Source: Halarcobacter sp. (GTDB lineage Bacteria; Campylobacterota; Campylobacteria; Campylobacterales; Arcobacteraceae). From it: DNA of 64,000 nucleotides. A program made the translations under genes and the position numbers. Positions 1 to 64,000 of the stretch are shown piece by piece. Position 1 is the stretch's first letter, and each line of letters begins with the position of its first letter. The notes beneath the pieces were generated by a model that saw only the letters and a program-made list of their open reading frames with translations, was not told the origin of the DNA and made no database searches. The stretch spans positions 3,540,373 to 3,604,372 of the forward strand of contig CP182352.1 in the NCBI GenBank assembly GCA_048571215.1. Direction: 5' to 3'.

Positions 1-599
1 AATCTTTAGAAGAAAAAAACTATAAGGTTGATCTTTTTGAAGATGGAAAAGAGGCAGTTAAAAAAATATATGATGGATATGATTGTTTTGTTTTGGATAT
101 AAATGTTCCAGGGATTGATGGACTTACAATACTTAGTGAAATTAAAAATATTGAGAAAAAAATCCCATGTATAATTATTAGTGCAAATGTGGATTTAGAA
201 ACCTTAAAAGATGCCTATGGAAAAGGGTGCAACGAATATTTGAAAAAACCATTTTATATATATGAGTTAGAATTAAAAATAGAAAAGCTTTGTAAAAAAG
301 ATAGGGATCTGATTTTATTAAAAGATGATACATCTTATAGCTTAGAAAAAGAAAAACTTTTTAAAGGTGAAGAGGAGATTAAACTATCAAAAAAAGAGAT
401 ACTTCTTTTAAACCTTTTTTCTAAAAATTTAGAAAAAATAGTTACCTTTGAACATATTGAACAATATGTATGGGAAGGGGATTTAACTACTACTGAAAAC
501 ATAAGAGCCCTTATAAAAAGAATTAGAAGAAAACTGCCAAAAGATACAATAGTTTCCCAAGGTGGTATGGGATACAAATTGGTTTTAAGGGATAAATAG
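1..599 (+). CDS. OmpR-family (winged-helix) response regulator, 5' end cut by window edge
   Basis: The frame of listed ORF 93..599 stays open back to nt 3 (SLEEKNYKVDLFEDGKEAVKK...), so Met93 is internal. Receiver motifs (FVLDINVPGIDG, KKPF) and a trans_reg_C-like C-terminus (GMGYKL). Confidence 0.8.
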   Translation, partial: SLEEKNYKVDLFEDGKEAVKKIYDGYDCFVLDINVPGIDGLTILSEIKNIEKKIPCIIISANVDLETLKDAYGKGCNEYLKKPFYIYELELKIEKLCKKDRDLILLKDDTSYSLEKEKLFKGEEEIKLSKKEILLLNLFSKNLEKIVTFEHIEQYVWEGDLTTTENIRALIKRIRRKLPKDTIVSQGGMGYKLVLRDK

Positions 600-1544
600 A
601 TGATAGATTTTTCTAGTTCATTAAATTTTTTGAAACCAAATATACAAATAGATTATAGTAGTTTTGATACTATAAAAGAGCATAACTATAAAAAACTTTT
701 AACACTACTTGCAAAAAAATATAATCTTTCAAAATCAAAAATAGAATTATACAATGGCTATAGTTCATCAATATATTCTATATTGAAATTTTTGGATTTG
801 AAGTATTGTTTTATCTATAAACCTTGTGAATTAGAATATCAAAAAGCAGCTATTAATCTAGGATATGAACTAAGGGCTATAAATAGATTTGAAAATATAT
901 ATTTGCCCATAAAAGAGAAAAGTGTTGTTATCTTTATGAATCCTTCTTTTTTAGATGGGACATATTATGAACTAGATAAATTGTTTGAATATTGGGTTTC
1001 AAAAGATGCAAGAATAATTATAGATGAGAGTTTTTTAGATTATTGTAATCTAAAATCAAAAGTTGAAGATATAGAAAAATATGAAAATCTTTATGTCATA
1101 AAAGATTTTAGTAGATATTTTTCAAATAATTTACTAAATGTTTCTTCTATTTTTTCAAGTGAAGAAAATATAAAGAAACTTAGAAAATATGAACCAAGTA
1201 GTAAACTTTCAATTTATGATATAAAATATTTAGAAGAATCTTTAAAAGATGAAAAATTTAAAACTATATCAAATAGTGTAAATATAAAAAATAGGATTGA
1301 GCTTGAAAATGCTTTTTTTGCTACAGGATTAGTTGATATAGTTTTTCAAAGCAGTTCAAATTCATTGTTGATAAAACTAAAAGATGAGGTAGATGTAGAA
1401 AGCTTGCAAAATAAATTTAAACAGAAAAATATAAATATTTTAACTTGTGCTAAATATGACTTCTTGGATGAGTTTTATATAAATATCTATGTGAACTCTA
1501 AAGATAAAATTGAGAAGTTAAAAGAGGTTTTAGATGTTATTTAA
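600..1544 (+). CDS. Class I/II aminotransferase-fold protein (HisC/CobD-like), catalytic Lys apparently absent
   Basis: ATG abuts the upstream stop (TAGATG). Family-like motifs FMNPSFLDG (cf. NPxNPTG) and IIDESFLDY (cf. DEAYxxF). The expected SxSK position reads KDFSRYF (Arg, not Lys). Confidence 0.45.
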   Translation: MIDFSSSLNFLKPNIQIDYSSFDTIKEHNYKKLLTLLAKKYNLSKSKIELYNGYSSSIYSILKFLDLKYCFIYKPCELEYQKAAINLGYELRAINRFENIYLPIKEKSVVIFMNPSFLDGTYYELDKLFEYWVSKDARIIIDESFLDYCNLKSKVEDIEKYENLYVIKDFSRYFSNNLLNVSSIFSSEENIKKLRKYEPSSKLSIYDIKYLEESLKDEKFKTISNSVNIKNRIELENAFFATGLVDIVFQSSSNSLLIKLKDEVDVESLQNKFKQKNINILTCAKYDFLDEFYINIYVNSKDKIEKLKEVLDVI

Positions 1545-2133
1545 AAGTAAAACAGCTTATATTTTGTCTACACTTATCTCAATATTCTCTATTGTATTTT
1601 TTATCATTATTATTTATAAATCTTTTTTTATAGTTAAAAATCAGTTTATAGATATAGAAGGCTTAACTTATGTAAATCAAGTTCAAACAGATGATTATAT
1701 AAAAAATTTAGCAAACAATTTAACACAAGGGTGTGATAATAAAGTTTGTGAAGTACAAAGTATGTTGGATTTTGTTACAAATATACCATACAAAGTGAAT
1801 AAATCAGTTGCAAGAAGTGCACAAAATGTTATAAAACAAAACTTTGGGGATTGTGATGACAAGAGTAATTTACTTATTTCTCTACTTCATGCAAAAGGAT
1901 ATGAAGCTTATTTTGTAGTTGTACCAAAACATATTTTTGTTATTGTTCATTTAAATAAAAAGATAAATAAAAAAGCACTTTATGTAAATGGTAAAGCCTA
2001 TTATAAATTGGAAAGCACTGCAAAAGGTTCAACAATAGGGTTCCCCCTAAAATATAGATTTAGTGAGATAAAAGCTATTATTGATCCATTTAAAAATAAA
2101 AAGTTGGTAGTTGAGTCTTTATCTTACCAATAA
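1534..2133 (+). CDS. Membrane-anchored transglutaminase-like (cysteine protease fold) protein
   Basis: N-terminal TM helix (AYILSTLISIFSIVFFIIIIY). Core motif GDCDDKSNLLISLLHAKGY followed by PKHIFVIVH (Cys/His spacing typical of the transglutaminase-like superfamily). Overlaps the upstream gene by 11 nt. Confidence 0.5.
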   Translation: MLFKSKTAYILSTLISIFSIVFFIIIIYKSFFIVKNQFIDIEGLTYVNQVQTDDYIKNLANNLTQGCDNKVCEVQSMLDFVTNIPYKVNKSVARSAQNVIKQNFGDCDDKSNLLISLLHAKGYEAYFVVVPKHIFVIVHLNKKINKKALYVNGKAYYKLESTAKGSTIGFPLKYRFSEIKAIIDPFKNKKLVVESLSYQ

Positions 2134-2244
2134 TAAAAGAACTATTTTCACTCATCTTTTGCATTGTTAGTTCTTTTATTTTAATTTAGTAAAATATTTT
2201 AAATGATAAAAACAAAGATATTAATAAAGGAAAATGATTAGACT

Positions 2245-2694
2245 ATGATAGCAGTGATTCAAAGAGTAAGTTCTTCAAGTGTAAAAGTAGAGGGTGATGT
2301 TGTTGGAAAAATAGGAAAAGGTTTAAATATTTTACTTGGTGTTAAAAAGGGTGACTCTAGTGAAGATATAAAAAAGTTGGTTTCAAAAATTGTAAATCTT
2401 AGAATTTTTCAAGATGAAAATGAGAAGATGAATCTATCACTAAAAGATATCCAAGGTGAAGCTTTAGTTATCTCTCAATTTACACTTGCAGGCAATATAA
2501 AAAAAGGAAGGCGTCCAAGCTTTGATTTAAGTGAAACTCCCAAAATAGCAAATAAGCTTTATGAAGAGTTTATAGATGATATGATAAAAGAAGATATCAA
2601 AGTAGAATGTGGTCTCTTTGGTGCAAAGATGGATGTAAGTATTCAAAACGATGGGCCAGTTACTTTTATAATAGATTCTAAGGAATTAAATTGA
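2245..2694 (+). CDS. dtd: D-aminoacyl-tRNA deacylase
   Basis: 149 aa. MIAVIQRV...GKIGKGLNILLGV...SQFTL...GRRPSF...NDGPVTFIID matches the Dtd family end to end. Confidence 0.9.
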   Translation: MIAVIQRVSSSSVKVEGDVVGKIGKGLNILLGVKKGDSSEDIKKLVSKIVNLRIFQDENEKMNLSLKDIQGEALVISQFTLAGNIKKGRRPSFDLSETPKIANKLYEEFIDDMIKEDIKVECGLFGAKMDVSIQNDGPVTFIIDSKELN

Positions 2695-3116
2695 CATATA
2701 ATGAATGGTTTGAAGCTCATGGAAAAAAACATGCAAAGATAATAGAAAAACTAAAAGATAAAAGTGATGATGAGCTTATAGCGTATTTTAGATTTGATAA
2801 TATGGTTAAAAAAGAGCCTGACTTTTGTCCACTATATAAGGATAATAAAAAGTGCCATGATTATGAAGAGTTGAACTGTTATTTATGTGCTTGTCCAAAT
2901 TTTAGATTTGATGATGAGGGTTTTGAAAAACAAGGGGATAAAACTTTATTTTCTTATTGTAGTATTGATTCTAAAGATGGGGATCAATATCTTGGAGAAG
3001 ATTATATTCATCAAAATTGTTCTGGGTGTTTAGTTCCCCATAAAGAAAGATATATAAAAAAACATTTTCATAGAAATTGGTTCAAAATCATGCAAAAGGT
3101 TAGTCCAAAACAATAG
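2691..3116 (+). CDS. Cysteine-rich small-domain protein (putative metal-binding)
   Basis: TTG start overlaps the dtd stop (TTGA). Cys cluster CPLYKDNKKCHDYEELNCYLCACPNF plus CSGC, reminiscent of the CxxCxCPxF/Y cysteine-rich small domain. Confidence 0.4.
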   Translation: MTYNEWFEAHGKKHAKIIEKLKDKSDDELIAYFRFDNMVKKEPDFCPLYKDNKKCHDYEELNCYLCACPNFRFDDEGFEKQGDKTLFSYCSIDSKDGDQYLGEDYIHQNCSGCLVPHKERYIKKHFHRNWFKIMQKVSPKQ

Positions 3117-4320
3117 AGAAGATATTTTCACCTTTGTGATGGGTATAGCTTAGTTTATAATCGTGTAGATTTGCAATGGTTTTTACTATATAGAGTCCAA
3201 GCCCAAAACCATCACTTCTTTTTTCCTCTTGAGAAAATGGTTCTGTGTAGTATTCTAGTTTATTTTTAAGAGGTTCCCCTTTTGAGATGACATCGATTCT
3301 ATATTTAGTAGCTTTTATAGTTGCATGATTATCTTCTGAAAACTTAATTGCATTGTCTATTAGATTTTTAAGGGCAATAGAAAACATAGAAGCATCTGCA
3401 TTTAGTTTAAAGTCATTGATTTTTGTACTGATTTTGCTAGCATTTATCATAGCAATCTCAATAGTTTTTGTATATATATTAAAAAATGAGGTTAACTCCT
3501 TGTAAACAAAAGTATTATTTGAGGTTAACTTCTCAACCATTGCTAACTCTTTTATAATATCATCCATTCTGTGAAAAGCTTTTTGTAGAGTGTTTCTTTT
3601 TTTATCATCATCCAAAGTTTCAGCTATAAACATCGCTTTTGTAATTGGAGTTTTTAGTTCATGCATCATATTTCGCATAAATAGGTCTTTTGACTTTGTT
3701 TGGTTGTTAATATGTGTTATAGCATCATTAAAAGTTTTTGCAATAGTTCCAATCTCATCTGAACTATTAGAGCATATTTTTACATTTAAATCCCCATTTG
3801 AAAATCTTTTTATCTCTTTATTTAATTTTTTAAGGGGTTTTAGTTTTCTTTTTAATATATAGTATAAGAGTACTAAAATACCCAATGAAAAGGTCATTGC
3901 AATAAAGATTATAATAAGATTGTATTTATAACCTTGGGTATCTTGGAACATAATATTGTATCCATCTCTTTGCACATAGATATATAAAGTATCATCTAAA
4001 ATATAGATTCTATACATCCCTTGGCTTGTATCTCTTAGGATTAATTGTTTTGCAGTATTTATAATATTTAGCTTAATATCATCATCTTCAATAAGTTTTA
4101 TTTTAAATTGGTCTGTAAATATTTTTACTCCACTTACAGTTGGTTTGGTATCTAAAGTTTTTAAAATACTTTCAGCTATTAATTCATGTTTTTTTTGAGT
4201 AGTTATTATATATCTTTGTTTATCTAATTTTATAAAAATTGCAAAGGTAAGGGTAACAGCAATAACTGCCAAAATAAAAATAGTATTGATAAAAGCAGAT
4301 ATAGATATATTTTTTATCAT
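3100..4320 (-). CDS. Membrane sensor histidine kinase (HAMP-HisKA-HATPase)
   Basis: Two TM segments, H-box MHELKTPIT, G-box region GFGLGLYIV. 4-nt overlap with the upstream regulator gene. The arrangement downstream of htrA mirrors C. jejuni htrA-cprR-cprS. Confidence 0.85.
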   Translation of the reverse strand: MIKNISISAFINTIFILAVIAVTLTFAIFIKLDKQRYIITTQKKHELIAESILKTLDTKPTVSGVKIFTDQFKIKLIEDDDIKLNIINTAKQLILRDTSQGMYRIYILDDTLYIYVQRDGYNIMFQDTQGYKYNLIIIFIAMTFSLGILVLLYYILKRKLKPLKKLNKEIKRFSNGDLNVKICSNSSDEIGTIAKTFNDAITHINNQTKSKDLFMRNMMHELKTPITKAMFIAETLDDDKKRNTLQKAFHRMDDIIKELAMVEKLTSNNTFVYKELTSFFNIYTKTIEIAMINASKISTKINDFKLNADASMFSIALKNLIDNAIKFSEDNHATIKATKYRIDVISKGEPLKNKLEYYTEPFSQEEKRSDGFGLGLYIVKTIANLHDYKLSYTHHKGENIFSIVLD

Positions 4321-4976
4321 AAAAGTTGGTAACCTATTCCTCGTACAGATTTTATATAGGTTTTACTATCATCAATTTTAGATAGTTTTGAACGGATTCT
4401 AGAAACCATAACATCAATATTTTTTAAACTACTATCATCTTCTATATGGTCACTAGCATAAATAAAATCTTCCCTTGCTATAACAGCACCATTTCTTTGA
4501 ATAAGAAGTTTTAATATATCAAATTCTGCTAAGGTAAGGGTTAGAAGTTGCTCTTTAAAATATATTTGAATATCATCCTCTTTTAGTAAAAAATCAGATT
4601 TTTTTATATTATCTTGTTTTTTCTCTAAAGGAGTTATCCTTTTTAAAATAGCCTTTATTCTAGCTTGTAGCTCTCTTGGATTGTATGGTTTAGGAAGATA
4701 ATCATCAGCGCCTCTTTCTAATCCCATTACTTTATCTAAGATATCATCCCTTGCACTAGAGATAATAATAGGAATTTCTGATTTTTGTCTAATTTTTGGA
4801 ATTAATTCTAGACCATCTATTTCAGGTAGGGTCAAATCTAAGATAATTAGTTTATAATCTTTCAAACTTAGCATTGATAGCCCATTATATGGGCTATCTG
4901 TATTTGTAACTTCTATATCATAAGAAGCTAAATAGTCAGTGATGATTTGTGCTAGCTCTAAATCATCCTCTATCAT
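4317..4976 (-). CDS. OmpR-family response regulator
   Basis: Receiver (IILDLTLPEIDG, LPKP) plus winged helix (VRGIGYQL). Sits directly downstream of htrA on the same strand. Confidence 0.85.
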   Translation of the reverse strand: MIEDDLELAQIITDYLASYDIEVTNTDSPYNGLSMLSLKDYKLIILDLTLPEIDGLELIPKIRQKSEIPIIISSARDDILDKVMGLERGADDYLPKPYNPRELQARIKAILKRITPLEKKQDNIKKSDFLLKEDDIQIYFKEQLLTLTLAEFDILKLLIQRNGAVIAREDFIYASDHIEDDSSLKNIDVMVSRIRSKLSKIDDSKTYIKSVRGIGYQLL

Positions 4977-5001
4977 AAGTACTTGTACTATGGCAAATCC
5001 T

Positions 5002-6420
5002 TTATTTAATAGCTAAAAGAATAGTTTGTCCATATCTATTGACATAAACTCTTTTGTTTTTATTATTATACTTTCTTATAGCTTGTTGTACATCAGCGAA
5101 ACTCTTAATTTCTATATCTTCTATTTGAATAATAACATCACCTGCTTGAAAACCAACTTTTTCAGCTTGTGAATTTGGTTCTACTCCTGTTACTAAAACT
5201 CCAGTTGAATTTGAACTAAGTCTAAATCTTTGGATCATATTTGCATCTAATTCTGATAGAAGTAAACCACCTAAAAAATTCCCATTATTTGCATCTGATG
5301 TTACAAGTCCAGCCCTATTTCCTAGGGTAATATTAAGTTCGATATTTCTTTTATCTCTTTCAAGTTTTATTGATACAGTATCATTTGGTTTAAATGAAGC
5401 GATAACATTTTGTAAATCTTTTCTATTTTTAATCTCTTTATTGTTTATAGAGTAGATTAAATCTCCCCTTTTTAGTCCAGCTTTTTGTGCAGGTGTGTCA
5501 TTTGCAACATCTAAGATTAATGCCCCTTTATTATGTGAATAAAGTTTTTCTATATTTGGTTTTAAATCATCTATTACAACACCTAAATAACCTCTTGTAA
5601 CTTTTCCATCAGCAATAAGTTTTTTTGCTACATCTTTTACCATTGAGATAGGAATTGCAAAACCAATACCATTGTTTCCACCACTTTTTGAGATAATTGC
5701 ACTATTAATACCAATTAAAGCACCTCTACTATCTACAAGTGCACCACCTGAGTTTCCTGGGTTAATTGAAGCATCTGTTTGAATAAAGTTTTCATATCTA
5801 TTTATACCTACATGGTCTTTATTTAGTGCAGAGATAATACCTTGGGTTACTGTTGTACCTATCCCAAATGGGTTCCCAATAGCAAAAATCAAATCTCCAA
5901 CTTTTAAATCAGTTGAGTAGCCAAATTCGATTGCTTTAAAATTGTTACCTTCTATTTTTATAACTGCCAAATCACTATCAGAGTCTTTTCCTATAACTCT
6001 TGCGTTGTACTCTTTTGGGTTATCCCCAATAGTTACAGATATCTCATCTGCATTTTCAACAACATGATTATTTGTAATTATATAACCATCTTTCGAGATA
6101 ATAACACCAGAACCAAGTGATCTTTGAATTTTATTTTGCTGAAATCTATCATTAAATTGATCTCCAAAAAATCTTCTTAAAAATGGGTCATTGAACATTT
6201 GAAATGGGATATTTCCTGCATTTGCAATTACCCTTCTTTTGGCTGCAATATTTACAACTGATTTCATTGAGTCTTTAATACTGTTGTTAAAAGATAAAAT
6301 TTCATTAGCACTATTTGGAATTACTCTTGCAGGTTCTTTTGGTGCCATTTGAAATTCAACATTGGCTGCAAATATATTGGTAGCAATTAATGTAGCTATC
6401 AAAAAACTTTTGTTTAACAT
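5002..6420 (-). CDS. htrA: Periplasmic serine endoprotease HtrA/DegP family (trypsin domain + 2 PDZ)
   Basis: Signal peptide. Catalytic motifs TNNHVV, DLAVIK, GNSGGALV. Two PDZ-like segments (LKRGDLIYSINN, FQAGDVIIQIED). Confidence 0.9.
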   Translation of the reverse strand: MLNKSFLIATLIATNIFAANVEFQMAPKEPARVIPNSANEILSFNNSIKDSMKSVVNIAAKRRVIANAGNIPFQMFNDPFLRRFFGDQFNDRFQQNKIQRSLGSGVIISKDGYIITNNHVVENADEISVTIGDNPKEYNARVIGKDSDSDLAVIKIEGNNFKAIEFGYSTDLKVGDLIFAIGNPFGIGTTVTQGIISALNKDHVGINRYENFIQTDASINPGNSGGALVDSRGALIGINSAIISKSGGNNGIGFAIPISMVKDVAKKLIADGKVTRGYLGVVIDDLKPNIEKLYSHNKGALILDVANDTPAQKAGLKRGDLIYSINNKEIKNRKDLQNVIASFKPNDTVSIKLERDKRNIELNITLGNRAGLVTSDANNGNFLGGLLLSELDANMIQRFRLSSNSTGVLVTGVEPNSQAEKVGFQAGDVIIQIEDIEIKSFADVQQAIRKYNNKNKRVYVNRYGQTILLAIK

Positions 6421-6547
6421 TTTTGGTCCTTCTTAAAATTTTATTAATATTTAAATTATAATAGCTAAATGTAAACTATTATTGAATAAAATGTAAATAA
6501 ATAATTAACGCAAAGTGTAGAAATTGTGGAGTTTTGAAGGGTTTTTG

Positions 6548-6576
6548 CTAAGATGTAGTATAAAACTACATCTTAG
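6548..6576 (-). terminator. Hairpin immediately 3' of ilvD (12-bp stem, 5-nt loop)
   Basis: CTAAGATGTAGT-ATAAA-ACTACATCTTAG, 3 nt from the ilvD stop. There is no clean U-tract in the minus direction. Confidence 0.4.
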
Positions 6577-6578
6577 TA

Positions 6579-8270
6579 TTAAAATAGGTCAGTTTTTAAA
6601 ACAGCTCCACTACTTGCATTTGTAACTAAGCTTCTATATTGTCCTAACCATTTAGATTTTAGAGTCTTTTTAAGAGGAGTAAACTCTGCTTTTCTTTTTT
6701 CTATCTCTTCCTCAGATAAGTTTACAGATAAAATATATTGGTCAACATCAATATGAATCTCATCACCATCTTTAAGTAAACCAATCATTCCACCTTCAGC
6801 AGCTTCAGGAGATACATGTCCAATTGAAGCTCCTCTTGTAGCACCTGAAAATCTTCCATCAGTGATAAGGGCAACTTTATCTCCAAGTCCCATACCCATG
6901 ATAAGTGAAGTTGGAGCTAGCATCTCTTGCATACCTGGGCCACCTTTTGGACCTTCATATCTAATAACAACTACATCGCCAGCTTTTACTTTACCACCAA
7001 CAATTCCAGCAATTGCTTCAGGTTGTCCATCAAAACAAACAGCACTACCTGTAAATACTCTTTCTCCTGTTATACCAGCAGTTTTGATAACAGCACCTTG
7101 TTCTGCTAAATTTCCATAAAGAATAGCAAGACCACCAACTTTTGAATAAGGGTTATCAATAGTATGGATGATATTAGTATCTTTTATATATGCATCAGAG
7201 ATTTTTTCATATAAAGACTCACCTGAGATAGTTAAATTATCTATTAAGATATCATCACCTCTTTTTGTCATCTCTTTCATAACTGCATTAACCCCACCAG
7301 CTTTATTTATATCTTCCATGTGTACTGTTGAAAGTGATGGAGAGATTTTAGCTATATGTGAGACTTTTTTAGAAATAGAGTTTATATCTTCAAGATTAAA
7401 ACTAACTTCTGCTTCTTTTGCAATAGCAAGCATATGTAGAACTGTATTTGAACTTCCACCCATTGCCATATCAACTGCAAAAGCATTTCTAACTGCATTT
7501 TCATTTAAGATATTTCTTAATTGATATTTTTCTCTTGCTTTTGCATCTTTTGCTATTTCACAAATTCTTCTTGCAGCTTTTCTATATAACTCTTCTCTTT
7601 CAGGGGTTAAAGCTAGTATTGTTCCATTTCCTGGAAGTGCAATTCCCATAGCTTCCATAAGTGTATTCATAGAGTTAGCTGTAAACATACCAGAACATGA
7701 ACCTCCACTAGGACAGGCATTACATTCAATATCTTTTAAGTCTTCATCACTCATTTGACCAGCTTCATGTTTTCCCACTGCTTCAAATGCAGTAGCTAAA
7801 TCAATAGGAGTTCCATCTTTAGTATGACCTTTTTGCATAGGTCCACCTGAAACAAATATTGTAGGTACATTTACTCTTAATGCACCCATTATCATACCTG
7901 GAACAATTTTATCACAGTTTGGAATAGCAATCATGGCATCAAGTTTATGTGCATTCATTACTGTTTCAATAGAGTTTGCAATTATCTCTCTACTTGGTAA
8001 GGAAAAAAGCATACCATCATGACCCATAGCAATACCATCATCAACACCAATAGTATTAAACTCAAAAGGAACACAACCATTTGCTTTTATCTCATCTTTT
8101 ATAATATCTGATACTTTATCTAAGAAAAAATGTCCTGGAATCAACTCTATAAATGAGTTAGCAACACCAATAAATGGTTTGTCAAAATCTTCATCTTTTA
8201 ATCCTGTAGCTCTTAACAATGACCTATGAGGCGTTCTATCAAAACCTTTTTTTACTTCATCACTTCTCAT
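6579..8270 (-). CDS. ilvD: Dihydroxy-acid dehydratase
   Basis: 563 aa with full-length IlvD-type sequence ([19 protein letters not shown]..., [30 protein letters not shown]). Confidence 0.95.
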
Positions 8271-8339
8271 AAAAACAACCTTTAAATATTTAAATTAAAA
8301 TGATTATATCAAAAATTTTAAAAAATTTTATTAAAACTC

Positions 8340-8368
8340 TTGACAAATAAAAAATTTTTGAATATAAT
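8340..8368 (+). promoter_or_regulatory. Consensus sigma70-type promoter upstream of the tRNA cluster
   Basis: TTGACA (8340-8345), 17-nt spacer, TATAAT (8363-8368), about 50 nt upstream of tRNA-Leu. Confidence 0.6.
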
Positions 8369-8416
8369 TCCACTCCAATTTGAAAGAAACGTCTTTCAAA
8401 TACTACAATTTAGAGT

Positions 8417-8503
8417 GCGAGTGTGGCGGAATAGGTAGACGCGTGGGACTTAAAATCCCATTCCGGTTTCGGAGTGTGAGTTCGATTCTCACCATTCGCA
8501 CCA
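8417..8503 (+). tRNA. tRNA-Leu (anticodon TAA)
   Basis: Acceptor stem GCGAGTG/CATTCGC, anticodon loop CTTAAAA, long variable arm, TPsiC GTTCGATTC, encoded CCA. Confidence 0.9.
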
Positions 8504-8528
8504 CTTTAATTATAATCAAAATACTAGT

Positions 8529-8617
8529 AGAGAGTTGACAGAGTTGGTCGAATGTACCGGTTTTGAAAACCGGCGAGGTTCACGCCTCCGAGGGTTCGAA
8601 TCCCTTGCTCTCTGCCA
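8529..8617 (+). tRNA. tRNA-Ser (anticodon TGA)
   Basis: Anticodon stem CCGGT/ACCGG with loop TTTGAAA, long variable arm, GGTTCGAATCC TPsiC arm, encoded CCA. The 5' end is uncertain by 1-2 nt. Confidence 0.85.
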
Positions 8618-8677
8618 CTATATATAAATCATCTAACTTTTTTTAAATTTTAAATGATTTACTCAAAACTTTTTGTT

Positions 8678-8753
8678 GGAGCTATAGCAAAGCTGGTAAT
8701 GCCTCGGATTGCAAATCCGATATGCGTTGGTTCGAGTCCGACTAGCTCCTCCA
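8678..8753 (+). tRNA. tRNA-Cys (anticodon GCA)
   Basis: Acceptor GGAGCTA/TAGCTCC, anticodon stem TCGGA/TCCGA with loop TTGCAAA, GGTTCGAGTCC TPsiC arm, encoded CCA. Confidence 0.9.
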
Positions 8754-8834
8754 CTTTTTTTTAATCAAATACATTATTATCAATGTATTTACAATATTAA
8801 TTTGTAAGCTAGTATTAGTTCTTAAGTTTTTATT

Positions 8835-10646
8835 CTAATCTTTATATTTTTCATGAATTTCAACAATCTCATCAAAAGAGTCAATAAAAGCTTTTACACA
8901 TTTTGGATCAAAATGTGTACCACTTTGTTTTATTATAATCTCTTTTGCTTTTGATGCTGGCATACTATTTTTATAACATCTTTTTGAAACTAAAGCATCA
9001 AATACATCAGCAATTGCAACAATTCTTGCAAATAGAGGTATTTCATTCTCTTTTAATTTTTGTGGATAGCCAGTTCCATCCCATTTTTCATGGTGATAAA
9101 GTGCTATAACTCTTCCATTTTCCATTAGATTTGAGCTTGGATTATCTAAGATATTGGCACCTATTTTTGAGTGTGTTTCCATTACAACTCTTTCTTCAGG
9201 GGATAATTTTGCAGGTTTCATTAAGATATTATCGGGAATGGCAAGTTTACCTATATCGTGCATACCACTTGCATGTTTTAAAATATAAAGGTCATCATCA
9301 CTAAGATTAAGTTTTTTCCCAATAGCTACACAATAATAACCTATTCTTTTGATATGCTCAGCCGTATCTGTATCTTTGAATTCAGAAGCAATAGCAAGTC
9401 TTAATAACGTGTCTGTATAAGCTTTTTTTAGACTATTTTTCATCTTATTAGATGCATTGATTGTTTCATTAAACTCAGTAAATATTGTTGGTTTTAAATC
9501 TGGGATATTAAGATTTAAATTATTCAACTCTTTTGCCATATATTGCAGTTTTTGTATAGAATTATTTATTGACCTTGCAACAAAATATCCAATAATAATA
9601 AATAAAAAACCAAATATTATAGTAATTAAAATATTTAGTTGTTGATTTCTTTTTATAGTTCCCAAATAGTCATCTTCTGGCAAATACATACCTATTATCC
9701 ACTTTATATTATTCATATTAAAGGGTATAAATAGACTATGATATGTGGTGCCATCGTCTGTTGTAAAAGTTAAATATTCTCTTTTGTTTATATTAAATCC
9801 ATTCTTAGCTTTAATTATATTGTATGCTTTTAATGCAATCTCATCTCCAAGTTGATGAATATCTTTTAACTCCGATTTATTTTCTTTTTTTATAACAACA
9901 TTTTTATTTGGAAAAGCCATCATTTTTAATGTATCATCCATCATAAAAACTTTACTATTTTTACTTATTTTAAGACTTGTGATAAATTTTGTTAATTCAC
10001 TTATCTCTATATCTACTCCAATAACACCTTCAAACTCATTATTTGAATTATAAATTGGAGATGCAGTTGTTATTCCTAACTTTTGAGAAGTAAAAAAGAT
10101 ATATGGATTTGTCCAAATTAAACTTTTTTTCTCTACTGCTTTTTTAAACCAAATTCTAGATCTTGGGTCATATAGCCCTTTAGATGTTGTTTTTTCTAAA
10201 ATATTTTTCATTGTATTATCATATTGAATTTTTAAAGCTACTTTTTCCCCTAATTCATTTGTAAAAACTCTTTTTGCAAAATAACCTTTTTTATTTTTTA
10301 ATAACATTGTAAAATTACTATTTTTATTTCCATAATAGAGGGCTGAAAACTCTTTATTTATTTGTAGCTGTTCATAAAAGTAGTGAATCATCAAGTTAAA
10401 ATCTTTGCTATTTACAACTTTATTTGAAGCTAATCTTTGTGATAAATTTGCGGCATCTTTCGCTTTATACATAAACTGTTTTGATTTGTCTAATGCAAAA
10501 TCGGAAATATTTAACATAATTTGATTTGCATGTTTTAACATAGATTGTTTTGATGAATAGTATGATGAAAATACAATAATACTAATTAAGAAAAAAGTAC
10601 CTAAAACTAATCCTATCATTAATAAAGTTTTTATTGATAATCTCAA
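8835..10646 (-). CDS. Membrane Cache-sensor / HAMP / HD-GYP domain protein (putative c-di-GMP phosphodiesterase)
   Basis: N-terminal TM, roughly 300-aa periplasmic Cache-like region, second TM, then HD-GYP motifs (MHDIGKLAIPDNIL, HHEKWDGTGYP). Confidence 0.85.
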   Translation of the reverse strand: MRLSIKTLLMIGLVLGTFFLISIIVFSSYYSSKQSMLKHANQIMLNISDFALDKSKQFMYKAKDAANLSQRLASNKVVNSKDFNLMIHYFYEQLQINKEFSALYYGNKNSNFTMLLKNKKGYFAKRVFTNELGEKVALKIQYDNTMKNILEKTTSKGLYDPRSRIWFKKAVEKKSLIWTNPYIFFTSQKLGITTASPIYNSNNEFEGVIGVDIEISELTKFITSLKISKNSKVFMMDDTLKMMAFPNKNVVIKKENKSELKDIHQLGDEIALKAYNIIKAKNGFNINKREYLTFTTDDGTTYHSLFIPFNMNNIKWIIGMYLPEDDYLGTIKRNQQLNILITIIFGFLFIIIGYFVARSINNSIQKLQYMAKELNNLNLNIPDLKPTIFTEFNETINASNKMKNSLKKAYTDTLLRLAIASEFKDTDTAEHIKRIGYYCVAIGKKLNLSDDDLYILKHASGMHDIGKLAIPDNILMKPAKLSPEERVVMETHSKIGANILDNPSSNLMENGRVIALYHHEKWDGTGYPQKLKENEIPLFARIVAIADVFDALVSKRCYKNSMPASKAKEIIIKQSGTHFDPKCVKAFIDSFDEIVEIHEKYKD

Positions 10647-10895
10647 TTGAACTCCTAGTATTAAGCTCTTAAGTTAGTATAGTATAAATAAGATTAATTT
10701 ATAATTGCATAAATTATAGTTATCTAAAAGTTCAATATTCTATAGTTTATTAAGAGATAAATAGATAATTTTTATTTAAATTATGACAAATTTATAAATT
10801 TCTTTATATTATAAGTTCAGCTTATGTAATATTAAGTTTATTTTTAACTTTAATGCGTATAATTACTTTGATTAATTTCATGCATATCTATAGTT

Positions 10896-10933
10896 AAAAA
10901 GGGCTCATCTGTAAAAGATGAGCCCTTTTTTTT
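10896..10933. terminator. Orphan bidirectional rho-independent terminator in a 456-bp intergenic region
   Basis: A5, then GGGCTCATCT-GTAAA-AGATGAGCCC, then T8. This is a perfect 10-bp GC-containing stem, and no annotated ORF ends nearby. Confidence 0.6.
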
Positions 10934-11102
10934 AATATTATTATTACTTATAGTAATAATAATATTGCAATAATAATATTAAACTAATATAGTTACTATC
11001 AAATTTTATTTCTAGATTTTCATTTGAACTCATAACCTTTAATCTTGTTGTTAATAAGGATATAATAAAATAATTACTTATTTTAAAACTAAAGAGAGAG
11101 AT

Positions 11103-12434
11103 ATGAAAAGAGTTAAGTTTTTACTGATAACAATTTTATGTGTATTTACTGTAGGCTGTGCTGATAAGGGTGAAAAACTTCTTACTGAAATAAAGCCAAT
11201 GGATAGAGAAAATATAATTCAAAAATCTACAATTCATGATGCAGTTAGAATAAATGATTTAAAGTTAGTTGATTATTTCATAAAAAGTGGTACAGATATT
11301 AATACAAAAGATAAATTTGGTTATACCCCTTTACATCTTGCTGCAAGATTTAATCACCTAGATATCGCAAAACTACTGATAAAAAATGGTGCAGATATAA
11401 ACACACAAGATAAATATTTTGATACTCCACTTATAGACTCAACAAGAAATGGTTATTCTGCAATGTCTGAATTACTTATTTGCAATGGTGCTAAAAGAGA
11501 TATGGTAGATAAATATAAAATGACCCCTTCTGATTATGCATTAAGAGCAAATGATACAAGATTATCAAAGCTTTTAAAACTTAAAGACCTAAGTGGATAT
11601 TGTCAAAATAAGATAAAAAAAGAGAAAAAAATTGAAGTTGAGAAAGATAATAACTCAAATGAAAATGGTACTTCGATAAATATTGATGATCATGCAATCA
11701 TAAATCAAAGTAAACCCCTAATTTGTGGTGATATTATTGACCCTACGGTTCTTCAAATTCAAGTTTCACTTGATGAAGGGAAAACTGTATATGATGCAAA
11801 TTTAGATAATGAAAACAAAAGATGGTGTGCAAAAATACCTACTAAGCTTGAAGCAGGTGATTATAATATCGCTGCAATATCTATAAACAAATTTAATAAA
11901 ATGAGTAGAGTAGATGATGATTTTAAAATCGAGTTTTCTTCTAAACTTTTTGATTCTTTGAAAAATGAGTTTAAAGATGATTTTAAAAAATGGAATTTAG
12001 TATTATTAGAAGATAATAATATTTTAAGATTCAAAAACCCTTCATCTATGTTTTCAAGGGGACGAGATAATATAAGTGAAAAATATCAAAAGATATTTAA
12101 TGACTTTTTCCCAAGATATATAAAGATTATAGAAAAACATAAAAATGAGATTAAATCTATTTTTGTTGAGGGACATACCTCTTCAAGATATAGAACTGCA
12201 AAAACAAAAGAGGAAAAGTTTGAAAAAAATAGAATACTTTCTCAAAAAAGAGCAAATGAAGTTTTATCATTTTTAAAAAATATTAATGATTCAAGGGTGC
12301 ACGAAAATTTAGGCTTAATAGATGAACTTTTCACAGCAAAGGGGATGTCTTCATCACAATTAATTTATAATGAAGATGGAAGTGAAAATATTGAAGCTTC
12401 AAGAAGAGTTGAATTTAAAATAGAATTAAAATAG
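11103..12434 (+). CDS. Lipoprotein with ankyrin repeats and C-terminal OmpA/MotB-like peptidoglycan-binding domain
   Basis: Signal peptide with Cys (FTVGC). ANK repeats (GYTPLHLAARFNHLDIAKLLIKNGADIN). C-terminus EGHTSS...LSQKRANEV...ASRRVEFKI. Paralog of 44719..46056. Confidence 0.7.
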   Translation: MKRVKFLLITILCVFTVGCADKGEKLLTEIKPMDRENIIQKSTIHDAVRINDLKLVDYFIKSGTDINTKDKFGYTPLHLAARFNHLDIAKLLIKNGADINTQDKYFDTPLIDSTRNGYSAMSELLICNGAKRDMVDKYKMTPSDYALRANDTRLSKLLKLKDLSGYCQNKIKKEKKIEVEKDNNSNENGTSINIDDHAIINQSKPLICGDIIDPTVLQIQVSLDEGKTVYDANLDNENKRWCAKIPTKLEAGDYNIAAISINKFNKMSRVDDDFKIEFSSKLFDSLKNEFKDDFKKWNLVLLEDNNILRFKNPSSMFSRGRDNISEKYQKIFNDFFPRYIKIIEKHKNEIKSIFVEGHTSSRYRTAKTKEEKFEKNRILSQKRANEVLSFLKNINDSRVHENLGLIDELFTAKGMSSSQLIYNEDGSENIEASRRVEFKIELK

Positions 12435-12449
12435 ATAAGGTCTTATTAT

Positions 12450-15400
12450 ATGGGAAAAGAGGTAGGGTACATAAAAGAGATTATTTTAAAAGTAAGGGAA
12501 TCCCTATCTTTTGGAAGCACTTTTTCAATATCAAATCAAGAACAATTGGCTTATAATCCAAAAATATCTCAAGTTTATATAACTTTATTTCAAGAGGGAT
12601 TAAAGCCAATACGTTGGGGTTCAAGAAAAAAAACACTTGAAGAGTCAATTCAAAGAATTATTTTTAAGCTTAAAACTAATTCTAATTTTTATAATTTTAA
12701 TATAAGTGAAAATACAAAATGTAGAATTTTGTTTGAGATGGTTACTAAAGAGTATCCTTGTAATATTAGAAATTTAACTACAATGAATATGGATTCGCCA
12801 AATAGATTTGAATCAGGAGTAAATGGTTTAAAGTATAAATATAATGCACAAACAAGATTTTTTATGCCAACTGATGGATATACAAAATCGATTATGAGTG
12901 TAAATCAGCTTTTGAATTATTTATCAAAACAGTGTGGGATATCAAAAAAAACAAATAAGATTAGTGAACGGGTTCATTTAATGAGAAGAGAGCCAATTGA
13001 GTACACTTTTATAGAATCTATAGCCTTTATAACTTATGGTGACGAAGTGTTAAAACTTGAAAGAGGCTATCCTTTACCTATTGATTTTAATAAAGATATA
13101 ATTTATGACAAGATGATGAAAAGTGTTGATTGGTTAATAAAAAATATGAATAATGATGGTAGTTTTTTATACTATTATGATCCATATAAAGACACAATTG
13201 TAGATGATATGCATCCTAAGATGATAAACCCTTTATATAACAATATATTAAGACATAGTGGAGGAACAATCTCTTTATTAAGAGCTTATGAATTAAGTGA
13301 TAATAAAATTTATTTACAAAAAGCAAAAGAGTCTATAGAGTTTTTAATAACTACATTTAAAGAACATCAATATAATAATCAGTATGCTTGTTTCCCATTT
13401 TTTAATAAAAAATCAAAATTAGGTGGTGCAGGGATTGGTTTAGTAGCAATGATGCACTATTATATGCATACAAAAGATGAAAGTTATAGAAAATATTTAG
13501 ATGGTCTTGTAAGACATATTTTAAGTAGAGTTGATGAAAGTGGAGAGCTAATTGGTTATTATATTCATCCCCAATTTAATGAGGGAAAACCTTTAATAAA
13601 TCCAAGTGATGAAGTTAAGAAAAATTTATTTTCTTTCTATTATCCTGGGGAAGCACTTTTAGGTCTTGCTTTATATTATCTTTATATTGATAACATTGAT
13701 GAAGAGTTGAAGAGTGATATAAAAGAAAAGAGTGAAAAAGCCTTAGACTTTTTAGTTGATATTAGACCTATAAAATATGATTATATGTTTGATACACTAC
13801 CCGCTGATGCTTGGCTTATGCAAGCGATTGAAGAGTGGGTTAAAGTTGATGGTTTAAAAAAACAAAGCTATATTGATTTTGTTTTTAATGATACTAAGCA
13901 GATGTTTGAACATATGTATAAAGAAGAGAACACTTTAGCAACAAATAAAGACTATATAGGTGGATTTTATTATGAATATGGTGATCATGTTTATCATGAT
14001 GCATCGAGATGTGAAGGGGTTGTTAGCGCCTACTATTTAGCAAAATATTTAAAAGATGAAAATAAAGCTTCTTGGATAATGGAAAATATGATCTTAAGTG
14101 CAAAGGGTTTAATGAAAACATTTCATGATGAAAAATCTGTTTATGCCCATATAAATCCAGAAAAAGCGCTTCATAGTTTTAGATTTAAACTCACAAGACA
14201 GTGGGTTAGGGTTGATTCAGTTCAACACGCTTCATGTTTTTTTGCTAGATTAATCCCTGTTTTTGATGACAAAAAAAAATTAGATAATAATATATTAAAT
14301 AAATATGAGATTGTAGATACTATTGATAAAGCAGGGTATAGTACCGTGTATCTAGTAAAAGACAAGTCATCAAAGCTTTTTGCTATGAAGAAAATAGAAC
14401 AAACCAGATATTTAAGATTAATAGAAAATGAGATTAAATTTTTAAGAGTTTTAAATGAATTTAACAGTTTAAAATTTATTGAAGTTATAAAAAATGGTGA
14501 AGAGCTTTATTTAATATTTGATTATGCAGAAGCTGGAAATTTAAAAAAACATGTTGAAAAAAATGCAGTTTTATCAGATGAAGAAACTTTTGAGTATTTG
14601 AAGCAGATGTTAGAAGTTTTGAATTTTATTAATCAAAAAGGGATTTTGCATTTAGATTTGAAACCTGCAAATACCTTAATTTATAATAAAAAGTTTATTT
14701 TGGCTGATTGGGGTAATGCGGAAAAAACAAGAGTATCAAAAAGTGTACATCTAAAAGGAAATCCAATCTATATTGCTCCAGAGTTTTATTGGGGGGAAAG
14801 AACTATCTCCTCAGAGATTTATTCTTTAGGTTGCTCTTTATATTTTTTATTAACAGGTAAACATATTTACAGTTTACGAAATAGATATTCATTACTTCAA
14901 AAGATATATTCAAGTTTATATTTTCATGCAGATTTATCTGAAATAAAATCAAATAAGATGAAATATATTTTGGGTAGAATGTTAGAAAAAGAGCCTCAAA
15001 AAAGAATCGGTTTAGATGAATTAAATAAAGAGTTAAAAAAAGATGAAAGTGCTTTTGAAGATTTTTTATATATAAAATATAAAAATGAACAAGTAGATTT
15101 TTCAGATGAGGAAAAACTTTATGATAAAATGTTAAAAGATAATATTCCTTTTTTATTTAATGAAAAAGGCAGATTGTTTATAAAACAAGGTGAATTTCAA
15201 AAAGCTTATGAGATGTTTGAAAAAGGTGCAAAGGCGGGATATGTAAATGCACAATTAAATCTTGCATTGATGCATTATAATAAAAAATATGAGATCCTAG
15301 ATTTAAAAAAGGCATTTTATTGGATAGAAAAAGCTTCACAAGTTGAATATGACAAGGCTCAATATTTTATGGGAATATTTTACGAAAATGGTCTATATGT

Positions 15401-15518
15401 AGATAAAGATTTAGAAAAAGCTATTTTTTGGTTTAAAAAATCTGCACGAAATGCATATAGAAAAGCTTATACAAAACTGGATAAGTACAATATTAAATTG
15501 GAGGTAAATTTAAAATGA
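12450..15518 (+). CDS. Multidomain protein: AMMECR1-like N-terminus, alpha/alpha-toroid-like middle, Hanks-type Ser/Thr kinase, C-terminal Sel1/TPR repeats
   Basis: Kinase motifs LFAMKKI, HLDLKPANTL, LADWGNA, IYIAPEF. Sel1-like repeats (GYVNAQLNLALMHY, YDKAQYFMGIFYENG). The N-terminal calls rest on weaker pattern matches (VYITLFQEG..IRWGS; GGAGIGLVAMMHYY; YYPGEALLGLALYY). Confidence 0.6.
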   Translation: MGKEVGYIKEIILKVRESLSFGSTFSISNQEQLAYNPKISQVYITLFQEGLKPIRWGSRKKTLEESIQRIIFKLKTNSNFYNFNISENTKCRILFEMVTKEYPCNIRNLTTMNMDSPNRFESGVNGLKYKYNAQTRFFMPTDGYTKSIMSVNQLLNYLSKQCGISKKTNKISERVHLMRREPIEYTFIESIAFITYGDEVLKLERGYPLPIDFNKDIIYDKMMKSVDWLIKNMNNDGSFLYYYDPYKDTIVDDMHPKMINPLYNNILRHSGGTISLLRAYELSDNKIYLQKAKESIEFLITTFKEHQYNNQYACFPFFNKKSKLGGAGIGLVAMMHYYMHTKDESYRKYLDGLVRHILSRVDESGELIGYYIHPQFNEGKPLINPSDEVKKNLFSFYYPGEALLGLALYYLYIDNIDEELKSDIKEKSEKALDFLVDIRPIKYDYMFDTLPADAWLMQAIEEWVKVDGLKKQSYIDFVFNDTKQMFEHMYKEENTLATNKDYIGGFYYEYGDHVYHDASRCEGVVSAYYLAKYLKDENKASWIMENMILSAKGLMKTFHDEKSVYAHINPEKALHSFRFKLTRQWVRVDSVQHASCFFARLIPVFDDKKKLDNNILNKYEIVDTIDKAGYSTVYLVKDKSSKLFAMKKIEQTRYLRLIENEIKFLRVLNEFNSLKFIEVIKNGEELYLIFDYAEAGNLKKHVEKNAVLSDEETFEYLKQMLEVLNFINQKGILHLDLKPANTLIYNKKFILADWGNAEKTRVSKSVHLKGNPIYIAPEFYWGERTISSEIYSLGCSLYFLLTGKHIYSLRNRYSLLQKIYSSLYFHADLSEIKSNKMKYILGRMLEKEPQKRIGLDELNKELKKDESAFEDFLYIKYKNEQVDFSDEEKLYDKMLKDNIPFLFNEKGRLFIKQGEFQKAYEMFEKGAKAGYVNAQLNLALMHYNKKYEILDLKKAFYWIEKASQVEYDKAQYFMGIFYENGLYVDKDLEKAIFWFKKSARNAYRKAYTKLDKYNIKLEVNLK

Positions 15519-16480
15519 AAACTTTTTTTTTAATTCTATTATTAACTATTTCTTTAAATGCAGGATGGAAAACACAAAGGGAAAATCTTGATAAGGTTTA
15601 TATTTTAGGAGATTTTAGAGTTTTTTATACTTTAAAAGGAAAGGATGCCCTTCCTAGAAAAAATAGAGTGGATTTAAATAAAAACTCTATTCCTGATTAT
15701 GTAGAAAATATTGCACAAAGATTAAATGTAACAAAAGAACTTTATACAAAAATATTGGGGTTTCAAGATCCTCTAAAATCAAAAAGATATAGAGGGGTAA
15801 AATATATTGATATACATATTTTAAATTCAAAACATAGTTCATCAGGAGATGCTGTTGTAACTTTTAACTATAAAATTTTAGATAAAGAAGATGAAGTTAT
15901 AAGTATGAAAATAAGAAACAATCTTGATAAAGATACTTTAACTCCTTCCCATGAATATTTTCACTTGCTTCAAAATAGTTATAGTATGTTTAAAAATAGA
16001 TGGTATACAGAAGGTACTGCAAGATGGTCTGAAAGAGTATTTAAAAAAGGTACTGGTAAAAGAGGAATATTACCCCAAAATTCAAGATCTTTAGATGTAT
16101 TATTAGATATGACATATGATGCAAAGGGATTTTGGAGAAAATTAGCTTACCTTTGTGATACAAATAATGGGAGTTTTGTAAATAGTCTAAATCTTAAAAC
16201 AGATGTACCAAATTATCCAAACTTGATAGAAGACAGAAGGATTTATGGTTATGAATTTATAAGAGTCTTTTTAGAAAATTTGGACAAACAAGATAATATT
16301 GTTTCTAAAAAAAGAGGTTATGGTGAGTTTGATTGGAGTGAAAAAAATCAAAAATATAATGAAGACAACAACAAGTATATTTTAAAAGCTGTAGTTGATA
16401 CTATAAATACAGTTTGTCCAAAAACAAATCAAGAGATAAACAATTTTAAAATTGTTGCAAAAGATTATATTAGAAGATAA
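15515..16480 (+). CDS. Secreted protein with HExxH motif (putative zinc metallopeptidase)
   Basis: Signal peptide MKTFFLILLLTISLNAG. HEYFH motif followed by WYTEGTARW. Start overlaps the upstream stop (ATGA). Confidence 0.4.
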   Translation: MKTFFLILLLTISLNAGWKTQRENLDKVYILGDFRVFYTLKGKDALPRKNRVDLNKNSIPDYVENIAQRLNVTKELYTKILGFQDPLKSKRYRGVKYIDIHILNSKHSSSGDAVVTFNYKILDKEDEVISMKIRNNLDKDTLTPSHEYFHLLQNSYSMFKNRWYTEGTARWSERVFKKGTGKRGILPQNSRSLDVLLDMTYDAKGFWRKLAYLCDTNNGSFVNSLNLKTDVPNYPNLIEDRRIYGYEFIRVFLENLDKQDNIVSKKRGYGEFDWSEKNQKYNEDNNKYILKAVVDTINTVCPKTNQEINNFKIVAKDYIRR

Positions 16481-18882
16481 TGGAAAATAAATTACTATTT
16501 TCATTAAAAGAGATTGAATCTATTACAGGTGGTAAATGGGTTAATTTTGATGAAAAATTAGTTATAGATGAGTTTGTCCATCTACTACCACATATAAAAG
16601 ACGGGGATCTTTTTATTGTACATTATGCAAATTGGTATAATAAAAAAACAGATAATGAAAAGGATATTCCAAGAGCTATTAAAAAAGGTGCTCGTGCTTT
16701 AATGGTTCAAAAACAAACTGATATATCAAATTTATCTATGCCTGTTTTAGTAGTAGATGACACTTATTATGCCTTAAAAAATTTAGCTTTGTATGCATCC
16801 GAAAAAGCAAGTTCAAAACGAGTTGTTATCACAGGAAGTTATGGAAAAACAGGTTTCAAAAATCACTTATATCATTTGATAAAAGATAAAACAAAAGTAT
16901 TTGCAAGACTTAGTAGTTCAAATAGAGTTGCTTCAACCTATGGAAACTTAGCTTCCCTAAAAAAAGATACAGAAGTTTTATTAGTTGAAATCCCTATTAG
17001 TACTAGAAATAAAACACAAAGACGAGCAGGTTATGTTAGACCTGATATTTGTGTTATAACTTCAATTGGGCATGAACATATAGAAAGACATGCTAGTGTA
17101 AATAATATTATAAAAAAGAAGTGTTCTATTGCTGGAACTTTGCCAGAAGAAGGAAAAATAATTGTACCTAGTGATGGAGAATATAGTGATCTTATAAAAA
17201 AAGAGTTAAGAAAATATGAAGATATAGAGGTTTTAACTTTTGGATATAAAGATAATTGTAATGCTCAGTTATTAAGTGTATGGTACGAGAATTATAGATA
17301 TAAGGTGATTGCTAGAATTGAAGAGGAACTTGTGCAATATGAAGTTCCTTTTGTAGATGATCATGCACCTCTTAGTTCAATATGTGAATTATTGTGTATA
17401 AAACACTTAGGTTTTGATATATATGAATGTGCAAAAAATTATAAAAATATTAAAAATTTTAGAAGTAGTGGGAATTTATATAAATTAGAATATAAAGAAA
17501 AAACCTTTTATCTGTATGACCATAGTAGAAGGGGTGGAGTAGAAGGGTACCGTTCTTTTTTGAAAACAATTAAAAAGATTAATCCTAAGGGAAAAGGAAG
17601 AAAAATATTTGTTACTTCTGAGTTTGTAGATATTCAAGATGGTGAAGAGAAGTTTATAGATAAAAATGAGTTTAAACAATTGATTGAAGAAGCATCAATT
17701 GATCAGTTTTATACAGTAGAAAATTTTAAAGCTGTTCATGAAGATTTAATAAGTGATAAAAAAAAGTGGATACAACACTCTTTAAAAGTTGAAGATTTAA
17801 GAGAAAATTTTCTTAATAATATTCATGAGGGAGATGTTATTTGTATAAAAGCTATATTTGAAAGCTCTCTTCAGCTACTTAGTAAAGATATTTTACACAA
17901 TTCAGAAATATTAAACTCTCAGCAAGAATATAATACAAAGGTTGATTTATTAAAAAACTGTAGGATAATTGATACAAAATATATGGAAAGATTTTATTCT
18001 ATAATGGACAATGCAAAAAAAGAGAATTGGGTTAATTATTTTCCTTTTTTATATACCTTCTCTGCCTCAAAAAGTAGAAAAATTTTACTAAATTTTGAAG
18101 ATGATGTAATGAGTGTTTATTTTTTAAGACATCTAAACAGTAGAAGAAGAGAACCTTTTTTACAATTGTATTTTATACCTATACCTTTTAGTTCTCAAAA
18201 GTTAAAAAAAGCATTAACCTTAGTTAAAGAGTTTAATCATGCATCTTCAAATACAATTCTTTGGTGTGATGCAGAGGATATAAAAAGAGTTAGAGAAAAT
18301 AAAGAATTTGATAAGGTAATAAAATTTAGATATAAGGAGTCTGAGTTTATATATTCTCCACAAAATTATGAAACTTTATCAGGTAGTAAATACAAATATT
18401 TAAGACGACAAATAGGATGGATAAATGCTTTAAAAGATGTAAAAGTAACCTCTTATAAAAAAGAGCATTTAAAAGACTGTTTATCTTTATATGATGATTG
18501 GAAAAAAACTCAAGGTCTTAAATATGAATCTATAGAAGATGAATCTTATACAAAACTTTGTCTTTATCATAGTTTTGATTTTCCTAAAGAGATATTAGAT
18601 GGAATAGTGGTCTTAATAGATAATCAGGTTAAATCTTTTGCTTTTTATGGAAAAATCACAAATGAAATATCAAATATGTTTATTGCAAAAAGTGACCATA
18701 GTATAAGAGGTTTGCAAGTTTTTACAAATTATCAAATATTATTAAGATTAGAAGATTACAAATATGCAAATGCTTCAGGAGGAGATTTAAGTAAAGGTTT
18801 ATACGAATCCAAAAAAAAATTCAGACCTTCAAAAATGCATAAAATTTATAAAGGGGCTGTTAAATTTAGTTTTTTTAGATAA
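16480..18882 (+). CDS. MurF-type Mur ligase fused to a DUF2156 (MprF C-terminal, aminoacyl-tRNA transferase-like) domain
   Basis: Residues 1-~480: P-loop ITGSYGKTGFKN, VITSIGHEHI, and the same length and ends as the two stand-alone paralogs. Residues ~500-800: LSGSKYKYLRRQI...LSLYDDWKK pattern typical of DUF2156. TAATG overlap with the upstream gene. Confidence 0.6.
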   Translation: MENKLLFSLKEIESITGGKWVNFDEKLVIDEFVHLLPHIKDGDLFIVHYANWYNKKTDNEKDIPRAIKKGARALMVQKQTDISNLSMPVLVVDDTYYALKNLALYASEKASSKRVVITGSYGKTGFKNHLYHLIKDKTKVFARLSSSNRVASTYGNLASLKKDTEVLLVEIPISTRNKTQRRAGYVRPDICVITSIGHEHIERHASVNNIIKKKCSIAGTLPEEGKIIVPSDGEYSDLIKKELRKYEDIEVLTFGYKDNCNAQLLSVWYENYRYKVIARIEEELVQYEVPFVDDHAPLSSICELLCIKHLGFDIYECAKNYKNIKNFRSSGNLYKLEYKEKTFYLYDHSRRGGVEGYRSFLKTIKKINPKGKGRKIFVTSEFVDIQDGEEKFIDKNEFKQLIEEASIDQFYTVENFKAVHEDLISDKKKWIQHSLKVEDLRENFLNNIHEGDVICIKAIFESSLQLLSKDILHNSEILNSQQEYNTKVDLLKNCRIIDTKYMERFYSIMDNAKKENWVNYFPFLYTFSASKSRKILLNFEDDVMSVYFLRHLNSRRREPFLQLYFIPIPFSSQKLKKALTLVKEFNHASSNTILWCDAEDIKRVRENKEFDKVIKFRYKESEFIYSPQNYETLSGSKYKYLRRQIGWINALKDVKVTSYKKEHLKDCLSLYDDWKKTQGLKYESIEDESYTKLCLYHSFDFPKEILDGIVVLIDNQVKSFAFYGKITNEISNMFIAKSDHSIRGLQVFTNYQILLRLEDYKYANASGGDLSKGLYESKKKFRPSKMHKIYKGAVKFSFFR

Positions 18883-18910
18883 TATTTAAATATTAAATAA
18901 GAGGATATGT

Positions 18911-20359
18911 ATGATTGTATTAAATAATAGTGAAATTGAAGAAGCAACAAAAGGGACTTGGATAAATAAAATTGATGAATTAGATATAAAAAGAGTAATA
19001 TTTAGTAGTACAAAAATTCAAAATTCAGATTTTTATTTCCCATACAATCAAGAAAAATTTCTAGAAGACAGTGAAGAAAATATCAATTTAATAAATAGAG
19101 TATTTAAAAAAGGTGCTATTGCTATAGCTTTACCTAAAAATTCCAAAATAAAAATTGACAAACCAACCCTTCTTGTTGATCATTTAAGAGATTCTTTTAG
19201 AGATTTAGCATTAGCTTCTACTAATAAAACCCAAGCAACAAAAATTTTAGTAACTGGTTCCTATGGAAAAACAGGATTTAAAAATCAACTTTATACTTTG
19301 ATAAATGAGTTTAAAAACACTTTTACTTTTTTAGATTCTGCAAATAAAAGTCTTCCTATATATAAAACTTTAAGTTCAATTCCTAGTGATTGTGAAGTTG
19401 CTATAGTTGAAGTTGCTGCTCCTGGCTATGAGATATCAAAAAAAAGAGCCAATTATGTGAAACCAGATATTGCAGTTATAACAAATATTGGGCCTGAACA
19501 TTTAAGACAACATGGTGGTAGTATTGAAAATGTTATTGAGAATAAATCAAGAGTTGCATATGGACTTAAAGATAATGGTTTGATAATAATTCCTAACCAA
19601 AAAGAATATAATACAAAAGAAAAAATGACTAAGTATATCCATGAGATAAACCCTACACTAGAAATATTGAGTTTTGGAGAAGATAGTGATAATAATGCAT
19701 ATATTTTAGAAAAAAACTTTTTAGATGTAGGATGGAATTTAAAAATAAAAATAAATGATAAAGAAATAGATTTTACACTACCTTTTTTAGAAGAGTATTC
19801 AGTAAAAGCAACTTTACCTATTTTATTAGTTTGTGATTACTTAGATTTAGATTTAAAGCAGATTGTTACAAAATATAAAAACTATACACACTTTGCAAGT
19901 AGTGGAAACTTTTATAAGGTAACTTCATATGAAAAAACCTTTTATCTTTATGATCAAAGTATTAGGGGAATATTAGATGGATTCAAAGAGACTTTAAAAG
20001 TAATTAGTCAAATGAAACCTCAAAAAAAGGGAAAGAAAATAGCACTTTTTTCTGAGTTTATAAATTTTGATGAGAGTTCGGTTGATGTTGTTAATTTGGA
20101 TGAGTTTAAACTTTTGTTTAAAAATTCAGGTTTAAAATCATTATTTACAATCAATAAGTTTTGTGAGCATATAAATGTATTGCATGATAAATCAATATGG
20201 AAAGAGCATAGATTTAGTATAAATGATATTATGGATAAAGTTATAGCTGATATAGAAGATGATGATATGCTTTTTATTCGTGCGACTCAAGAAAGTAAAG
20301 CAGACACTTTAGTAAAAAATATCTTGGATAATGCAAGTAGTGTAGAACAATATTATTAA
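18911..20359 (+). CDS. Divergent MurF-type Mur ligase family protein (paralog 2)
   Basis: VTGSYGKTGFKNQ P-loop, VITNIGPEHLRQHG, YLYDQSIRG in place of the canonical DxSYNANP. Confidence 0.7.
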   Translation: MIVLNNSEIEEATKGTWINKIDELDIKRVIFSSTKIQNSDFYFPYNQEKFLEDSEENINLINRVFKKGAIAIALPKNSKIKIDKPTLLVDHLRDSFRDLALASTNKTQATKILVTGSYGKTGFKNQLYTLINEFKNTFTFLDSANKSLPIYKTLSSIPSDCEVAIVEVAAPGYEISKKRANYVKPDIAVITNIGPEHLRQHGGSIENVIENKSRVAYGLKDNGLIIIPNQKEYNTKEKMTKYIHEINPTLEILSFGEDSDNNAYILEKNFLDVGWNLKIKINDKEIDFTLPFLEEYSVKATLPILLVCDYLDLDLKQIVTKYKNYTHFASSGNFYKVTSYEKTFYLYDQSIRGILDGFKETLKVISQMKPQKKGKKIALFSEFINFDESSVDVVNLDEFKLLFKNSGLKSLFTINKFCEHINVLHDKSIWKEHRFSINDIMDKVIADIEDDDMLFIRATQESKADTLVKNILDNASSVEQYY

Positions 20360-20377
20360 AATAGATGTGGAATTAAG

Positions 20378-21133
20378 ATGATTAATATAATAACAAACCC
20401 TTTTTTAAAAAAAAGATATTTTTCCGACTTTTCAAATGAATATATTATAAAAAGTAATACTAGTTTGAGTGGAGCAATTTTATTAATGTTTAGTCTAACA
20501 GTAGTTTCATTTGTATTCTTTTGGATATTTTCAAATGAACTACTTATAAACAGTACTCCTATAGCTATAGAAAATGTAAAGAATTTTTCTTTTGTAAGTG
20601 GAGTGATCTCTTTTATTATAGCTTTTTTTGCATATTATAAGCCAGGATTATCTCCAATCTTAGCACCCTTATATGCAGTTTTTTCGGGTATTTTTATCTC
20701 AGGTCTGAGTTTTGCTGCAGAACAAAAGTTTCCAGGTATTGCAATGCTAACTGCTGAAGTTACTTTAACAACTTTTATTATTGTTTATATTGGATATAAG
20801 ATTGGTATTATTAAAGTAACACAAAAATTTAAATCTATAGTTTATTCACTTATTGGGATTATATCATTTTTGTATTTATTGAGTTTCATCTTAATGCTTT
20901 TTAATACCACTATCCCTTTGATTCACGAAGCAGGTATAGGTGGAGTAATATGGACTTTTTTTATTATGGCTACAGCTTCATTTCATCTTGCAATAGATAT
21001 AGATAAGGTAGAAAAATCTAATACTAACAAAGGGTATGAAAACTGGAACTTAGCTTTAGGATTAATGGTATCTTTGATATGGCTTTATTTTTCAACTTTA
21101 AGATTTTTATCTCGAATTAAGAGTCTAAAATAG
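20378..21133 (+). CDS. Polytopic membrane protein, Bax-inhibitor-1-like (Bax1-I_2-type)
   Basis: About 7 predicted TM helices. N-terminal NPFLKKRYF resembles the SNPxL start of BI-1-like proteins. Confidence 0.4.
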   Translation: MINIITNPFLKKRYFSDFSNEYIIKSNTSLSGAILLMFSLTVVSFVFFWIFSNELLINSTPIAIENVKNFSFVSGVISFIIAFFAYYKPGLSPILAPLYAVFSGIFISGLSFAAEQKFPGIAMLTAEVTLTTFIIVYIGYKIGIIKVTQKFKSIVYSLIGIISFLYLLSFILMLFNTTIPLIHEAGIGGVIWTFFIMATASFHLAIDIDKVEKSNTNKGYENWNLALGLMVSLIWLYFSTLRFLSRIKSLK

Positions 21134-21210
21134 GGATTTGAAATGAAATATTTTAAGCTAATATAGGGAATTTTTTGGTATTATTATTGGCAAAAGAGGG
21201 ATATTAAAAT

Positions 21211-22914
21211 ATGCAAATATTATTTTTGACAGATCAAAATATTAATGAAAAATATTCTAAAGTTATTTTACAATATAACAAAGCACTTACTCAAAATATC
21301 TTATTAGTTAATTATTCTTCCCTATATGAAAAACAAAAGTTTATTTATGCAAAAGAGTGTATGGTATTAAATAAAGAGGAAGTGCTTACTGACGTACTTC
21401 TTTCCCCATCTATTGTTATTGATTTAAGTCAAACTTTAGAATATACAATTTTAGAAAAATATTTAAAAACATGTTGGGTAAATGTACAACAAGCATTTTT
21501 CCAAAAAGATGAAGCAAAACAAAACTCCATTGGAAGCATAGAATCTTCTGCAAAAGTATCAAATTGTATTTGTTATACCAATAATAATGAAGCACCAATA
21601 TTAAAAGTTATTGAAGATAGTATTAATTTATCTTCAGACAATAAAATATTAAGCCCTTTTAACACAATTGGATTAATCGAACAAGCTATTACTGAATTTT
21701 TTGCAGATATAAATTATTTTAGTCAATTTGAGTGGCCTAGAAATAAGGATATTTCAAATCATCAAAGTACAGTATTCTTTGTACAATTTGAAGTTTTTGA
21801 AAGATTTGGTGATTTTATAGTAGAAAATATTCAATATCAATCTTTAAATTATGAACAACTCATATCTTATAATAATCATTTTCTTTTTAAATATATTGAT
21901 GATTTATTAGACTTTAGACTTGATAGGTATATCCAACAAGTAAAATTTAGAACACATATTATAAAGCTTTGTGAAAAATATAAAATAGATTTAGAACCTT
22001 CATATTATAAAACTTTTGTACTTACCAAAGATAATCATATTGGACTACAACGTAGATATTATGGATCACTTAATAGTAAAAGAGGTATAAATATTATAAA
22101 TGATAAACATAAGACTAATACTTTTTTAAGAGAAAATGGTTTTAATGCTAACTTATCTTATGAATATACACTAAAGCAATTACTTGAAGAGGAAGTAATT
22201 GATAATTTGCCAATTGATTATCCCCTAACTTTAAAACCTACGGATAAAAAAGAGGGTTATGGGGTTGTAACTAATATTCCCAATAAAAAGCGTATGAAAA
22301 TCTCTATCAAAAAAATGTTAAACTTAGAGGATATCAATTCAGTTTTAATTGAAGAGTTTTTTGAGGGTGTAACCTATCGAGTATTAGTTGTTAGTGGTGA
22401 AGTTACGGCAGTACTTAAATATATCCCAGCATCTATTTTAGGAGATGGAGAGAGTAGTATTGAAGAGCTTATAAAAAATAAAAATCTTATTTCTAAGTCA
22501 AGAGTAAGGATAAATAATGCTCTTAGATTAAGTATTTTTAATGATGAAAAAAGATGGGAAACTGTATTACCTGAAGGGAAGAAATATATTATAAGTCATA
22601 ATTCCCATGCATCAAATGGGGGACAATCAATAAATGTTACTAATCTTTTTGATGAAAAGTATAAAAAAGTTTGTTCTCAAGCATGTAAAAGCTTAGGATT
22701 GAAAATGGCAGGTATCGATATGATAGTAAACTCAGCTGGAGATTATAGAATTATTGAGATAAATTGTGGTCCTGCTTTGGCAACACATGTTAATCCTAAA
22801 CATGGCTCTTCTATTAAAACATATACAAAAGTCTTATATTCACTGTTAGAAGAGGTGGATATTGAAAAAGATGAAAATAGTTATCTAAAAGATTTAGTAC
22901 CATATCATAAATAA
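21211..22914 (+). CDS. ATP-grasp ligase, cyanophycin-synthetase G-domain-like, with ~270-aa N-terminal domain of unknown function
   Basis: LTLKPTDKKEGYGV, VLIEEFFEGVTYRVLVVSGEVTAVLKYIPASILGDGESSIEELI, HNSHASNGGQSINVT, GIDMIV...YRIIEINCGPAL..HVNPKHG. The order and spacing follow the CphA1 G domain. Confidence 0.65.
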   Translation: MQILFLTDQNINEKYSKVILQYNKALTQNILLVNYSSLYEKQKFIYAKECMVLNKEEVLTDVLLSPSIVIDLSQTLEYTILEKYLKTCWVNVQQAFFQKDEAKQNSIGSIESSAKVSNCICYTNNNEAPILKVIEDSINLSSDNKILSPFNTIGLIEQAITEFFADINYFSQFEWPRNKDISNHQSTVFFVQFEVFERFGDFIVENIQYQSLNYEQLISYNNHFLFKYIDDLLDFRLDRYIQQVKFRTHIIKLCEKYKIDLEPSYYKTFVLTKDNHIGLQRRYYGSLNSKRGINIINDKHKTNTFLRENGFNANLSYEYTLKQLLEEEVIDNLPIDYPLTLKPTDKKEGYGVVTNIPNKKRMKISIKKMLNLEDINSVLIEEFFEGVTYRVLVVSGEVTAVLKYIPASILGDGESSIEELIKNKNLISKSRVRINNALRLSIFNDEKRWETVLPEGKKYIISHNSHASNGGQSINVTNLFDEKYKKVCSQACKSLGLKMAGIDMIVNSAGDYRIIEINCGPALATHVNPKHGSSIKTYTKVLYSLLEEVDIEKDENSYLKDLVPYHK

Positions 22915-22938
22915 GTAAGAAAGGATAAAATAAAAATT

Positions 22939-23889
22939 ATGAGTAAATTAAATATATTAAAAGAGTTTGATCATCGACAGTTATTCCGTTTCTTTGTAGA
23001 TGGGCGTTTATATGTAAAAGAAAATGGTTGGGAAGGTTATGAAAGTAGACAACCTGGATGCATAAAAGGGATGAGCCTATCTTATGCCCATATGGTTAAT
23101 AACTTTGAATTAAAAGATGGTTTAACTTTGGAATATATATCTAAATTACATGACCTTACATTTTATAATATTGAAAAAAAATTACGTAGAAATCGTTACC
23201 CTGGTGAGATTAGAGAGTTTAGAATTAGTTTTCTTGTTAAACCTGTTATTACAAAGGGTGGTATAGCAGAGTTAATGGGAGATAGAACAGTTGTTGATGC
23301 TTTTAAAAAGGGTATAAGAGGGTGTAATACTGCAGAAGATATATATAATGCTATTATGGCTGGGAAAAAAATCCGTTATATTTCAGAAGTTGGTTATTTA
23401 ACACCAGAATTAAATCAAGCATCTTTGGATAGAGAGCCAAAAGATTTATATCTTAAAGCAAGAGCACAAGTTAAAAAGAATATTACAGAAAAAACATTAC
23501 AACTTATTAATGAGTATAATGAAAAAATCAATACTTTAGAGGAAGAAGAGAAAATCTATTTTATTGTAGATGTAATTAAAAGATTAGAAAGATTACACCC
23601 TTTTGTTGATGGAAATATTCGTGTATTTGTTACTATTTTACTAAACCATTTATTGATGTTAAATGATTTTTATCCAGCTATTTTTGAAGAACCAAGTGTT
23701 TTTGATGCTTATACAACAAAGGAGATAGTAGAAGAGGTTAAAAAGGGGCAAGAGTTAGTTAAACAATTGATTGATAATCCAGAGAGTAGAGTATTTGGAC
23801 ATTCAATAACTGATGAAAGTGAAGAAAACATTTCAACAATTTGTGAGTTGATGTCTGAATTTTCAGAAGCAATAAAAAATCATAATTAA
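22939..23889 (+). CDS. Fic-domain protein with non-canonical active-site motif
   Basis: HPFVDGNIRVFV versus canonical HxFx(D/E)GNGRxxR. His, Phe, Asp, Gly, Asn and the first Arg are kept; the second Gly and the last Arg are replaced. Confidence 0.65.
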   Translation: MSKLNILKEFDHRQLFRFFVDGRLYVKENGWEGYESRQPGCIKGMSLSYAHMVNNFELKDGLTLEYISKLHDLTFYNIEKKLRRNRYPGEIREFRISFLVKPVITKGGIAELMGDRTVVDAFKKGIRGCNTAEDIYNAIMAGKKIRYISEVGYLTPELNQASLDREPKDLYLKARAQVKKNITEKTLQLINEYNEKINTLEEEEKIYFIVDVIKRLERLHPFVDGNIRVFVTILLNHLLMLNDFYPAIFEEPSVFDAYTTKEIVEEVKKGQELVKQLIDNPESRVFGHSITDESEENISTICELMSEFSEAIKNHN

Positions 23890-23895
23890 TCAAAC

Positions 23896-25575
23896 ATGCA
23901 AATTTTATTTTTAGTTGAAGATAAAGAAAATTTATGGGAAGAGTCTCGTATTAAATTAGAGCCCCTTTTAAAATATAATAAGTCTTTATCTCAAAATATT
24001 TTATTATCAGATTGTGCTTATATTTCTAATGGTTTTTCAAGTAAATGTTTAGTCGTAAATACAAACGAGATGAAAAAACTTGTAATGTTATCACCCTCTT
24101 TGATTGTAAATCTTTATAATAAAAAATCTCAATTGGATATTGAAGCATATTTTCGTGTCAAATGGCCTAGTGCACAAATAGTTTGTTGGAATAAAAAATA
24201 TTTAGATAAAAGATATTTTGATAATTTTATAGATGAAAAAGATATTATAGAATCTATAGCATATACAACAAATTTAGAAGCACCAAAATTTAAATTACTT
24301 AGTAAAACTGTTAAAGATGAAGATTTTATTGGTCTTATTGAGCAAGCAGTAACTGAGTATTTCTCAGATAGAAACTTTTACAAATCTTTTAAATTACTTC
24401 AAACAAGTAAGATTTTAAAAAACCGTAGTATTATCTTTAAATTTCAATATAAAATTATAAAAGAAAATGCTGATTATACTATTAAAATCAATTCTGTATC
24501 TTTACTTAGTTTTTTTGATTTAGTTGAATTGGATATAAATTATGTTTATGAGTATTTTGATGAGGTATTAGATTTTAGATATAAATATTATATAGAACAA
24601 GTTAAATTAAGACAATATATAGATGATTTATGTAAAAAGCATAATATTAATCTTGAACCCTCAATTTTTAGAACTTTTGTTTTATCAAAAGATGATAAAT
24701 TAGGATTACATAGACCATATTTTGGTGGAGTTAATGACTTAGAAGGTATAAAAACAATTAATGATAAACATTTAACGAATGTTATTTTAAAAGAGAAAGG
24801 GTTTAAAACAAATATCTCTTATGAATATTCATTAGATGAACTCAATAATGAAAAAGTTATTGAAGAGATTCCTTTGGAGTATCCATTGGTTTTAAAACCA
24901 ACAGATAAGAAAAAAGGATATGGTGTAGTAACAAATATTTTAAATCCAGAAAAAATGCTTTTTTCAGTTAAGGAACTAATGAAACTAGGAGATATAAAAC
25001 CTGTTTTAATTGAAGAGTTTTTTGTTGGTATGACATATCGTGTTTTAGTAGTTGCAGAAGAGGTAATTGCTGTACTTAAATTTATGCCTACTTATATTGT
25101 AGGAAATGGAAAATTAACTATTAAAGAGTTGATACTATCAAAAAATATACTTTTAAGATCTCGTATTCGTATAAATGATGCCTTAGAGTTGAATCTTTTA
25201 AATGATGGGTATAATTATAGTACAATATTAGAAAATGGTCATAAATATATTCTTAGTCATAACTCTCATGCTTCAATGGGTGGACAAGCTACTAATGTAA
25301 CTGATATATTTAGTGATGAATTAAAACAAATATCATGTGAAGTTACTAAAAGTTTAGGTTTAACACATACAGGAATAGATATGAATGTAAATGCTCAAGG
25401 AGATTATCGTATATTAGAAGTTAATTGTGCTCCAGCATTATCATCACATTTATATCCTAAATATGGAACATCAATTGATACTTATAGCAAAGTTTTAGAA
25501 GCTTTTTTTACTCATACTGACTTACAAAGAGTAGAAAATAAATATCTTCCCGAAATGTTTAAATATCATAAGTAA
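23896..25575 (+). CDS. ATP-grasp ligase, cyanophycin-synthetase G-domain-like (paralog of 21211..22914)
   Basis: Collinear with the paralog from MQILFL to the terminal YHK. VLKPTDKKKGYGV, YRVLVVAEEVIAVLKFMPTYIVGNGKLTIKELI, HNSHASMGGQATNVT, GIDMNV...YRILEVNCAPAL. Confidence 0.65.
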   Translation: MQILFLVEDKENLWEESRIKLEPLLKYNKSLSQNILLSDCAYISNGFSSKCLVVNTNEMKKLVMLSPSLIVNLYNKKSQLDIEAYFRVKWPSAQIVCWNKKYLDKRYFDNFIDEKDIIESIAYTTNLEAPKFKLLSKTVKDEDFIGLIEQAVTEYFSDRNFYKSFKLLQTSKILKNRSIIFKFQYKIIKENADYTIKINSVSLLSFFDLVELDINYVYEYFDEVLDFRYKYYIEQVKLRQYIDDLCKKHNINLEPSIFRTFVLSKDDKLGLHRPYFGGVNDLEGIKTINDKHLTNVILKEKGFKTNISYEYSLDELNNEKVIEEIPLEYPLVLKPTDKKKGYGVVTNILNPEKMLFSVKELMKLGDIKPVLIEEFFVGMTYRVLVVAEEVIAVLKFMPTYIVGNGKLTIKELILSKNILLRSRIRINDALELNLLNDGYNYSTILENGHKYILSHNSHASMGGQATNVTDIFSDELKQISCEVTKSLGLTHTGIDMNVNAQGDYRILEVNCAPALSSHLYPKYGTSIDTYSKVLEAFFTHTDLQRVENKYLPEMFKYHK

Positions 25576-25609
25576 GTAAATCAAGAAGATAAAAAAGGAG
25601 AACTGTAAT

Positions 25610-27415
25610 ATGCAAGCACTAATACTAGCAGCAGGTACAGGGAGTAGATTAGGTAAATATACAAAAGAAAATACTAAATGTATGTTAGAAGTTAATGGTG
25701 AAACTTTAATTAATCAAGCTCTAGCTAAATTAAATAATGTAGGTATAAAAAAACTAATAATGGTTGTTGGGTATAAAAAAGATAATCTAATTGAACATGT
25801 AGGAAATAGATATAAAAATATTGAAATTGAATATATAGAAAATCCAATTTATAGTACTACAAACAATATTTATTCTTTGTATTTAGCTAAAGATAAGTTA
25901 GCGCAAGATGATACTATATTATTAGAAAGTGATTTACTTTTTGAAGAAAAAATTCTTTTGAATTTAATAAATGATAAAAGAAAGTCATTGGCAGTAGTGG
26001 ATAAGTATCAGGCTTGGATGGATGGAACAGCTGTTACCTTGAGTGATAATGATGATATTTTAGGTTTTTATGGTAAAAAAGCATTTCAGTTTAAAAATGT
26101 TGATAAATATTATAAAACAGTAAATATTTATAAATTTTCAAAAGAGTTTTCTTTAGATGTATATATCCCTTTTTTAGAAGCATATTCAAAGGCAATGGGT
26201 GACAATGAATATTATGAATCTGTATTAAGAGTAGTTTTAATGCTAGAAGACCAAGAGTTAAAAGCTTTAAAACTTAATGGTGAAAAATGGTATGAGATTG
26301 ATGATGTACAAGATAAAGCAAATGCAGAAGTAATATTCTCTAAAAATGCAAAAGATAAATTAAAATTGATTCAAAGTAGATATGGGGGTTATTGGAAGTT
26401 TCCAGAGTTAAAAGATTTTTGTTATTTAGTTAATCCATATTTTCCAACTTTTAAAATGCAAGAGGAGATGAAAGCATATTTTTATGAACTTCTTTCTCAA
26501 TATCCATCAGGGCAATCAACACTAAGACTTCTTGCTGGGAAAATGTTTAAAGTAGAGGCTGAAAATATTTTAGTTGGAAATGGAGCATCAGAGATAATAA
26601 GAGGCTTAGGAAATGCAATTGAGGGAACTTTTGGTTTAGCTTTTCCAACATTTAATGAATATCCTGAAAGTCTAGGTTATAATAGAATAGTTAAATTTAT
26701 GCCAAAAAATGACCAATTTTCTTATGATATAAATGATATGATGAATCTAGCTAATAATTGTGACAATCTATTATTAATCAATCCTGACAATCCAAGTGGT
26801 AATTTTATATCAAAAGATTTTTTATTAGAGCTTGTAGAAAAACTTCAAAAAATAAATAAGAATTTAATTTTAGATGAGTCTTTTGTTGATTTTTCAACAC
26901 AAGGTGAAAAAGAGACTATGATTACACAAAAAATAATAGATAGATATCCTAATTTAATAGTTATAAAAAGTATATCAAAAAGTTATGGAGTTCCAGGTAT
27001 AAGACTTGGAGTTGTAGCAACATCAAATATGAAAATTATGTCAGCACTAGAAAAAGAAGTAACTATATGGAACATTAATTCTTATGGTGAATTTTTCTTA
27101 CAAATTATTGGAAAATATAAAAAAGATTATAATGCAAGTTGTGAAGAGATTTCCATGGAAAGAGATAGATTTTATATTAAACTTCAAGAAATCTCCTATC
27201 TAAAAGTTGTCTCTTCTCAGGCGAATTATTTTTTACTACATGTAAGTGATAAATTTACAGCAACTGAACTCACTGAGTTATTATTATATAAATATGAAAT
27301 TTATATAAAAGACTTGACAGGAAAAATTGGTTTTGAAGATAAACAATGTATACGAATAGCTGTAAGAAGTTATGAAGATAATGAGTTTTTAATTGATAGA
27401 TTAAAAGAGTTATAA
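25610..27415 (+). CDS. Bifunctional LicC/MobA-like nucleotidyltransferase + class I/II PLP enzyme (aminotransferase or CobD-like decarboxylase)
   Basis: N-terminus ALILAAGTGSRLG...MLEVNGETLI. C-terminal half INPDNPSGNF, ILDESFVDF, SISKSYGVPGIRLG (PLP lysine present). Confidence 0.7.
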   Translation: MQALILAAGTGSRLGKYTKENTKCMLEVNGETLINQALAKLNNVGIKKLIMVVGYKKDNLIEHVGNRYKNIEIEYIENPIYSTTNNIYSLYLAKDKLAQDDTILLESDLLFEEKILLNLINDKRKSLAVVDKYQAWMDGTAVTLSDNDDILGFYGKKAFQFKNVDKYYKTVNIYKFSKEFSLDVYIPFLEAYSKAMGDNEYYESVLRVVLMLEDQELKALKLNGEKWYEIDDVQDKANAEVIFSKNAKDKLKLIQSRYGGYWKFPELKDFCYLVNPYFPTFKMQEEMKAYFYELLSQYPSGQSTLRLLAGKMFKVEAENILVGNGASEIIRGLGNAIEGTFGLAFPTFNEYPESLGYNRIVKFMPKNDQFSYDINDMMNLANNCDNLLLINPDNPSGNFISKDFLLELVEKLQKINKNLILDESFVDFSTQGEKETMITQKIIDRYPNLIVIKSISKSYGVPGIRLGVVATSNMKIMSALEKEVTIWNINSYGEFFLQIIGKYKKDYNASCEEISMERDRFYIKLQEISYLKVVSSQANYFLLHVSDKFTATELTELLLYKYEIYIKDLTGKIGFEDKQCIRIAVRSYEDNEFLIDRLKEL

Positions 27416-27446
27416 AAATTATTAAAATTTTGCTAAAGGTTAATCA

Positions 27447-28898
27447 ATGGACGATAGAGTGATGTTATTAAACTCAGATGATATAGCACAAATCACTGGT
27501 GGGGAATGGTTTAATTTAAATGAAACAATAAAGTTTCATGGAATTAGAGTGAATATTAAACGTTTAGAAAAAAATGATATATGCTTTTGTACAAATCCTG
27601 AACAATGGGGTAAAAAGATTGTTAACTCAGAAAAATCGCTTCAGAAGATTTTTGAAAGAGGAGCTAGTGCAGCTGTAATTGTAAATAAAGAACTTGTAAA
27701 TAGTATAAAAAAACCATTATTATTAGTTGAAAATAGTAAAAAAGCTTTAGAAGATATAGCTTTTTATGTTAGAGATAATATTAATATTCCTAGAGTTTTA
27801 GTTACTGGTACAGAAGGTAAAACAGGTTTTAAAAATCAAATTTATTCACTATTGTCAAGACAGATTAATGTACATGCCAAACTCGATAGTTCAAATTTAA
27901 ATGTACCTATAATGTGCTCTTTGGCAAGTTTATCGGAGAATGATAAAGTAGAAATTTTAGAAGCATCTGTTGCAGGTCCAAATGTTGGTGTGACTAGAAG
28001 CAATATAGTAAAACCAGATATATGTGTAATAACACAAGTTGGTATTGCCCATATTACTACTCATGGTTCAGTTGATAATATGATTGAAAATAAAGCATCA
28101 ATAATAGATGCCCTTAAGAAAGATGGTATTTGTATTGTAAATGCAGATAGTGATAATTATGATAAATTAAGAGAAGCTATATATAGAAGAAAATATGTTG
28201 ATATCAAAACCTTTGGAAGTAGTTCTAAATGTAATGCTAGGATAATTGAATCTTCATTTGATAAAAAAGAACTTTTATGGAATGTAAAAGCTAATATAGA
28301 GGGGATAGAACTAGAGTATAAAGTTCCTTTATTGGGTGATTATGTTCCTGTTGCTAGTTTAATACCTTTACTTACGATTCATTATTTAGGCTATGATGTA
28401 AAAAAAGCTGCAGCTGATTTTATATATTTTAAAAGTATGGATACTATGGGTGGATTGAGTGAAATTGTTTGTAAAGATAAAACATTTAGATTTTTTGATC
28501 ATTCTCATAGGGGTTCACTTTTAGGTTATAGCTCTGCTTTAAAAGATTTTGCTTATATGCATCCTAAAAAAAATGGTAAAAAGATTGCAGTTATTGGAAA
28601 TATGATGAATATAGGAAAAATATCAAAAAAAGCTCATGCTGATTTAGTACCTTTAATAGAAGAAGCAAAAGTTGAAAGATTATATACCGTAGGTAAATTT
28701 GCAAAACCAATACATGAAAAACTTAAAGATAAATCAATTTTAATAAATCATGCAGATAAATATCAAGATATAGAAAAACAAATTTTAGCAGATATAGATG
28801 ATGGCGATGTAATTTTTATGAAAGGTAATCATAGAATTTGGTTAAAAGAACTTGCTGCAAAGATATATGATATGGGAGAACGACATGCGATCAGATGA
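27447..28898 (+). CDS. Divergent MurF-type Mur ligase family protein (paralog 3)
   Basis: VTGTEGKTGFKNQ P-loop, VITQVGIAHITTHG, RFFDHSHRG, C-terminal GDVIFMKG as in the paralogs. Confidence 0.7.
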   Translation: MDDRVMLLNSDDIAQITGGEWFNLNETIKFHGIRVNIKRLEKNDICFCTNPEQWGKKIVNSEKSLQKIFERGASAAVIVNKELVNSIKKPLLLVENSKKALEDIAFYVRDNINIPRVLVTGTEGKTGFKNQIYSLLSRQINVHAKLDSSNLNVPIMCSLASLSENDKVEILEASVAGPNVGVTRSNIVKPDICVITQVGIAHITTHGSVDNMIENKASIIDALKKDGICIVNADSDNYDKLREAIYRRKYVDIKTFGSSSKCNARIIESSFDKKELLWNVKANIEGIELEYKVPLLGDYVPVASLIPLLTIHYLGYDVKKAAADFIYFKSMDTMGGLSEIVCKDKTFRFFDHSHRGSLLGYSSALKDFAYMHPKKNGKKIAVIGNMMNIGKISKKAHADLVPLIEEAKVERLYTVGKFAKPIHEKLKDKSILINHADKYQDIEKQILADIDDGDVIFMKGNHRIWLKELAAKIYDMGERHAIR

Positions 28899-29964
28899 TA
28901 ATGTAGATATTTTCTTTTTAGGAGATACGTATTTTGGCGAATGGCATATGAGACTTCGTGGAAGAAAAGGGCAGTCTAATATTTTAGAGGAAAAAGGTTA
29001 TTTACATTTTGGTAAAAATTTTGAAGAAATACTAAGTGATGGTGATGAGGTTCTTATGAATTTAGAATGTACTATTACCGAAATAGAACCATCACCTTTG
29101 AAAGGTACTGAAAAAAAACATCTTTATTCTGCAAGAGCAGAAGGAACAATTTCAGCACTTAAAAAGTTAAATATAACCACATGTATTTTAGCAAATAATC
29201 ATGCGGTAGATTATGGTAAGGCTGGACTTATTGATACTATTACAAATTTAGAAGAAGCTGGTATTAAATATATTGGAGGAGGTAGAAATGAAGCAGAAGC
29301 AGCGGCTCCACTAATATTTCAAAAAAAACTAGGTGATAAAAAATTCAAAGCAGCTATAGTATCAACATACAATTATGGTGTAGCATCTGATAGATATGGA
29401 TTTTATGCAAAGGGTGATATCCCAGGAGTTAATAGAAAAAATTTATCAAAAATTACAGAACAAATTAAAAAAATAAAAGCAAAAGACAATGATATAATGT
29501 ATATTTTGTCTCCCCATTGGGGACCAAATTATGTATGGAGAACTTTTACTCAACAAAAACAAGGTGAAGAATTTATAAGATCAGGTGTTGATTTAATAGT
29601 TGGACATAGTGCCCATATGATTCAGGAAGTTGAATATTATAAAGATAGACTTATAATATATAGTATAGGTAATTTTCTTATAAATGGTAATGGTGAATAT
29701 AAAAGAAGAAGATTGCCACCTTATAGTTTTATAGCAAGATTGAATGTGCAAAATATTGATAATACTTTTGTTAAAAAGATCTATTTATATCCTATATTTG
29801 TTGATAATATGGCAAGTGATTTTACCCCTAGATTTGTAGATAAAAAAGAGTTTATTCATGTAAAAGATATATTAAGAAGTCATGAAATAAGTACAGATAT
29901 ATTTGATAATACAGTAATTTTAGGTCAAGATAAGTTTGGATATTTTTTAGAATATGAAATTTAA
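28885..29964 (+). CDS. CapA/PgsA-family (PGA_cap, metallophosphatase-fold) protein, no obvious membrane anchor
   Basis: FLGDTYFGEW, MNLECTIT, LANNHAVDYGKAGL, SPHWGPNY, VGHSAHMIQEVE, YSIGNFL. Start moved from 28852 to Met12 (ATG 28885), which follows GGAGAA and gives a 14-nt overlap with the upstream gene. Confidence 0.75.
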   Translation: MRSDDNVDIFFLGDTYFGEWHMRLRGRKGQSNILEEKGYLHFGKNFEEILSDGDEVLMNLECTITEIEPSPLKGTEKKHLYSARAEGTISALKKLNITTCILANNHAVDYGKAGLIDTITNLEEAGIKYIGGGRNEAEAAAPLIFQKKLGDKKFKAAIVSTYNYGVASDRYGFYAKGDIPGVNRKNLSKITEQIKKIKAKDNDIMYILSPHWGPNYVWRTFTQQKQGEEFIRSGVDLIVGHSAHMIQEVEYYKDRLIIYSIGNFLINGNGEYKRRRLPPYSFIARLNVQNIDNTFVKKIYLYPIFVDNMASDFTPRFVDKKEFIHVKDILRSHEISTDIFDNTVILGQDKFGYFLEYEI

Positions 29965-30037
29965 TTAAAAAGCAACTTTTAGGCAACTTTTATAATTTAT
30001 AATTAGAAAGATAAGAGTCTATAGTAAGGAATACAAG

Positions 30038-33000
30038 ATGATTAAGCTAATAATTAGACACACAAATGCTGAGATTGAAGAAAAAGTTGTTGAAGATGGT
30101 ATGAAGTTTCAACCATTGGAAGGTGAACAATTCTACTTCATAGGTTCTGATGGTTATACATTTACTTTATCAGGGAATGAATCTACAGTAAATCTTTCTT
30201 TAATGGATGGTAATGAAAGAGTTAGTGTAAGTCTTGATAACATGGCAGATTTAATAAAAGCTAATAATCCTGGAGATGCATTTGCTTTAACTACAGCACT
30301 AGGGGTGTCTTCAACTCCGGATGGTGCAGCTGAAATAGAACAAGCATTAGCAGACCCAAATTTAGAATCAGCACAAATTATAGATGTATTAAAAGAGAAT
30401 TTATCAGAAAGTACTGTTGCAGAAAATGATGGTGCAATTATTGATAACTTTGGTTCATTGGCAGAAGCTCTTGATGCAGCTGCAGCAGGTGCAATACAGA
30501 GTGATCCGACTTTATTTATAGACGAAACTAGAGGGCAAGAAGAAACTCCAGCAGATACGGAGAGAGGTGAACGAATCGAGACTGATACCGACACGGATAC
30601 TGATACAGATACAGATACTGACACGGATACAGATACCGATACTGATACCGACACAGATACGGACACGGACACAGATACAGACACGGATACTGATACAGAC
30701 ACTGACACAGACACTGATACAGATACTGACACGGATACAGATACCGACACAGACACTGATACAGATACTGATACCGACACCGACACTGACACCGATACTG
30801 ATACAGACACAGATACAGACACGGACACAGACACGGACACAGACACGGACACAGACACGGATACAGACACGGATACCGATACCGACACTGACACCGATAC
30901 TGATACAGACACCGATACAGATACTGATACAGACACTGATACAGACACTGATACCGACACAGACACGGATACAGATACTGATACCGACACTGACACAGAC
31001 ACTGATACAGATACAGACACCGATACTGATACTGATACCGATACTGACACAGACACGGATACAGATACTGATACCGATACTGATACCGACACGGATACAG
31101 ATACTGATACCGATACTGATACCGACACGGATACTGACACAGACACCGATACAGACACTGATACAGATACAGACACCGATACTGATACTGATACCGACAC
31201 AGATACTGACACAGACACGGATACAGATACTGATACCGACACGGATACAGATACTGATACTGACACGGATACAGACACCGATACTGATACCGATACCGAC
31301 ACTGATACCGATACAGACACAGATACAGATACTGACACAGACACTGATACTGATACAGACACTGATACTGATACTGATACCGACACGGATACAGATACGG
31401 ACACTGACACAGACACGGACACGGACACTGATACAGATACTGACACAGACACTGATACCGACACGGATACAGACACGGATACAGATACGGATACAGATAC
31501 TGATACTGATACAGATACTGACACGGATACAGATACCGACACGGACACAGACACTGATACAGATACTGACACGGACACTGATACAGATACTGACACAGAC
31601 ACTGATACAGATACAGATACAGATACCGACACTGACACAGATACAGATACAGATACTGATACAGATACAGATACAGATACTGATACAGACACGGATACAG
31701 ATACTGATACCGACACGGATACAGACACGGATACAGATACAGACACGGATACAGATACTGATACTGATACAGATACTGACACGGATACAGATACCGACAC
31801 GGACACAGACACTGATACAGATACTGACACGGATACAGATACTGATACCGACACTGACACAGATACAGACACCGATACTGATACAGACTCTGATTCAGAC
31901 AGTGATACCGATTCGGATTCAGACTCTGACACCGATAGTGATAGTGACTCAGACACTGATTCAGATACCGACAGTGATAGTGATTCAGACACAGACTCTG
32001 ACTCAGACAGTGATACGGATTCTGATAGTGACTCAGATTCTGATTCGGATAGTGATTCAGACTCAGATAGTGACTCTGATTCAGATACTGACACGGATAC
32101 GGACACAGATACCGACACAGACACTGATACGGACGCAGACACTGACACAGACACTGACACGGATACAGATACAGATACGGACACAGACTCTGACTCAGAT
32201 AGCGATACCGATAGTGATAGTGACTCAGACACAGACAGTGATACAGATTCAGACACAGATTCGGATAGCGACTCAGATACAGACTCTGATTCAGACAGTG
32301 ATACCGATTCGGATTCAGACTCTGACACCGATAGTGATAGTGACTCAGACACTGATTCAGATACCGACAGTGATAGTGATTCAGACACAGACTCTGACTC
32401 AGACAGTGATACGGATTCTGATAGTGACTCAGATTCTGATTCGGATAGTGATTCAGACTCAGATAGTGACTCTGATTCAGATACTGACACGGATACGGAC
32501 ACAGATACCGACACAGACACTGATACTGATACGGACACAGACACTGATACCGACACAGACACTGATACGGACACAGACACTGATACCGACACAGACACGG
32601 ATACCGATACTGATACGGACACAGATACGGACACAGACACTGATACAGACACAGACACTGACACGGATACAGATACAGATACGGACACAGACTCTGACTC
32701 AGATAGCGATACCGATAGTGATAGTGACTCAGACACAGACAGTGATACAGATTCAGACACAGATTCGGATAGCGACTCAGATACAGACTCTGATTCAGAC
32801 AGTGATACCGATTCGGATTCAGACTCTGACACCGATAGTGATAGTGACTCAGACACTGATTCAGATACCGACAGTGATAGTGATTCAGACACAGACTCTG
32901 ACTCAGACAGTGATACGGATTCTGATAGTGACTCAGATTCTGATTCGGATAGTGATTCAGACTCAGATAGTGACTCTGATTCAGATACTGACACGGATAC

Positions 33001-36000
33001 GGACACAGATACCGACACAGACACTGATACTGATACGGACACAGACACTGATACCGACACAGACACTGATACTGATACTGATACGGACACAGACACTGAT
33101 ACCGACACAGACACGGATACCGATACTGATACGGACACAGACACTGATACGGACACAGACACTGATACAGACACAGACACGGATACAGATACGGACACAG
33201 ACTCTGACTCAGATAGTGATAGTGACTCAGACACAGACAGTGATACAGATTCAGACACAGATTCGGATAGCGACTCAGATACAGACTCTGATTCAGACAG
33301 TGATACCGATTCGGATTCAGACTCTGACACCGATAGTGATAGTGACTCAGACACTGATTCAGATACCGACAGTGACAGTGATTCAGACACAGACTCTGAC
33401 TCAGACAGTGATACGGATTCTGATAGTGACTCAGATTCTGATTCGGATAGTGATTCAGACTCAGATAGTGACTCTGATTCAGATACTGACACGGATACGG
33501 ACACAGATACCGACACAGACACTGATACTGATACTGATACGGACACAGACACTGATACCGACACAGACACTGATACTGATACTGATACGGACACAGACAC
33601 TGATACCGACACAGACACGGATACCGATACTGATACGGACACAGACACTGATACGGACACAGACACTGATACAGACACAGACACGGATACAGATACGGAC
33701 ACAGACTCTGACTCAGATAGTGATAGTGACTCAGACACAGACAGTGATACAGATTCAGACACAGATTCGGATAGCGACTCAGATACAGACTCTGATTCAG
33801 ACAGTGATACCGATTCGGATTCAGACTCTGACACCGATAGTGATAGTGACTCAGACACTGATTCAGATACCGACAGTGATAGTGATTCAGACACAGACTC
33901 TGACTCAGACAGTGATACGGATTCTGATAGTGACTCAGATTCTGATTCGGATAGTGATTCAGACTCAGATAGTGACTCTGATTCAGATACTGACACGGAT
34001 ACGGACACAGATACCGACACAGACACTGATACTGATACGGACACAGATACTGATACTGATACGGACACAGACACTGATACCGACACAGACACTGATACCG
34101 ACACAGACACTGATACCGACACAGACACGGATACCGATACTGATACGGACACAGATACGGACACAGACACTGATACAGACACAGACACTGACACGGATAC
34201 AGATACAGATACAGATACGGACACAGACTCTGACTCAGATAGCGATACCGATAGTGATAGTGACTCAGACACAGACAGTGATACAGATTCAGACACAGAT
34301 TCGGATAGCGACTCAGATACAGACTCTGATTCAGACAGTGATACCGATTCGGATTCAGACTCTGACACCGATAGTGATAGTGACTCAGACACTGATTCAG
34401 ATACCGACAGTGACAGTGATTCAGACACAGACTCTGACTCAGACAGTGATACGGATTCTGATAGTGACTCAGATTCTGATTCGGATAGTGATTCAGACTC
34501 AGATAGTGACTCTGATTCAGATACTGACACGGATACGGACACAGATACCGACACAGACACTGATACTGATACTGATACTGATACGGACACAGACACTGAT
34601 ACCGACACAGACACTGATACTGATACTGATACGGACACAGACACTGATACCGACACAGACACGGATACCGATACTGATACGGACACAGACACTGATACGG
34701 ACACAGACACTGATACAGACACAGACACGGATACAGATACGGACACAGACTCTGACTCAGATAGTGATAGTGACTCAGACACAGACAGTGATACAGATTC
34801 AGACACAGATTCGGATAGCGACTCAGATACAGACTCTGATTCAGACAGTGATACCGATTCGGATTCAGACTCTGACACCGATAGTGATAGTGACTCAGAC
34901 ACTGATTCAGATACCGACAGTGATAGTGATTCAGACACAGACTCTGACTCAGACAGTGATACGGATTCTGATAGTGACTCAGATTCTGATTCGGATAGTG
35001 ATTCAGACTCAGATAGTGACTCTGATTCAGATACTGACACGGATACGGACACAGATACCGACACAGACACTGATACTGATACGGACACAGATACTGATAC
35101 TGATACGGACACAGACACTGATACCGACACAGACACTGATACCGACACAGACACTGATACGGACACAGACACTGATACCGACACAGACACGGATACCGAT
35201 ACTGATACGGACACAGATACGGACACAGACACTGATACAGACACAGACACTGACACGGATACAGATACAGATACGGACACAGACTCTGACTCAGATAGCG
35301 ATACCGATAGTGATAGTGACTCAGACACAGACAGTGATACAGATTCAGACACAGATTCGGATAGCGACTCAGATACAGACTCTGATTCAGACAGTGATAC
35401 CGATTCGGATTCAGACTCTGACACCGATAGTGATAGTGACTCAGACACTGATTCAGATACCGACAGTGATAGTGATTCAGACACAGACTCTGACTCAGAC
35501 AGTGATACGGATTCTGATAGTGACTCAGATTCTGATTCGGATAGTGATTCAGACTCAGATAGTGACTCTGATTCAGATACTGACACGGATACGGACACAG
35601 ATACCGACACAGACACTGATACTGATACGGACACAGACACTGATACCGACACAGACACTGATACTGATACTGATACGGACACAGACACTGATACCGACAC
35701 AGACACGGATACCGATACTGATACGGACACAGACACTGATACGGACACAGACACTGATACAGACACAGACACGGATACAGATACGGACACAGACTCTGAC
35801 TCAGATAGTGATAGTGACTCAGACACAGACAGTGATACAGATTCAGACACAGATTCGGATAGCGACTCAGATACAGACTCTGATTCAGACAGTGATACCG
35901 ATTCGGATTCAGACTCTGACACCGATAGTGATAGTGACTCAGACACTGATTCAGATACCGACAGTGACAGTGATTCAGACACAGACTCTGACTCAGACAG

Positions 36001-37729
36001 TGATACGGATTCTGATACCGATTCAGATTCAGATAGTGACACCGATTCTGATAGCGATAGTGACACAGATTCAGATTGTGATACAGATGTTGATGCAGAT
36101 AAACCAATTGCAGATATTGAAGTTGAGTATGAAAAAACAGTTACCGTAAATGAAGTTTGTTCTACTTCACAAAATCTAGGTAATTTAGCTGCTTATTTAG
36201 ATGGTATGAATAATGTAAATGCAAATGAAGTTGTTGATTTAGCAAAAGATCAAAATGGTAACCCACAACAAGATCAATACAACTTAGAATTGACTTCATT
36301 TGGAGATGGAGATTTAGCATTATATGATAATGAATCTAATCAAAATGAAACTAGAGATATCAATGATATTGATTTAAATGATGTTACACCATTTGATCCA
36401 TCAAATGCAGAAGTAGTAAATAACACCATAAATCATACATACAATATGACATCAAATGAAGTTATTTTTGAAGGTGATATTGTTCAAAATGGTAATGTAA
36501 TAGGAACATCAGACAATGATGTGATTATTGTAAAAGGTGAGGTTCAAGGTGGTTCAAATGTTAATGCAGGTGCTGGAAATGACCTTATTGCAATAGTAGG
36601 AAATATTGGAGAAAATCAACCAGCAATTGATGGGGATAGTGGTACAGACATACTATATCTAAGTAAACCTGCATCTAATTATGAGTTTTTAGATATCCAC
36701 TTCCATGACAATTTAGATGGACATATTTTAGATAAAGAGACTCAAAGTGTATTAACATTTAATAACATAGAAGGAATTGCCTTTGGTGATGGTTCTGGGG
36801 TAAATTGTAAAGTAAATACATCAACAAGCTATCAATACAATGTAAGTATAAGTGCTGCATTAACTGATATTGATGGAAGTGAAACTTTATCTGTAGCAAT
36901 ATCTGGAGTGCCAAATGGTGCTACACTATCAAGTGATACCTATACATTAATTGATAATGGAAATGGAAATTGGACAGTTGAAGTACCAAATGGAGATGTA
37001 TCTATAGTTGATGATATTACTATGAATGTTCCATCAGATATAGGAGATTTTAACCTTGAAATAACAGCAAGAGCAACTGAAATCAATGATAATGATGGTA
37101 CTGATTATGCAGAAACAACAGATAGTGATTTTGTAACTGATGATATCGATCCAGATACAGAAATCAATAAATTTGACTTAGTAGGAAATGTAACTACTGG
37201 TTCAGGAGATGATACAATTAATGTGTCAGATGATATATTCTTAGCTAATGTTGATACTGGAGCAGGAGATGATACAATCAATGTAGGAGATGATATAGGA
37301 TTATTTACTTCAATAGATACCGGAGCAGGAGATGATACAATTAATATTGGTGACAATATTAGTTATTCAGCTCAAATTGATATGGGTGATGGTATTGATA
37401 CCCTAAGTTTAGATGATGATATTGATTTATCTGATATAGCAAAAAATGTTGATAATGTTGAAATAATTGATTTGGATAATGATGAAGACCAAGATCTAGA
37501 AATAGATTTAGATTCAATTATCGATTTAACTGATGATGATAATGATTTAGTTGTTATTGGTGATAATGGTGACAAAATTGACTTTAATGATTCTGGTTGG
37601 GAAAAAGGCGATAGCACAAAAACTGTTGATGGACAAGATGGAGAGTTTACTGAATACACAAATACAAACAATCCAAATGTATCAATTTTAATTGATAATG
37701 ACATTGACGTAGATGATGATGACATTTAA
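30038..37729 (+). CDS. Giant T1SS substrate: LapA-like N-terminal module, 1840-aa (Thr/Ser)-Asp dipeptide array, C-terminal RTX-like/acidic secretion region
   Basis: RBS AAGGAA upstream. N-terminal 181 aa non-repetitive. Residues 182-2021 alternate X-Asp. The C-terminal 542 aa carry [16 protein letters not shown], 3x TGAGDDTIN(V/I)GD repeats and the acidic tail [10 protein letters not shown]1SS genes lie downstream. Confidence 0.85.
30581..36100 (+). repeat. Coding hexanucleotide-period array (GAY + ACN/TCN/AGY), 920 dipeptide units, with roughly 0.5-kb higher-order repeats
   Basis: Direct reading. Higher-order unit starts at 32186, 32690, 33200, 33704, 34226, 34748, 35282 and 35792, with a truncated first Ser-rich block at 31886. 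Confidence 0.95.
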
Positions 37730-37736
37730 AAAAACT

Positions 37737-37770
37737 ATATAAGATAGCATTTCGCTATCTTATATTTTAT
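37737..37770 (+). terminator. Rho-independent terminator after the giant gene
   Basis: ATATAAGATAGC-ATTTC-GCTATCTTATAT (12-bp perfect stem) followed by TTTAT, 8 nt after the stop codon. Confidence 0.7.
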
Positions 37771-37781
37771 ATAGGTTTAAT

Positions 37782-38594
37782 TTGACTTTAGATGAGTTAA
37801 AAAAAGAGAATGAAACTCTTAAAAATGAAATTGTACTGTTGAATAGTAAAATATCAGAGAATCTAGAACAAAATAGAATCAATGATAAGATGCTATTTCA
37901 ACAAAGTAAAATGGCTTCAATGGGTGAAATGATTGGAAATATTGCACACCAATGGAGACAACCTCTTATGGAGCTTTCTTCTATTTTTATGTTAATTCAA
38001 ACTAAAATTGAGTTTGAAGGAGATATAGAAAATAGTGAACTTATTGATTTTATTAAAAAATCTGACGAAATTACCCATTACATGTCTCAGACAATAGATG
38101 ATTTTAGAAACTTCTTTGCAAAAGAAAAAATTAAAGTTGATTATAAAATATCAAACCAAGTAAGTTTAGCTGTAAGTATGTTAAATATGTGTTTAAAACA
38201 GCATGGAATAAAAGTAGAAATAGTTGTTCTTAAAAATCCAAAACTTTATGGTTTTAAAAATGAATATTCGCAAGTTCTTATTAATATTTTAAATAATTGT
38301 AAGGATGCTTTGATTCAAAGAAATATAAAGAATCCCAAAATCAAGATTATAATTAATAAAAAAGATGATAAATCAGTTTTAACAATTGAAGATAATGCTA
38401 AAGGAATAAATATAGAACCTATAGAAAAAATATTTGAACCATTTTTTACCCATGACAAAAAAAATGGAACAGGAATAGGTTTATTCATGTCAAAACTAAT
38501 AATTGAAAATAATATGAATGGAAGATTATTTGTTGAAAATATTAACAATGGTGCAAAATTTACTATAACAGTACCCTTTAGTCATAAGTTATAA
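37782..38594 (+). CDS. Soluble histidine kinase (coiled coil + HisKA-like + HATPase), no sensor or TM domain
   Basis: TTG start. H-box GNIAHQWRQPL. ATPase motifs EDNAKGI, GTGIGLFMSKLI. Confidence 0.75.
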   Translation: MTLDELKKENETLKNEIVLLNSKISENLEQNRINDKMLFQQSKMASMGEMIGNIAHQWRQPLMELSSIFMLIQTKIEFEGDIENSELIDFIKKSDEITHYMSQTIDDFRNFFAKEKIKVDYKISNQVSLAVSMLNMCLKQHGIKVEIVVLKNPKLYGFKNEYSQVLINILNNCKDALIQRNIKNPKIKIIINKKDDKSVLTIEDNAKGINIEPIEKIFEPFFTHDKKNGTGIGLFMSKLIIENNMNGRLFVENINNGAKFTITVPFSHKL

Positions 38595-39270
38595 GTTGGT
38601 ATCCTACACTAGAAATATTTTTTATGGAATCTTTTCCAATTTTATTTCTTAATTTATTCATTAAAGATTTAAATGCAGATTCTGTAGAGCTATAACTATC
38701 TTCCCAGACATGACATTGAATCTCCTCTTTAGAAACAACTCTATTTTTATTTTCATACAAGTATTCAAGTAATAGTATCTCTTTTGCTGTAATGTCTATT
38801 ATTTTAGTATCTATTGATAATATCTTTTTATTAAAATTATATTCTATTTTATTATTGAACTTTATTATAAAATCATTATTCTCAAAGTATTCATTTCCTG
38901 CATTTAGTAATGCTTTTTTAAGTTTATTAAAATCAATGGGTTTTGTTAAATAATCCACAAGTTTTAATCTTGCTGCTTTTAATAAAAACTTAGTATCGGT
39001 ATGTGCCGTTAAGAGTATCACTGGTATAGTGATTTTTTCTTTTCTTAAATATTCTACAAAATCTAAACCTGTTTTTCCAGGCATACTTATATCACTTAAT
39101 ATCACATGCACACAATTAGATGAAAAAACCTTTAAGGCATCATCTACACATGATACAGAGTAGACATTTTTAAATATATAACCTAATATTTTAGTTATAT
39201 TTTCTCTTATTTGATTTTCATCTTCTAGATACAAAATATTTAATTGTTTTAAAGAATTATCTTTTACCAT
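38578..39270 (-). CDS. Response regulator (receiver + winged-helix DNA-binding domain)
   Basis: HVILSDISMPGKTG, LTKP, C-terminal VGYQL. The 3' end overlaps the convergent kinase gene by 17 nt. Confidence 0.8.
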   Translation of the reverse strand: MVKDNSLKQLNILYLEDENQIRENITKILGYIFKNVYSVSCVDDALKVFSSNCVHVILSDISMPGKTGLDFVEYLRKEKITIPVILLTAHTDTKFLLKAARLKLVDYLTKPIDFNKLKKALLNAGNEYFENNDFIIKFNNKIEYNFNKKILSIDTKIIDITAKEILLLEYLYENKNRVVSKEEIQCHVWEDSYSSTESAFKSLMNKLRNKIGKDSIKNISSVGYQLITYD

Positions 39271-39379
39271 AAAGTATTATACCAAAAATGTATAAATAAA
39301 TTACTAAAATTTATTTTAGTCGCTAAAAAGTTACTATAAAATAATTTTTTAAGTAACTTGTAAACTTAATTAAAGTATT

Positions 39380-41221
39380 ATGTTTTTACAATCAAACAAT
39401 ATGGATAAAACTATGAAAACAATAATCGAAAGAATTCTCATTTTAAGTCTCTTTGTAACATATGCTAGTTCAACTTCTTTAAAAGATTCAGTTATAAGTA
39501 CTTTAGGTAAAAACCCTGATGTATTATCTGAAAAATTAAATAGGGATGCTTATCAAAAGTATGTTGATGAAGAAAAAGGTGATTATTATCCAACACTAGA
39601 TTTTCAAGGATATGTTGAAAAATCTAGAACAAGAAATGATAGAGATAATGTTGCTACAGATCCAAGCAGTGCAAAAAAAGATGGATGGCATGCTGCATTA
39701 ACTTTTGAACAGATCATTTATGATGGTGGACAAACACCAAGTCAAGTAGAACAGTATAAACATACTTATCTATCAAATAAGTACAGAAGTTTAATTAGAG
39801 TTGATGAAATTGTAAGGTCAACTATTGATAATTATCTTAATGCAGTTAAATATCAAGAGTTAATTGATCTTTCTCAATTAAATCTACAGGTACATGAAGA
39901 TTATTTAGTGATTGCACAAGAGAAAGAAAATATAAGTGGAGAAATCTTAGAGACTTATCAAGTAAACTCTAAAAAACATTATGTGATAGACAGATATTTG
40001 GAACAAAAAATAAATGAAGATGAGGCAAGAAATATTTTTGCAGAAAAGTCAGGTATTGAAAATCCAGGAAATATTTGTAGACCTACAATTAATGAAGCTT
40101 TTATACCTAGTACTTTAGAAGAAGCAATAGAAAAAGCAGTTAGAAATAGTCCAAAAATATTAAGAGCTATTGAAGATATTAAGGAGCAAAGGGAAAATGT
40201 AGTACAAGCTAATGCTACATATCTACCTACTTTAAGATTCCAATGGGTAGGAAGTTTAGATGATGATTTATCAAATGCAGAAAATGGTAGACAAGATATA
40301 TCTAGATTTAGAATTATTATGGATTGGAATCTATTTGAAGGTGGAAAAAATAAAATTGCAAAAGAAAGAGAAGTTCTTTTTTTACAAGAAAAACAAAAAA
40401 TTCTTGATACAACAGTAAATCAAGTTATTCAAGAGGTTACCACAAGTTATAAAAAGTATTTTTCTTTTAAAGAAAAAATAGAAAATTATAAAAAATATGT
40501 TAAAGATAACTATTATATTAAAGAGGTATATTTTAAACAATTAACAGATGGTACTAGAACTTTTATTGATATACTAGATGCAGAATCAGAATATTATAGA
40601 TCATCATTAGATTTAATAGATTTTGAATATCAGTTATATGGATATTATTATGATATTTTAAATCATAGTGGTCTATTGAGTACAAGCATTTTGATGTCTG
40701 AAAATCAAGTATGTAAAGAATTCAAATTATCAAAATATGAAAGTAGATTTAAACAAAAAGTAAAAGATAATAATAGTGAATTAAATGACTTAGATTTACT
40801 CCAAGAGCTTGGTCAAGCACAAAGTAAAACAAAAACTGAGGAAGGAAATACAAAAGAAGTAGATATGGAGATTGATAATTTAATCAATGGTACCTCTGTA
40901 GGGGAGAACAATGAAACTAAAAATCCAGATGAAAATGCAGTAAAAAATTTACCTACAGGAAAGTATACTATTAAGCTTGCGACTTTTGATCAAAACTATG
41001 ATATTAATTCATTTATAGAAAAAAATAAACTAAATCCAGATGATGTATATGCATACAGTACTAACAATAATATAAATGTTATTTATGGGCACTTTAATAA
41101 GCTTGGTGATGCTAAAGCACTATTAAGCAGTTTAGATAAAAGTTTAATTAATAGTAATGTATATATTGATATTCTTGAAAAACATAGAAAACTTTATCAA
41201 AAATATAAAACAAATAATTAG
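39380..41221 (+). CDS. TolC-family outer-membrane efflux protein with C-terminal SPOR-like domain
   Basis: The first ~440 aa are typical OEP repeats (YYPTLDFQGY, YLPTLRFQW). The last ~90 aa (KYTIKLATFDQNYDINSFIEKNKL...VIYGHFNKLGDAKALLSSL) match the SPOR pattern. The true start may be Met12 (39413). Confidence 0.75.
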   Translation: MFLQSNNMDKTMKTIIERILILSLFVTYASSTSLKDSVISTLGKNPDVLSEKLNRDAYQKYVDEEKGDYYPTLDFQGYVEKSRTRNDRDNVATDPSSAKKDGWHAALTFEQIIYDGGQTPSQVEQYKHTYLSNKYRSLIRVDEIVRSTIDNYLNAVKYQELIDLSQLNLQVHEDYLVIAQEKENISGEILETYQVNSKKHYVIDRYLEQKINEDEARNIFAEKSGIENPGNICRPTINEAFIPSTLEEAIEKAVRNSPKILRAIEDIKEQRENVVQANATYLPTLRFQWVGSLDDDLSNAENGRQDISRFRIIMDWNLFEGGKNKIAKEREVLFLQEKQKILDTTVNQVIQEVTTSYKKYFSFKEKIENYKKYVKDNYYIKEVYFKQLTDGTRTFIDILDAESEYYRSSLDLIDFEYQLYGYYYDILNHSGLLSTSILMSENQVCKEFKLSKYESRFKQKVKDNNSELNDLDLLQELGQAQSKTKTEEGNTKEVDMEIDNLINGTSVGENNETKNPDENAVKNLPTGKYTIKLATFDQNYDINSFIEKNKLNPDDVYAYSTNNNINVIYGHFNKLGDAKALLSSLDKSLINSNVYIDILEKHRKLYQKYKTNN

Positions 41222-41232
41222 TTAGTGAAGAT

Positions 41233-43362
41233 ATGGAAGAATTAGAAAAAACAGTTAATAGAAAAGTAGATACTCTTTTAGAGTCTCTATTTTTTATTGC
41301 TAAATATTATCAAAGAGCGACTTCTAAAGAGTCATTACTTAATGGCTTGTCAATTTTTGGAGATGTAATGGATGTTGATAATTTTATTCAAGCATCAAAA
41401 AAGGTTGCATTAATCTCAAAATTTGTTAAAAGAGATAATATTGAAGATATAAATAAATTAACATTTCCAGCTGTAATTTTCACAACAAAATACGACTCTA
41501 TGATTTTACTTGACTACGATGAAGAAGGGAATAGTGCAAATTTGATTATTCCTGAATTGAGTTTAGGTGAAACTACTATGCCATTAGATGAACTTAATTC
41601 ACTTTATACAGGCAGGGTAATTATTATTAAGCCTGCATATAATTTTGAAAATCGTTCTTCAAGAGAAGTATCTATCTTAAATCCAAAAAAATGGTTTTGG
41701 GATACAATGAAGAAAAGTAAAGAGTTCTACGCAAGAGTTATTGTTGCAACTATTTTTATCAATATCTTTGTGATAGCTTTACCTTTATTTATAATGAATG
41801 TCTATGATAGAATTTTACCAAACAATGCTATTGAATCCTTATGGGCATTAGCAATTGGTGTATTTGTTGTAATGATATTTGATTTTATTCTTAAAATTAT
41901 TAGGTCGTATTACATTGGTAAAGCTTCAAAAAAAGCAGATATCATTATGTCAAATAAAATATTTGATCATCTTTTAAATTTAAGGCTTGATTCTAGACCT
42001 TCATCTACTGGTATGTTTGTTAATAGATTACAATCTTTTGAATCTATAAAAGAGTTTTTTACAACAGCAACAATTACTACTTTAGTGGATATTCCATTTT
42101 TATTTATTTTTGTAGCAATTATTTTTTATATTGGTGGACCTTTAGGATGGATTCCTGTAATTACAATAATTATAGCTCTAATTAGTTCTTTTTTTATGCA
42201 AAAGATAATTAAAAAAAATGTTACAAATACAGTTAATGAGGAACAATTAAAACAAACAACATTAAATGAAACTGTAACAGGATTAGAAATAATAAAAAGT
42301 GTTCGCGGTCAAAATAGAATGAAAACACACTGGGATAAATCATTAAGTCAAACAGCATATTATGGAGAAAAAACACAACTTTTCTCACAAGTTGCAAGTG
42401 GCCTTACCGATTTTATAACAAAGTTTTCAAATGTAGTTATTATTGTATTTGGAGTTTTTTTAGCTTCAAGTGGTGATATGACGATGGGTGCAATCGTAGC
42501 TTCAATGATGTTAAACAGAAGAGCAGTTGCTCCTGCATCAAAGATTGTGAATCTAGTTATAAAATATGATAGAGCAATGATTGCATTAAAAAATATTGAT
42601 GACATTATGAGTTTAGATGTTGAAAAAGATCATAAAGTATATTTAAGTAGACCCCATTTAATTGGAGACATAGAGTTTCAAGATGTAAGTTTTTCTTATA
42701 AAAAACAAAATTATGAAGTATTAAAAAATATAAATTTAAAGATAAATCAAGGTGAAAAAGTAGCGATTTTAGGAAAAATTGGTTCAGGAAAGTCAACACT
42801 AATTAAGATGATTCAAAATCTTTATGTTCCAACAAAAGGTTCAATTTTAATTGATAATACAGATGTTAGACAAATTGACCCAGTAGATTTAAGAAAGGCT
42901 ATAGGTGTTGTTCCTCAAGAATCATTTTTATTTATGGGAAGTGTAAAAGATAATATTACAATAGGAGATCCTTTTGCAACAGATGAGGAGATATTAAAAG
43001 CTTCAAAAATTGCTGGAGTTCATGATTTCTTAGGTAAACATGAAGCGGGTTATGATTTTCTTGTAGGTGAAAGAGGAGAAGGATTAAGTGGTGGTGAAAT
43101 TCAATCTATTACTTTAGCAAGAGCACTTGTAAGTAATCCAGATTTTATGATATTTGATGAGCCTACAAACTCAATGGATAAACAAACAGAAAGAGATTTT
43201 TTAAAAAAATTAAAACTTATTTTAGATAAACAAACTGTGATTATTGTTACCCATAAGTTATCTTTATTGTCTTTGGTTGATAGGGTAATAGTTTTAGATA
43301 ATGGTAAAATAGTAGCTGATGGTCCAAAAGAAAAAGTATTTTCTAAAGCGAATAAAGAGTAG
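41233..43362 (+). CDS. Type I secretion ABC transporter (HlyB-like; N-terminal C39-like domain without catalytic Cys)
   Basis: Walker A GKIGSGKST, signature LSGGE, Walker B MIFDEPT, 6-TM core. The N-terminal ~130 aa are C39-like but have no Cys at the expected site. Confidence 0.9.
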   Translation: MEELEKTVNRKVDTLLESLFFIAKYYQRATSKESLLNGLSIFGDVMDVDNFIQASKKVALISKFVKRDNIEDINKLTFPAVIFTTKYDSMILLDYDEEGNSANLIIPELSLGETTMPLDELNSLYTGRVIIIKPAYNFENRSSREVSILNPKKWFWDTMKKSKEFYARVIVATIFINIFVIALPLFIMNVYDRILPNNAIESLWALAIGVFVVMIFDFILKIIRSYYIGKASKKADIIMSNKIFDHLLNLRLDSRPSSTGMFVNRLQSFESIKEFFTTATITTLVDIPFLFIFVAIIFYIGGPLGWIPVITIIIALISSFFMQKIIKKNVTNTVNEEQLKQTTLNETVTGLEIIKSVRGQNRMKTHWDKSLSQTAYYGEKTQLFSQVASGLTDFITKFSNVVIIVFGVFLASSGDMTMGAIVASMMLNRRAVAPASKIVNLVIKYDRAMIALKNIDDIMSLDVEKDHKVYLSRPHLIGDIEFQDVSFSYKKQNYEVLKNINLKINQGEKVAILGKIGSGKSTLIKMIQNLYVPTKGSILIDNTDVRQIDPVDLRKAIGVVPQESFLFMGSVKDNITIGDPFATDEEILKASKIAGVHDFLGKHEAGYDFLVGERGEGLSGGEIQSITLARALVSNPDFMIFDEPTNSMDKQTERDFLKKLKLILDKQTVIIVTHKLSLLSLVDRVIVLDNGKIVADGPKEKVFSKANKE

Positions 43363-43364
43363 TT

Positions 43365-44708
43365 ATGAAAAAGAATAATGATATAAATTTTGTGCATAAC
43401 CTTTATGGTCAAGCAAATGAAAAAGCTTCATCAAAAATAGATTTTTTATTTATATTTATTTTATGCTTTTTAGTAGCTGCCATTGTTTGGTCAAGTATAG
43501 CTCAAATAGATGAATTAGCAAGGGGTCAAGGTAAAGTAATCCCTTCAAGTAAAATCCAAACTATTCAATCTTTAGATGGAGGATTAGTTGAAGAGATTTT
43601 AGTTAAATCTGGTGATCAAGTAAAAAAAGGGCAACCTCTTATGAAAATTGATACAACAAGATTTCTAGCTTCTTTAGAGGAAAATCAAGAGAGTTACTAT
43701 CAATGGCTAGCTATGAGAGTTAGACTTGAAAAAGAATCTGTTGTTGATATTGATAAGAAAATTGAAAAGTTAGTTTTCCCTGATGATATTAAAAAAATTG
43801 CAAAAGATTATATTAAATCAGAAACATTTTTATATATTAATAGGGTTAATGAGTTGAAAAGTTCTATAAATGTTTTTGATTCACAACTAAATCAAAGATA
43901 TCAAGAGATAAAAGAGATCAATCAAGAGATTTCTAAATTAAAAACTAGATTAAAACTTGTAACTATTGAGAGAAAAACTATAAAAGATTTAGTTAGAACA
44001 GGGGTTAAGTCAAAAGTTGAATTAATTGCAATTGAAAAAGAATATCAACAAATTGTCGGAGATTTAAAATCAGCAGAATTATCAATTCCTAAATCTAGAT
44101 ATGCAATAAATGAGATAAAAAACAAAAGATTAGAGAGGATAACTCAATTTAGAACAGAAGCATCAAAAGAGTTACAAAGAATTTCTGTTGAAATTAAAAA
44201 AGCAGAAGCAAGAATGATTTCAGCTACAGATAAAGTTAATAAAACGGTTATAAAATCAAGTGTTAATGGAATTGTAAAAGAGATTTATATGAATACAATT
44301 GGTGGAGTTGTTCAATCAGGAGCAAGTTTATTAGATATTATTCCTAATAGTGACAATCTACTTGTTGAAGCAAAAATAGACCCTAAAGATATTGCTTTTA
44401 TAAGTCCCATGCAAAAAGCTATAGTTAAAATTTCAGCTTATGATTATTCAATATATGGAGGTCTAGATGGAAAAATTGTTGAGATATCTGCAGATAGTAT
44501 CATTGATAAAGAGAGTAAAGATGGTAAAAGTTACTATAAAATTATAGTTCAAACTGAAAAGAATTATTTGGAGAAAAATGGAAATAAATTGCCAATTATT
44601 CCTGGGATGATAGCCAATGTTGATGTAATTACAGGTAAGAAAACTATTATGGATTACATCTTAAAACCAATACTTAAAATAAAACAAAATTCATTACATG
44701 AAAAATAA
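43365..44708 (+). CDS. HlyD-family type I secretion membrane-fusion protein
   Basis: N-terminal TM, long coiled-coil region, beta-barrel end (IPGMIANVDVITGKKTIMDYILKP). Confidence 0.9.
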   Translation: MKKNNDINFVHNLYGQANEKASSKIDFLFIFILCFLVAAIVWSSIAQIDELARGQGKVIPSSKIQTIQSLDGGLVEEILVKSGDQVKKGQPLMKIDTTRFLASLEENQESYYQWLAMRVRLEKESVVDIDKKIEKLVFPDDIKKIAKDYIKSETFLYINRVNELKSSINVFDSQLNQRYQEIKEINQEISKLKTRLKLVTIERKTIKDLVRTGVKSKVELIAIEKEYQQIVGDLKSAELSIPKSRYAINEIKNKRLERITQFRTEASKELQRISVEIKKAEARMISATDKVNKTVIKSSVNGIVKEIYMNTIGGVVQSGASLLDIIPNSDNLLVEAKIDPKDIAFISPMQKAIVKISAYDYSIYGGLDGKIVEISADSIIDKESKDGKSYYKIIVQTEKNYLEKNGNKLPIIPGMIANVDVITGKKTIMDYILKPILKIKQNSLHEK

Positions 44709-44718
44709 AGGAAATAAC

Positions 44719-46056
44719 ATGAAAAAATTAATTTTTATAACTTTTACATCTTTATTATTATTAACTGGATGTGCTCAAAAGAGTGAAGTTACTAATAGTG
44801 GAAATAGTGAAGTAAAAAAAGAGCAGATGAAATCAATGCAGAGTGATGGTGATTTTATCAATGAGTTAGCATTGCATGATGCAGTTAGAGCAAAAGACTT
44901 TGATATAGTAAAAGATTTAGTTAACAATGGTATGCAGGTTGATACGAAAGATAAATATGGATATACACCTTTACATTTAGCTGCAAGATTAAATCAATAT
45001 GATATTGCAGAGTTTTTAATAAATAAAGGTGCAAATGTCAATAACGTAGACGTTTTTAAAGATACGCCACTTTTAGATTCCACTAGAAATGGTACAAATG
45101 AAATGTCAAGATTGCTTTTATGTAATGGTGCATCTCCTGATGTATATGATAGACATGATATGAAACCTATACATAATGCATCTAAGAATAATGATTTGTA
45201 TATTGTTGAAATGATTGAAAGTGATGATATTACTAAAATGTGTGAAAAATTAGATATCACTTTAGATGAATATATTGAAGATACCAATCAAATTTGTGGA
45301 AAAATTGTAAAAGGTTATGCGACAGATATTGATTTAGCTATTACCGATGAATCAAGTGATTCAGTAAAACCTTTTGGAAAATACAAAGCTGAATTTGATA
45401 GTGAAAAATATTGTGCTACTTTAGATAAAAAGCCAGATTTAACAAAAAGTTATATTGTTACAGCAGTTGGTTCAAACTCAATTGATAAAGATATAGAGAT
45501 CGCAAATTTAGGTGACTTAGTTAAAAAAGAAGAACCAGTAAAATCTCCTTATATTTCAGGATTATATGAAGATTTAATGGCAGAATTTGGTCCTGATTTT
45601 GAACCATGGAATGCTCAGTTAGACAAAGATGGTTTGGTATTTAGATTTAAGAAACCAGAATTATTGTTTAGTCATGGTAGTTCAAATATTAAAAATAGTT
45701 ACAAAAAGATTTTAGATGACTTTTTCCCAAGATATTTGAAGGTAATAGAAAAGTATAAAGATCAAATTAAAGATATCATAGTGGAAGGGCATACATCATC
45801 AGTATATGCAAGTGCAAAAACTCAAGCAGAAAAATATGCAAAAAATAAAATTTTATCTGAAAAAAGAGCAAAAAAAGTTTATGATTATACTTTATCTCAA
45901 GAAGGACCAATGACAAGTGAAAATAAAGACTGGTTATCTTCTCATTATAGTTATGAAGGTTTATCTTCAGATAATTTGATTTATGATGCTAATGGTAAGG
46001 AAGATGAAGCTTTATCTAGAAGAGTTGAATTTAGGATAAATAAAATTGTAGAGTAA
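44719..46056 (+). CDS. Lipoprotein with ankyrin repeats and OmpA/MotB-like C-terminal domain (paralog of 11103..12434)
   Basis: Start moved to Met8 (AAGGAAATAAC-ATG), giving MKKLIFITFTSLLLLTGC with a canonical lipobox. ANK repeats GYTPLHLAARLNQYDIAEFLINKGANVN. EGHTSS...LSEKRAKKV...LSRRVEFRI. Confidence 0.75.
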   Translation: MKKLIFITFTSLLLLTGCAQKSEVTNSGNSEVKKEQMKSMQSDGDFINELALHDAVRAKDFDIVKDLVNNGMQVDTKDKYGYTPLHLAARLNQYDIAEFLINKGANVNNVDVFKDTPLLDSTRNGTNEMSRLLLCNGASPDVYDRHDMKPIHNASKNNDLYIVEMIESDDITKMCEKLDITLDEYIEDTNQICGKIVKGYATDIDLAITDESSDSVKPFGKYKAEFDSEKYCATLDKKPDLTKSYIVTAVGSNSIDKDIEIANLGDLVKKEEPVKSPYISGLYEDLMAEFGPDFEPWNAQLDKDGLVFRFKKPELLFSHGSSNIKNSYKKILDDFFPRYLKVIEKYKDQIKDIIVEGHTSSVYASAKTQAEKYAKNKILSEKRAKKVYDYTLSQEGPMTSENKDWLSSHYSYEGLSSDNLIYDANGKEDEALSRRVEFRINKIVE

Positions 46057-46068
46057 TAAGGCTAAATT

Positions 46069-46824
46069 ATGAAAAATATATTAACATTTGTAGCAATTGT
46101 ATTGCTGTGTGCTGGGTGTAGTTATAAAAATGATGCAACTACTGTATCAGTGGCTAAAAAAGAAGGACTTATAAATAGAAATGGTGAGATTGAAGTTAAA
46201 CCCATCTATAAAGATATGAGTTATCTAAAAGATTTTGATTCAAATGAGTATGAACATCCTCATTATATTAATTTACATTGGCTACATTTTGGAGATGATG
46301 AGTTTGCAGTAGTAAGAAATGTAGATGATAAGTATGGGATTATTGGAAGAGATGGAAAATTAAAATTGAAGGCAATCTTTGATTCAATTGGAGAGTTCTT
46401 TAATGGCTATGCAAAAATTGAAGTTGATAAAAAGTTTGGACTTATTAATGAAAAATTTGAAATAGTTGTTAAACCAATTTATGACGATGTCAGAAATGTC
46501 ATAGATGGAAGTGTTATTGTAAAAAATTATGATAAAAATAAAAGAACAAAATATGGGTGTTTAAACTTAGATAATAAGTTAGTTGCTCCACTTGATTATG
46601 ATATGATTTACTTATCAAATGAAAAAAGAATGAGAATTGTAAAAGATGGTAAATGGGGTTTTATGGATACAAAATGTAATGTTGTTGTAGACCCTATCTA
46701 TACTTTTGCAGATGATTATTCAAAAGGGATTGCAAGAGTAAAAAAATCTGAGTTATGGACTTACCTTAACCTTGATGGTAAGGAATTGACCCGTAAAACT
46801 TTCGACTCTGCTGATAATTTTTAA
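46069..46824 (+). CDS. WG/KWG-repeat lipoprotein
   Basis: Signal peptide with Cys (LLCAGC). Repeated units such as KYGIIGRDGKLKLKAIFDSIGEFFNGYAKI and KFGLINEKFEIVVKPIYDD. Confidence 0.65.
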   Translation: MKNILTFVAIVLLCAGCSYKNDATTVSVAKKEGLINRNGEIEVKPIYKDMSYLKDFDSNEYEHPHYINLHWLHFGDDEFAVVRNVDDKYGIIGRDGKLKLKAIFDSIGEFFNGYAKIEVDKKFGLINEKFEIVVKPIYDDVRNVIDGSVIVKNYDKNKRTKYGCLNLDNKLVAPLDYDMIYLSNEKRMRIVKDGKWGFMDTKCNVVVDPIYTFADDYSKGIARVKKSELWTYLNLDGKELTRKTFDSADNF

Positions 46825-46830
46825 TTAAAT

Positions 46831-46860
46831 ATAACAGAAACTATTATAAGTTTCTGTTAT
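46831..46860 (+). terminator. Hairpin terminator closing the accessory locus
   Basis: ATAACAGAAAC-TATTATAA-GTTTCTGTTAT (11-bp perfect stem), with a T-run about 15 nt further on. Confidence 0.55.
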
Positions 46861-46942
46861 AAATTTAATTCATTTTTTTTTTATTAAACTTTAGATATAA
46901 TCGCTCAAAATTAAAATAAAACTTCTTAAAATTAGGATAATT

Positions 46943-48853
46943 ATGTCAAAACAACTACTTCAGAAACAAGCAGATACGATTAGATTTTTAGCTGCGGATA
47001 TGGTACAAAAAGCAAACTCTGGACACCCAGGTGCACCTATGGGAATGGCAGATATTGCTACAGTATTAAGTTCACACTTAAATTTAAATCCAGCAAATGA
47101 TAAATGGCTAAACAGAGATAGATTAGTATTCTCAGGTGGTCATGCTACTGGTTTAGTATATTCTTTATTACATCTTTGGGGATTTGATGTAAGTTTAAGT
47201 GATATGAGAAATTTTAGACAACTTAATTCTAAAACACCTGGACATCCAGAATATGGTCATACTCATGGAGTAGAGATAACAACTGGTCCCTTGGGACAAG
47301 GTATTGCAAACTCAGTTGGTTTTGCGATGGCTTCAAAGTATGCAAAAAATATTTTAGGAAAAGATGTAATTACTCACAATGTGTATTGCCTTTGTGGTGA
47401 TGGAGATTTACAAGAGGGTATTTCATATGAAGCTTGTGCAACAGCAGGGCATCTTGGTTTAGATAACTTAATTGTAATTTATGATTCAAATAATATTACG
47501 ATTGAAGGTGATGCTTCAATTGCGTGGAGTGAAAATGTTAAAAAAAGATTCCAAGCAATTAATTTTGAAGTTTTAGAAATAGATGGACATAATTTTGATC
47601 AAATTGATAAAGCAATTATCAGTGCAAAATCTTGTGATAAACCTGTTCTTATTATTGCAAATACTGCAATTGGAAAGGGTGCAGCTACTTTAGAGGGATC
47701 TCATCATACTCATGGGGCTCCTTTAGGTGAAGATGAGATTAGAGCATCTAAAGAAAAAGCTGGGTTTAATCCTGATGAGACATTTGTAGTTCCTTATGAT
47801 ATAAAAGGTGCTTTTGATAAACTTATAAAAGGTGTTGAAGCTGAAAATGCTTGGCTTGCTACATTAAGTGATGAAACAAAAGCAAAAATTGAAGAGTTAC
47901 AAAATCCAGATTATGATTCTATCTCTTATCCAGAATTTGAAGTTGGAGCAAAGGTAGCTACGAGAGAATCAAATCATAAAATATTAAATGCTATTGCACA
48001 AGCTGTTCCAGGATTTTTAGGTGGTAGTGCAGATTTAGCACCTTCAAATAAAACTGAATTAAAAGGGATGGGTGATTTTCCAAATGGAAGAAATATCCAT
48101 TTTGGTATTAAAGAACACGCAATGGCAGCAATGACAAATGCAATGAATCTTTATGGTTTATTTAAAGTATTTTCAGCAACATTTTTTGTATTTTCAGATT
48201 ATTTAAAACCAAGTGCAAGAATAGCAGCACTTGCAGGTATTCCACAACACTTTGTATGGACACATGATTCTATTGGTGTTGGAGAAGATGGACCAACTCA
48301 CCAACCAATTGAACATTTATCTCAATTTAGAGCCTTACCAAACTTTTATACTTTTAGACCTGCTGATGCAAGTGAAAATATTGAGTCTTGGAAAATTGCC
48401 CTTACAATGAAAGCTCCTACTGCTTTTGTATGTTCAAGACAAGGCTTAGAGGTATTAAAAGATGAAAGAGAGTTTGGAACAGTTTCTCATGGTGGATATC
48501 TTTTGAAAAAAAGAGAAAATGCAACTATAACACTTATGGCAAGTGGTAGTGAAGTGATGCTTGCACTTCAAACAGCATGTGAATTAGCAAAAGAGGGGAT
48601 CAATGCAAATATTGTTTCTGTACCTTGTTTTGATTTACTTGTTGAACAAGATAAAGAGTATATTGATACAATTATTGACCCAAATACAAAAGTGTTTGCA
48701 ATTGAAGCAGCAAGAGGAATGGAATATTATAAATTTGCGGATGAAGTTTATGGTATGGATACCTTTGGAGCTTCTGGACCAGCTGGTGATTTATTTAAAG
48801 AGTTTGGTTTTACTACTGAGGCTTTAGTAGAAAAAATCAAAAGAGATATATAA
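46943..48853 (+). CDS. tkt: Transketolase
   Basis: 636 aa. SGHPGAPMGMA, GDGDLQEGISYEA, DSIGVGEDGPTHQPIE. Full-length Tkt pattern. Confidence 0.95.
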   Translation: MSKQLLQKQADTIRFLAADMVQKANSGHPGAPMGMADIATVLSSHLNLNPANDKWLNRDRLVFSGGHATGLVYSLLHLWGFDVSLSDMRNFRQLNSKTPGHPEYGHTHGVEITTGPLGQGIANSVGFAMASKYAKNILGKDVITHNVYCLCGDGDLQEGISYEACATAGHLGLDNLIVIYDSNNITIEGDASIAWSENVKKRFQAINFEVLEIDGHNFDQIDKAIISAKSCDKPVLIIANTAIGKGAATLEGSHHTHGAPLGEDEIRASKEKAGFNPDETFVVPYDIKGAFDKLIKGVEAENAWLATLSDETKAKIEELQNPDYDSISYPEFEVGAKVATRESNHKILNAIAQAVPGFLGGSADLAPSNKTELKGMGDFPNGRNIHFGIKEHAMAAMTNAMNLYGLFKVFSATFFVFSDYLKPSARIAALAGIPQHFVWTHDSIGVGEDGPTHQPIEHLSQFRALPNFYTFRPADASENIESWKIALTMKAPTAFVCSRQGLEVLKDEREFGTVSHGGYLLKKRENATITLMASGSEVMLALQTACELAKEGINANIVSVPCFDLLVEQDKEYIDTIIDPNTKVFAIEAARGMEYYKFADEVYGMDTFGASGPAGDLFKEFGFTTEALVEKIKRDI

Positions 48854-48877
48854 AGTTAGAGTTTAATCTCTAACTTT
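48852..48877 (+). terminator. Hairpin overlapping the tkt stop codon
   Basis: AAAGTTAGAG-TTTAAT-CTCTAACTTT (10-bp stem), with no strong U-tract. Confidence 0.4.
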
Positions 48878-49036
48878 AGTCCTCAAACAAAACTTATTTG
48901 GTTTTTCTCTTCATATACTTAATTGATTTATCTTTATTCATTTTTAAACTATCATTTATCTTAGCCATTTTTAACCTTGAAATAATATAGCTAGTTTTTT
49001 ATACTATTTTGTAAATATGATAATATTATAGTTTAA

Positions 49037-49079
49037 TATATCAAGATATATTGATATATTAAAAATTTTATGATATACT
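49037..49079 (+). promoter_or_regulatory. Putative ArsR operator overlapping the arsR promoter
   Basis: TATATCAA-GATATA-TTGATATA inverted repeat (49037-49058). Its right arm contains TTGATA (-35), and 17 nt later comes the extended -10 TGATATACT (49071-49079). Confidence 0.5.
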
Positions 49080-49104
49080 TTCAAAACAAAATAAAAGGCT
49101 TGTC

Positions 49105-49413
49105 ATGGAAATTTTTTTAAAGTCTGTTTCTGCATTAAATGATGAAACAAGAGTTAAACTCATAAAATTTATAAATATTCATGGTAAATGTTGTGTATGT
49201 GATTTAGAAAACTCTTTTGATATGATTCAATCGAGATTATCAAGACATCTAAAGATACTTAAAGAAGCTGGCTTTCTAAGAGTTGAAAGATTAGGTAGAT
49301 GGGCTTATTATTCTATAAGAACTCCTTTAGATGAATTTAGACAAGCTTCAATAAAAGAGATTATGACTTTAGAAATAGAGTTACCAAAATTAGTAAAGGC
49401 TTGTGAGAATTAA
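49105..49413 (+). CDS. arsR: ArsR/SmtB-family metalloregulator
   Basis: 102 aa. Metal-site-like CCVCDL, HTH region SRLSRHLKILKEAGFL. Heads an ars gene set. Confidence 0.85.
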   Translation: MEIFLKSVSALNDETRVKLIKFINIHGKCCVCDLENSFDMIQSRLSRHLKILKEAGFLRVERLGRWAYYSIRTPLDEFRQASIKEIMTLEIELPKLVKACEN

Positions 49414-49766
49414 TGACTGAAACGCTATTTGTATATGGAACTTTGATGCCAAACTGTCCAAATGGACATGTTTTAGAAAAAATTGTAGGTAGATTTGTAA
49501 GAGCAACAGTTAAAGGAAAACTTGTGGATGCAGGTTGGAGTGCTGGTATGGGTTATCCTGGAATAAAACTTGATGAGCAAGTTGATACGGTTCATGGATA
49601 TTTGTTTTATTCAAGTAATCTGATAAACCATTGGGATTTTTTAGATGAGTTTGAAGGAGAAGAGTTCGTAAGAACACCTGTTAGGGTAGAAAGATATGAT
49701 GAATTGGATGTTGATACTTATATATATACTTTAAAACCTGAAGTGGAAGAGATGTTGGAAGAGTAA
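49413..49766 (+). CDS. Gamma-glutamylcyclotransferase-like (AIG2/GGACT fold) protein
   Basis: LFVYGTLMP N-terminal signature, 117 aa. Start overlaps the arsR stop (TAATG). Confidence 0.55.
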   Translation: MTETLFVYGTLMPNCPNGHVLEKIVGRFVRATVKGKLVDAGWSAGMGYPGIKLDEQVDTVHGYLFYSSNLINHWDFLDEFEGEEFVRTPVRVERYDELDVDTYIYTLKPEVEEMLEE

Positions 49767-49786
49767 GTAAAATTACTCTTTTTTTT
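49759..49786 (+). terminator. Hairpin + T6 spanning the stop codon of the GGCT-like gene
   Basis: AAGAGTAA-GTAAAA-TTACTCTT followed by TTTTTT. Confidence 0.5.
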
Positions 49787-49795
49787 AAATTTTAT

Positions 49796-49817
49796 TATAT
49801 CAATATATCTTGATGTA
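49796..49817 (+). promoter_or_regulatory. Second copy of the ars operator, inverted, upstream of arsB
   Basis: TATATCAATATATCTTGATGTA is the reverse complement of the 49037-49058 site with one mismatch. It lies 19 nt before the arsB ATG. Confidence 0.5.
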
Positions 49818-49835
49818 TTGATAAAAAGGAATGGG

Positions 49836-51089
49836 ATGTTTTTAGCTAGTGGAATATTTATACTTACACTAATTTTTGTGATTTGGCAACCAAAAAATTT
49901 GCAAATAGGAACTACAGCAGTTATTGGTGCGATAGTTGCTTTAGTTTTAGGGGTTGTAAGTTTTGATGATGTATTAATAGTTACTAATATAGTTTGGGAT
50001 GCAACTTTGGCATTCATTGGTATTATAATTTTATCTATGGTTTTAGATGAGATTGGATTTTTTGAGTGGTGTGCTATAAAAATGGCTAAGCTTTCGAATG
50101 GTAATGGGCATTTAATGTTTGTATATGCTCTTATTTTAGGTTCTTTTGTCTCAGCACTATTTGCAAATGATGGAGCTGCACTTATTTTAACACCAATTTT
50201 ATTGGCAAAAATGAGGATTTTGAAACTAAATACAAAAACTATTTTAGCGTTTTTATTAGCAGGAGGATTTATAAGTGATAGTGCTTCATTGCCTTTTGTA
50301 TTTTCAAATCTAACAAATATAGTTACAGCAAACTACTTTGAGATAGGTTTTTTACAATATCTATCAAATATGTTTATTCCATATATAGTAAGTACTATAG
50401 TTTCTATTTTAGTCTTATGGTTAATTCTTAAAAATGATATTCCAAAAGAGATTGATATAAGTTTACTTAAAAATCCAGATGAAGTGTTAAAAAATAAAAC
50501 CTTATTTAAATTTTCTTGGTTTTTTCTTGTTTTACTTTTATTTGCATATTTTATTGGGGATGCTTTTAATTTACCCATATCAATTTTTGCTTTAGGTGGG
50601 GGACTTATTTTTCTAGGAATTGCAAGTTATTATAAAAGTGCAAAGGCATGGCTTACTATTAAAACTGCACCTTGGCAAGTTGTTTGGTTTAGTATAGGGC
50701 TTTATATTGTTGTTTATGGGCTAAAAAATGCTGGATTAACTGATTATTTAACAATGATTTTAAATGATTTAGTACAAAGGGGTGATGCTATTGCCATAAT
50801 AGGTACGGGGTTTATATCTGCTTTTTTAAGTGCGATTATGAATAATATGCCAACAGTTATGGTAATGGATATAGCTTTAAAGGATATCCCAAATGAAGCC
50901 TTAGCTTATGCAAATATTATTGGATGTAATTTAGGTCCCAAAATGACACCATTTGGTAGTCTTGCAACCTTACTTTGGCTTCATGTATTAAGTAAAAAAG
51001 GTGTTAAAATAGGATTTTGGCAATACAGTAAATTTGGACTAATGGTAACTCCTCCAGTATTATTAGTAGTATTATTAACATTAATTTAA
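49836..51089 (+). CDS. arsB: Arsenite efflux permease (ArsB/NhaD family)
   Basis: About 11-12 TM helices and ArsB-like sequence throughout. Start moved from the listed TTG (49818) to ATG 49836, which follows AAAGGAA. Confidence 0.8.
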   Translation: MFLASGIFILTLIFVIWQPKNLQIGTTAVIGAIVALVLGVVSFDDVLIVTNIVWDATLAFIGIIILSMVLDEIGFFEWCAIKMAKLSNGNGHLMFVYALILGSFVSALFANDGAALILTPILLAKMRILKLNTKTILAFLLAGGFISDSASLPFVFSNLTNIVTANYFEIGFLQYLSNMFIPYIVSTIVSILVLWLILKNDIPKEIDISLLKNPDEVLKNKTLFKFSWFFLVLLLFAYFIGDAFNLPISIFALGGGLIFLGIASYYKSAKAWLTIKTAPWQVVWFSIGLYIVVYGLKNAGLTDYLTMILNDLVQRGDAIAIIGTGFISAFLSAIMNNMPTVMVMDIALKDIPNEALAYANIIGCNLGPKMTPFGSLATLLWLHVLSKKGVKIGFWQYSKFGLMVTPPVLLVVLLTLI

Positions 51090-51100
51090 AAGGGAAAAAA

Positions 51101-51505
51101 ATGGATAAGAAAGTTTTGATTTTATGTACAGGGAACTCATGTAGAAGTATTATTGCTGAAGCTCAAATTAATGCTTTATTAGATGGAGTAAGTAGTGATA
51201 GTAGTGGAGTAAAAGCTAGTGGAAGAGTAAATCCAAATGCTAAAAAGCTATTAGAACAAAAGGGTATCTGGAAAGAGGAGTATCATTCAAAAACTATTGA
51301 TAAGGTTATAAACAAAGAATATGATTTAGTAGTAACAGTTTGTGACAATGCAAATGAGACTTGCCCAATGTTTCCAAAAGCAATTAAAGTTATTCATGTG
51401 GGATTTGAAGATCCAGATGGTAAAGGGTATGAAGCATTTGAACAAACTTATAAAGAGATTGAAGAGATTTTATTACCAAAGGTAAAAGAGGCTTTAAATG
51501 TTTAG
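51101..51505 (+). CDS. arsC: Arsenate reductase, LMW-PTPase/thioredoxin-coupled type
   Basis: CTGNSCRS P-loop plus downstream Cys pair (TVCDNANETCP). Confidence 0.9.
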   Translation: MDKKVLILCTGNSCRSIIAEAQINALLDGVSSDSSGVKASGRVNPNAKKLLEQKGIWKEEYHSKTIDKVINKEYDLVVTVCDNANETCPMFPKAIKVIHVGFEDPDGKGYEAFEQTYKEIEEILLPKVKEALNV

Positions 51506-52457
51506 TTATTGGGAAAAGCTTGTTGATTATTTTATTTATACATTAATTGGATTAGATAAGAGTACTCATTTTGCACAAGCCTTCCATTTTTTTATTTTTG
51601 ATACAGTTAAAATATTTATTTTACTTATTGGAATAATATTCCTTGTATCATATTTAAGAACCTGGTTTAATGTGGAAAAGGTAAGAGCATATTTACAAGG
51701 AAAATCTGAATTTACAGGAAATGTTTTTGCAAGTATATTTGGAATAATCACTCCTTTTTGTACTTGTAGTGCAATTCCTCTTTTTTTAGGATTTTTACAA
51801 GCAAGAATCCCTTTAGGTGTAACTTTTTCATTTTTAATATCAGCTCCTTTAAATAATGAAATAGCAATAGCAATGTTGTTTTCTTTATTTGGTTGGAAAA
51901 TTACTGCTATATATATTGGGTTTGGTTTACTTGTTGCCATAGTTGGTGGATATATAATTGGTAAATTAAAAATGGAAAAATATATTTTACTTGATATACA
52001 ACCAATGGAAGGATGTTGCAAAAATCCTACAATAGATTTGGATAATAAAACAAGAATAAAAGATGCTTGGGTATACACTATGGATATATTTAAAAAAATA
52101 TATTTATATGTGATCATTGGTGTTAGTGTTGGAGCATTTATTCATGGGTATATTCCTACAGATTTTATTGCAAAATATACAGGTGGAGATGCTTGGTATA
52201 CTGTTCCTTTATCTGTGATTTTAGGAATACCAATGTATGCAAGTGCAGCAGGAGTTATGCCATTAGTTGAAGTGTTAACTTCAAAAGGGATGTTGTTAGG
52301 GAGTGCACTTTCTTTTATGATGGCAGTTACAGCTTTATCTTTACCAGAGGCTATGATTTTAAAAAGATTATTACATACAAAACTTATTGTTACATTTTTT
52401 GCAATAATAGGAATAGGAATTATAATAATTGGATATATATTTAATGCAATTTTATAA
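51498..52457 (+). CDS. arsP: ArsP-type permease (PF03773-like; putative organoarsenical efflux)
   Basis: 8-10 TM helices, conserved TPFCTCSAIP motif. 8-nt overlap with arsC. Confidence 0.7.
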   Translation: MFSYWEKLVDYFIYTLIGLDKSTHFAQAFHFFIFDTVKIFILLIGIIFLVSYLRTWFNVEKVRAYLQGKSEFTGNVFASIFGIITPFCTCSAIPLFLGFLQARIPLGVTFSFLISAPLNNEIAIAMLFSLFGWKITAIYIGFGLLVAIVGGYIIGKLKMEKYILLDIQPMEGCCKNPTIDLDNKTRIKDAWVYTMDIFKKIYLYVIIGVSVGAFIHGYIPTDFIAKYTGGDAWYTVPLSVILGIPMYASAAGVMPLVEVLTSKGMLLGSALSFMMAVTALSLPEAMILKRLLHTKLIVTFFAIIGIGIIIIGYIFNAIL

Positions 52458-52591
52458 GAAGAATGAGCAAATTGAGAATTTGAAAATAAAAAAGATTGAA
52501 TCAAGACAAAGTATATAGTTTAAGAAACTACCCTTACTTACCTAAAGTAAAGTATTGAGATGTTACAATTCTCAAAAACTAAGGTGTATAT

Positions 52592-53467
52592 GTGAGTGAG
52601 AAAAATCTAGGTTTAATTTATGCTTTATGTGCTTTTTTCTTTTGGGGTTTAGTTCCTATTTATTACAAACAAGTAATGATGGTACCTCCTTTTGAGATTT
52701 TAGCTTCAAGGATTGTTTTTTCTGTAATAGTCCTATTATTTTTGCTTACGGTTAGTAAACAGTTTAATACAATTAAGCCGATAATAAAAAGTTTAAGTAA
52801 GATGAGATATTTAGTTATGGCATCTTTACTTATTTCTTTAAATTGGTTTACTTTTATATATGCTATATCAGTAAATAAAATTGTGGAAGCAAGTTTGGGA
52901 TATTTTATTACTCCATTAGTTAGTGTTGCATTGGGTTATTTTATATTTAAAGAGAGTATTAATAAAATCCAAAAAGTAGCTATTTTATTAGCTTTTATTG
53001 CCATTGTTTACCAACTTATGACAATAGGAAGTATTCCTATAATTGCACTAAGTTTAGCATTTTCATTTGGTTTTTATGGAATGGTTCGAAAAAAAGTACA
53101 AATAGCTTCAATACCTGGACTTTTTATTGAGACAATAATTGTATTACCCATTGCACTATTTTATTTATATTTTATATATGATAATTCAACAAGCGTATTT
53201 AATACTTTAAGCTCTTATGATTTTACAATATTGAGTTTAAGTGGATTAGTGACTGTATTACCTCTATTATGGTTTAATAGTGCAGCAATTAGAATGGATC
53301 TTACCACTTTAGGCTTTTTGCAATATATTGGTCCCACAGTGGCATTTTTAGTAGCAATTTTTATTTATGGTGAGAATCTAAATATAAATAAATTGATTAC
53401 ATTTATTATAATTTGGATAGCTTTGGCAATTTTTTCATTTGATATTATTAAAAGAAGAAGAAATTAG
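52592..53467 (+). CDS. rarD: EamA/RarD-family transporter
   Basis: GTG start, 10 TM helices. N-terminus LIYALCAFFFWGLVPIYYK...EILASRIVFS is typical of RarD. Confidence 0.7.
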   Translation: MSEKNLGLIYALCAFFFWGLVPIYYKQVMMVPPFEILASRIVFSVIVLLFLLTVSKQFNTIKPIIKSLSKMRYLVMASLLISLNWFTFIYAISVNKIVEASLGYFITPLVSVALGYFIFKESINKIQKVAILLAFIAIVYQLMTIGSIPIIALSLAFSFGFYGMVRKKVQIASIPGLFIETIIVLPIALFYLYFIYDNSTSVFNTLSSYDFTILSLSGLVTVLPLLWFNSAAIRMDLTTLGFLQYIGPTVAFLVAIFIYGENLNINKLITFIIIWIALAIFSFDIIKRRRN

Positions 53468-53647
53468 TCTTCTAGTTTTATCTAAAAAGTAAAATTGTAT
53501 TTTTTATAGTTTAACTATAATCAATGTATAATTTAGGAAACTCTTAAAAAGGATAGTTCCTGATTACAGAAGCTAAAGAGTATTTTGTGGTATTTAGAAA
53601 AACTTTTACAAAAGAAAAATAACGATTAATTTATCTTAAGGAATAAA

Positions 53648-53875
53648 ATGAAAATAGAGATTTTAGGAACAGGTTGTTCAAAATGTGAAACTTTAGCAAA
53701 TAATGCAAAAACTGCAGTTGCAAATGCAAAGGTTTTTGCCCAAGTTGAAAAAGTAGAAGATATGGTAAAAATCATGGAATATGGTGTGATGAGTACACCT
53801 GGACTTGTTATCAATGGGGAAGTAAAATCAGTAGGAAAAGTTTTAACAGCTCAAGAGATTCAAGAACTATTTTAA
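53648..53875 (+). CDS. Small thioredoxin-fold protein (redox-active disulfide protein 2 type)
   Basis: 75 aa. MKIEILGTGCSKCETL with a CxxC motif, and VMSTPGLVINGE. Confidence 0.8.
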   Translation: MKIEILGTGCSKCETLANNAKTAVANAKVFAQVEKVEDMVKIMEYGVMSTPGLVINGEVKSVGKVLTAQEIQELF

Positions 53876-53896
53876 TTACAAATTAGTTACAAACTA

Positions 53897-53977
53897 AAAA
53901 GTAAAGAGTTGTACTCTTGACTTTTTTATTTATTTTCTCTATAATTTCAAAAGTAAAGAGTTAAACTCTTTACTTTT
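53897..53977 (+). promoter_or_regulatory. Consensus promoter flanked by two related palindromes upstream of the MerR-like gene
   Basis: Palindrome 1 at 53897-53925 (AAAAGTAAAGAGT-TGT-ACTCTTGACTTTT, 12/13). TTGACT at 53917-53922, 17-nt spacer, TATAAT at 53940-53945. Palindrome 2 at 53949-53977 (AAAAGTAAAGAGTT-A-AACTCTTTACTTTT, perfect 14+1+14). Confidence 0.6.
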
Positions 53978-53988
53978 AGGAGTGAATT

Positions 53989-54627
53989 ATGAAAATTATA
54001 GATGAAAAAAACTATTATAAGATGAGTGAACTTGTTGAGCAAGTTGAGCTTAGCAATCACACAATCGCTTTTTATCACAAAAAAGGCTTACTTCCAAATA
54101 CAGTTAATACTTCAAAAAATATGAAGTATTATCCAGAAATCACAATCACTGTTTTGAATATGATTAAATATTTCAAAGATAATCTAAATTTTTCTATTGA
54201 TTACATTAAAGAGTTGTTTGATTATTATAGAATAGATTTCAATGATAGAGCAGAACTTATTTTACAATCAATACAGATGTTATCAAGTGAGATAAAAAAT
54301 CCAATTGAGAGAAAAGATTTAAATCAAGAACTTTTACAAGAAGCAATAGATTTAGATTTACTTGATAAAAAAGAGATATATTTTAAAACTGAAGTTGCCG
54401 TTTTAAAAACTTATGAAGAGTTAAGAAAATATGAAATTTCAAATCAACTAATAAGTGAATATGTGACTACAAGTAAAAGATTAGCATTACTTGAAAGGCA
54501 ATTAAGTACAAAGGTTTTAGAAAAAACAGGGTATTTACCTGAGATTTTAGTTTTAGATATTTTAAACTCATTTAAACCTTATATTTTTAATAGACATACA
54601 ATTATAGAATTTAAAAAGGATGTCTAA
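53989..54627 (+). CDS. MerR-family HTH transcriptional regulator
   Basis: N-terminal YYKMSELVEQVELSNHTIAFYHKKGLLP matches the MerR HTH pattern. The helical C-terminal region has no recognisable ligand motif. Confidence 0.65.
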   Translation: MKIIDEKNYYKMSELVEQVELSNHTIAFYHKKGLLPNTVNTSKNMKYYPEITITVLNMIKYFKDNLNFSIDYIKELFDYYRIDFNDRAELILQSIQMLSSEIKNPIERKDLNQELLQEAIDLDLLDKKEIYFKTEVAVLKTYEELRKYEISNQLISEYVTTSKRLALLERQLSTKVLEKTGYLPEILVLDILNSFKPYIFNRHTIIEFKKDV

Positions 54628-55631
54628 TGGAAACTGTAGATTTTCATACCCACTTATTAAATCCAAATGTATCTTTTTCAAGAGTTTATGACAAAGTTGC
54701 TATTTCACTTTTTGCAAAAAAACTTGGTGTTGAAAAAAATGATTTATTAAATAGAAAATATAATGCTTTTGTTGATGCTTTTATTAACAACATACAAACT
54801 TCAAAATATGTATCAAAATCAGTAGTTCTTCCCGTTGATGCAAAAATAGACTCAAAAGGGAAAGAGATATCAAGGGATAAAACCGTATGTTCTTCAAATG
54901 AAGATGTTTTAAATGAATATAAAAAATATCCAAATGAAGTTATCCCATTCTTTTCTGTAAATCCAAATAGAGTAGATGCCTTAGATTTGATTGATAAATA
55001 TACTTCCCAAGGCTTCAAAGGAGCAAAATTTTTACAAAATTATTGGGATATAGATATAAATCAAGATAGATATATCCCTTATTTTGAAAAGATGAAATCA
55101 TACGATTTGCCAATTATTATCCACACAGGGAGTGAACATGCAGTGGAATCAAATCCTATGTATGAAAAGGTTGAAGTTGCAAACTTAGCAATAGAAATAG
55201 GATGTAAAGTGGTACTTGCACATTTTGGGGTTAACTCAATTATGGAACATAATCCTAGAAAATTTTTGAATAATTTTTCATTTGATAATAAAAAATTTGG
55301 TGATGATTATTTTAAAACAATTGAATATTTAGAAAATCATGAAAATGTATATGCTGATTTGTCCGCTATGATTATGAATTTTAGATCAAAGATTATTGAA
55401 GATTTAGCAAAAAATCAAACTCAAATACATCACAAACTACTTTTTGGGACAGATTATCCTGTCCCCTTTTCTCCAATGTTTTCTTATCACTCTTTGGATT
55501 TAAATAAAAGAAGAAAGTTGGAAAAAATAGAGAATCCACTTGATAGAAATATAGAATTTTTTAATCACTATTTTGAAGAAAAATCTTGTATATATACAAA
55601 CTGGCAAAAGTTAATAAAGGATATTGCATGA
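54627..55631 (+). CDS. Metal-dependent amidohydrolase (TIM-barrel, Amidohydro_2-like)
   Basis: VDFHTHL at the N-terminus, IIHTGSEH, LAHFG, LFGTDYP. Start overlaps the upstream stop (TAATG). Confidence 0.65.
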   Translation: METVDFHTHLLNPNVSFSRVYDKVAISLFAKKLGVEKNDLLNRKYNAFVDAFINNIQTSKYVSKSVVLPVDAKIDSKGKEISRDKTVCSSNEDVLNEYKKYPNEVIPFFSVNPNRVDALDLIDKYTSQGFKGAKFLQNYWDIDINQDRYIPYFEKMKSYDLPIIIHTGSEHAVESNPMYEKVEVANLAIEIGCKVVLAHFGVNSIMEHNPRKFLNNFSFDNKKFGDDYFKTIEYLENHENVYADLSAMIMNFRSKIIEDLAKNQTQIHHKLLFGTDYPVPFSPMFSYHSLDLNKRRKLEKIENPLDRNIEFFNHYFEEKSCIYTNWQKLIKDIA

Positions 55632-58600
55632 AAAATATAAAAATAAATTTGTCTTTAATAAAAATCGCCTTTTTATTAGTAGTATTTTGTAATGTTGCTG
55701 TTGATATTTCACATAAGATTTTACTTCAAAATATTGCTTTTAAGATATATGATGGGAGTGAGCAAGTTATCTGGATATCTGTAATCAATATGCTAATCTT
55801 AATCCCTTTTTTACTTCTTTTTACTCTAAGTGGACATTTGTCTGATAAATATCCTAAAAAAAGTATTTTAATATATGGGGCTATTTCATCTTTTTGCTTA
55901 TCCGTATTTATGATTGTAGCTTATTTAGTAGGAAGTTTTTATCTTGCTATGTTTGGATTGTTTTTACTTGCAATTCAAAGTGCTATTTATTCTCCTGCAA
56001 AATTTGGAATAATAATAGATATTTATGGTAAGAGTGAATTGTCTCGTGGGAATTCAAGTTTACAAGGGGCTTCTATAATCTCTATACTTGTGGCAATGGC
56101 AAGTTTTTCTTTTCTATTTGAATCTTTTTACATATCAAACAATCTTGAAATTTTAACTTCAAAAGAGCAATTACTACAAGCAGTGTTTCCTTTATGTCTT
56201 TATATTTTACCAATTGCTTTTATTGAGATGATGGTATCTCTATTTGTTTTAAGAAAAATTAAAACAACAAGTAAAATAAATGAACAATTATCATTAGCTA
56301 ATAAAGAGTTAGTTCTTGGAAAACTATTTAGAAAAAATATAAATAAAATTACTTCTAATAAGATAATATTTTTATGTGTTTTAGGTTTGGGATTATTTTG
56401 GGGAGTATCTCAAGGTATGATTGCTGTTTTCCCATCTTATGCAAAAATGTATTTAGATATTACAAATGTTTTTGTAATAAATGGTGTAATAGCAGCTTCG
56501 GGTATTGGTATAGCAATTGGCTCTATTCTTTATGCTAAATACTCTAAACATTATATTGAAGTTGGAACGATTCCCTTTGCTGCCCTTGGGATGAGTATGA
56601 TGATTTATATTGCAACAATAGTAAATAAGCCTTCAAGTTTAGCTTTAGCTTTTTTATTATTTGGTATTTTTGGAGGATTATTTGTAGTGCCTTTAAATGC
56701 TCTTATTCAATTTAACTCAAAAAAGAGATATTTAGGAACAATTTTAGCTGGAAATAATTGGTTTCAATCTTTATTTATGTTTGTAGTTTTAATAGCTACC
56801 ACTGCTGTATCTTTATTTAAATTTGATCCACTTCATACCATATATATTATTTTGCTATTAATGTTTTGTGGAGCAATATTTATAGTTTATTTTATTCCTC
56901 AATCTATGATTATATTTTTTATGAAGTGTATAGTTGGCTTAAAATATAAGTTGGAAGTAAATGGAATAAAAAATATTCCATCTAGTGGGGGAGCTCTTCT
57001 TTTAGGAAACCATGTTTCTTGGTTAGACTGGGCAGTTATATATATGTCAACTCCAAGGGATATAAAGTTTGTAATGGATAAACATATATATTCAAAATGG
57101 TATCTAAATGGTTTAATGAAGTTTTTCAAAATCATTCCAATATCTTCATCTTATAGTAGAACTACTCTTCAAACTATAGCAAATGAGCTTGATAATGGAA
57201 ATATAATTGTATTGTTTCCAGAAGGAAATATTACTAGAACTGGTCATTTAGGGGAGTTTAAAAAAGGTTTTGAAAAGATTTTAGAACAAACAAAAACGGA
57301 TGTTCCAGTTATCGCTTTTTATATTAGAGGTTTATGGGAAAGTATGTTTAGCAGGGCAAATAGAAAATATAAAAAATCAAAACGAACAGGTAGTGTTTCA
57401 GTATCTTTTTCAAAACCTATTAAAAAAAGTAAAGCTACTGTAACTAGAGTTAAAAGTGAAGTTGTAAATCTTACAACTAAATCTTGGGTAAAACATATTA
57501 ATAAAGAATCTGGTATTGCACAAACTATTTTTGATAGATTAAAAGAGGTAAAAAAAGAGACAATTTTTGCTGATTCTACAGGAGTAGAACTTAGTGGATA
57601 TAGATTTTTAAGCGCATCAATACTATTTAAAAATCTTTTAGCAGAAGAGATTAAAGGGCAAAATATAGGATTATTAATCCCATCAAGTGTAGCAGGTGCT
57701 TTTGTTAATACTTCTATTTTGATGTTGGGTAAATGTTGTGTAAATCTTAATTTTACAGCTTCAATAGATGCTTTAAAAGAGTCTGTAAAAAGTGCAGATA
57801 TAAACTCAATTGTGACGTCAAAAAAATTTATTGAAAAGTTAAAAGATAGGGGAGTTGCTATTGATGAGGTATTAAATTTATGTGATGTGATATATTTAGA
57901 AGATTTAAAAACTAAAATATCAAAACCAAAGGCTTTGATAACTCTTTTAAGTGTAGTTTTCTTACCTTCAAAAATATTAAAAGCTCTTCATATAATAAAA
58001 GTATCAACAAAATCTACAGCTTTAATTCTATTTAGTAGTGGAAGTGAAGGGGTTCCAAAAGGTGTAGAATTAAGTCATAAAAATGTTATAGGAAATGCTC
58101 AACAAATCTCTACTGTATTAAATGTAGATGAGTATGATACTATAATTGGCTCTTTACCTTTATTTCACGCTTTTGGTATAGTTGTAACAAACTTTCTGCC
58201 ATTACTTGAGGGGATAAAATGTGTTTCACATCCTGATCCTACCGATGGATATGCAATAGGAAAGTTAGTTCAAAAACATAAAGGAACTATTATTCTTGGT
58301 ACATCAACTTTTTTTAGACTTTATACAAAAAATAATAAACTTACAAAAGAGATGTTTGAGAGTCTAAGATTGGTGGTTTCAGGAGCAGAAAAACTATCAC
58401 AAAAAGTTAGAGAAGAGTTTAAAGAGAAATTTAATAAAGATATTTTAGAAGGGTATGGTACTACAGAAACAACACCAGTTGCTGCTTGTAACCTTCCTGA
58501 TGTAAAAGCGCCTAATGGAGTTTATCAAATAGGTGGAAAAATAGGAACAGTTGGTATGGCTATGCCTGGAACAAGAATTAAGATTGTTGATTCTTCAAGT

Positions 58601-59101
58601 TTTAAGCAATTAGATATAGCAGAAGAGGGGATGATATTAATCTCTGGTGTTCAAGTTATGAAAGGGTATTTAAAAAACAAAAAGAAAACAAAAGAGGTTT
58701 TGGTAAATATAAAAGGTAATACTTATTATGTAACAGGGGATAAAGGTAAACTTGACGAAGATGGTTTTTTAACAATAGTTGATAGATATTCAAGGTTCGC
58801 AAAGCTTGGTGGAGAGATGATAAGTTTAGGTGCAGTGGAACAAAAAATTGAGAAGTTAATTCCTAATGATGAAATAGAATTTATTGCAAGTTCAATTAGT
58901 GATGATAAGAAAGGTGAAAAAATAGTTTTACTTATTTCCCATATTAGCCAAGATGAATTAGAAGAGTTAAAGGTAAAAATAAAAGAGAACTTTGATACAA
59001 AACTTATGGTTCCTAGTGTATATAAAGTATTAGATGAGATACCAAAACTTGGAAGTGGTAAAAAAGATTTTGCAAAAGCTAAGGCTTTGGCATTAGCTTA
59101 A
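55628..59101 (+). CDS. Triple fusion: MFS lysophospholipid transporter (LplT-like) + PlsC-type acyltransferase + acyl-ACP synthetase (Aas-like)
   Basis: About 12 TM helices N-terminally. Acyltransferase HX4D (GNHVSWLDWAV) and FPEGNITR. AMP-binding motifs FSSGSEGVPKGV, GYGTTE, GDKGKLDEDGF. Start moved to ATG 55628 (MKNIKINL), a 4-nt overlap with the upstream gene. Confidence 0.8.
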   Translation: MKNIKINLSLIKIAFLLVVFCNVAVDISHKILLQNIAFKIYDGSEQVIWISVINMLILIPFLLLFTLSGHLSDKYPKKSILIYGAISSFCLSVFMIVAYLVGSFYLAMFGLFLLAIQSAIYSPAKFGIIIDIYGKSELSRGNSSLQGASIISILVAMASFSFLFESFYISNNLEILTSKEQLLQAVFPLCLYILPIAFIEMMVSLFVLRKIKTTSKINEQLSLANKELVLGKLFRKNINKITSNKIIFLCVLGLGLFWGVSQGMIAVFPSYAKMYLDITNVFVINGVIAASGIGIAIGSILYAKYSKHYIEVGTIPFAALGMSMMIYIATIVNKPSSLALAFLLFGIFGGLFVVPLNALIQFNSKKRYLGTILAGNNWFQSLFMFVVLIATTAVSLFKFDPLHTIYIILLLMFCGAIFIVYFIPQSMIIFFMKCIVGLKYKLEVNGIKNIPSSGGALLLGNHVSWLDWAVIYMSTPRDIKFVMDKHIYSKWYLNGLMKFFKIIPISSSYSRTTLQTIANELDNGNIIVLFPEGNITRTGHLGEFKKGFEKILEQTKTDVPVIAFYIRGLWESMFSRANRKYKKSKRTGSVSVSFSKPIKKSKATVTRVKSEVVNLTTKSWVKHINKESGIAQTIFDRLKEVKKETIFADSTGVELSGYRFLSASILFKNLLAEEIKGQNIGLLIPSSVAGAFVNTSILMLGKCCVNLNFTASIDALKESVKSADINSIVTSKKFIEKLKDRGVAIDEVLNLCDVIYLEDLKTKISKPKALITLLSVVFLPSKILKALHIIKVSTKSTALILFSSGSEGVPKGVELSHKNVIGNAQQISTVLNVDEYDTIIGSLPLFHAFGIVVTNFLPLLEGIKCVSHPDPTDGYAIGKLVQKHKGTIILGTSTFFRLYTKNNKLTKEMFESLRLVVSGAEKLSQKVREEFKEKFNKDILEGYGTTETTPVAACNLPDVKAPNGVYQIGGKIGTVGMAMPGTRIKIVDSSSFKQLDIAEEGMILISGVQVMKGYLKNKKKTKEVLVNIKGNTYYVTGDKGKLDEDGFLTIVDRYSRFAKLGGEMISLGAVEQKIEKLIPNDEIEFIASSISDDKKGEKIVLLISHISQDELEELKVKIKENFDTKLMVPSVYKVLDEIPKLGSGKKDFAKAKALALA

Positions 59102-59113
59102 CAGATGGGTTTA

Positions 59114-61648
59114 TTACCCATCTGTAGCTAAAGCATTTATAATCTCATCTTGTTTACTACAAAATCTTCCATTTTTTTCAATCAGGAATAAATCTTTTGC
59201 CATCCCTTTTATAGAACCAACTTTTGCACTTTCTATCTCTATACTAAAGTCATCAAAAATTTGTGCAATATATGCAAAAAGAGCTTTTTGGTCTTTTGCT
59301 GTTACCTGCATAGAAGCTAAATAAGTTGTATGGTTACAATCAATAGATATATTCTCTTTTTTAATTATAGGTTTTTTTAAGTTTGCTTTTTTATCCATAT
59401 CAAATGAGTTTTCAATTATATAAGAGATATGAAGTAAATCCTCTTCATCTATAATTGATTCTGAAAATTTAATTTCAAAAAACTTCTTCTCATCATATAG
59501 TTTAAAAATATTCATGGTAGAGATATTTAAAAACTCTAACCTTCCCAATAAATACCCTAAATTTAAAGGTTGTTTTCTAATGATTCTAATTATAAGTGTA
59601 GGTTCATTTTTTATTTCATAATCATAAGTTGAAATATCATTTGCTTTAATTGCAATATCCAAAATCTCTTTTGCTTTTTTTTGTAAGAAGATTTGATTAG
59701 ATGCAATATAATGAATTTTCTTTTTCATTAAGTTAGATAACTCTTTATATTGCTTAGATTTTTTAATTGTATTCATTTTAGCAATTCTTCTAGAGTTTTC
59801 ATTTAATAAATTAACATTTTCAAATGCAGGTAGAGATTGTAAATAAAGTTGTCTCATAAGTGAGGCTGTTGAACTTTTATAAACACTATCCCCAACAGCT
59901 GAAATATCTGCATAAGTTACCACATATAACATTTTTAATGCCAGTTCAGACTTAATCAATGCGGTAAAAGATAAAATCACTTTTTCAGAATAGATATCTT
60001 CATGGGATGCAACTTTGCTCATCATATTATGGTATCTTACTAATAAAGCTCCTAATTGAATATCATTATATTCAAAATCAAGTGAAGTGGTAAGATTCTT
60101 AAATAGTTTCTCCCCAGATAAATGGTGGTCATTCACCCTTCCTTTACCAACATCGTGTAATAAACAAACCAATCTTACTAAAGCTCTTTGTTTTTCATCT
60201 AGTTCATCATATATCTCTTTTACATAAGGGTCTTTAATCTCTTGAAGTTTTTTCAAGGTTTTGATAGAGTGTACATCTACAGGATGTTGATGATATCCAT
60301 CAAATTGAGGCTGATTTACTATTTTTTTTGCTATTGGAAGTACAGATTGAAAAAGTCTTGCATTGTATATTAGTTTTATAATTGGGTATAAATTTTCTTT
60401 ATAAAGTAAAGTTTTAATAAGTTTTTTTACATCTTTAGTGAGTTTACTTGGTAGTATTGTTTTACTTGCATAATATATATATGATCTATCAAAATATTGA
60501 ACTTCATTGGGTAAATCTATAAGCTCTTGTAAAATCTCTATAAGTTTTTTTGGTTTTGCACTAAATGAGGTATAAAGTTTGTTTTCAAAAATATATAGAT
60601 TTTTTTTGTATCTATAGTTTTTGATTTCTAAAGGATGTTCTTTATTTGTTATAATTTGTCTTGTAAATTTTTTTATCATAACTGTTGAGAAAAAATGAAC
60701 TCTATGTAAGGATTCTAATATTTTTGCCATACATTGTCTCTCTTTAGTCATTCTTGGTTTATGAACAAAACCAAGCTTAGAACTAAGTTCAGGCAAAATA
60801 TCAAAATTTACCACATCAATTTTCTTTTTTGCTATATTATGTAGGGCACTTCTTACTTGAAAAATATATTCTAAAGAGGTTCTATATTTTTTGTATTCCT
60901 CATCGTTAAACTCTTTATCCATAAGTTGTTTAATATCAGAAACTCCATAAATAACTGTAGCCATCCAAAATATCATATTGGATTCTCTCATTCCACCATA
61001 ACCATCTTTAATATTTGGTTCCATTTTTAGAGGATATTTTAAAAGTCTTTGTTTATGCTCTTCTAGTTTTTCTAATACAAACTCTTTTTGATTTGTTTTT
61101 CTAATTTTTCTTAAAACATTTTGATAACTATACCAAAGGTGTTTTGAACCATAAATCATTCTTGATTCTAAAATTGAGCTTTTTATAGTTATATCCTCTT
61201 TTACAGAGTCTACTACCTCTTTTATTTCATGTACTCTTGAACCAAGCTTCAATCCACAATCCCAAGCAAGAGTTATAAGCTCTTCAATAATAACTTTTAA
61301 ATTATAACCTTTAATATCCTCATAAAGAATCATTAAATCAACATCAGAATAGATACATAGTTGTTCTCTTCCATAACTTCCTAGTGCAATTAAAGTAATA
61401 GGTACAGATGTACTCATTGGTTGATAATCACCAAAATGTTTTCTTAACATATATTTGTATAATAGAATAATAAATTTGTCAGTCTCTTTTGTGTGTTTTA
61501 CAAAAAAATCTTTTCCGCCAGTTGTTTCTACTGTAGTGTCAATAGAATTTACATAGTCTTTAAAATATTTTTTAAAAACTTTTGAAATTTCAAAATCTGG
61601 TGCATTATTTGAAATTAAATCCTCAACGAGGATGTTTATTTCACTCAT
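59114..61648 (-). CDS. glnD: [Protein-PII] uridylyltransferase/uridylyl-removing enzyme
   Basis: 844 aa. Nucleotidyltransferase motif GSYGREQLCIYSDVDL, HD domain (HQHPVDVHS...LHDVGKG), two C-terminal ACT-like segments. Confidence 0.85.
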   Translation of the reverse strand: MSEINILVEDLISNNAPDFEISKVFKKYFKDYVNSIDTTVETTGGKDFFVKHTKETDKFIILLYKYMLRKHFGDYQPMSTSVPITLIALGSYGREQLCIYSDVDLMILYEDIKGYNLKVIIEELITLAWDCGLKLGSRVHEIKEVVDSVKEDITIKSSILESRMIYGSKHLWYSYQNVLRKIRKTNQKEFVLEKLEEHKQRLLKYPLKMEPNIKDGYGGMRESNMIFWMATVIYGVSDIKQLMDKEFNDEEYKKYRTSLEYIFQVRSALHNIAKKKIDVVNFDILPELSSKLGFVHKPRMTKERQCMAKILESLHRVHFFSTVMIKKFTRQIITNKEHPLEIKNYRYKKNLYIFENKLYTSFSAKPKKLIEILQELIDLPNEVQYFDRSYIYYASKTILPSKLTKDVKKLIKTLLYKENLYPIIKLIYNARLFQSVLPIAKKIVNQPQFDGYHQHPVDVHSIKTLKKLQEIKDPYVKEIYDELDEKQRALVRLVCLLHDVGKGRVNDHHLSGEKLFKNLTTSLDFEYNDIQLGALLVRYHNMMSKVASHEDIYSEKVILSFTALIKSELALKMLYVVTYADISAVGDSVYKSSTASLMRQLYLQSLPAFENVNLLNENSRRIAKMNTIKKSKQYKELSNLMKKKIHYIASNQIFLQKKAKEILDIAIKANDISTYDYEIKNEPTLIIRIIRKQPLNLGYLLGRLEFLNISTMNIFKLYDEKKFFEIKFSESIIDEEDLLHISYIIENSFDMDKKANLKKPIIKKENISIDCNHTTYLASMQVTAKDQKALFAYIAQIFDDFSIEIESAKVGSIKGMAKDLFLIEKNGRFCSKQDEIINALATDG

Positions 61649-62399
61649 TCAATAGTTCCTTATGTATATCCAATTTTTTTCGAAGTGTAATTCTGTTTAA
61701 TCCTAAATGTTTTGCCATTTGAACTTGAGACTTATATTTTTTTGTAGCTGCTTTTAATAGAGGAACTTCAAGTAGATATAAAAAATCTTTATAAGAGTTT
61801 TCCCCCTCCATATTTGCAAACATATAGTTTTCCATAAACATTAAAATTTCATCTTCACCAATAGTTTCAAAAAGGTATGAAAAGTATATAGACTTTCTTA
61901 AACTGTGGGCATTATTTGAGATATTTATCATAAGTTTAGATGGTATAATTCTATCCAAGTCTAAAGTGTCACTTGCCTCTTTAGAGAATTTTTCTGTTAA
62001 TGCCTTAACATCTTCATCTCTATCTCTTAAAGGTGGTAGCTCAATTGTAATAGAAAACATTTCAGATAATTTTGAATTTAATTCATCTTTTAAAGTTGTT
62101 GCTATTACTCTTATATTGTTTTCATTAATCCAAGTTGTAAGTAAATCTACATTTGTAATATTTTCAATTTTATCAATTATTATTGAACAATTTTGTAAGT
62201 TAATTATCCCATCACTTACATCTTGTTGTAGATTCTTTGCTTTAAAAACTGGAGCTTTTGGCACAATATATTGGGACAATGATTTTTTACCAACTCCAGC
62301 TTCGCCTGAAATCAATGCATTTACTTGCACACTTTGTAATAAGTGAGCAGAATTTAATATCTCTTTTGAATTTTTTGAAATTGCTATATATTCTTCCAT
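61641..62399 (-). CDS. Truncated sigma54-activator-like protein (Walker A only) with Fis-type HTH
   Basis: ISGEAGVGKKSLSQYI P-loop and C-terminal HTH QMAKHLGLNRITLRKKL. Only 252 aa, with no receiver domain. 8-nt overlap with glnD. Confidence 0.55.
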   Translation of the reverse strand: MEEYIAISKNSKEILNSAHLLQSVQVNALISGEAGVGKKSLSQYIVPKAPVFKAKNLQQDVSDGIINLQNCSIIIDKIENITNVDLLTTWINENNIRVIATTLKDELNSKLSEMFSITIELPPLRDRDEDVKALTEKFSKEASDTLDLDRIIPSKLMINISNNAHSLRKSIYFSYLFETIGEDEILMFMENYMFANMEGENSYKDFLYLLEVPLLKAATKKYKSQVQMAKHLGLNRITLRKKLDIHKELLNE

Positions 62400-62419
62400 T
62401 TAATACCTTCTTTATTATA

Positions 62420-63283
62420 CTATATTTCTTTTTTGTTTAGATAAATAAATATTGATAGAGCAATCAATATTAGTGATATTCCTGTAATTAGGTATAAAGC
62501 ATTTATCATTTTATCATAATCATGTATGGCTATTTTAAATACAACCATTAAACCTTCAATAGATAAGGCAATAATGATTGAGATTAAAAACTTAGTAATC
62601 ATCTTTGTTTCAACTTTAGAGTTTTTGGAATAACTCTTAAAATAAACCTCTTGTTCTAAAATAGTTTTTGCCAAGTCAAAGATGGCAACTCCCAAGGTTA
62701 GTGCAATAATTGGTTTAAATATTGTATCTAAATCAAATATTCCTTTAATTATAAAGGAGTGTGCAAAATCATAAAGTGAATAAAAAACTATAAAAATTGA
62801 AAGCAAAAACATAGAATACCCAGCAAGAGTATAAAAAGCTTTTGTTAATGTATGAAAAGGTTTATTAAGTTCTATTAAATGTAACCTTTCTAATAAAGTT
62901 TCTAATTTAAAATCAAAAAAGATTATATAGTTTCCCTCTTTTATAGAAACTGTAATGCAGTTGTTTCTAGTTGCATTGCTTATATAAGGGTTACTAAAAG
63001 CTGCACTTGAGTTTTCTTTAAAGTGTAGTTTTGAGATTAAATATTCTCTTGTTTTATTTTGCGCACTTGCATCAACACCATTTCTAGTAAAATTTGGAGA
63101 AATTTGAAGTTTAGTGTCTTTATTTATTATATACACTAATTCCAATGATGGAAATAATTCAAAAACATCTTTAAATTTAAATTCTCTTAATCTCTTTATC
63201 TCACCCAAATTAAGAAGGCTCTCTTGTATAAAGTCTTCAATTTTGTTTTGATTTTGAGAATATGCTTCTAAATATTCTTTCAT
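62420..63283 (-). CDS. Membrane protein: cytoplasmic PAS/Cache-like N-domain + 4 TM helices
   Basis: The N-terminal ~140 aa are soluble (PYISNATRNNCITVS is a sensor-like motif), followed by four hydrophobic helices. Function unknown. Confidence 0.35.
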   Translation of the reverse strand: MKEYLEAYSQNQNKIEDFIQESLLNLGEIKRLREFKFKDVFELFPSLELVYIINKDTKLQISPNFTRNGVDASAQNKTREYLISKLHFKENSSAAFSNPYISNATRNNCITVSIKEGNYIIFFDFKLETLLERLHLIELNKPFHTLTKAFYTLAGYSMFLLSIFIVFYSLYDFAHSFIIKGIFDLDTIFKPIIALTLGVAIFDLAKTILEQEVYFKSYSKNSKVETKMITKFLISIIIALSIEGLMVVFKIAIHDYDKMINALYLITGISLILIALSIFIYLNKKEI

Positions 63284-63563
63284 ACTATTCTCCTAAATAT
63301 GATTATTATATCATACAGTTGTTTAAATATTGTGTATATATATTATACAATTATTTAAAAAGTGAGAAAATGTTCAAGAAATAAAAAAATGAAAAAAAAA
63401 TATATTAAAAATAGATTTTTGAAAAAAAGCCAAAATAGTGGGCTTAGTTAAACAATTTTACATAAAATCAAATCAAGTGTGTATAAATATTATACAAGTG
63501 GGGTGAATATTTACTTTTTAAATCTGATAAAATTCCAACATAACATTTTTGTAAAGGAAAAAT

Positions 63564-64000
63564 ATGGAAAATTTTGCTGATGTAAAATATATTCTTGATG
63601 GATTTCTATTTTGTATAATGGGAGTCTTAGTAATGTGGATGGCTGCAGGTTTTGCAATGCTAGAGTCTGGTCTAACAAGATCAAAAAATAACGCGACGGT
63701 GTTAACAAAAAATATTGCATTGTTTGCAATCTCTTGTATTATGTACTACTTTATTGGGTACAACGTAATGTATGGTGAGGGTTCATCTTTCATTGGAAGT
63801 TTTTCAACTATTAGTATGGTAACTGCACCTGATGCATCTTATCCTGCTGCTGCTGATTTCTTCTTCCAAGTTGTATTCGTTGCAACTGCTGCATCTGTAA
63901 TTTCAGGTTCAATTGCAGAAAGAATGAAATTATGGCCATTTTTAATATTTGTTGTAATATTAAGTGGTATTATTTATCCAATTCAAGGTCACTGGACATG
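63564..64000 (+). CDS. amt: Ammonium transporter (Amt family), 3' end cut by window edge; not in the supplied ORF track
   Basis: AAAGGAAAAAT-ATG at 63564. Translation MENFADVKYILDGFLFCIMGVLVMWMAAGFAMLESGLTRSKN...ADFFFQVVFVATAASVISGSIAERMK is canonical Amt. The frame is open to the window end. Confidence 0.85.
   Translation, partial: MENFADVKYILDGFLFCIMGVLVMWMAAGFAMLESGLTRSKNNATVLTKNIALFAISCIMYYFIGYNVMYGEGSSFIGSFSTISMVTAPDASYPAAADFFFQVVFVATAASVISGSIAERMKLWPFLIFVVILSGIIYPIQGHWT

Follow-up and report, generated by a model that had tools for sequence, protein, structure and literature searches.

A run of genes from 11103 to 46824 in the window, the 64,000-nt stretch of Halarcobacter sp. DNA that was analysed, has about an even chance of being, with the enzyme mechanism laid out below included, a single island whose genes produce, service and export a polyanionic surface or matrix protein built on (Thr/Ser)-Asp repeats (Table 1). 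We infer the chemical steps, and the repeat protein as their substrate, from which genes are present, from their order and domain types, and from the finding that the partnership turns up again in other genomes.

Organization of the gene island

Eleven ORFs of the + strand are tightly packed between 12450 and 29964 (starts at 12450, 15515, 16480, 18911, 20378, 21211, 22939, 23896, 25610, 27447 and 28852/28885), with overlaps of 4 nt (ATGA) at 15515 and 1 nt (TAATG) at 16480 and remaining gaps of 28, 18, 77, 24, 6, 34 and 31 nt. For the PGA_cap gene, alignments of homologs favour the ATG at 28885, which would overlap the preceding gene by 14 nt. The 7692-nt gene of the giant protein follows this run after 73 nt (29965-30037), and the ORF coordinates thus confirm the layout described in the initial annotation. 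Its claim that no terminator lies between the genes until 37737 also holds: no terminator-like site was found in the intergenic gaps from 10930 to 37737, the only strong hairpins flanking the run are those at 10896-10930 and 37737-37765, and the two weak matches on the + strand (14789 and 17027) are both intragenic (seven terminator-like matches were found versus 3.4 expected by chance). The transcription unit probably starts at the first ankyrin-OmpA lipoprotein gene, since this gene ends 15 nt before 12450 and lies downstream of the 10896 terminator; such a gene is also found 5' of the six-hairpin gene in the Halarcobacter loci L022 and L103 and in L023.

Downstream of the giant gene, no sensor domain was found in the histidine kinase. 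The type I secretion system comprises a TolC-like protein (TIGR01844, 7e-48), an HlyD protein (TIGR01843, 9e-113) and an LssB-type ABC transporter with a C39-like domain (TIGR03375, 1.8e-247, 823 bits, above the cutoff of 693). The Halarcobacter protein at the position matching the last gene carries WG_beta_rep.

Table 1. Coordinates of genes, domains and terminator-like hairpins of the island in the window.
Feature	Position	Strand	Characteristics
Terminator-like hairpin, upstream island edge	10896..10930	+	15-bp stem, 6 GC pairs, T run
Ankyrin-repeat + Big_13 + OmpA-domain lipoprotein no. 1	11103..12434	+	Pfam Ank_2 3e-33, OmpA 1.6e-8; lipoprotein-like N-terminus
AMMECR1-like N-domain + (alpha/alpha)6 'six-hairpin' barrel	12450..14279	+	First 610 aa of 1022-aa protein
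Hanks-type (non-RD) Ser/Thr kinase domain + Sel1 repeats	14280..15518	+	C-terminal part of the same 1022-aa protein
HExxH protein, MXAN_6640-like putative metalloprotease, with signal peptide	15515..16480	+	NF045524 3.3e-15
MurF-like Mur ligase + LPG_synthase_C fusion	16480..18882	+	Mur_ligase_M 2e-22, LPG_synthase_C 8e-10
MurF-like Mur ligase no. 2	18911..20359	+	Mur_ligase_M 1.3e-22; murF subfamily 4.6e-35, 121 bits
BaxI_1 family seven-helix membrane protein	20378..21133	+	PF12811 7e-40; seven hydrophobic segments
ATP-grasp ligase no. 1	21211..22914	+	CphA-G/GshB-like C-terminal half; TIGR02068 4.5e-41, model positions 205-471
AnkX-type Fic protein (predicted CDP-headgroup phosphotransferase)	22939..23889	+	NF043028 1.7e-32, positions 7-302
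ATP-grasp ligase no. 2, paralog of no. 1 (45% identity)	23896..25575	+	TIGR02068 2.5e-41
LicC/PntC-like nucleotidyltransferase + CobD-like PLP enzyme fusion (phospho-Ser/Thr decarboxylase type)	25610..27415	+	NTP_transf_3 1e-11, Aminotran_1_2 4e-30
MurF-like Mur ligase no. 3	27447..28898	+	murF subfamily 3.6e-54, 184 bits, below cutoff
PGA_cap protein (CapA/PgsA-family, metallophosphoesterase-type fold)	28885..29964	+	PF09587 3.3e-51
Giant 2563-aa secreted protein	30038..37729	+	181-aa N-terminus, 920 X-Asp dipeptides, ~540-aa C-terminal region
Terminator-like hairpin, 3' of giant gene	37737..37765	+	12-13 bp stem, then T run
Histidine kinase, cytoplasmic	37782..38594	+	HATPase_c 1e-18; same position in Halarcobacter island
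OmpR-type response regulator	38578..39270	-	Response_reg 3e-22, Trans_reg_C 9e-16
Type I secretion system	39380..44708	+	TolC-like 39380-41221, ABC transporter 41233-43362, HlyD 43365-44708
Ankyrin + OmpA lipoprotein no. 2	44698..46056	+	Ank_2 1e-19, OmpA 7.5e-10; same position in Halarcobacter
251-aa lipoprotein-like protein	46069..46824	+	Lipoprotein-like N-terminus; last gene before terminator 46830-46861

The giant X-Asp repeat protein

Residues 182-2021 (nt 30581-36100) consist of exactly 920 X-Asp dipeptides, the number that had been estimated at about 920, with Thr (592), Ser (324), Ala (2), Cys (1) or Val (1) as X, and the whole protein contains 1076 Asp and Glu versus 24 Lys and Arg. 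The C-terminal region holds three 20-aa [12 protein letters not shown] units and is 66% identical to that of the Halarcobacter homolog P0152. The protein matched no family in Pfam or NCBIfam. BapA of Paracoccus is a giant repeat protein of the same kind, although its repeat is (Asp-Ala)891 where the protein described here has Thr or Ser at X. In the repeats of two Burkholderiales loci (L012/L013), roughly one X in three is also Ala, so modifying hydroxyls cannot be what the repeat is for in every case.

The six-hairpin domain as partner of the repeat

The most consistent partner of X-Asp repeat genes is the six-hairpin domain, a separate conserved domain encoded by the first ~600 codons of the kinase gene. 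Its homologs number more than 1428; most are standalone proteins of ~600 aa, and the kinase fusion is found in ~17 of the best 120. From an AF2 model of the region (pLDDT 84.8), Foldseek relates the barrel to AGE-family epimerases, GH76 and GH88 (E 3e-5) and the N-domain to PH0010/1vaj. X-Asp repeats of at least 15 dipeptides were found 0.3-6 kb from a six-hairpin homolog in 29 of 79 metagenome loci versus none of 79 shuffled loci, and in 20 of the 35 loci of at least 10 kb; X in these repeats is Thr in 76% and Ser in 12%. The link persists where the repeat resides in two-partner-secretion exoproteins (some loci) or in a lipoprotein-like protein (one locus); six-hairpin homologs follow the repeat rather than the export route. 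Among the longer six-hairpin loci without Fic and MurF, 15 of 19 contain an X-Asp repeat gene, and S. gotlandica and many other genomes encode X-Asp proteins with the six-hairpin gene only (in some with PGA_cap too). Proteins of this type can thus exist without Fic and the ligases.

The fused kinase domain (Pkinase 1.9e-39 at residues 620-860; Sel1 9e-10) has the non-RD motifs HLDLKPAN, DWG and APE.

Enzymes encoded in the island

The MurF-type ligases, ATP-grasp enzymes, PGA_cap protein and kinase of the initial annotation were all found again, the Fic protein being refined to the AnkX type and the nucleotidyltransferase fusion to a CobD-like PLP enzyme; its list was incomplete, as it lacked the six-hairpin domain, the HExxH gene at 15515, the BaxI_1 gene at 20378 and the gene at 11103. 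On TIGR01143 the three Mur ligases score 121-184 bits, all under the cutoff of 288.6. The first (murF subfamily 3.5e-43, below cutoff; P-loop TGSYGKTG) is fused to a domain of the aminoacyl-tRNA-dependent transferase type, as it is in L022, L023, L029, L031, L038 and L066, and the ortholog of the third is fused to PGA_cap in L015 and L019. Canonical Mur ligases have nucleotide-linked small molecules, rather than proteins, as their substrates.

The C-terminal halves of both ATP-grasp ligases find their closest match in the CphA G domain (no. 1: PDB 7LG5 1.5e-20, profile against PDB 1e-36), and the N-terminal half of no. 1 (~280 aa) gave no family match. The proposed comparison with cyanophycin synthetase thus stands for the ATP-grasp halves but not for the Mur ligases, which are MurF-like and not CphA M-domain-like. 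An otherwise identical Halarcobacter island lacks the ATP-grasp genes and the kinase, which are therefore accessory. The cluster is not a cyanophycin synthetase.

The Fic protein matches AnkX in the PDB (2e-27; motif HPFVDGNIR), and its AF2 model (pLDDT 91) aligns with AnkX in Foldseek (TMq 0.74-0.78, E 4e-13; next Fic E 1e-2). The nucleotidyltransferase-PLP fusion is matched by TIGR01140 CobD (2.9e-48) and by PDB 6OUX (2e-51), 6PD1 (1.7e-14) and LicC 1JYK (4e-12), with the family scores of the transferase and PLP domains all below curated cutoffs. With an AnkX-type Fic protein close to this putative nucleotidyltransferase-decarboxylase the donor logic is coherent and suggests that a phospho-aminoalcohol is transferred from a CDP donor. 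Fic action on Thr/Ser hydroxyls, as suggested before, would be kept, but nucleotidylation is not indicated.

No signal peptide or membrane segment was found in the ligases, Fic, kinase and PGA_cap protein (the last examined for a hydrophobic segment or membrane anchor), and these proteins are therefore taken as cytoplasmic, a predicted location that fits action ahead of type I export. The HExxH protein (motif HEYFH) has a signal-like N-terminus and homologs in 15 of 32 Fic-containing loci; the BaxI_1 protein is conserved in L005, L017 and L026.

Recurrence in other genomes

An X-Asp repeat gene adjoins the AnkX-type Fic/MurF-like cluster in the window and, across four lineages, in L005 (Sulfurimonas), L048, L102/L103 (a complete Halarcobacter genome), L011 (a Francisella-like genome) and L012/L013 (Burkholderiales). 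In the complete Halarcobacter genome the island is the same, type I secretion genes included, and in Sulfurimonas the gene order differs with the X-Asp and enzyme genes still adjacent. The contigs L005, L011, L012 and L013 end within the repeat, as expected at assembly breaks. Co-occurrence of ligases and repeat proteins, which the initial annotation proposed to check, is seen in Campylobacterota, the Francisella-like genome and Burkholderiales, and in other lineages the enzyme domains are fused. A MurF-like ligase is fused to the Fic gene or starts at most 106 nt away for 22 of 36 Fic genes. L011 encodes a six-hairpin-Fic-MurF fusion (hhalign 97.5%, E 5e-12), and PGA_cap-Fic-MurF (P0175) and ATP-grasp-Fic-MurF fusions exist in other lineages. 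Such fusions among the Fic, MurF-like, PGA_cap, ATP-grasp and six-hairpin domains would tie the enzymes to one pathway.

Ligase clusters without a repeat protein, which had been considered at the outset as evidence against the link, were encountered in part: no X-Asp or other acidic low-complexity gene was found within 10 kb of the Fic/ligase clusters L001/L007 (Myxococcales), L004, L006/L019, L015/L061 and L017. These clusters may act on a target encoded elsewhere, or on something other than an X-Asp protein. Judged from gene neighbourhoods, comparative genomics supports a functional link between the enzyme genes and the repeat protein.

A putative route of modification

The most likely route would be transfer of phospho-aminoalcohol to Thr/Ser combined with ATP-dependent amide formation at Asp, both acting on the repeat in the cytoplasm prior to type I secretion. 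The CobD-like domain would decarboxylate phospho-serine or phospho-threonine to an aminoalcohol phosphate, which the fused nucleotidyltransferase would activate as an NDP-aminoalcohol, probably the CDP form, and from which the AnkX-type Fic protein would move the phospho-aminoalcohol onto Thr/Ser hydroxyls of the repeat. Amide bonds at Asp beta-carboxylates, at the newly added amines or at both could then be made by the MurF-like ligases, here also by the two CphA-G-like ATP-grasp ligases and the aminoacyl-tRNA transferase domain. The PGA_cap protein could serve as a phosphoesterase or epimerase, the kinase may phosphorylate further hydroxyls, and the six-hairpin domain may bind or process the repeat. 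The product would exit via the LssB-type system, after which the two ankyrin-OmpA lipoproteins and the HExxH protein would retain or process it in the cell envelope. The type I channel might, on the other hand, be too narrow for a chain with heavy branching.

A precedent in the same phylum is found in C. jejuni, where Cj1436 converts serine phosphate to ethanolamine phosphate, Cj1438C then joins ethanolamine phosphate to a carboxylate on a polymer in an ATP-dependent amidation, and Cj1435 removes the phosphate (PMC12409886). No description of the enzyme cluster itself was found in the searchable literature. Because the enzyme genes share an island with the repeat gene, and because this pairing is seen again in several groups of bacteria that are only distantly related, the most likely role of the enzymes is to modify or service the repeat protein; the chemistry would be one that no protein is yet known to undergo.

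The giant X-Asp repeat protein and its gene island

The giant secreted protein contains exactly 920 X-Asp dipeptides (residues 182-2021) between non-repeat termini on both sides, which makes precise the roughly 920 (Thr/Ser)-Asp units claimed in the initial annotation. The X position is Thr in 592 of the dipeptides, Ser in 324, Ala in two and Cys and Val in one each. Neither terminus has a match among the Pfam and NCBIfam families. Near the C-terminus a 60-nt tandem repeat (37195-37345) encodes three 20-aa units that have the look of calcium-binding repeats, yet no RTX or other Pfam model matched them. Open reading frames of about 1900 aa also run across the repeat in another frame or on the opposite strand (30154-36066 and 30528-36107, minus strand; 30567-36149, plus strand); these are by-products of the GAYACN repeat and not genes.

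The giant protein is a new representative of the X-Asp repeat type I adhesins, a kind already known from BapA of Paracoccus denitrificans. BapA has more than 2000 residues, consists mostly of X-Asp (891 Asp-Ala) with non-repeat ends, has its gene beside those of the type I secretion system BapBCD, is found in cell-envelope protein fractions and is required for calcium-stimulated biofilm formation; the paper on it mentions no enzyme cluster beside bapA (PMC5588039). The two proteins have in common hundreds of X-Asp units between non-repeat ends and the adjacency of type I secretion genes, in the window those for TolC, an LssB-type ABC transporter (TIGR03375, 823 bits against a cutoff of 693 bits) and HlyD. 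They differ in the repeat itself, which is Asp-Ala in BapA whereas the Thr/Ser-Asp repeat of the giant protein carries a hydroxyl on every second residue.

The window has a G+C content of about 26% and its closest relatives are found among the Campylobacterota, the best named matches being Halarcobacter, Poseidonibacter and Sulfurimonas at 75-80% identity. The initial annotation had proposed that split cyanophycin-synthetase-like ligases, a kinase and a Fic protein are probably co-transcribed with the repeat protein and modify it, and the gene overlaps and gaps that it listed were all borne out. A signal peptide is present only on the HExxH protein, and the other enzymes of the cluster appear to be cytoplasmic. 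The flanking genes are of housekeeping or unrelated kinds and comprise ilvD, an HtrA-like protease, three tRNAs, a Cache/HD protein, transketolase and arsenic resistance. The Cache/HD_5 protein may be a cyclic-di-GMP phosphodiesterase regulating the adhesin locus. The 1171-aa protein of the arsenic-resistance region joins an MFS transporter, an acyltransferase and an AMP-binding enzyme, as in lysophospholipid re-acylation. An Rfam scan of the whole window detected no riboswitch in the island, the tRNAs being its sole matches.

Features of the gene island and its surroundings (window positions)
Feature	Position	Strand	Remark
Three consecutive tRNA genes	8417-8750	+	between ilvD and the Cache/HD gene
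Cache sensor + HD_5 (HD-GYP-like) protein	8835-10646	-	divergent, just upstream of island
Strong terminator-like hairpin	10896-10930	+	upstream of island genes
Ank+OmpA lipoprotein	start 11103	+	
1022-aa protein	start 12450	+	six-hairpin domain first, then kinase
HExxH protein	start 15515	+	signal peptide
MurF-like ligase fused to LPG_synthase_C	start 16480	+	
MurF-like ligase	start 18911	+	
BaxI_1 membrane protein	start 20378	+	
ATP-grasp ligase	start 21211	+	
Fic protein	start 22939	+	
ATP-grasp ligase, second	start 23896	+	
Nucleotidyltransferase fused to PLP enzyme	start 25610	+	
MurF-like ligase	start 27447	+	
PGA_cap protein	start 28885	+	
Giant gene (2563 aa)	start 30038	+	73-nt gap before; hairpin 37737-37765 after
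Histidine kinase, then response regulator	downstream of 37765	+, then -	
TolC, LssB-type ABC transporter, HlyD	39380-44708		type I secretion genes
Second Ank+OmpA lipoprotein, then small lipoprotein-like gene			terminator at 46830
Arsenic-resistance genes ArsB, ArsP and 1171-aa fusion protein	49105-52457 and 55586-59101		

A six-hairpin family accompanies X-Asp repeats

The first 600 or so residues of the kinase protein, an AMMECR1-like part followed by an (alpha/alpha)6 barrel, constitute a separate and widespread family of more than 1428 homologs ("six-hairpin glycosidase-like" in the source naming). In the structural model of this six-hairpin domain (pLDDT 84.8) the N-terminal alpha/beta part resembles PH0010, which we take to be AMMECR1-like, and the barrel resembles sugar epimerases, GH76 and GH88 weakly; a profile search of the family against the PDB gave chance-level matches only (E >= 0.026). 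A collection of plasmids contained no six-hairpin match, and only remote Legionella matches to the Fic protein.

Of all the proteins of the cluster, the six-hairpin family is the one most closely associated with the repeats. A metagenome scan with the six-hairpin alignment yielded 79 loci, which were inspected for ORFs with at least 15 X-Asp dipeptides. Such an ORF lies 0.3-6 kb from the six-hairpin gene in 29 of the 79 loci and in 20 of the 35 with a length of 10 kb or more, as compared to none of 79 shuffled loci, and X in the linked repeats is Thr in 76% and Ser in 12%. In distant lineages, where the six-hairpin domain is 41-47% identical to that of the window, the repeat is found in other kinds of protein: at several distant loci the exoprotein is built of a TPS domain, (X-Asp)n and a conserved C-terminal domain and its gene is adjacent to one for a ShlB/FhaC-type transporter, and at one the repeat resides in a lipoprotein-like protein. 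Since the repeats thus also occur in two-partner-secretion and lipoprotein-like proteins, the six-hairpin link tracks the repeat and not the secretion route.

Some of these loci have features of their own. The X-Asp ORFs of five metagenome loci (L073, L078, L080, L089 and L092) share a Cys motif (CPGC or similar) before the repeat and a conserved domain of about 170 aa after it (GCPALM.W...EL...QI..Y...); a TPS domain forms the N-terminus in four of the five, that of L089 being Gly-rich instead. In L080 an unannotated 541-aa gene lies between the six-hairpin and exoprotein genes. Sulfurimonas gotlandica GD1 has type I secretion genes, a six-hairpin gene, a TPR-PGA_cap gene and the gene for a 1322-aa Thr-Asp protein together, with neither Fic nor ligases within 10 kb. 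This Thr-Asp protein (L021, 17593-21561, minus strand) contains about 356 Thr-Asp units and then about 30 Asp-Gly-Ser-Lys units.

What could the six-hairpin domain contribute? It might act, possibly with other proteins of the cluster, as a dedicated chaperone in the cytoplasm, or as an escort for export, by which an extremely acidic chain that binds cations stays soluble and unfolded until it is secreted; the Fic and ligase genes would then be an unrelated inserted pathway. A cytoplasmic handling problem is plausible for a protein with 1076 acidic residues, the fold matches are weak and come without a catalytic assignment, and six-hairpin is the sole partner in most X-Asp loci, an X-Asp repeat being present in 15 of 19 longer loci that have six-hairpin and lack Fic and MurF-like genes. 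This explanation is nevertheless improbable in our judgement, as six-hairpin, Fic and MurF form a single 1619-aa protein in a Francisella-like genome (L011; hhalign probability 97.5%, E 5e-12), the fusion of six-hairpin to a kinase seen in the window is shared by 17 of the 120 best homologs, the X-Asp genes of two Burkholderiales loci (L012, L013) adjoin Fic/MurF clusters without a six-hairpin match, and invariant polar and aromatic residues, numerous in the family, are reminiscent of an active site.

An AnkX-type Fic protein and a putative supplier of its donor

The Fic protein (316 aa) matches the Legionella phosphocholine transferase AnkX over its full length (NCBIfam 1.7e-32, PDB 2e-27). 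Its Fic motif HPFVDGNIR, at residue 220, contains the catalytic His, and H220, P221, D224, N226 and R228 are invariant in 16 homologs. Foldseek superposes the predicted structure (pLDDT 91) on AnkX structures with TMq of 0.74-0.78 and E of 4e-13, the next Fic protein following at E 1e-2, and phmmer aligns residues 5-98 and 178-279 to AnkX, N-terminal region included. The initial assignment as a Fic protein is therefore correct in its family, and too general, as the protein is AnkX-type by sequence and predicted fold. Orthology with AnkX is ruled out by a score of 113 bits with NF043028 (cutoff 1400 bits), by the length of 316 aa and by the lack of ankyrin repeats; AnkX is a type IV secretion effector with ankyrin repeats, and the window protein is neither an effector of this kind nor a carrier of such repeats. 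It presumably acts on a protein of its own bacterium. Members of the family are not rare: 1.84 billion representatives include 181 clusters with E of 1e-30 or lower.

AnkX uses a CDP-headgroup donor, and in likeness to this a headgroup nucleotidyltransferase is encoded near the Fic protein of the window. The nucleotidyltransferase domain is LicC/PntC-like (PDB 6PD1 1.7e-14, 1JYK 4e-12) and the PLP domain fused to it is CobD-like (TIGR01140 2.9e-48; PDB 6OUX, a "threonine phosphate decarboxylase-like enzyme", 2e-51). Judged by their sequences, the two domains may jointly produce an NDP-aminoalcohol, a donor such as AnkX-type enzymes use, and the headgroup that the Fic protein of the window would transfer is likely an aminoalcohol and not choline. 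A phosphonate donor (CMP-AEP) was rejected for the window, which has no gene for a PEP mutase or decarboxylase; the class V aminotransferases of other loci match the AEP transaminase model below its cutoff.

Ligases, PGA_cap protein and kinase compared with known enzymes

The three Mur ligases have an intact P-loop (TGSYGKTG or TGTEGKTG) and match murF at 1e-35 to 1e-54, as against about 1e-6 or no match for the cyanophycin model. Their scores with TIGR01143 (murF) of 148, 121 and 184 bits remain under the curated cutoff of 288.6 bits, which rules out murein MurF. The C-terminal halves of the ATP-grasp proteins are closest to the G domain of cyanophycin synthetase and the ATP-grasp domain of GshAB (CphA G domain, E 4.5e-41 and 2.5e-41; PDB 7LG5 and 7TA5, E 1e-20 to 1e-36), and for their N-terminal 290 aa no similarity was detected, whether to the CphA N domain or to any PDB entry. 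TIGR02068 covers the ATP-grasp proteins only at model positions 205-478 and scores 141 bits against a cutoff of 850 bits. CphA1 is one N-G-M polypeptide, whereas the ATP-grasp and Mur ligases of the window are encoded by separate genes, and the latter are MurF-like and not of the M-domain type, so that the cluster is not a cyanophycin synthetase. The G-domain likeness of the ATP-grasp enzymes seen in the initial annotation holds. CphA1 and the folds of the window have in common the formation of amide bonds via acyl phosphates, in CphA1 on Asp alpha- and beta-carboxylates; in contrast to CphA1, the presumed backbone here is ribosomal, and the ATP-grasp genes are missing from an otherwise identical Halarcobacter island.

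Membership of the PgsBCA/CapBCA systems was likewise ruled out, since only the PGA_cap domain is present, the PGA_cap protein of the window has no hydrophobic anchor, no PgsC-like gene was found and the ligases match murF. The kinase domain is of the non-RD Hanks type. Its match to the LanL model (4e-16) reaches 58 bits against a cutoff of 650 bits, and a class III/IV lanthipeptide synthetase, which combines a kinase with a barrel, was rejected as a lyase domain is lacking, the barrel is not LanC by its top fold matches and the whole repeat holds a single Cys.

Do these enzymes make a product separate from the repeat protein? A nucleotide-linked phospho-aminoalcohol peptide or small poly-amino-acid could be envisaged, placed on lipid, lipopolysaccharide or peptidoglycan or released, and cooperating with the repeat protein unattached, for example as a cationic receptor or anchor. 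The substrates that canonical Mur ligases extend are nucleotide-linked carboxylates, and 14 of 24 longer Fic loci have a nucleotidyltransferase in the neighbourhood; in addition, LPG_synthase_C domains are known for aminoacylating membrane lipid, PGA_cap is a capsule-synthesis family, a BaxI membrane protein is encoded within the cluster, and an X-Asp gene is missing within 10 kb of some clusters. Against such a product, the island contains no glycosyltransferase, flippase or polymerase and the type I system is its only dedicated exporter, the partnership with X-Asp proteins is kept across differing secretion routes, the PGA_cap protein lacks the membrane anchor of PgsA, and Fic enzymes of known target, as is general knowledge for the family, modify protein hydroxyls. 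On balance we regard a separate product as unlikely.

Fic/MurF clusters and repeat genes in other genomes

Searches anchored on the Fic protein collected loci with 10-kb flanks from genomes and metagenomes, in which X-Asp ORFs were sought in six frames. An X-Asp repeat ORF directly adjoins the Fic cluster on the same strand in a Sulfurimonas genome (L005), where it lies upstream of the cluster, in the Francisella-like genome, where the repeats are Ser-Asp, and in the two Burkholderiales loci, one from a Comamonadaceae (L012) and the other with more than 530 dipeptides (L013); in all four the contig ends within the repeat, as expected of short-read assemblies. Moreover, a complete Halarcobacter genome has an equivalent island, which opens with Ank-OmpA and six-hairpin, continues with a Fic-MurF fusion, a further MurF, a protein of 569 aa and PGA_cap, then encodes an aminotransferase, a nucleotidyltransferase, a Thr-Asp giant longer than 3500 aa and a 657-aa ORF 66% identical to the C-terminal region of the window protein, and ends with histidine kinase, response regulator, TolC, ABC transporter, HlyD, Ank-OmpA and transketolase, the gene order being common to both genomes as far as the downstream transketolase gene. 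An ATP-grasp gene and the kinase are absent from this island, and both can therefore be considered accessory. The Thr-Asp giant of the complete genome (L102, 1-11974) is broken into two ORFs, one of at least 3533 aa and one of 657 aa, by what looks like a frameshift; this points to a pseudogene, to phase variation within the repeat or to a faulty assembly.

On the co-occurrence asked about in the initial annotation, enzyme genes and genes for X-Asp proteins were found adjacent in at least four lineages; as to ligase clusters without a repeat protein, which it had named as evidence to the contrary, several Fic/ligase clusters have no X-Asp gene within 10 kb, while others directly adjoin one. 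In total X-Asp repeats were found in 5 of 24 Fic-anchored loci, plus the complete Halarcobacter genome (L103), a low count that is partly technical since six-hairpin and repeat are 16 kb apart in the window and the flanks extended over 10 kb. The cultured Halarcobacter bivalviorum has part of the enzyme cluster, and a repeat gene was not seen within its 10-kb flank. Among the Fic loci without X-Asp repeats, low-complexity acidic proteins were limited to one Glu/Asp-rich stretch in a trypsin-like protein (L001).

That the adhesin locus with its type I secretion genes and the ligase/Fic cluster lie side by side by mere chance could be argued from the AT-rich gap before the giant gene, which contains promoter-like hexamers, and from the variation of enzyme gene order between genomes; a promoter scan gave 133 sites against 138 expected for a sequence of 26% GC. 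Such a coincidence is already disfavoured and strikes us as very improbable, as enzyme and repeat genes are neighbours in at least four lineages despite rearrangement of the gene order, contigs end within the repeat beside the cluster, the same island is present in a complete genome and the shuffled loci gave no hit.

Within the clusters, a MurF-like ligase is fused to Fic or starts at most 106 nt away for 22 of 36 Fic genes, Fic-family representatives include PGA_cap-Fic-MurF and ATP-grasp-Fic-MurF fusions, and MurF-PGA_cap fusions are found in two loci (L015, L019). By these sequence associations the enzymes of the cluster appear to form one pathway.

Two loci have unusual surroundings. In a genome of the Myxococcales (UBA1238; L001, 14673-17827) a Fic/MurF/PGA_cap/ATP-grasp cluster is followed by a protein combining a PF11397 GlcNAc-transferase with a methyltransferase, and further on by a GT2 glycosyltransferase and a large MYXO-CTERM-type surface protein, an X-Asp repeat being absent; the Fic/MurF target may differ in this lineage. 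In the metagenome contig L015 (232-4587) polyamine genes, for arginase, Orn/Arg decarboxylases and a saccharopine-dehydrogenase-like protein, adjoin type I secretion genes and the Fic cluster, which could be coincidence or a source of amine substrates.

A possible route of modification

We consider it highly probable that the enzyme set and X-Asp repeat proteins are functionally linked; whether the repeat protein is the covalent substrate of the enzymes appears evenly balanced to us. The initial interpretation that the enzymes serve the repeat protein is upheld in part and made more precise. How might the repeat be modified? Based on the chemistry of the families and a precedent in Campylobacter jejuni, phospho-Ser or phospho-Thr would be decarboxylated and activated with a nucleotide, the Fic enzyme would then transfer the phospho-aminoalcohol onto Thr/Ser, the Mur-type and ATP-grasp ligases would build amide bonds on the carboxylates of Asp, on the newly introduced amines or on both, and the PGA_cap protein would act as phosphoesterase or epimerase. 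In the amidation of the C. jejuni HS:2 capsule (Cj1436, Cj1437, Cj1438C, Cj1435) a PLP enzyme yields an aminoalcohol phosphate from a phosphorylated precursor, and ethanolamine phosphate is joined by an ATP-dependent ligase to a carboxylate of the polymer and then dephosphorylated (PMC12409886). C. jejuni belongs to the same phylum as the window organism; its acceptor is the glucuronate of a polysaccharide, whereas the proposed acceptor in the window is a protein repeat, and the capsule system does without Fic, Mur ligase and nucleotide activation of the aminoalcohol.

Against a covalent modification of this kind stand the several clusters with no repeat gene in reach of the search and the many repeat proteins that have no Fic or ligases nearby, and some relatives with Ala at the X positions speak against Thr/Ser modification as a general feature. 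Alternatively, by analogy with graspetides, in which ATP-grasp ligases form side-chain esters, the ATP-grasp ligases may possibly esterify side chains within Thr-Asp; or the kinase alone may possibly hyper-phosphorylate the repeat, as dentin phosphophoryn is hyper-phosphorylated. Returning to the phospho-aminoalcohol route, we tentatively propose, as a possibility short of even chances, that the (Thr/Ser)-Asp ribosomal polymer is converted in the cytoplasm to a teichoic-acid analogue decorated with phospho-aminoalcohol and amino acids, by an AnkX-type Fic enzyme, enzymes of the Mur-ligase family and an X-Asp-recognising six-hairpin protein, in several phyla and with type I or two-partner export. 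Modification of side chains by enzymes encoded with or near their target is known for SdgA/SdgB on staphylococcal Ser-Asp repeats, HMW1C on HMW1 and HlyC on HlyA, of which HMW1C and HlyC act in the cytoplasm before export. These are glycosyl- or acyl-transferases, and to our knowledge none of these systems uses Fic, Mur-ligase, ATP-grasp or six-hairpin proteins.

Implications

The conserved partnership of X-Asp secreted proteins with the six-hairpin family, in many cases joined by modules of AnkX-type Fic and Mur ligases, seems not to have been described before: a literature search, with partial coverage of subscription journals, found no description of the gene combination or of X-Asp modification in Gram-negative bacteria and nothing relevant on Thr-Asp repeats or on a follow-up of BapA modification. 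Should the repeat protein be the target of the enzymes, they would perform a new protein-modification chemistry in which families known from cell-wall precursors (Mur ligases), a storage polymer (cyanophycin enzymes) and a host-targeting effector of Legionella (AnkX) are re-used. They would be the first Mur-ligase-family enzymes, and the first Fic phosphotransferase, to modify a secreted protein of the bacterium itself, and the AnkX-type Fic fold would gain a housekeeping, ancestral context in free-living bacteria. The more than 1400 detected homologs of the six-hairpin family are identified as dedicated partners of X-Asp proteins. The findings also offer an explanation of the purpose and cellular handling of X-Asp surface proteins such as BapA. 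Cultured carriers are available in H. bivalviorum, with a partial cluster, and S. gotlandica GD1, with a minimal version of six-hairpin, PGA_cap and Thr-Asp protein. In bacteria that oxidise sulfur or methane, surface polymers of tunable charge could help to bind metals or minerals and could play a part in biofilms.

Follow-up and report, generated by a model that had tools for sequence, protein, structure and literature searches.

Mur ligases are three-domain enzymes that perform ATP-dependent amide ligation through an acyl-phosphate, and the N-terminal domain of MurF binds the UDP handle. In the cyanophycin synthetase CphA1, an ATP-grasp G domain is combined with a Mur-like M domain, which ligates an amino acid to the Asp β-carboxylates of a poly-Asp chain. 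The tandem-GNAT enzymes FemX/MurM and Sba18/Sbb17 form aminoacyl-tRNA-dependent amide bonds on amine acceptors, namely on peptidoglycan precursors or aminoglycosides. To our knowledge, aminoacyl-tRNA is the donor in every biochemically characterized DUF2156 enzyme described, ErgS and others being among them. Ser-Asp repeat proteins of staphylococci are glycosylated by SdgA and SdgB, which are encoded adjacently.

The DUF2156 domain is defined by two GNAT folds, GNAT I and GNAT II, that are separated by a positively charged helix, and MprF-type enzymes bind aminoacyl-tRNA through this basic helix (PMC7334510). In ErdS (AspRS-DUF2156) and LysX (LysRS-MprF), the domain is joined to an ATP-using enzyme that supplies the transfer step or acts before it, and the fusion gives channelling (PMC7334510). 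For the stand-alone DUF2156 protein BT_3689 (PDB 2HQY) and its Helicobacter pylori homolog HPB8_1270, acetyl-CoA binding and a contribution to lysine acetylation have been reported: the active site of 2HQY is stated to contain acetyl-CoA, and deletion of HPB8_1270 lowers acetylation at four RNase J lysines (PMC10700544).

In the window analyzed here, 64,000 nucleotides of Halarcobacter sp. (GCA_048571215.1 CP182352.1:3540373-3604372), one gene combines a MurF-like ligase with a DUF2156 domain. As the initial annotation had supposed, no characterization of this architecture or of its system was found in the literature, yet the architecture recurs across several lineages. The features of the locus are as follows.

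11103..12434, +, first gene of the cluster: ankyrin and OmpA-like (MotB/ZorB-like) protein, hydrophobic segment at the N-terminus
12450..15518, +, 1022-aa protein with a ~610-aa N-terminal domain, a Ser/Thr protein kinase domain, and a Sel1 repeat
15515..16480, +, HExxH-motif protein, weak match to the MXAN_6640 family
16480..18882, +, fusion gene, MurF-like ligase and DUF2156 tandem-GNAT, 800 aa
16480..17907, +, Mur-ligase module of the fusion, residues 1-476: MurF-type N-terminal, central ATPase, and C-terminal domains
17947..18879, +, DUF2156/LPG_synthase_C module of the fusion, residues ~490-800: two GNAT subdomains
18911..20359, +, stand-alone MurF-like paralog 2, 482 aa, 34% identical to the ligase half of the fusion
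20378..21133, +, BaxI_1 (Bax-inhibitor-like) membrane protein with seven transmembrane segments
21211..22914, +, first ATP-grasp ligase; matches best, in NCBIfam, the cyanophycin synthetase ATP-grasp region (E 4.5e-41, below cut-off)
22939..23889, +, Fic-domain protein, similar to the N-terminus of the phosphocholine transferase AnkX
23896..25575, +, second ATP-grasp ligase, similar to cyanophycin synthetase (E 2.5e-41, below cut-off)
25610..27415, +, fusion of a nucleotidyltransferase with a class I/II PLP enzyme (CobD/HisC-like)
27447..28898, +, stand-alone MurF-like paralog 3, 483 aa, 33% identical to the ligase half of the fusion
28852..29964, +, PGA_cap (CapA/PgsA-like) protein, no transmembrane segment detected
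30038..37729, +, giant RTX-like, type-I-secreted protein, 2563 aa; proposed substrate of the cluster
39380..41221, +, outer-membrane factor, type I secretion
41233..43362, +, ABC exporter with a C39-like domain, type I secretion
43365..44708, +, HlyD-type adaptor, type I secretion

Architecture and orthologs of the fusion

The open reading frame at 16480-18882 has zero internal stops in translation, the reverse strand being stop-rich, and its ATG overlaps the stop codon of the upstream HExxH gene (TAATG). All motifs by which the initial annotation had recognized the two halves are present: GSYGKTGFKN (residues 119-128), VITSIGHEHI (192-201), and GDVICIK (451-457) in the N-terminal half and LSGSKYKYLRRQI (633-645) and LSLYDDWKK (668-676) in the C-terminal half. 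The full-length protein was modeled by AlphaFold2 with a pLDDT of 81.6 and a pTM of 0.84. It has no hydrophobic or transmembrane segment, the highest 19-residue Kyte-Doolittle mean being 1.09. The database entry identical to this protein is named 'MAG: Mur ligase family protein [Halarcobacter sp.]'.

At least 12 full-length orthologs with the same fusion architecture (37-42% identity) were found in different genera, and further 50%-identity clusters carry this architecture. The distribution of the fusion is taxonomically patchy, covering several lineages, and an alignment of 13 orthologs contains invariant residues in both halves. A fragment from an independent assembly (P0065) is 100% identical over residues 428-779, junction included. 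The chance that an assembly error or a frameshift joined two adjacent genes, a doubt raised in the initial annotation, is thus negligible: the frame is continuous, the independent assembly matches across the junction, the orthologs share the architecture, and nothing was found in favor of an artefact. The fusion is confirmed as a real, conserved bacterial enzyme. It is a predicted soluble bifunctional protein composed of a MurF-derived Mur-type ligase and a DUF2156 tandem-GNAT acyl-transfer domain, and this initial assignment is supported by Pfam HMM, sequence profile, and Foldseek.

As was noticed initially, the first ~480 residues are collinear with both stand-alone MurF-like paralogs of the cluster. 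The Mur_ligase_M domain (Pfam: PF08245) was found at residues 117-291 (E 2.2e-22; 80.4 bits, GA 24). Foldseek revealed the three-domain Mur fold in this half, which matches the MurF structures 4ziy/4qdi with a target-normalized TM of 0.82 over ~475 columns (E ~1e-27). G119-SYGKT124, E170, H200, and K214 align with the P-loop and the catalytic Glu, His, and carbamoyl-Lys residues of T. maritima MurF (3ZL8); the P-loop and catalytic positions are invariant or near-invariant in the 13 orthologs, and H198 is invariant. The fusion thus resembles Mur ligases in fold and catalytic positions, and would probably share their acyl-phosphate chemistry. Unlike MurF, it reaches about half of the family cut-off (TIGR01143, 148.1 vs. 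288.6 bits), carries a C-terminal DUF2156 domain, and is encoded in a variable island; all MurF equivalog models were far under cut-off. In the C-domain, YDHSRRGGVEG is aligned where 3ZL8 has VDDTYNASPEA, and the ortholog consensus at the DDxYNAxP site of MurF is YDQSxRGGIEG (pattern YD(H/Q)SxRGG). In the Mur module, the ATP/Mg catalytic set is therefore intact and the amine-binding C-domain is remodeled. MurF proper was rejected because of the low score, the replaced amino-acid-site motif, and the lack of cell-wall context.

The LPG_synthase_C domain (Pfam: PF09924) was found at residues 577-790 (E 8.2e-10; 38.7 bits, GA 27.5), and this family also matches the orthologs and other subfamily members. 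The C-domain alone was modeled by AlphaFold2 with a pLDDT of 89.3. A basic helix is located between the two GNAT subdomains (residues 634-652, SGSKYKYLRRQIGWINALK); in the model it spans residues 147-160, that is, protein residues 636-649 (SKYKYLRRQIGWIN). G635 and R642 are invariant across the orthologs, and the invariant residues of the module are concentrated in GNAT II. The closest relative both by sequence and by fold is BT_3689 (2HQY), with phmmer E 7.9e-11, profile E 3.2e-21, and Foldseek E 4.5e-18 (TM 0.78/0.81). BT_3689 and HPB8_1270 are soluble and share motifs with the fusion, including in 2HQY the C-terminal GL..SKKKFRP; unlike it, they are stand-alone proteins of ~300 aa, with neither a ligase partner nor such a cluster.

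A PDB search with a profile of 11 C-domains returned only 2HQY at E<=1, and MprF chains (4V34, 5VRV, 7DUW, and others) were absent from these matches. Foldseek finds MprF and FemX at TM 0.62-0.66. The likeness to MprF (TM 0.62-0.65) is structural only; it includes the tandem GNAT and the basic inter-domain helix. The C-terminus of MprF carries a GL..K.KF.P motif, as the fusion does. The likeness to FemX is by fold only (TM ~0.65), no Pfam match to FemAB (PF02388) being found in the fusion at E<=0.01; for FemX/MurM and Sba18/Sbb17 together, TM was 0.52-0.66. Thus, the GNAT/FemAB-like fold initially assigned to this half was recovered in Foldseek matches to 2HQY, MprF, and FemX. In the Foldseek order, the tRNA-dependent MprF, Sba18/Sbb17, and FemX stand above acetyl-CoA tandem GNATs. 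Identity with MprF, the aminoacyl-phosphatidylglycerol synthase, was rejected since the fusion has no membrane (flippase) domain and its N-terminus is a Mur ligase; a membrane lipid is unlikely as the acceptor of the DUF2156 module. Fusion of DUF2156 to an ATP-using enzyme is shared with ErdS and LysX; in those two proteins, an aminoacyl-tRNA synthetase makes the donor, whereas the Mur-type ligase more likely produces or alters the acceptor.

The Mur-like module is a hub whose partners differ by lineage: Fic, Ser/Thr kinase, GNAT, DUF2156, ATP-grasp, and PGA_cap. In the Mur-GNAT fusion P0019, an ordinary GNAT occupies the C-terminal position held elsewhere by DUF2156. The same DUF2156 subfamily is found in tandem, with 2-4 copies in one polypeptide (P0066-68), and beside a separate GNAT in another protein (P0006). 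Fusions of DUF2156 with BpsA_C (polyamine synthase) also exist. The Mur-DUF2156 protein is a recurrent member of a combinatorial set of Mur-hub fusions and is not unique.

Gene cluster and the giant Asp-repeat protein

The genes of the cluster are co-directional, with gaps of -47 to +77 bp and without a strong internal terminator, i.e., operon-like. Neither mur/dcw genes nor a dedicated aminoacyl-tRNA synthetase paralog were found in the cluster. The first gene has a paralog at 44698-46056. The ~610-aa N-terminal domain of the kinase protein shows 74-84% identity across genera, and no family assignment was found for it. The HExxH gene is present as a second copy in several related loci, and the BaxI_1 gene is not conserved among them. 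In most related loci, the Fic domain is instead the N-terminal part of a larger protein, a fusion with a Mur ligase of ~1040 aa in total. The nucleotidyltransferase-PLP protein is a candidate maker of an NDP-activated amino-alcohol or amino-acid phosphate. The gene for MurF-like paralog 3 overlaps the PGA_cap gene after it; PGA_cap and CphA-like ATP-grasp genes lie outside the conserved core of related loci.

The ATP-grasp proteins of the cluster best match the G domain of CphA1 (E ~1e-41) and reach ~141 bits against a cut-off of 850 for cyanophycin synthetase (TIGR02068). Unlike in CphA1, the modules are encoded by separate genes, all below cut-off, and the fusion lacks an ATP-grasp domain; the Asp-rich backbone would be of ribosomal origin, and cyanophycinase is absent from the cluster.

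Directly downstream of the ligase cluster lies the giant repeat gene, followed by the type I secretion genes. The giant protein consists of a ~180-aa N-domain, ~1,830 aa of (Thr-Asp)n/(Ser-Asp)n encoded by a DNA array at 30584-36088, and an acidic RTX-like C-terminus with GDD repeats. Because the genes are packed too closely to accommodate a small precursor-peptide gene, the giant repeat gene is the sole substrate-like one. Long (SD)n surface repeats and dedicated neighboring modifying enzymes are also features of staphylococcal Ser-Asp repeat proteins. Those are Gram-positive, sortase-anchored, and only glycosylated, whereas here the bacterium is Gram-negative, export is by type I secretion, and the enzyme set comprises ligases, acyltransferases, a kinase, and Fic.

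An Asp-repeat gene was found next to a Mur-like cluster in 7 of ~21 distinct loci, in two phyla, within a 10-kb span and with many contigs short or ending in a repeat. A (TD)n giant ORF with a homologous N-domain (66% identity) is located <10 kb from the Mur-like cluster of H. bivalviorum (L001), and Asp-repeat giant ORFs lie <10 kb from homologous clusters in Sulfurimonas (L007) and Sulfurovum (L011). In Oceanospirillum, the repeats within 10 kb are (SDDD)n with RTX (L014), (SD)n (L017), and (DA)n (L018). In the long loci L003, L012, and L023, no Asp-repeat was found within 10 kb. Type I secretion ABC/HlyD genes appear at the edge of the fetched flank in several further loci. Asp is the sole residue common to all repeat types; DUF2156 and Fic accompany Thr/Ser-containing repeats and are absent from the (DA)n locus.

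Possible decoration pathway and its alternatives

The cluster context suggests that the fusion helps to decorate the giant secreted Thr-Asp/Ser-Asp protein and not to build the cell wall. We tentatively propose, at somewhat less than an even chance, that the cluster is a decoration line for the Asp-repeat protein, with aminoacyl-tRNA as the DUF2156 donor and both steps coupled by the fusion. Decoration would take place in the cytoplasm, before export, although heavily modified polypeptides might make poor type I secretion substrates. The Mur-like module would convert a carboxylate to an acyl-phosphate and then ligate an amine. The most plausible carboxylate would be the Asp β-carboxylate of the repeats, since Asp is constant in all repeat types and fits carboxylate-activating ligases; the Mur-like M domain of cyanophycin synthetase, which adds Arg, would be a precedent for ligation to the Asp side chain. 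Alternatively, the carboxylate may be on a nucleotide-linked precursor that Fic would later move to Ser/Thr, and the retained MurF-type N-terminal domain could favor such a small-molecule substrate over a protein side chain. The DUF2156 module would acylate a neighboring nucleophile, which may be the hydroxyl of Thr/Ser within that repeat unit or else the free amine on the residue newly attached by the Mur module. The fusion would couple ligation and acylation on one repeat unit.

The protein-directed reading is supported by the fusion of the Mur-like hub to Fic and Ser/Thr kinase, the typical targets of which are protein hydroxyls; it is weakened by the enzyme-repeat protein link being genomic only and by several long loci having no repeats within 10 kb. 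The branched peptide of the initial annotation is more aptly taken as decoration of side chains on a protein or its precursor. A bolder version, which we consider doubtful, is that the cluster represents an undescribed class of post-translational chemistry. The ribosomal (Thr/Ser-Asp)n protein would form the core of a surface polymer akin to teichoic acid or cyanophycin, and bifunctional enzymes would read its dipeptide unit, with the Mur domain amidating Asp and the fused DUF2156, Fic, or kinase modifying the adjacent hydroxyl. In that case, the fusion would be without precedent both as a Mur-family ligase that acts on protein side chains and as a DUF2156 enzyme that aminoacylates a protein from aminoacyl-tRNA.

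The initial annotation had combined ATP-dependent and aminoacyl-tRNA-dependent joining in one polypeptide. The domain types stand; the tRNA link is less secure, and aminoacyl-tRNA is ranked only slightly above acetyl-CoA as the DUF2156 donor. That an acetyl- or acyl-CoA donor serves the same pathway without tRNA, DUF2156 capping an amine (e.g., the α-amine of the Mur-added residue) or a hydroxyl, is possible though somewhat doubtful. It would agree with the acetyl-CoA stated for the nearest relative and with the effect of the HPB8_1270 deletion on RNase J (PMC10700544), as well as with the classical acetyltransferase at the same position in P0019, the failure of the profile to find MprF, and the lack of an aminoacyl-tRNA synthetase paralog; the BpsA_C-DUF2156 fusions could also point to amine acetylation. 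However, the findings in H. pylori are genetic and partial, and MprF and ErdS, DUF2156 enzymes with demonstrated activity, use aminoacyl-tRNA (PMC7334510). The higher Foldseek rank of tRNA-dependent folds and the conserved basic helix favor aminoacyl-tRNA, as do P0006 and the DUF2156 tandems, which are odd under simple acetylation and better explained by successive aminoacyl additions.

It is unlikely that the cluster makes a free product, such as a cyanophycin- or poly-γ-glutamate-like polymer, an oligopeptide, or a nucleotide-linked peptide, with the giant protein as a neighboring adhesin. Mur-like, CphA-like ATP-grasp, and CapA/PGA_cap proteins are known parts of poly-amino-acid synthetases, PGA_cap-Mur and ATP-grasp-Mur fusions are known among the homologs, the MurF-type N-domain is kept, and several homologous loci have no repeat gene inside 10 kb. 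Nevertheless, Asp-repeat genes of differing repeat types adjoin the ligases in two phyla, the same ligase module is found joined to the protein-directed kinase and Fic, the type I system is the only exporter in the cluster that could serve a polymer, and the PGA_cap and CphA-like genes are not in the conserved core. A peptidoglycan enzyme, i.e., a MurF that would also extend the stem peptide by a Fem-type branch residue, is highly improbable, even though the best family and fold match of the N-half is MurF and the C-half resembles FemX in fold. This context was dropped because mur/dcw genes are not adjacent, the MurF cut-off is missed with the amino-acid-site motif replaced, and the operon ends in the giant Asp-repeat protein; moreover, Fic and kinase partners are foreign to cell-wall synthesis, the distribution is patchy, and the single island in which all three paralogs lie differs among close relatives (L009).

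Architecture of the Mur-DUF2156 fusion

The fusion of a MurF-like ligase with a DUF2156 domain is a conserved, soluble protein that combines an intact Mur-type ligase with a tandem GNAT and is predicted to act as a bifunctional enzyme. It is encoded by an unbroken frame of 800 codons (16480-18882, + strand); the complementary strand is rich in stop codons, and the start ATG shares bases with the preceding gene's stop (TAATG). All motifs cited in the initial annotation were found where it had placed them, and residues 1 to ~480 are indeed collinear with two stand-alone paralogs of the cluster, located at 18911-20359 (34% identity) and 27447-28898 (33% identity). The proposed domain composition was borne out by Pfam, with Mur_ligase_M found at residues 117-291 (80.4 bits, gathering score 24) and LPG_synthase_C/DUF2156 (PF09924) at residues 577-790 (38.7 bits, gathering score 27.5).

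The possibility that the fusion is a frameshift artefact, raised by the initial annotation, was ruled out by P0065, a near-identical Logan fragment from an independent assembly that is 100% identical to residues 428-779, junction included, together with 12 full-length orthologs of the same architecture (37-42% identity, 98-99% coverage). P0065 diverges only in the last ~20 residues (window 18817-18879), where the fusion retains the family-conserved SKKKFRP...YK motif; this end is consistent with a frameshift in the P0065 assembly after an A-rich run. The orthologs, which have invariant residues in both halves, were found in Halarcobacter bivalviorum, Sulfurimonas, Sulfurovum, and metagenomes. 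Additional Mur-DUF2156 versions were found in a gammaproteobacterial Oceanospirillum MAG (locus L014, 32% identity) and in the L022 contig, which probably stems from a high-GC organism, judging by its Arg/Ala-rich ORFs. In the representative library, at least four further 50%-identity clusters (P0014, P0072, P0082, and P0093) have this domain order. The exact protein is already deposited, on a 3.6-Mb contig, with only the generic annotation 'MAG: Mur ligase family protein [Halarcobacter sp.]'.

In the AlphaFold2 model of the fusion (pLDDT 81.6, pTM 0.84), the N-terminal half superposes on MurF (4ziy/4qdi) over all three domains (target-normalised TM 0.82, E ~1e-27), in agreement with the MurF-type assignment made previously. 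The P-loop GSYGKT, E170, H200, and K214 align with the conserved ATP, Mg, and carbamoyl-lysine positions in a HMMER comparison with Thermotoga maritima MurF (3ZL8), and these residues, or the neighbouring H198, are invariant in the fusion orthologs. The fusion nevertheless scores far below the threshold of all MurF equivalog models (148 against a cut-off of 288.6 for the MurF family model TIGR01143), and in the amino-acid-binding C-domain of the fusion and its orthologs the MurF motif DDxYNAxP is replaced by YD(H/Q)SxRGG. This score and this replaced motif rule out MurF proper with its peptidoglycan function. No cell-wall genes were annotated near the fusion in the window cluster, and a role in peptidoglycan is unlikely. 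Judging from family membership, the Mur half would form amides in an ATP-dependent manner via an acyl phosphate.

The C-domain, modelled alone with 11 orthologous domains (pLDDT 89.3), adopts a tandem GNAT fold. In keeping with the earlier DUF2156 assignment, its best Foldseek match is 2HQY, the structure of the stand-alone DUF2156 protein BT_3689 (E 4.5e-18, TM 0.78/0.81). The next matches are MprF (aminoacyl-phosphatidylglycerol synthase) catalytic domains 9goe, 5vrv, 4v34, and 6lv0 (TM 0.62-0.65, E ~1e-11 to 1e-10), then the aminoacyl-tRNA-dependent peptide synthases Sba18/Sbb17; for FemX, TM is ~0.65. Acetyl-CoA-dependent tandem GNATs rank below all of these (mostly TM 0.41-0.50, E >= 4e-8). 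In sequence searches of the PDB, the C-domain matched only 2HQY (E 7.9e-11 with a single sequence, 3.2e-21 with a profile), with no MprF chain at E <= 1 by either approach. A basic helix, used for aa-tRNA binding by MprF-type enzymes (PMC7334510), separates GNAT I from GNAT II both in 2HQY and in the fusion (SKYKYLRRQIGWIN), where G635 and R642 are invariant. No hydrophobic segment was found in the fusion protein, so a membrane-anchored, MprF-like enzyme for lipid aminoacylation was ruled out.

Gene cluster and related loci

The fusion belongs to an island-borne multi-ligase cluster beside a giant Asp-repeat type I secretion (T1SS) protein. All genes at 11103-37729 are + strand genes separated by -47 to +77 bp, and the cluster contains no strong terminator-like hairpin. 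A promoter scan of the AT-rich DNA yielded 135 candidates against 139 expected.

Genes of the cluster, in order, and the adjacent two-component pair
11103-12434, +, Ank-OmpA-like (MotB/ZorB-like) protein
12450-15518, +, 1022-aa protein with the ~610-aa domain (12450-14280), Ser/Thr kinase, and Sel1
15515-16480, +, HExxH-motif protein (weak MXAN_6640-family match, 56.6 bits against a cut-off of 140)
16480-18882, +, Mur-DUF2156 fusion
18911-20359, +, MurF-like paralog 2
between paralog 2 and ATP-grasp 1, +, BaxI membrane protein
after BaxI, +, ATP-grasp 1
22939-23889, +, Fic (AnkX-like)
after Fic, +, ATP-grasp 2
25610-27415, +, nucleotidyltransferase fused to a CobD/HisC-like PLP enzyme
27447-28898, +, MurF-like paralog 3
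after paralog 3, +, PGA_cap
30038-37729, +, giant 2563-aa ORF
37782-38594, -, histidine kinase
38578-39270, -, response regulator

Both ATP-grasp proteins have the cyanophycin synthetase G-domain region as their best match (E ~1e-41, below cut-off). The two-component pair separates the giant ORF from the T1SS genes and is followed by an outer-membrane factor, an ABC exporter with a C39-like domain, a HlyD adaptor, and a second Ank-OmpA paralog. The Ank-OmpA paralogs (11103-12434 and 44698-46056, both + strand) bracket the island. L001 and L023 have a single Ank-OmpA gene, to which each of the two shows 36-61% identity; the Ank-OmpA proteins may serve as peptidoglycan anchors.

The island is bounded by tRNA-Leu/Ser/Cys (8417-8753) and a HD-GYP gene on one side and by transketolase (46943) on the other. 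In an Aliarcobacter MAG (L009:1-3812), a kinase-HExxH-Mur (475 aa) set with 62-63% identity directly abuts the start of a transketolase gene that is 97% identical there to that of the window. The presence of this minimal set indicates that island content varies between relatives; all ~36 kb of the cluster thus behave like a variable island inserted between the tRNA genes and transketolase.

Conservation of the context was analyzed with a tblastn matrix of the window cluster proteins against 20 distinct loci. The core comprises the ~610-aa domain, HExxH, two or three Mur-like ligases, Fic, and DUF2156, with PGA_cap, CphA-like ATP-grasp genes, and BaxI as accessory components. In most of the related loci, Fic is present as Fic-Mur, a fusion with a Mur-like ligase of ~1040 aa. 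No other component of the system is as constrained as the ~610-aa domain, which is 72-84% identical in Halarcobacter and Sulfurimonas as opposed to 30-48% for the rest. Its copies are located at 12450-14280 (+) in the window, L023:4965-6803, L001:1488-3302, and L006:3836-5617; in the window it forms the N-terminus of the kinase protein, whereas elsewhere it is a stand-alone gene beside the fusion. Only sub-threshold Pfam matches of the (alpha/alpha)6-toroid type (C5-epim_C, LANC_like, GH88) were found for this domain, and searches of the PDB by sequence and profile returned none. Several loci (L001, L006, L010, and L023) have a second HExxH copy, which forms the N-terminus of a ~1,060-1,135-aa protein with faint LRR-type Pfam matches in L001 and L004. 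The HExxH protein may be a protease or a peptide-modifying enzyme of another kind.

The Asp-repeat protein as a candidate substrate

Three parts make up the 2563-aa ORF: a conserved N-domain of ~180 aa, a stretch of ~1,830 residues of (Thr-Asp)n/(Ser-Asp)n, and an acidic C-terminus with RTX-like GDD repeats. The repeat DNA (30584-36088) encodes pure (Thr-Asp)n/(Ser-Asp)n in higher-order blocks, and the assembled length of this array may be unreliable. Because of the ACN-GAY codons, the GC content of the giant ORF is 45% versus a background of 27%.

Asp-repeat ORFs were sought within the 10-kb flanks of the loci, a range that also bounds the search ahead of the T1SS genes of L006 and L010. Besides the window, such ORFs were found in L001 (H. 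bivalviorum; >1,100 aa of (TD)n, N-domain 66% identical) and in L007 and L011, where TD repeats run into the contig ends. L014:1-1737 encodes (SDDD)n and RTX-like repeats, and its C-terminal segment shares 47% identity with the giant protein of the window; L017:1-2664 encodes (SD)n. Both lie beside homologous Mur-like genes. In Oceanospirillum beijerinckii DSM 7166 (L018:~3400-7250), (DA)n, partly masked by N, is likewise located beside homologous Mur-like genes. T1SS ABC/HlyD genes were found at the edge of the fetched flank in L006, L007, L008, and L010. A metagenome scan added seven loci, with no new repeat genes within 10 kb, and a reciprocal search with the giant protein's N-domain returned two short fragments only. 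Asp is the only residue constant across all repeat types. In this small sample, DUF2156 and Fic accompany repeats that contain Thr/Ser, whereas the ±10 kb around the (DA)n gene has neither; L017, whose contig is truncated, is an exception.

We infer that the cluster decorates the Asp-repeat protein in the cytoplasm, ahead of its export. The genes are packed too tightly for a small precursor gene to fit between them, which leaves the repeat protein as the sole substrate-like gene; a rival explanation is that the ligases yield a free poly-amino-acid or peptide product. Fic and Ser/Thr kinases are typical modifiers of protein hydroxyls, and the invariance of Asp fits carboxylate-activating ligases, by analogy with the M domain of cyanophycin synthetase, which is such a ligase. 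In the decoration reading, the Mur module would amidate the Asp side chains, and the target of acylation by the DUF2156 module would be either the neighbouring Thr/Ser hydroxyl or the amine just added. Alternatively, since the Mur module retains a MurF-type N-domain, the nucleotidyltransferase-PLP enzyme may supply a nucleotide-linked precursor that the Mur module elaborates and Fic then transfers. The presence of Fic near this enzyme suggests, by analogy with phosphocholination by AnkX, that an NDP-activated amino-alcohol or amino-acid phosphate is made and transferred to Ser/Thr. If the repeat protein is the substrate, the cluster would represent a new Gram-negative route to a charge-tuned surface polymer and a system for new protein side-chain chemistry, tractable because H. 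bivalviorum is a cultured organism.

Acyl donor and combinatorial fusions

To our knowledge, all biochemically characterised DUF2156 enzymes use aa-tRNA. Such use is documented (PMC7334510), and aminoacyl-tRNA is only slightly preferred here over acetyl-CoA as the donor, on the basis of the fold ranking, the multiplicity of tandem DUF2156 copies, and coexistence with a separate GNAT. The slightly less favoured acetyl-CoA is stated to occupy the 2HQY active site (PMC10700544), and in Mur-GNAT fusions a GNAT occupies the position held by DUF2156. Deletion of the Helicobacter pylori homolog HPB8_1270 is reported to decrease acetylation of four RNase J lysines partially (PMC10700544). Use of acetyl-CoA by the DUF2156 domain would help to settle the role of the large stand-alone DUF2156 clade.

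With the C-domain alone as query, a word-indexed search for homologs returned only one 95%-identical fragment; the subfamily was therefore collected by a profile search of the representative library, which yielded 2669 representatives at E <= 1e-3, including 100 at E <= 1e-30. Many members are stand-alone ~300-aa proteins, and others have 2-4 tandem DUF2156 copies with an ATP-grasp domain. P0066, P0067, and P0068 (~1,270 aa) contain 3-4 matched stretches of the subfamily, and in P0066 Pfam recognised two LPG_synthase_C stretches and a RimK-type ATP-grasp domain. With so many copies, a single polypeptide may carry out several acyl or aminoacyl additions in succession. Further partners of DUF2156 are PGA_cap, Mur ligase, APH-/CPT-type kinases, protein kinase, ankyrin/TPR, LRR, and a polyamine-synthase domain.

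The Mur-like module was found as Mur-GNAT, Mur-kinase-Sel1, kinase-Mur, ATP-grasp-Mur, and Fic-Mur, and as Mur-DUF2156-GNAT in P0006. In P0031 and P0033 (~1,110 aa), the Mur module follows a ~740-residue N-terminal region, which probably contains the ~610-aa domain; in P0033 it has a weak C5-epim_C match at the same position as in the window's domain. These Mur-centred proteins form a combinatorial system in which the fusion is one arrangement, and the many permutations of Mur with Fic, kinase, GNAT, ATP-grasp, PGA_cap, and the ~610-aa domain beside giant Asp-repeat secreted proteins suggest that a wider enzyme system awaits description.

The known roles of Mur ligases concern cell-wall precursors, folate, cyanophycin, and poly-glutamate; those of DUF2156 enzymes lie in the tRNA-dependent aminoacylation of lipids and sterols. 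The fusion joins these two known families in a new, uncharacterised architecture, and we know of no characterisation of a conserved Mur-DUF2156 protein. Literature searches for DUF2156 with Mur ligase, the combination of cluster components, TD repeats, and protein modification by Mur ligases retrieved nothing relevant; an Aravind-lab survey discusses MprF/Fem-type GNAT ligases and Mur ligases, with no mention of their fusion in the searched passages (PMC2922099). With the fusion, both families would gain a new class of substrate, and the surrounding system could be categorically new if decoration of the repeat protein is confirmed. In P0153 and P0161, from the representative library, a branched-chain polyamine synthase (BpsA_C) domain is fused to DUF2156, which suggests that some subfamily members acylate polyamine amines.

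Follow-up and report, generated by a model that had tools for sequence, protein, structure and literature searches.

We found that a 316-aa Fic protein, confirmed by a reading-frame check in a 64-kb stretch of Halarcobacter DNA (the window), is encoded in a gene cassette which combines an AnkX-type Fic enzyme, an enzyme predicted to make a CDP-activated amino-alcohol phosphate, and peptide-bond ligases, a combination which has apparently not been described so far (Table 1). We give an even chance to the reading as a whole, in which a fusion protein would make the donor, the Fic protein would transfer it, the ligases would contribute further chemistry and a giant adhesin would be the most likely acceptor. 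The locus was found solely in DNA runs labelled as sediment metagenome.

Table 1 Features of the cassette and of the surrounding adhesin operon, by position in the window.
Feature	Position	Strand	Evidence
Ank + Ig-like + OmpA protein, left border of adhesin/type I secretion region	11103..12434	+	Ank_2 3e-33, OmpA 1.6e-8
1022-aa protein: N600 (N-terminal 600 aa: AMMECR1-like + (alpha/alpha)6 barrel), Ser/Thr kinase, Sel1	12450..15518	+	Pkinase 1.9e-39, Sel1
321-aa predicted secreted protein, HEYFH (HExxH) metalloprotease-like motif	15515..16480	+	motif seen in translation
MurF-like ligase::LPG_synthase_C (MprF-type aminoacyl-transferase C-terminal domain)	16480..18882	+	Mur_ligase_M 2.2e-22, LPG_synthase_C 8.2e-10
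Second MurF-like ATP-dependent amide ligase	18911..20359	+	Mur_ligase_M 1.3e-22; TIGR01143 murF 4.6e-35, below cut-off
BaxI_1 family membrane protein, syntenic with Fic sub-cassette	20378..21133	+	Pfam 7.4e-40
ATP-grasp ligase 1, cyanophycin-synthetase G-domain-like	21211..22914	+	TIGR02068 4.5e-41 (partial), PDB cyanophycin synthase 1.5e-20
Predicted AnkX-family Fic phosphotransferase	22939..23889	+	T4SS_AnkX, PDB AnkX, AlphaFold model, motif HPFVDGNIRVFV at nt 23596-23631
ATP-grasp ligase 2, paralogue of ATP-grasp ligase 1	23896..25575	+	TIGR02068 2.5e-41
Fusion: LicC/PntC-like nucleotidyltransferase (1-250) + CobD/SMUL_1544-like PLP enzyme (265-601, Lys457)	25610..27415	+	Pfam, NCBIfam, PDB, orthologue contexts
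Third MurF-like ligase (MurF3), all three Mur domains	27447..28898	+	murF subfamily 3.6e-54, Mur_ligase_M, Mur_ligase_C
CapA/PgsA-type PGA_cap protein, metallophosphatase fold	28852..29964	+	PGA_cap 3.3e-51; weak MslH epimerase 2.9e-12
Adhesin, 2563 aa, type I secretion substrate candidate, candidate acceptor	30038..37729	+	N-terminal module, (T/S)D tract, GAGDDTIN repeats
Histidine kinase, response regulator (minus strand), TolC-like, ABC transporter (C39-like domain), HlyD, second Ank-OmpA (44698-46056)	37782..46056	.	domain searches

The first-pass annotation had described a Fic motif in which the second Gly and the final Arg of HxFx(D/E)GNGRxxR are replaced, and this was borne out: HPFVDGNIRVFV (residues 220-231) has Ile and Val at these positions. 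The motif of AnkX, the phosphocholine-transferring enzyme of Legionella, is likewise without the final Arg (HPFRDANGRTFV). The protein matched the Pfam Fic model at E = 2.7e-6, the NCBIfam model T4SS_AnkX at E = 1.7e-32 (model positions 7-302) and AnkX in a PDB search at E = 2e-27, and its AlphaFold model (pLDDT 91) gave TM scores of 0.74-0.78 against AnkX vs ≤ 0.44 against other Fic proteins (FICD and Bep proteins). This match in sequence and fold, which exceeds chance by far, spans the entire protein including a conserved N-terminal segment, and the earlier suggestion that the altered motif means another donor, as in AnkX, can be narrowed to a specific likeness to AnkX. H220, D224, N226 and R228 are invariant throughout the alignment of the AnkX-like Fic family, and three AnkX residues picked near the choline group, E226, N262 and D265 (PMC7228754), align with E217, S253 and D256 of the Fic protein. 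The Fic protein has no ankyrin repeats; neither an inhibitory (S/T)xxxE(G/N) motif or helix nor an accompanying antitoxin was found. By sequence and model together it groups with the AnkX (CDP-choline) branch of the Fic family, as a predicted cytoplasmic phosphotransferase, with the Ile of the motif counting against our preferred reading.

The claim that a nucleotidyltransferase-PLP fusion with its lysine retained lies one gene further on also held: past ATP-grasp ligase 2 is a 601-aa protein which contains AAGTGSRLG (residue 7) and SISKSYG (residue 454), and its Lys457 aligns with the lysine of the SLSK stretch in PDB 6oux. Pfam assigned NTP_transf_3 (1.2e-11) and Aminotran_1_2 (3.9e-30), and the nucleotidyltransferase half was nearest in the PDB to PntC of Tde1415 (6pd1, 1.7e-14) and LicC (1jyk, 3.9e-12). 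The best PDB match of the PLP half was 6oux (178.7 bits), deposited as "threonine phosphate decarboxylase-like enzyme", the name under which SMUL_1544 of Sulfurospirillum is annotated and which is used for a phosphoserine decarboxylase. Salmonella CobD gave 87.7 bits, 3ftb (deposited as histidinol-phosphate aminotransferase) 97 bits and the two named HisC structures which were checked, 8bj1 and 1fg3, ≤ 65 bits. The PLP domain scored below the CobD equivalog cut-off (164.7 vs 290.55 bits), so that decarboxylase chemistry, as opposed to that of an aminotransferase, is putative.

LicD is the classical CDP-choline-type transferase. It is encoded within two genes downstream of fusion orthologues (72-74% identity) in polysaccharide loci, in 3 of the 3 contexts examined, which suggests that the fusion product is a CDP-choline-type donor; across the 64-kb window no homologue of LicD or of a CDP-alcohol transferase was found. 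It is from the LicC/PntC similarity and this LicD association that we infer CTP as the nucleotide. Most likely, the PLP domain would decarboxylate O-phospho-L-serine (or O-phospho-L-threonine) to phosphoethanolamine (or phospho-aminopropanol), from which the LicC/PntC-like domain would make CDP-ethanolamine or a close analogue with CTP. Attack by the Fic protein on the beta-phosphorus of this donor would release CMP and leave a phosphodiester-linked amino alcohol on a Ser/Thr hydroxyl, the Fic protein thereby taking the role which LicD has for the orthologues.

Comparative genomics supports a coupling of the two proteins. In our early locus set, a nucleotidyltransferase homologue was found ≤ 10 kb from the AnkX-like Fic gene in 9 of 13 distinct loci, covering Campylobacterota, Beta- and Gammaproteobacteria and Myxococcota, and a PLP enzyme adjoined it in all 9, being part of a class I/II fusion in the Campylobacterota loci and of class V, PhnW/AGXT-like, in the others. 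Three genomes (the window, L005 and L023/L024; locus numbers are ours) share the synteny of Fic and fusion, and L024 carries Fic paralogues and donor modules in tandem, two of each. Counting against our preferred reading, no nucleotidyltransferase was found within the stretch seen of L004, L008, L014 and L019.

The first-pass interpretation stood in part, with support from the AnkX likeness of the Fic protein, the 6oux match of the PLP half, the coupling (9/13 loci) and the LicD-linked orthologues, but it had overlooked the ligases: three MurF-like and two cyanophycin-synthetase-like ATP-grasp ligases surround the pair, together with a CapA homologue which it also left out. The cassette further holds the kinase/(alpha/alpha)6 protein and the HExxH protein. 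From 12450 to 37729 there are twelve same-strand genes with intergenic gaps of -47 to 77 nt; the listed TTG start of CapA gives a 47-nt overlap with MurF3, and CapA may therefore really begin further downstream. The order ATP-grasp/Fic/ATP-grasp is kept in L005, L006 and L023/L024, the BaxI_1 gene adjoins ATP-grasp/Fic in L005 and L023/L024, the MurF3-CapA pair is kept in L001, L004, L005 and L023 and fused in L006, and the MurF::LPG_synthase_C fusion recurs in L019 and L024 (41-42% identical). The HEYFH protein, for which Pfam and PDB searches gave no match, is a recurrent member with homologues in L004, L009, L010, L011, L019, L022, L024 and L025. ATP-grasp ligase 1 has a 280-aa N-terminal domain without an assigned kind, and the model of N600 (pLDDT 80) is similar to AMMECR1 proteins and to barrels of the cellobiose-2-epimerase/GH76 type.

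Fic::MurF fusion proteins are the nearest relatives of the Fic protein and account for 26 among the 35 Fic clusters with the best scores. Further relatives are CapA-Fic-MurF, ATP-grasp-Fic-MurF, N600-Fic and Fic-kinase fusions, N600 and the kinase each being joined to an AnkX-like Fic domain in other proteins (P0169, P0173, P0196). Because the Fic gene lies between two ATP-grasp paralogues and has MurF-fused relatives, plain phospho-amino-alcohol transfer is probably only part of the chemistry, and the ligases suggest that amino acids are probably amide-bonded to the transferred group or to the acceptor. MurF-type ligases normally work on a nucleotide-linked substrate by activating its carboxylate; a decarboxylated donor would have none to offer them, which counts against our preferred reading.

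A possible but distinctly less probable alternative is that the cassette builds a nucleotide-linked amino acid or peptide, on the model of UDP-MurNAc-peptide and the UDP-Glu-peptide of pseudomurein, and that the Fic protein transfers the whole phospho-linked peptide in an MraY-like role, with release of NMP. The nucleotidyltransferase would provide the handle, the MurF-like and ATP-grasp ligases would extend the chain on the nucleotide, and CapA may epimerise it, with an envelope glycan, a lipid or some other protein as acceptor in place of the giant adhesin. The ligases are indeed MurF-like across all three domains, including the N-terminal one, Fic::MurF fusions predominate in the Fic family, and many lineages have the cassette without a nearby TD-rich protein. 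Glycosyltransferases in some loci (GlcNAc/GT2 in L001, NodZ-like in L012 and L013) and the sugar-epimerase/glycosidase-like N600 barrel also fit, and the MurF::LPG_synthase_C fusion could mean that some steps depend on lipid or tRNA. However, with a decarboxylase as PLP domain a Mur ligase would here too find no carboxylate on the donor, the cassette has neither a polyprenyl-phosphate transferase nor a flippase, the adhesin gene is directly abutted by the cassette (window) or the donor module (L022), and fusions of the Fic domain with kinase-Sel1 and LRR indicate protein substrates.

The adhesin has a conserved N-terminal module and an 1832-aa tract of (T/S)D dipeptides, and its C-terminal part carries GAGDDTIN repeats. 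The tract contains 591 Thr and 324 Ser, 915 hydroxyl residues in agreement with the roughly 920 counted earlier, and 916 Asp. The secretion and regulation part of its operon has the identical order in Halarcobacter ebronensis (L021), where the orthologous operon encodes N600, an AvrB-like Fido protein, the adhesin, histidine kinase, response regulator, TolC and ABC transporter; the N-terminal module of this adhesin is 57% identical and its TD tract has just 24 aa. At the left border, the Ank-OmpA protein is a paralogue of the second Ank-OmpA protein, and its place is taken in Halarcobacter bivalviorum (L019) by a 44%-identical homologue. L022 encodes an adhesin orthologue (72% identity) with a class V PLP enzyme and a nucleotidyltransferase of the Fic::MurF-cassette type directly upstream, and in S. 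gotlandica, where type I secretion genes lie alongside, about 6 kb separates a (TD)n protein from N600 and a TPR-CapA protein. Against the adhesin as acceptor, no AnkX-like Fic gene was found near the adhesin or TD-rich protein and N600 in H. ebronensis and S. gotlandica, and no (T/S)D-rich protein was found ≤ 10 kb from Fic in 10 other Fic loci. Outside Campylobacterota none was seen within this distance of the Fic gene, so the general acceptor of the family would be something else or encoded more distantly. The position of the cassette within an adhesin/type I secretion operon which is itself conserved, together with the donor module of L022, makes the adhesin a plausible but unproven acceptor.

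That the ligases act on the Asp side chains of the adhesin itself, forming amides between the beta-carboxylates and either free amino acids or the amino group brought in by Fic, so that the tract becomes a polymer with dense derivatisation or cross-links, seems improbable to us. The Mur-like M domain of cyanophycin synthetase acts on poly-Asp, the ATP-grasp proteins are nearest to this enzyme, the 915 hydroxyls alternate with 916 carboxylates, and hydroxyl enzymes (Fic, kinase) co-occur with carboxylate activators (three Mur-type, two ATP-grasp); the short tract of the H. ebronensis orthologue, which has no cassette, is also in line with it. Yet the idea is wholly inferential, the Mur domains are MurF-like and not M-like (cyanophycin synthetase matches of only ~1e-6), and other phyla have the cassette without TD-rich proteins. 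Least probable is chance proximity of a conventional regulatory or toxin-type Fic protein (an AMPylator), or an inactive one, to a fusion serving LicD-type glycan decoration encoded at another place in the genome: the fusion family is very large (> 8000 matches) and usually linked to LicD, the motif Ile is unusual and a LicD gene could lie beyond the 64 kb covered, but the full-length AnkX-type fold, the missing final Arg, the lack of antitoxin and inhibitory-helix motif, the synteny in three genomes and above all the recurrence of Fic, nucleotidyltransferase and PLP enzyme across phyla with two unrelated PLP folds argue strongly against it.

In our preferred reading, the adhesin could be reached in the cytoplasm prior to type I export and would be the most likely acceptor, and the Fic protein and the fusion would act as the donor-and-transfer module of a larger conserved cassette, not as a stand-alone pair.

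The region from 12450 to 37729 holds twelve genes on the forward strand, separated by intergenic gaps of −47 to 77 nt, in a window with a G+C content of ~26%. Rechecking the ORFs, motifs and domains bore out all of the factual claims of the first-pass annotation concerning the Fic motif, the nucleotidyltransferase-PLP fusion and the repeat protein. The ligases around these genes had gone unremarked: two ATP-grasp paralogues flank Fic, and three MurF-like ligases are found in the region. The locus was present in full (share of words 0.97–1.00) in four runs labelled as sediment metagenomes, which we guess to be DNA, and one metatranscriptomic run contained 6% of the locus words.

Features of the window considered in this analysis
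Feature	Position	Strand	Description
Fic	22939-23889	+	316 aa; motif HPFVDGNIRVFV at residues 220-231
Fusion	25610-27415	+	601 aa; NTP_transf_3 (AAGTGSRLG, residue 7) and Aminotran_1_2 (SISKSYG, residue 454); one gene beyond Fic
Giant adhesin	30038-37729	+	2563 aa; 1832-aa [TS]D tract
OEP, ABC (C39-like domain), HlyD	39380-44708		Type I secretion genes adjoining the adhesin
MurF-like ligase::LPG_synthase_C	16480-18882		MprF C-terminal, aminoacyl-tRNA-dependent transferase-like domain
MurF-like ligase 3	27447-28898		Coupled to CapA/PGA_cap gene
1022-aa protein	12450-15518		AMMECR1-like domain, (alpha/alpha)6 barrel, eukaryotic-type Ser/Thr kinase, Sel1 repeats
BaxI			Membrane protein; cassette member
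HExxH protein			Predicted secreted; cassette member
Ankyrin-repeat + OmpA proteins	11103-12434 and 44698-46056		Paralogues
MFS transporter + acyltransferase + AMP-binding enzyme	55586-59101		1171-aa fusion; unrelated to the Fic finding

The two ankyrin-repeat and OmpA proteins bracket the cassette, the adhesin and the type I secretion region, and a homologue occupies the same position in Halarcobacter bivalviorum. The 1171-aa fusion protein looks like a lysophospholipid transport and re-acylation protein of the LplT-Aas type.

The Fic protein had been described as non-canonical, and its motif is indeed altered, but this label proved too weak since the protein is specifically AnkX-like. The NCBIfam model T4SS_AnkX matched it at 1.7e−32, covering model positions 7-302 of 938, and in a phmmer search of the PDB the only significant matches were AnkX chains (2e−27; AnkX residues 12-107 and 186-288 aligned). 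An AlphaFold model of Fic (16 homologues; pLDDT 91.2) was matched by Foldseek to the AnkX structures 4BER and 4BET with TMq values of 0.74-0.78 (E about 1e−13), compared with TM values of ≤ 0.44 for FICD, Bep and other Fic structures. Because its score of 112.6 bits lies under the curated AnkX cut-off of 1400 bits (NF043028), the protein, which stops at residue 316, is on sequence and modelled structure a member of a wider AnkX-like Fic clade and not AnkX proper.

Fic and AnkX are almost identical in the N-terminal stretch FVDGR..ENGW.GYE.R.PG, and R17, D21, G22, E28, G30, W31, Y34, R37 and G40 are invariant across this AnkX-like family. Within the Fic motif HPFVDGNIRVFV, H220, P221, D224, N226 and R228 do not vary among 16 family members; the motif keeps the His, Asp, Asn and first Arg, while the last Arg is absent, as it is in AnkX HPFRDANGRTFV, and the second Gly position is occupied by Ile, Thr or Cys in the family. 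The AnkX residues E226, G236, N262 and D265, which were chosen as near the choline group (PMC7228754), align with E217, I227, S253 and D256 of Fic. The EP(S/N)VFD segment by the choline site is conserved between the two proteins.

Fic thus shares its fold over the whole 316 aa, including the AnkX-specific N-terminal lobe and the insertion around the Fic core (AnkX residues 1-350), with AnkX, the Dot/Icm phosphocholine transferase of Legionella pneumophila (4BER, 4BET, 6SKU), and like AnkX it would use a CDP-linked phospho-alcohol donor with CMP as leaving group. The differences are that Fic has no ankyrin repeats, that no type IV secretion families were seen in a Pfam scan of 29 of the 53 window ORFs of ≥ 100 aa, that the cassette holding the Fic gene also encodes a dedicated donor-making enzyme and amide ligases, that the close relatives of Fic are fused to MurF-like ligases and that the head group of its donor is probably of the ethanolamine type instead of choline. 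The reading of Fic as an AMPylator of the toxin-antitoxin type was rejected on account of the AnkX-type fold, the conserved association with donor genes and the missing inhibitory motif, (S/T)xxxE(G/N), which is absent from the Fic sequence.

The donor would be made by the fusion protein. The best PDB match of its PLP half was 6oux (2.1e−51, 178.7 bits), deposited as a “threonine phosphate decarboxylase-like enzyme”. SMUL_1544 of Sulfurospirillum multivorans is annotated under this name, and we take the two to be the same protein because the molecule names match. A literature search for “6OUX” returned nothing relevant. SMUL_1544 is reported (Keller et al. 2016) to form ethanolamine phosphate from O-phospho-L-serine by decarboxylation, for norcobamide synthesis. 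Other PDB matches scored lower, including 3ftb (deposited as HisC) at 97.3 bits, Salmonella CobD at 87.7 bits and HisC (8bj1, 1fg3) at ≤ 65 bits. The best NCBIfam model was CobD (TIGR01140) at 164.7 bits, under its equivalog cut-off of 290.55, with hisC at 143.8 bits. Aminotran_1_2 matched at 3.9e−30, and the Schiff-base lysine, Lys457 in SISKSYG, aligns with the Lys in the SLSK stretch of 6oux. The PLP half shares fold-type I with CobD and SMUL_1544, the phospho-Thr and phospho-Ser decarboxylases of cobamide and norcobamide synthesis (1LC5, and 6OUX by name), but a nucleotidyltransferase is fused to it, the scanned window ORFs included no cobamide genes, and its predicted product is cytidylylated and not joined to cobyric acid.

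The nucleotidyltransferase half (nucleotide-binding loop AAGTGSRLG at residues 7-15; NTP_transf_3, 1.2e−11) is closest to the PntC domain of Tde1415 (6pd1, 1.7e−14) and to LicC (1jyk, 3.9e−12). NCBIfam matches to sugar-1-P nucleotidyltransferases were similarly strong. The fusion thus has a LicC/PntC-like N-terminal domain in common with the LicC-LicD and PntC-AEPT pathways, and its nucleotidyltransferase-PLP architecture is that of Tde1415 of Treponema denticola (6PD1), but its PLP partner is class I/II and CobD-like whereas that of Tde1415 is a class V aminotransferase. Choline kinase, PEP mutase and LicD, which belong to those pathways, were not found in the window, and the predicted transferase is a Fic enzyme instead of LicD.

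The fusion family is very large (> 8000 matches). In all three of the contexts holding orthologues with 72-74% identity (comparison loci L015, L016 and L017), LicD lies within two genes downstream in a polysaccharide locus, so the usual partner of the fusion would be a transferase taking CDP-choline-type donors. Queries from L015 and L016 for LicD, CDP-alcohol transferase and methyltransferase homologues had no significant match in the window, the methyltransferase protein of L015 giving a weak match (E 0.056) to the N-terminal 600 aa of the 1022-aa protein (hereafter N600). On gene content, the AnkX-like Fic is the only candidate user in the window of the donor predicted for the fusion. In L015 (8201-18485) the fusion orthologue is flanked by two methyltransferases, one with an (alpha/alpha)6-like N-terminal domain, along with a CDP-alcohol phosphatidyltransferase, two LicD proteins, glycosyltransferases and PglB; this locus looks like one for de novo synthesis of phosphocholine from phosphoserine for glycan decoration.

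We compared the gene neighbourhoods of Fic relatives to determine how often a donor module accompanies them. Close relatives of Fic are rare, forming 31 clusters among 5.8 billion proteins. By scanning genomes and looking up contigs we arrived at 13 distinct Fic loci, the window included, from Sulfurimonas, Halarcobacter, Methyloversatilis, Methylococcaceae, Halieaceae, Francisella, Comamonadaceae, Burkholderiales, Alcaligenaceae and Myxococcales; L023/L024 and L025 were added later and are counted separately. A LicC-like nucleotidyltransferase was found ≤ 10 kb from Fic in 9 of the 13 loci, every time with a PLP enzyme adjacent. The donor module is a class I/II fusion in the window, in L005 and in the later locus L023/L024, whereas in L001, L006 and L009-L013 a class V aminotransferase (PhnW/AGXT group) is encoded separately, beside a 236-aa nucleotidyltransferase. 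The occurrence of two unrelated PLP folds in the same position suggests that selection has acted on the function “amino-phospho compound plus nucleotide activation”. No member of the PEP-mutase family was found in the called-gene Pfam lists or the scanned unlabelled ORFs of the class V loci; synthesis of CMP-aminoethylphosphonate by the class V and nucleotidyltransferase pair is a possible reading, which we did not adopt.

Two of these loci have further Fic genes. L024 (4774-16766, GCA_047518385.1) has two AnkX-like Fic proteins in tandem, one stand-alone and one a Fic::MurF fusion, and two donor modules, one a class I/II fusion and the other a class V aminotransferase with a separate nucleotidyltransferase. 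L004, which has a Fic orthologue with 68% identity, also has a divergent Fic::MurF fusion beside a 782-aa ATP-grasp protein with an acylphosphatase domain (2927-5383 / 566-2914), and the Fic motif of this fusion lies outside the simple pattern used.

The remaining cassette members are mainly amide ligases. For the ATP-grasp pair flanking Fic the best matches were to cyanophycin synthetase. MurF-like ligase 3 matched Mur_ligase_M (8.2e−25) and Mur_ligase_C (2.7e−5) and covered positions 26-414 of the 418 in the murF model, and the GKT P-loops TGTEGKTG and TGSYGKTG were read from MurF-like translations. The three paralogues scored 121-184 bits against a murF cut-off of 288.6 and lie in a non-cell-wall gene context. 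The listed CapA ORF begins at a TTG inside the 3' end of the MurF-like gene, giving an overlap of 47 nt (28852-28898); CapA translation probably starts at a later codon.

Among 1.84 billion representative proteins, a profile search identified 181 that are AnkX-like at E ≤ 1e−30. Fic::MurF fusions made up 26 of the best 35 AnkX-like clusters, and other fusions were CapA-Fic-MurF, YheCD-ATP-grasp-Fic-MurF, N600-Fic-MurF, N600-Fic, Fic-kinase and Fic-LRR; the weaker matches were proteins of the AnkX effector type, which combine Fic with ankyrin repeats. MurF-like and CapA genes are adjacent or overlapping in L001, L004, L005 and L023 and are fused in L006. As these domains occur fused to one another, the protein architectures show, as far as sequence can, that Fic, the Mur-type ligases, CapA, ATP-grasp, N600 and the kinase work in one process.

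Two other proteins of the region have unusual architectures. The MurF::LPG_synthase_C protein is conserved at 41-42% identity in H. bivalviorum (L019) and in L024, and we know of no described architecture of this kind. N600 was modelled as an AMMECR1-like domain with an (alpha/alpha)6 barrel resembling sugar epimerases and glycosidases. PDB sequence searches with N600 and with the HExxH protein gave no matches. The public annotation of N600 is “Six-hairpin glycosidase-like domain protein”, with 1428 relatives, often beside type I secretion or adhesin genes.

These ligases have counterparts in several known systems. As in the poly-gamma-glutamate system (PgsB/CapB with PgsA/CapA), CapA is closely coupled with a gene for a Mur-family ligase; the nearest match to the ATP-grasp domains is the G domain of cyanophycin synthetase; and the MurF-like proteins share the three-domain Mur architecture of the peptidoglycan and pseudomurein pathways. 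However, the window lacks PgsC, its ligases are MurF-like instead of resembling CapB or the M domain of cyanophycin synthetase, all matches are far under equivalog cut-offs, and Fic, a nucleotidyltransferase/PLP enzyme, a kinase and an HExxH protein are present in addition. A literature search for a Fic/Mur-ligase/ATP-grasp/CapA system found no description of one.

The model we prefer, to which we would give roughly an even chance, is that the fusion makes CDP-ethanolamine, Fic transfers phosphoethanolamine and the ligases add amino acids. The fusion would turn phosphoserine, a normal intermediate, into CDP-ethanolamine by decarboxylation and cytidylylation; Fic would then move phosphoethanolamine to hydroxyl groups with release of CMP, and the ligases would join amino acids through amide bonds. 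In other lineages, the class V and PntC-like modules would yield the same compound or its isostere, 2-aminoethylphosphonate. The carboxylate used by the Mur-type ligases could belong to a nucleotide-linked intermediate, as in peptidoglycan and pseudomurein precursors, to amino acids put onto the new amine or, as in cyanophycin, to Asp side chains, here those in the repeat.

The first-pass annotation had proposed the giant repeat protein as the acceptor of the transferred group. Its [TS]D tract contains 591 Thr and 324 Ser, giving 915 hydroxyl residues which alternate with 916 Asp. The C-terminal part is acidic and Gly/Asp-rich, with three GAGDDTIN-type repeats read, and Pfam found no named domain in the last 542 aa; with the adjoining TolC, ABC and HlyD genes, these repeats fit an RTX-like giant adhesin of type I secretion. 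Across the repeat the G+C content jumps from about 0.27 to 0.43-0.46. The tract is organised in higher-order units, switching some nine times between pure TD runs and blocks of mixed SD/TD. The dipeptide repeat also produces long ORFs in other frames, at 30154-36066 (−), 30528-36107 (−) and 30567-36149 (+), which were rejected as genes.

Until they are exported, substrates of type I secretion are accessible in the cytoplasm, and enzymes there could modify them. In Halarcobacter ebronensis (L021) the gene order is N600, an AvrB_AvrC-like (Fido-fold) protein, an adhesin orthologue, HK, RR, TolC and ABC; this orthologue shares 57% identity across the N-terminal module, and its TD tract is just 24 aa long. 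The AvrB_AvrC-like protein (195 aa, 11960-12547 of that locus) lies between N600 and the adhesin, where the window has the Fic/ligase cassette, so that in H. ebronensis this adhesin family may be modified by another kind of Fido-fold enzyme. A search for an AvrB-like gene in the window found none. In the metagenome contig L022, the adhesin orthologue is 72% identical, its TD tract starting at the contig end, and lies directly 3' of a class V PLP enzyme and a nucleotidyltransferase which are orthologous to the pairs of the Fic::MurF cassettes; HExxH, LRR and ATP-grasp genes in common with H. bivalviorum (L019) are also found upstream, and no Fic gene is visible in the 10 kb of this contig seen. 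In Sulfurimonas gotlandica, a 1322-aa (TD)n protein that is not orthologous to the adhesin is encoded ~6 kb from N600 and a TPR-CapA protein and adjoins type I secretion genes. AnkX-like Fic is not present in the H. ebronensis and S. gotlandica loci.

The conserved operon frame, the donor module in L022 and the (TD)n protein of S. gotlandica favour the proposed acceptor. Against it count the missing AnkX-like Fic in the H. ebronensis and S. gotlandica loci, the lack of a visible Fic gene in the 10 kb of L022 seen and the result that a (T/S)D-rich protein was found within 10 kb of Fic in none of the 10 other Fic loci; we therefore retain it as specific to this genome. For the same reason the role of acceptor can be lineage-specific at most: the giant adhesin is a plausible candidate acceptor of Fic in this lineage and cannot be the acceptor for the whole Fic family. 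The full proposal, that Fic puts CDP-activated 2-aminoethyl phosphate on Ser and Thr of the adhesin before secretion and that the ligases attach amino acids to the new amine or to Asp carboxylates, before or after this transfer, we regard as rather unlikely.

Staphylococcal SdgA and SdgB transfer GlcNAc onto Ser-Asp repeat adhesins, and AvrB is a Fido-fold enzyme which reportedly rhamnosylates Thr of RIN4. The staphylococcal system and the window both have a long (S/T)D stalk in a surface adhesin with adjoining modification genes, and the likeness to AvrB lies in the AvrB_AvrC-like gene directly upstream of the orthologous adhesin in H. ebronensis. Unlike in both, the group predicted for the window is not a sugar but an amino alcohol in phosphodiester linkage, which may carry amino acids through amide bonds. 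In contrast to the staphylococcal adhesins, the host is Gram-negative, the adhesin is exported by type I secretion and its modification is a prediction.

To our knowledge, transfer of a phospho-alcohol has been demonstrated for no Fic enzyme other than AnkX, which has been regarded as a curiosity among Legionella effectors. Because the AnkX fold occurs in free-living Campylobacterota, Proteobacteria and Myxococcota, where donor-making enzymes adjoin it and fusion to a Mur-type ligase is usual, our results suggest a native bacterial role for AnkX chemistry and a possible evolutionary source of AnkX. The individual domains are known, and it is their combination, a non-effector AnkX-type Fic, usually MurF-fused, with a dedicated donor module, which appears to be undescribed. 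The model predicts a bacterial de novo route from phosphoserine to CDP-ethanolamine and offers the giant adhesin as a concrete, testable candidate substrate. If the full proposal given above is true, the product would be a phosphodiester-linked, peptide-decorated protein polymer, the AnkX-type Fic::MurF-like proteins would form a widespread bacterial family of machines for phospho-transfer and amide ligation, and AnkX itself would be an effector offshoot of that family. If confirmed, the chemistry would count as a novel type of modification of proteins or of the envelope, and Mur ligases would gain a further use.
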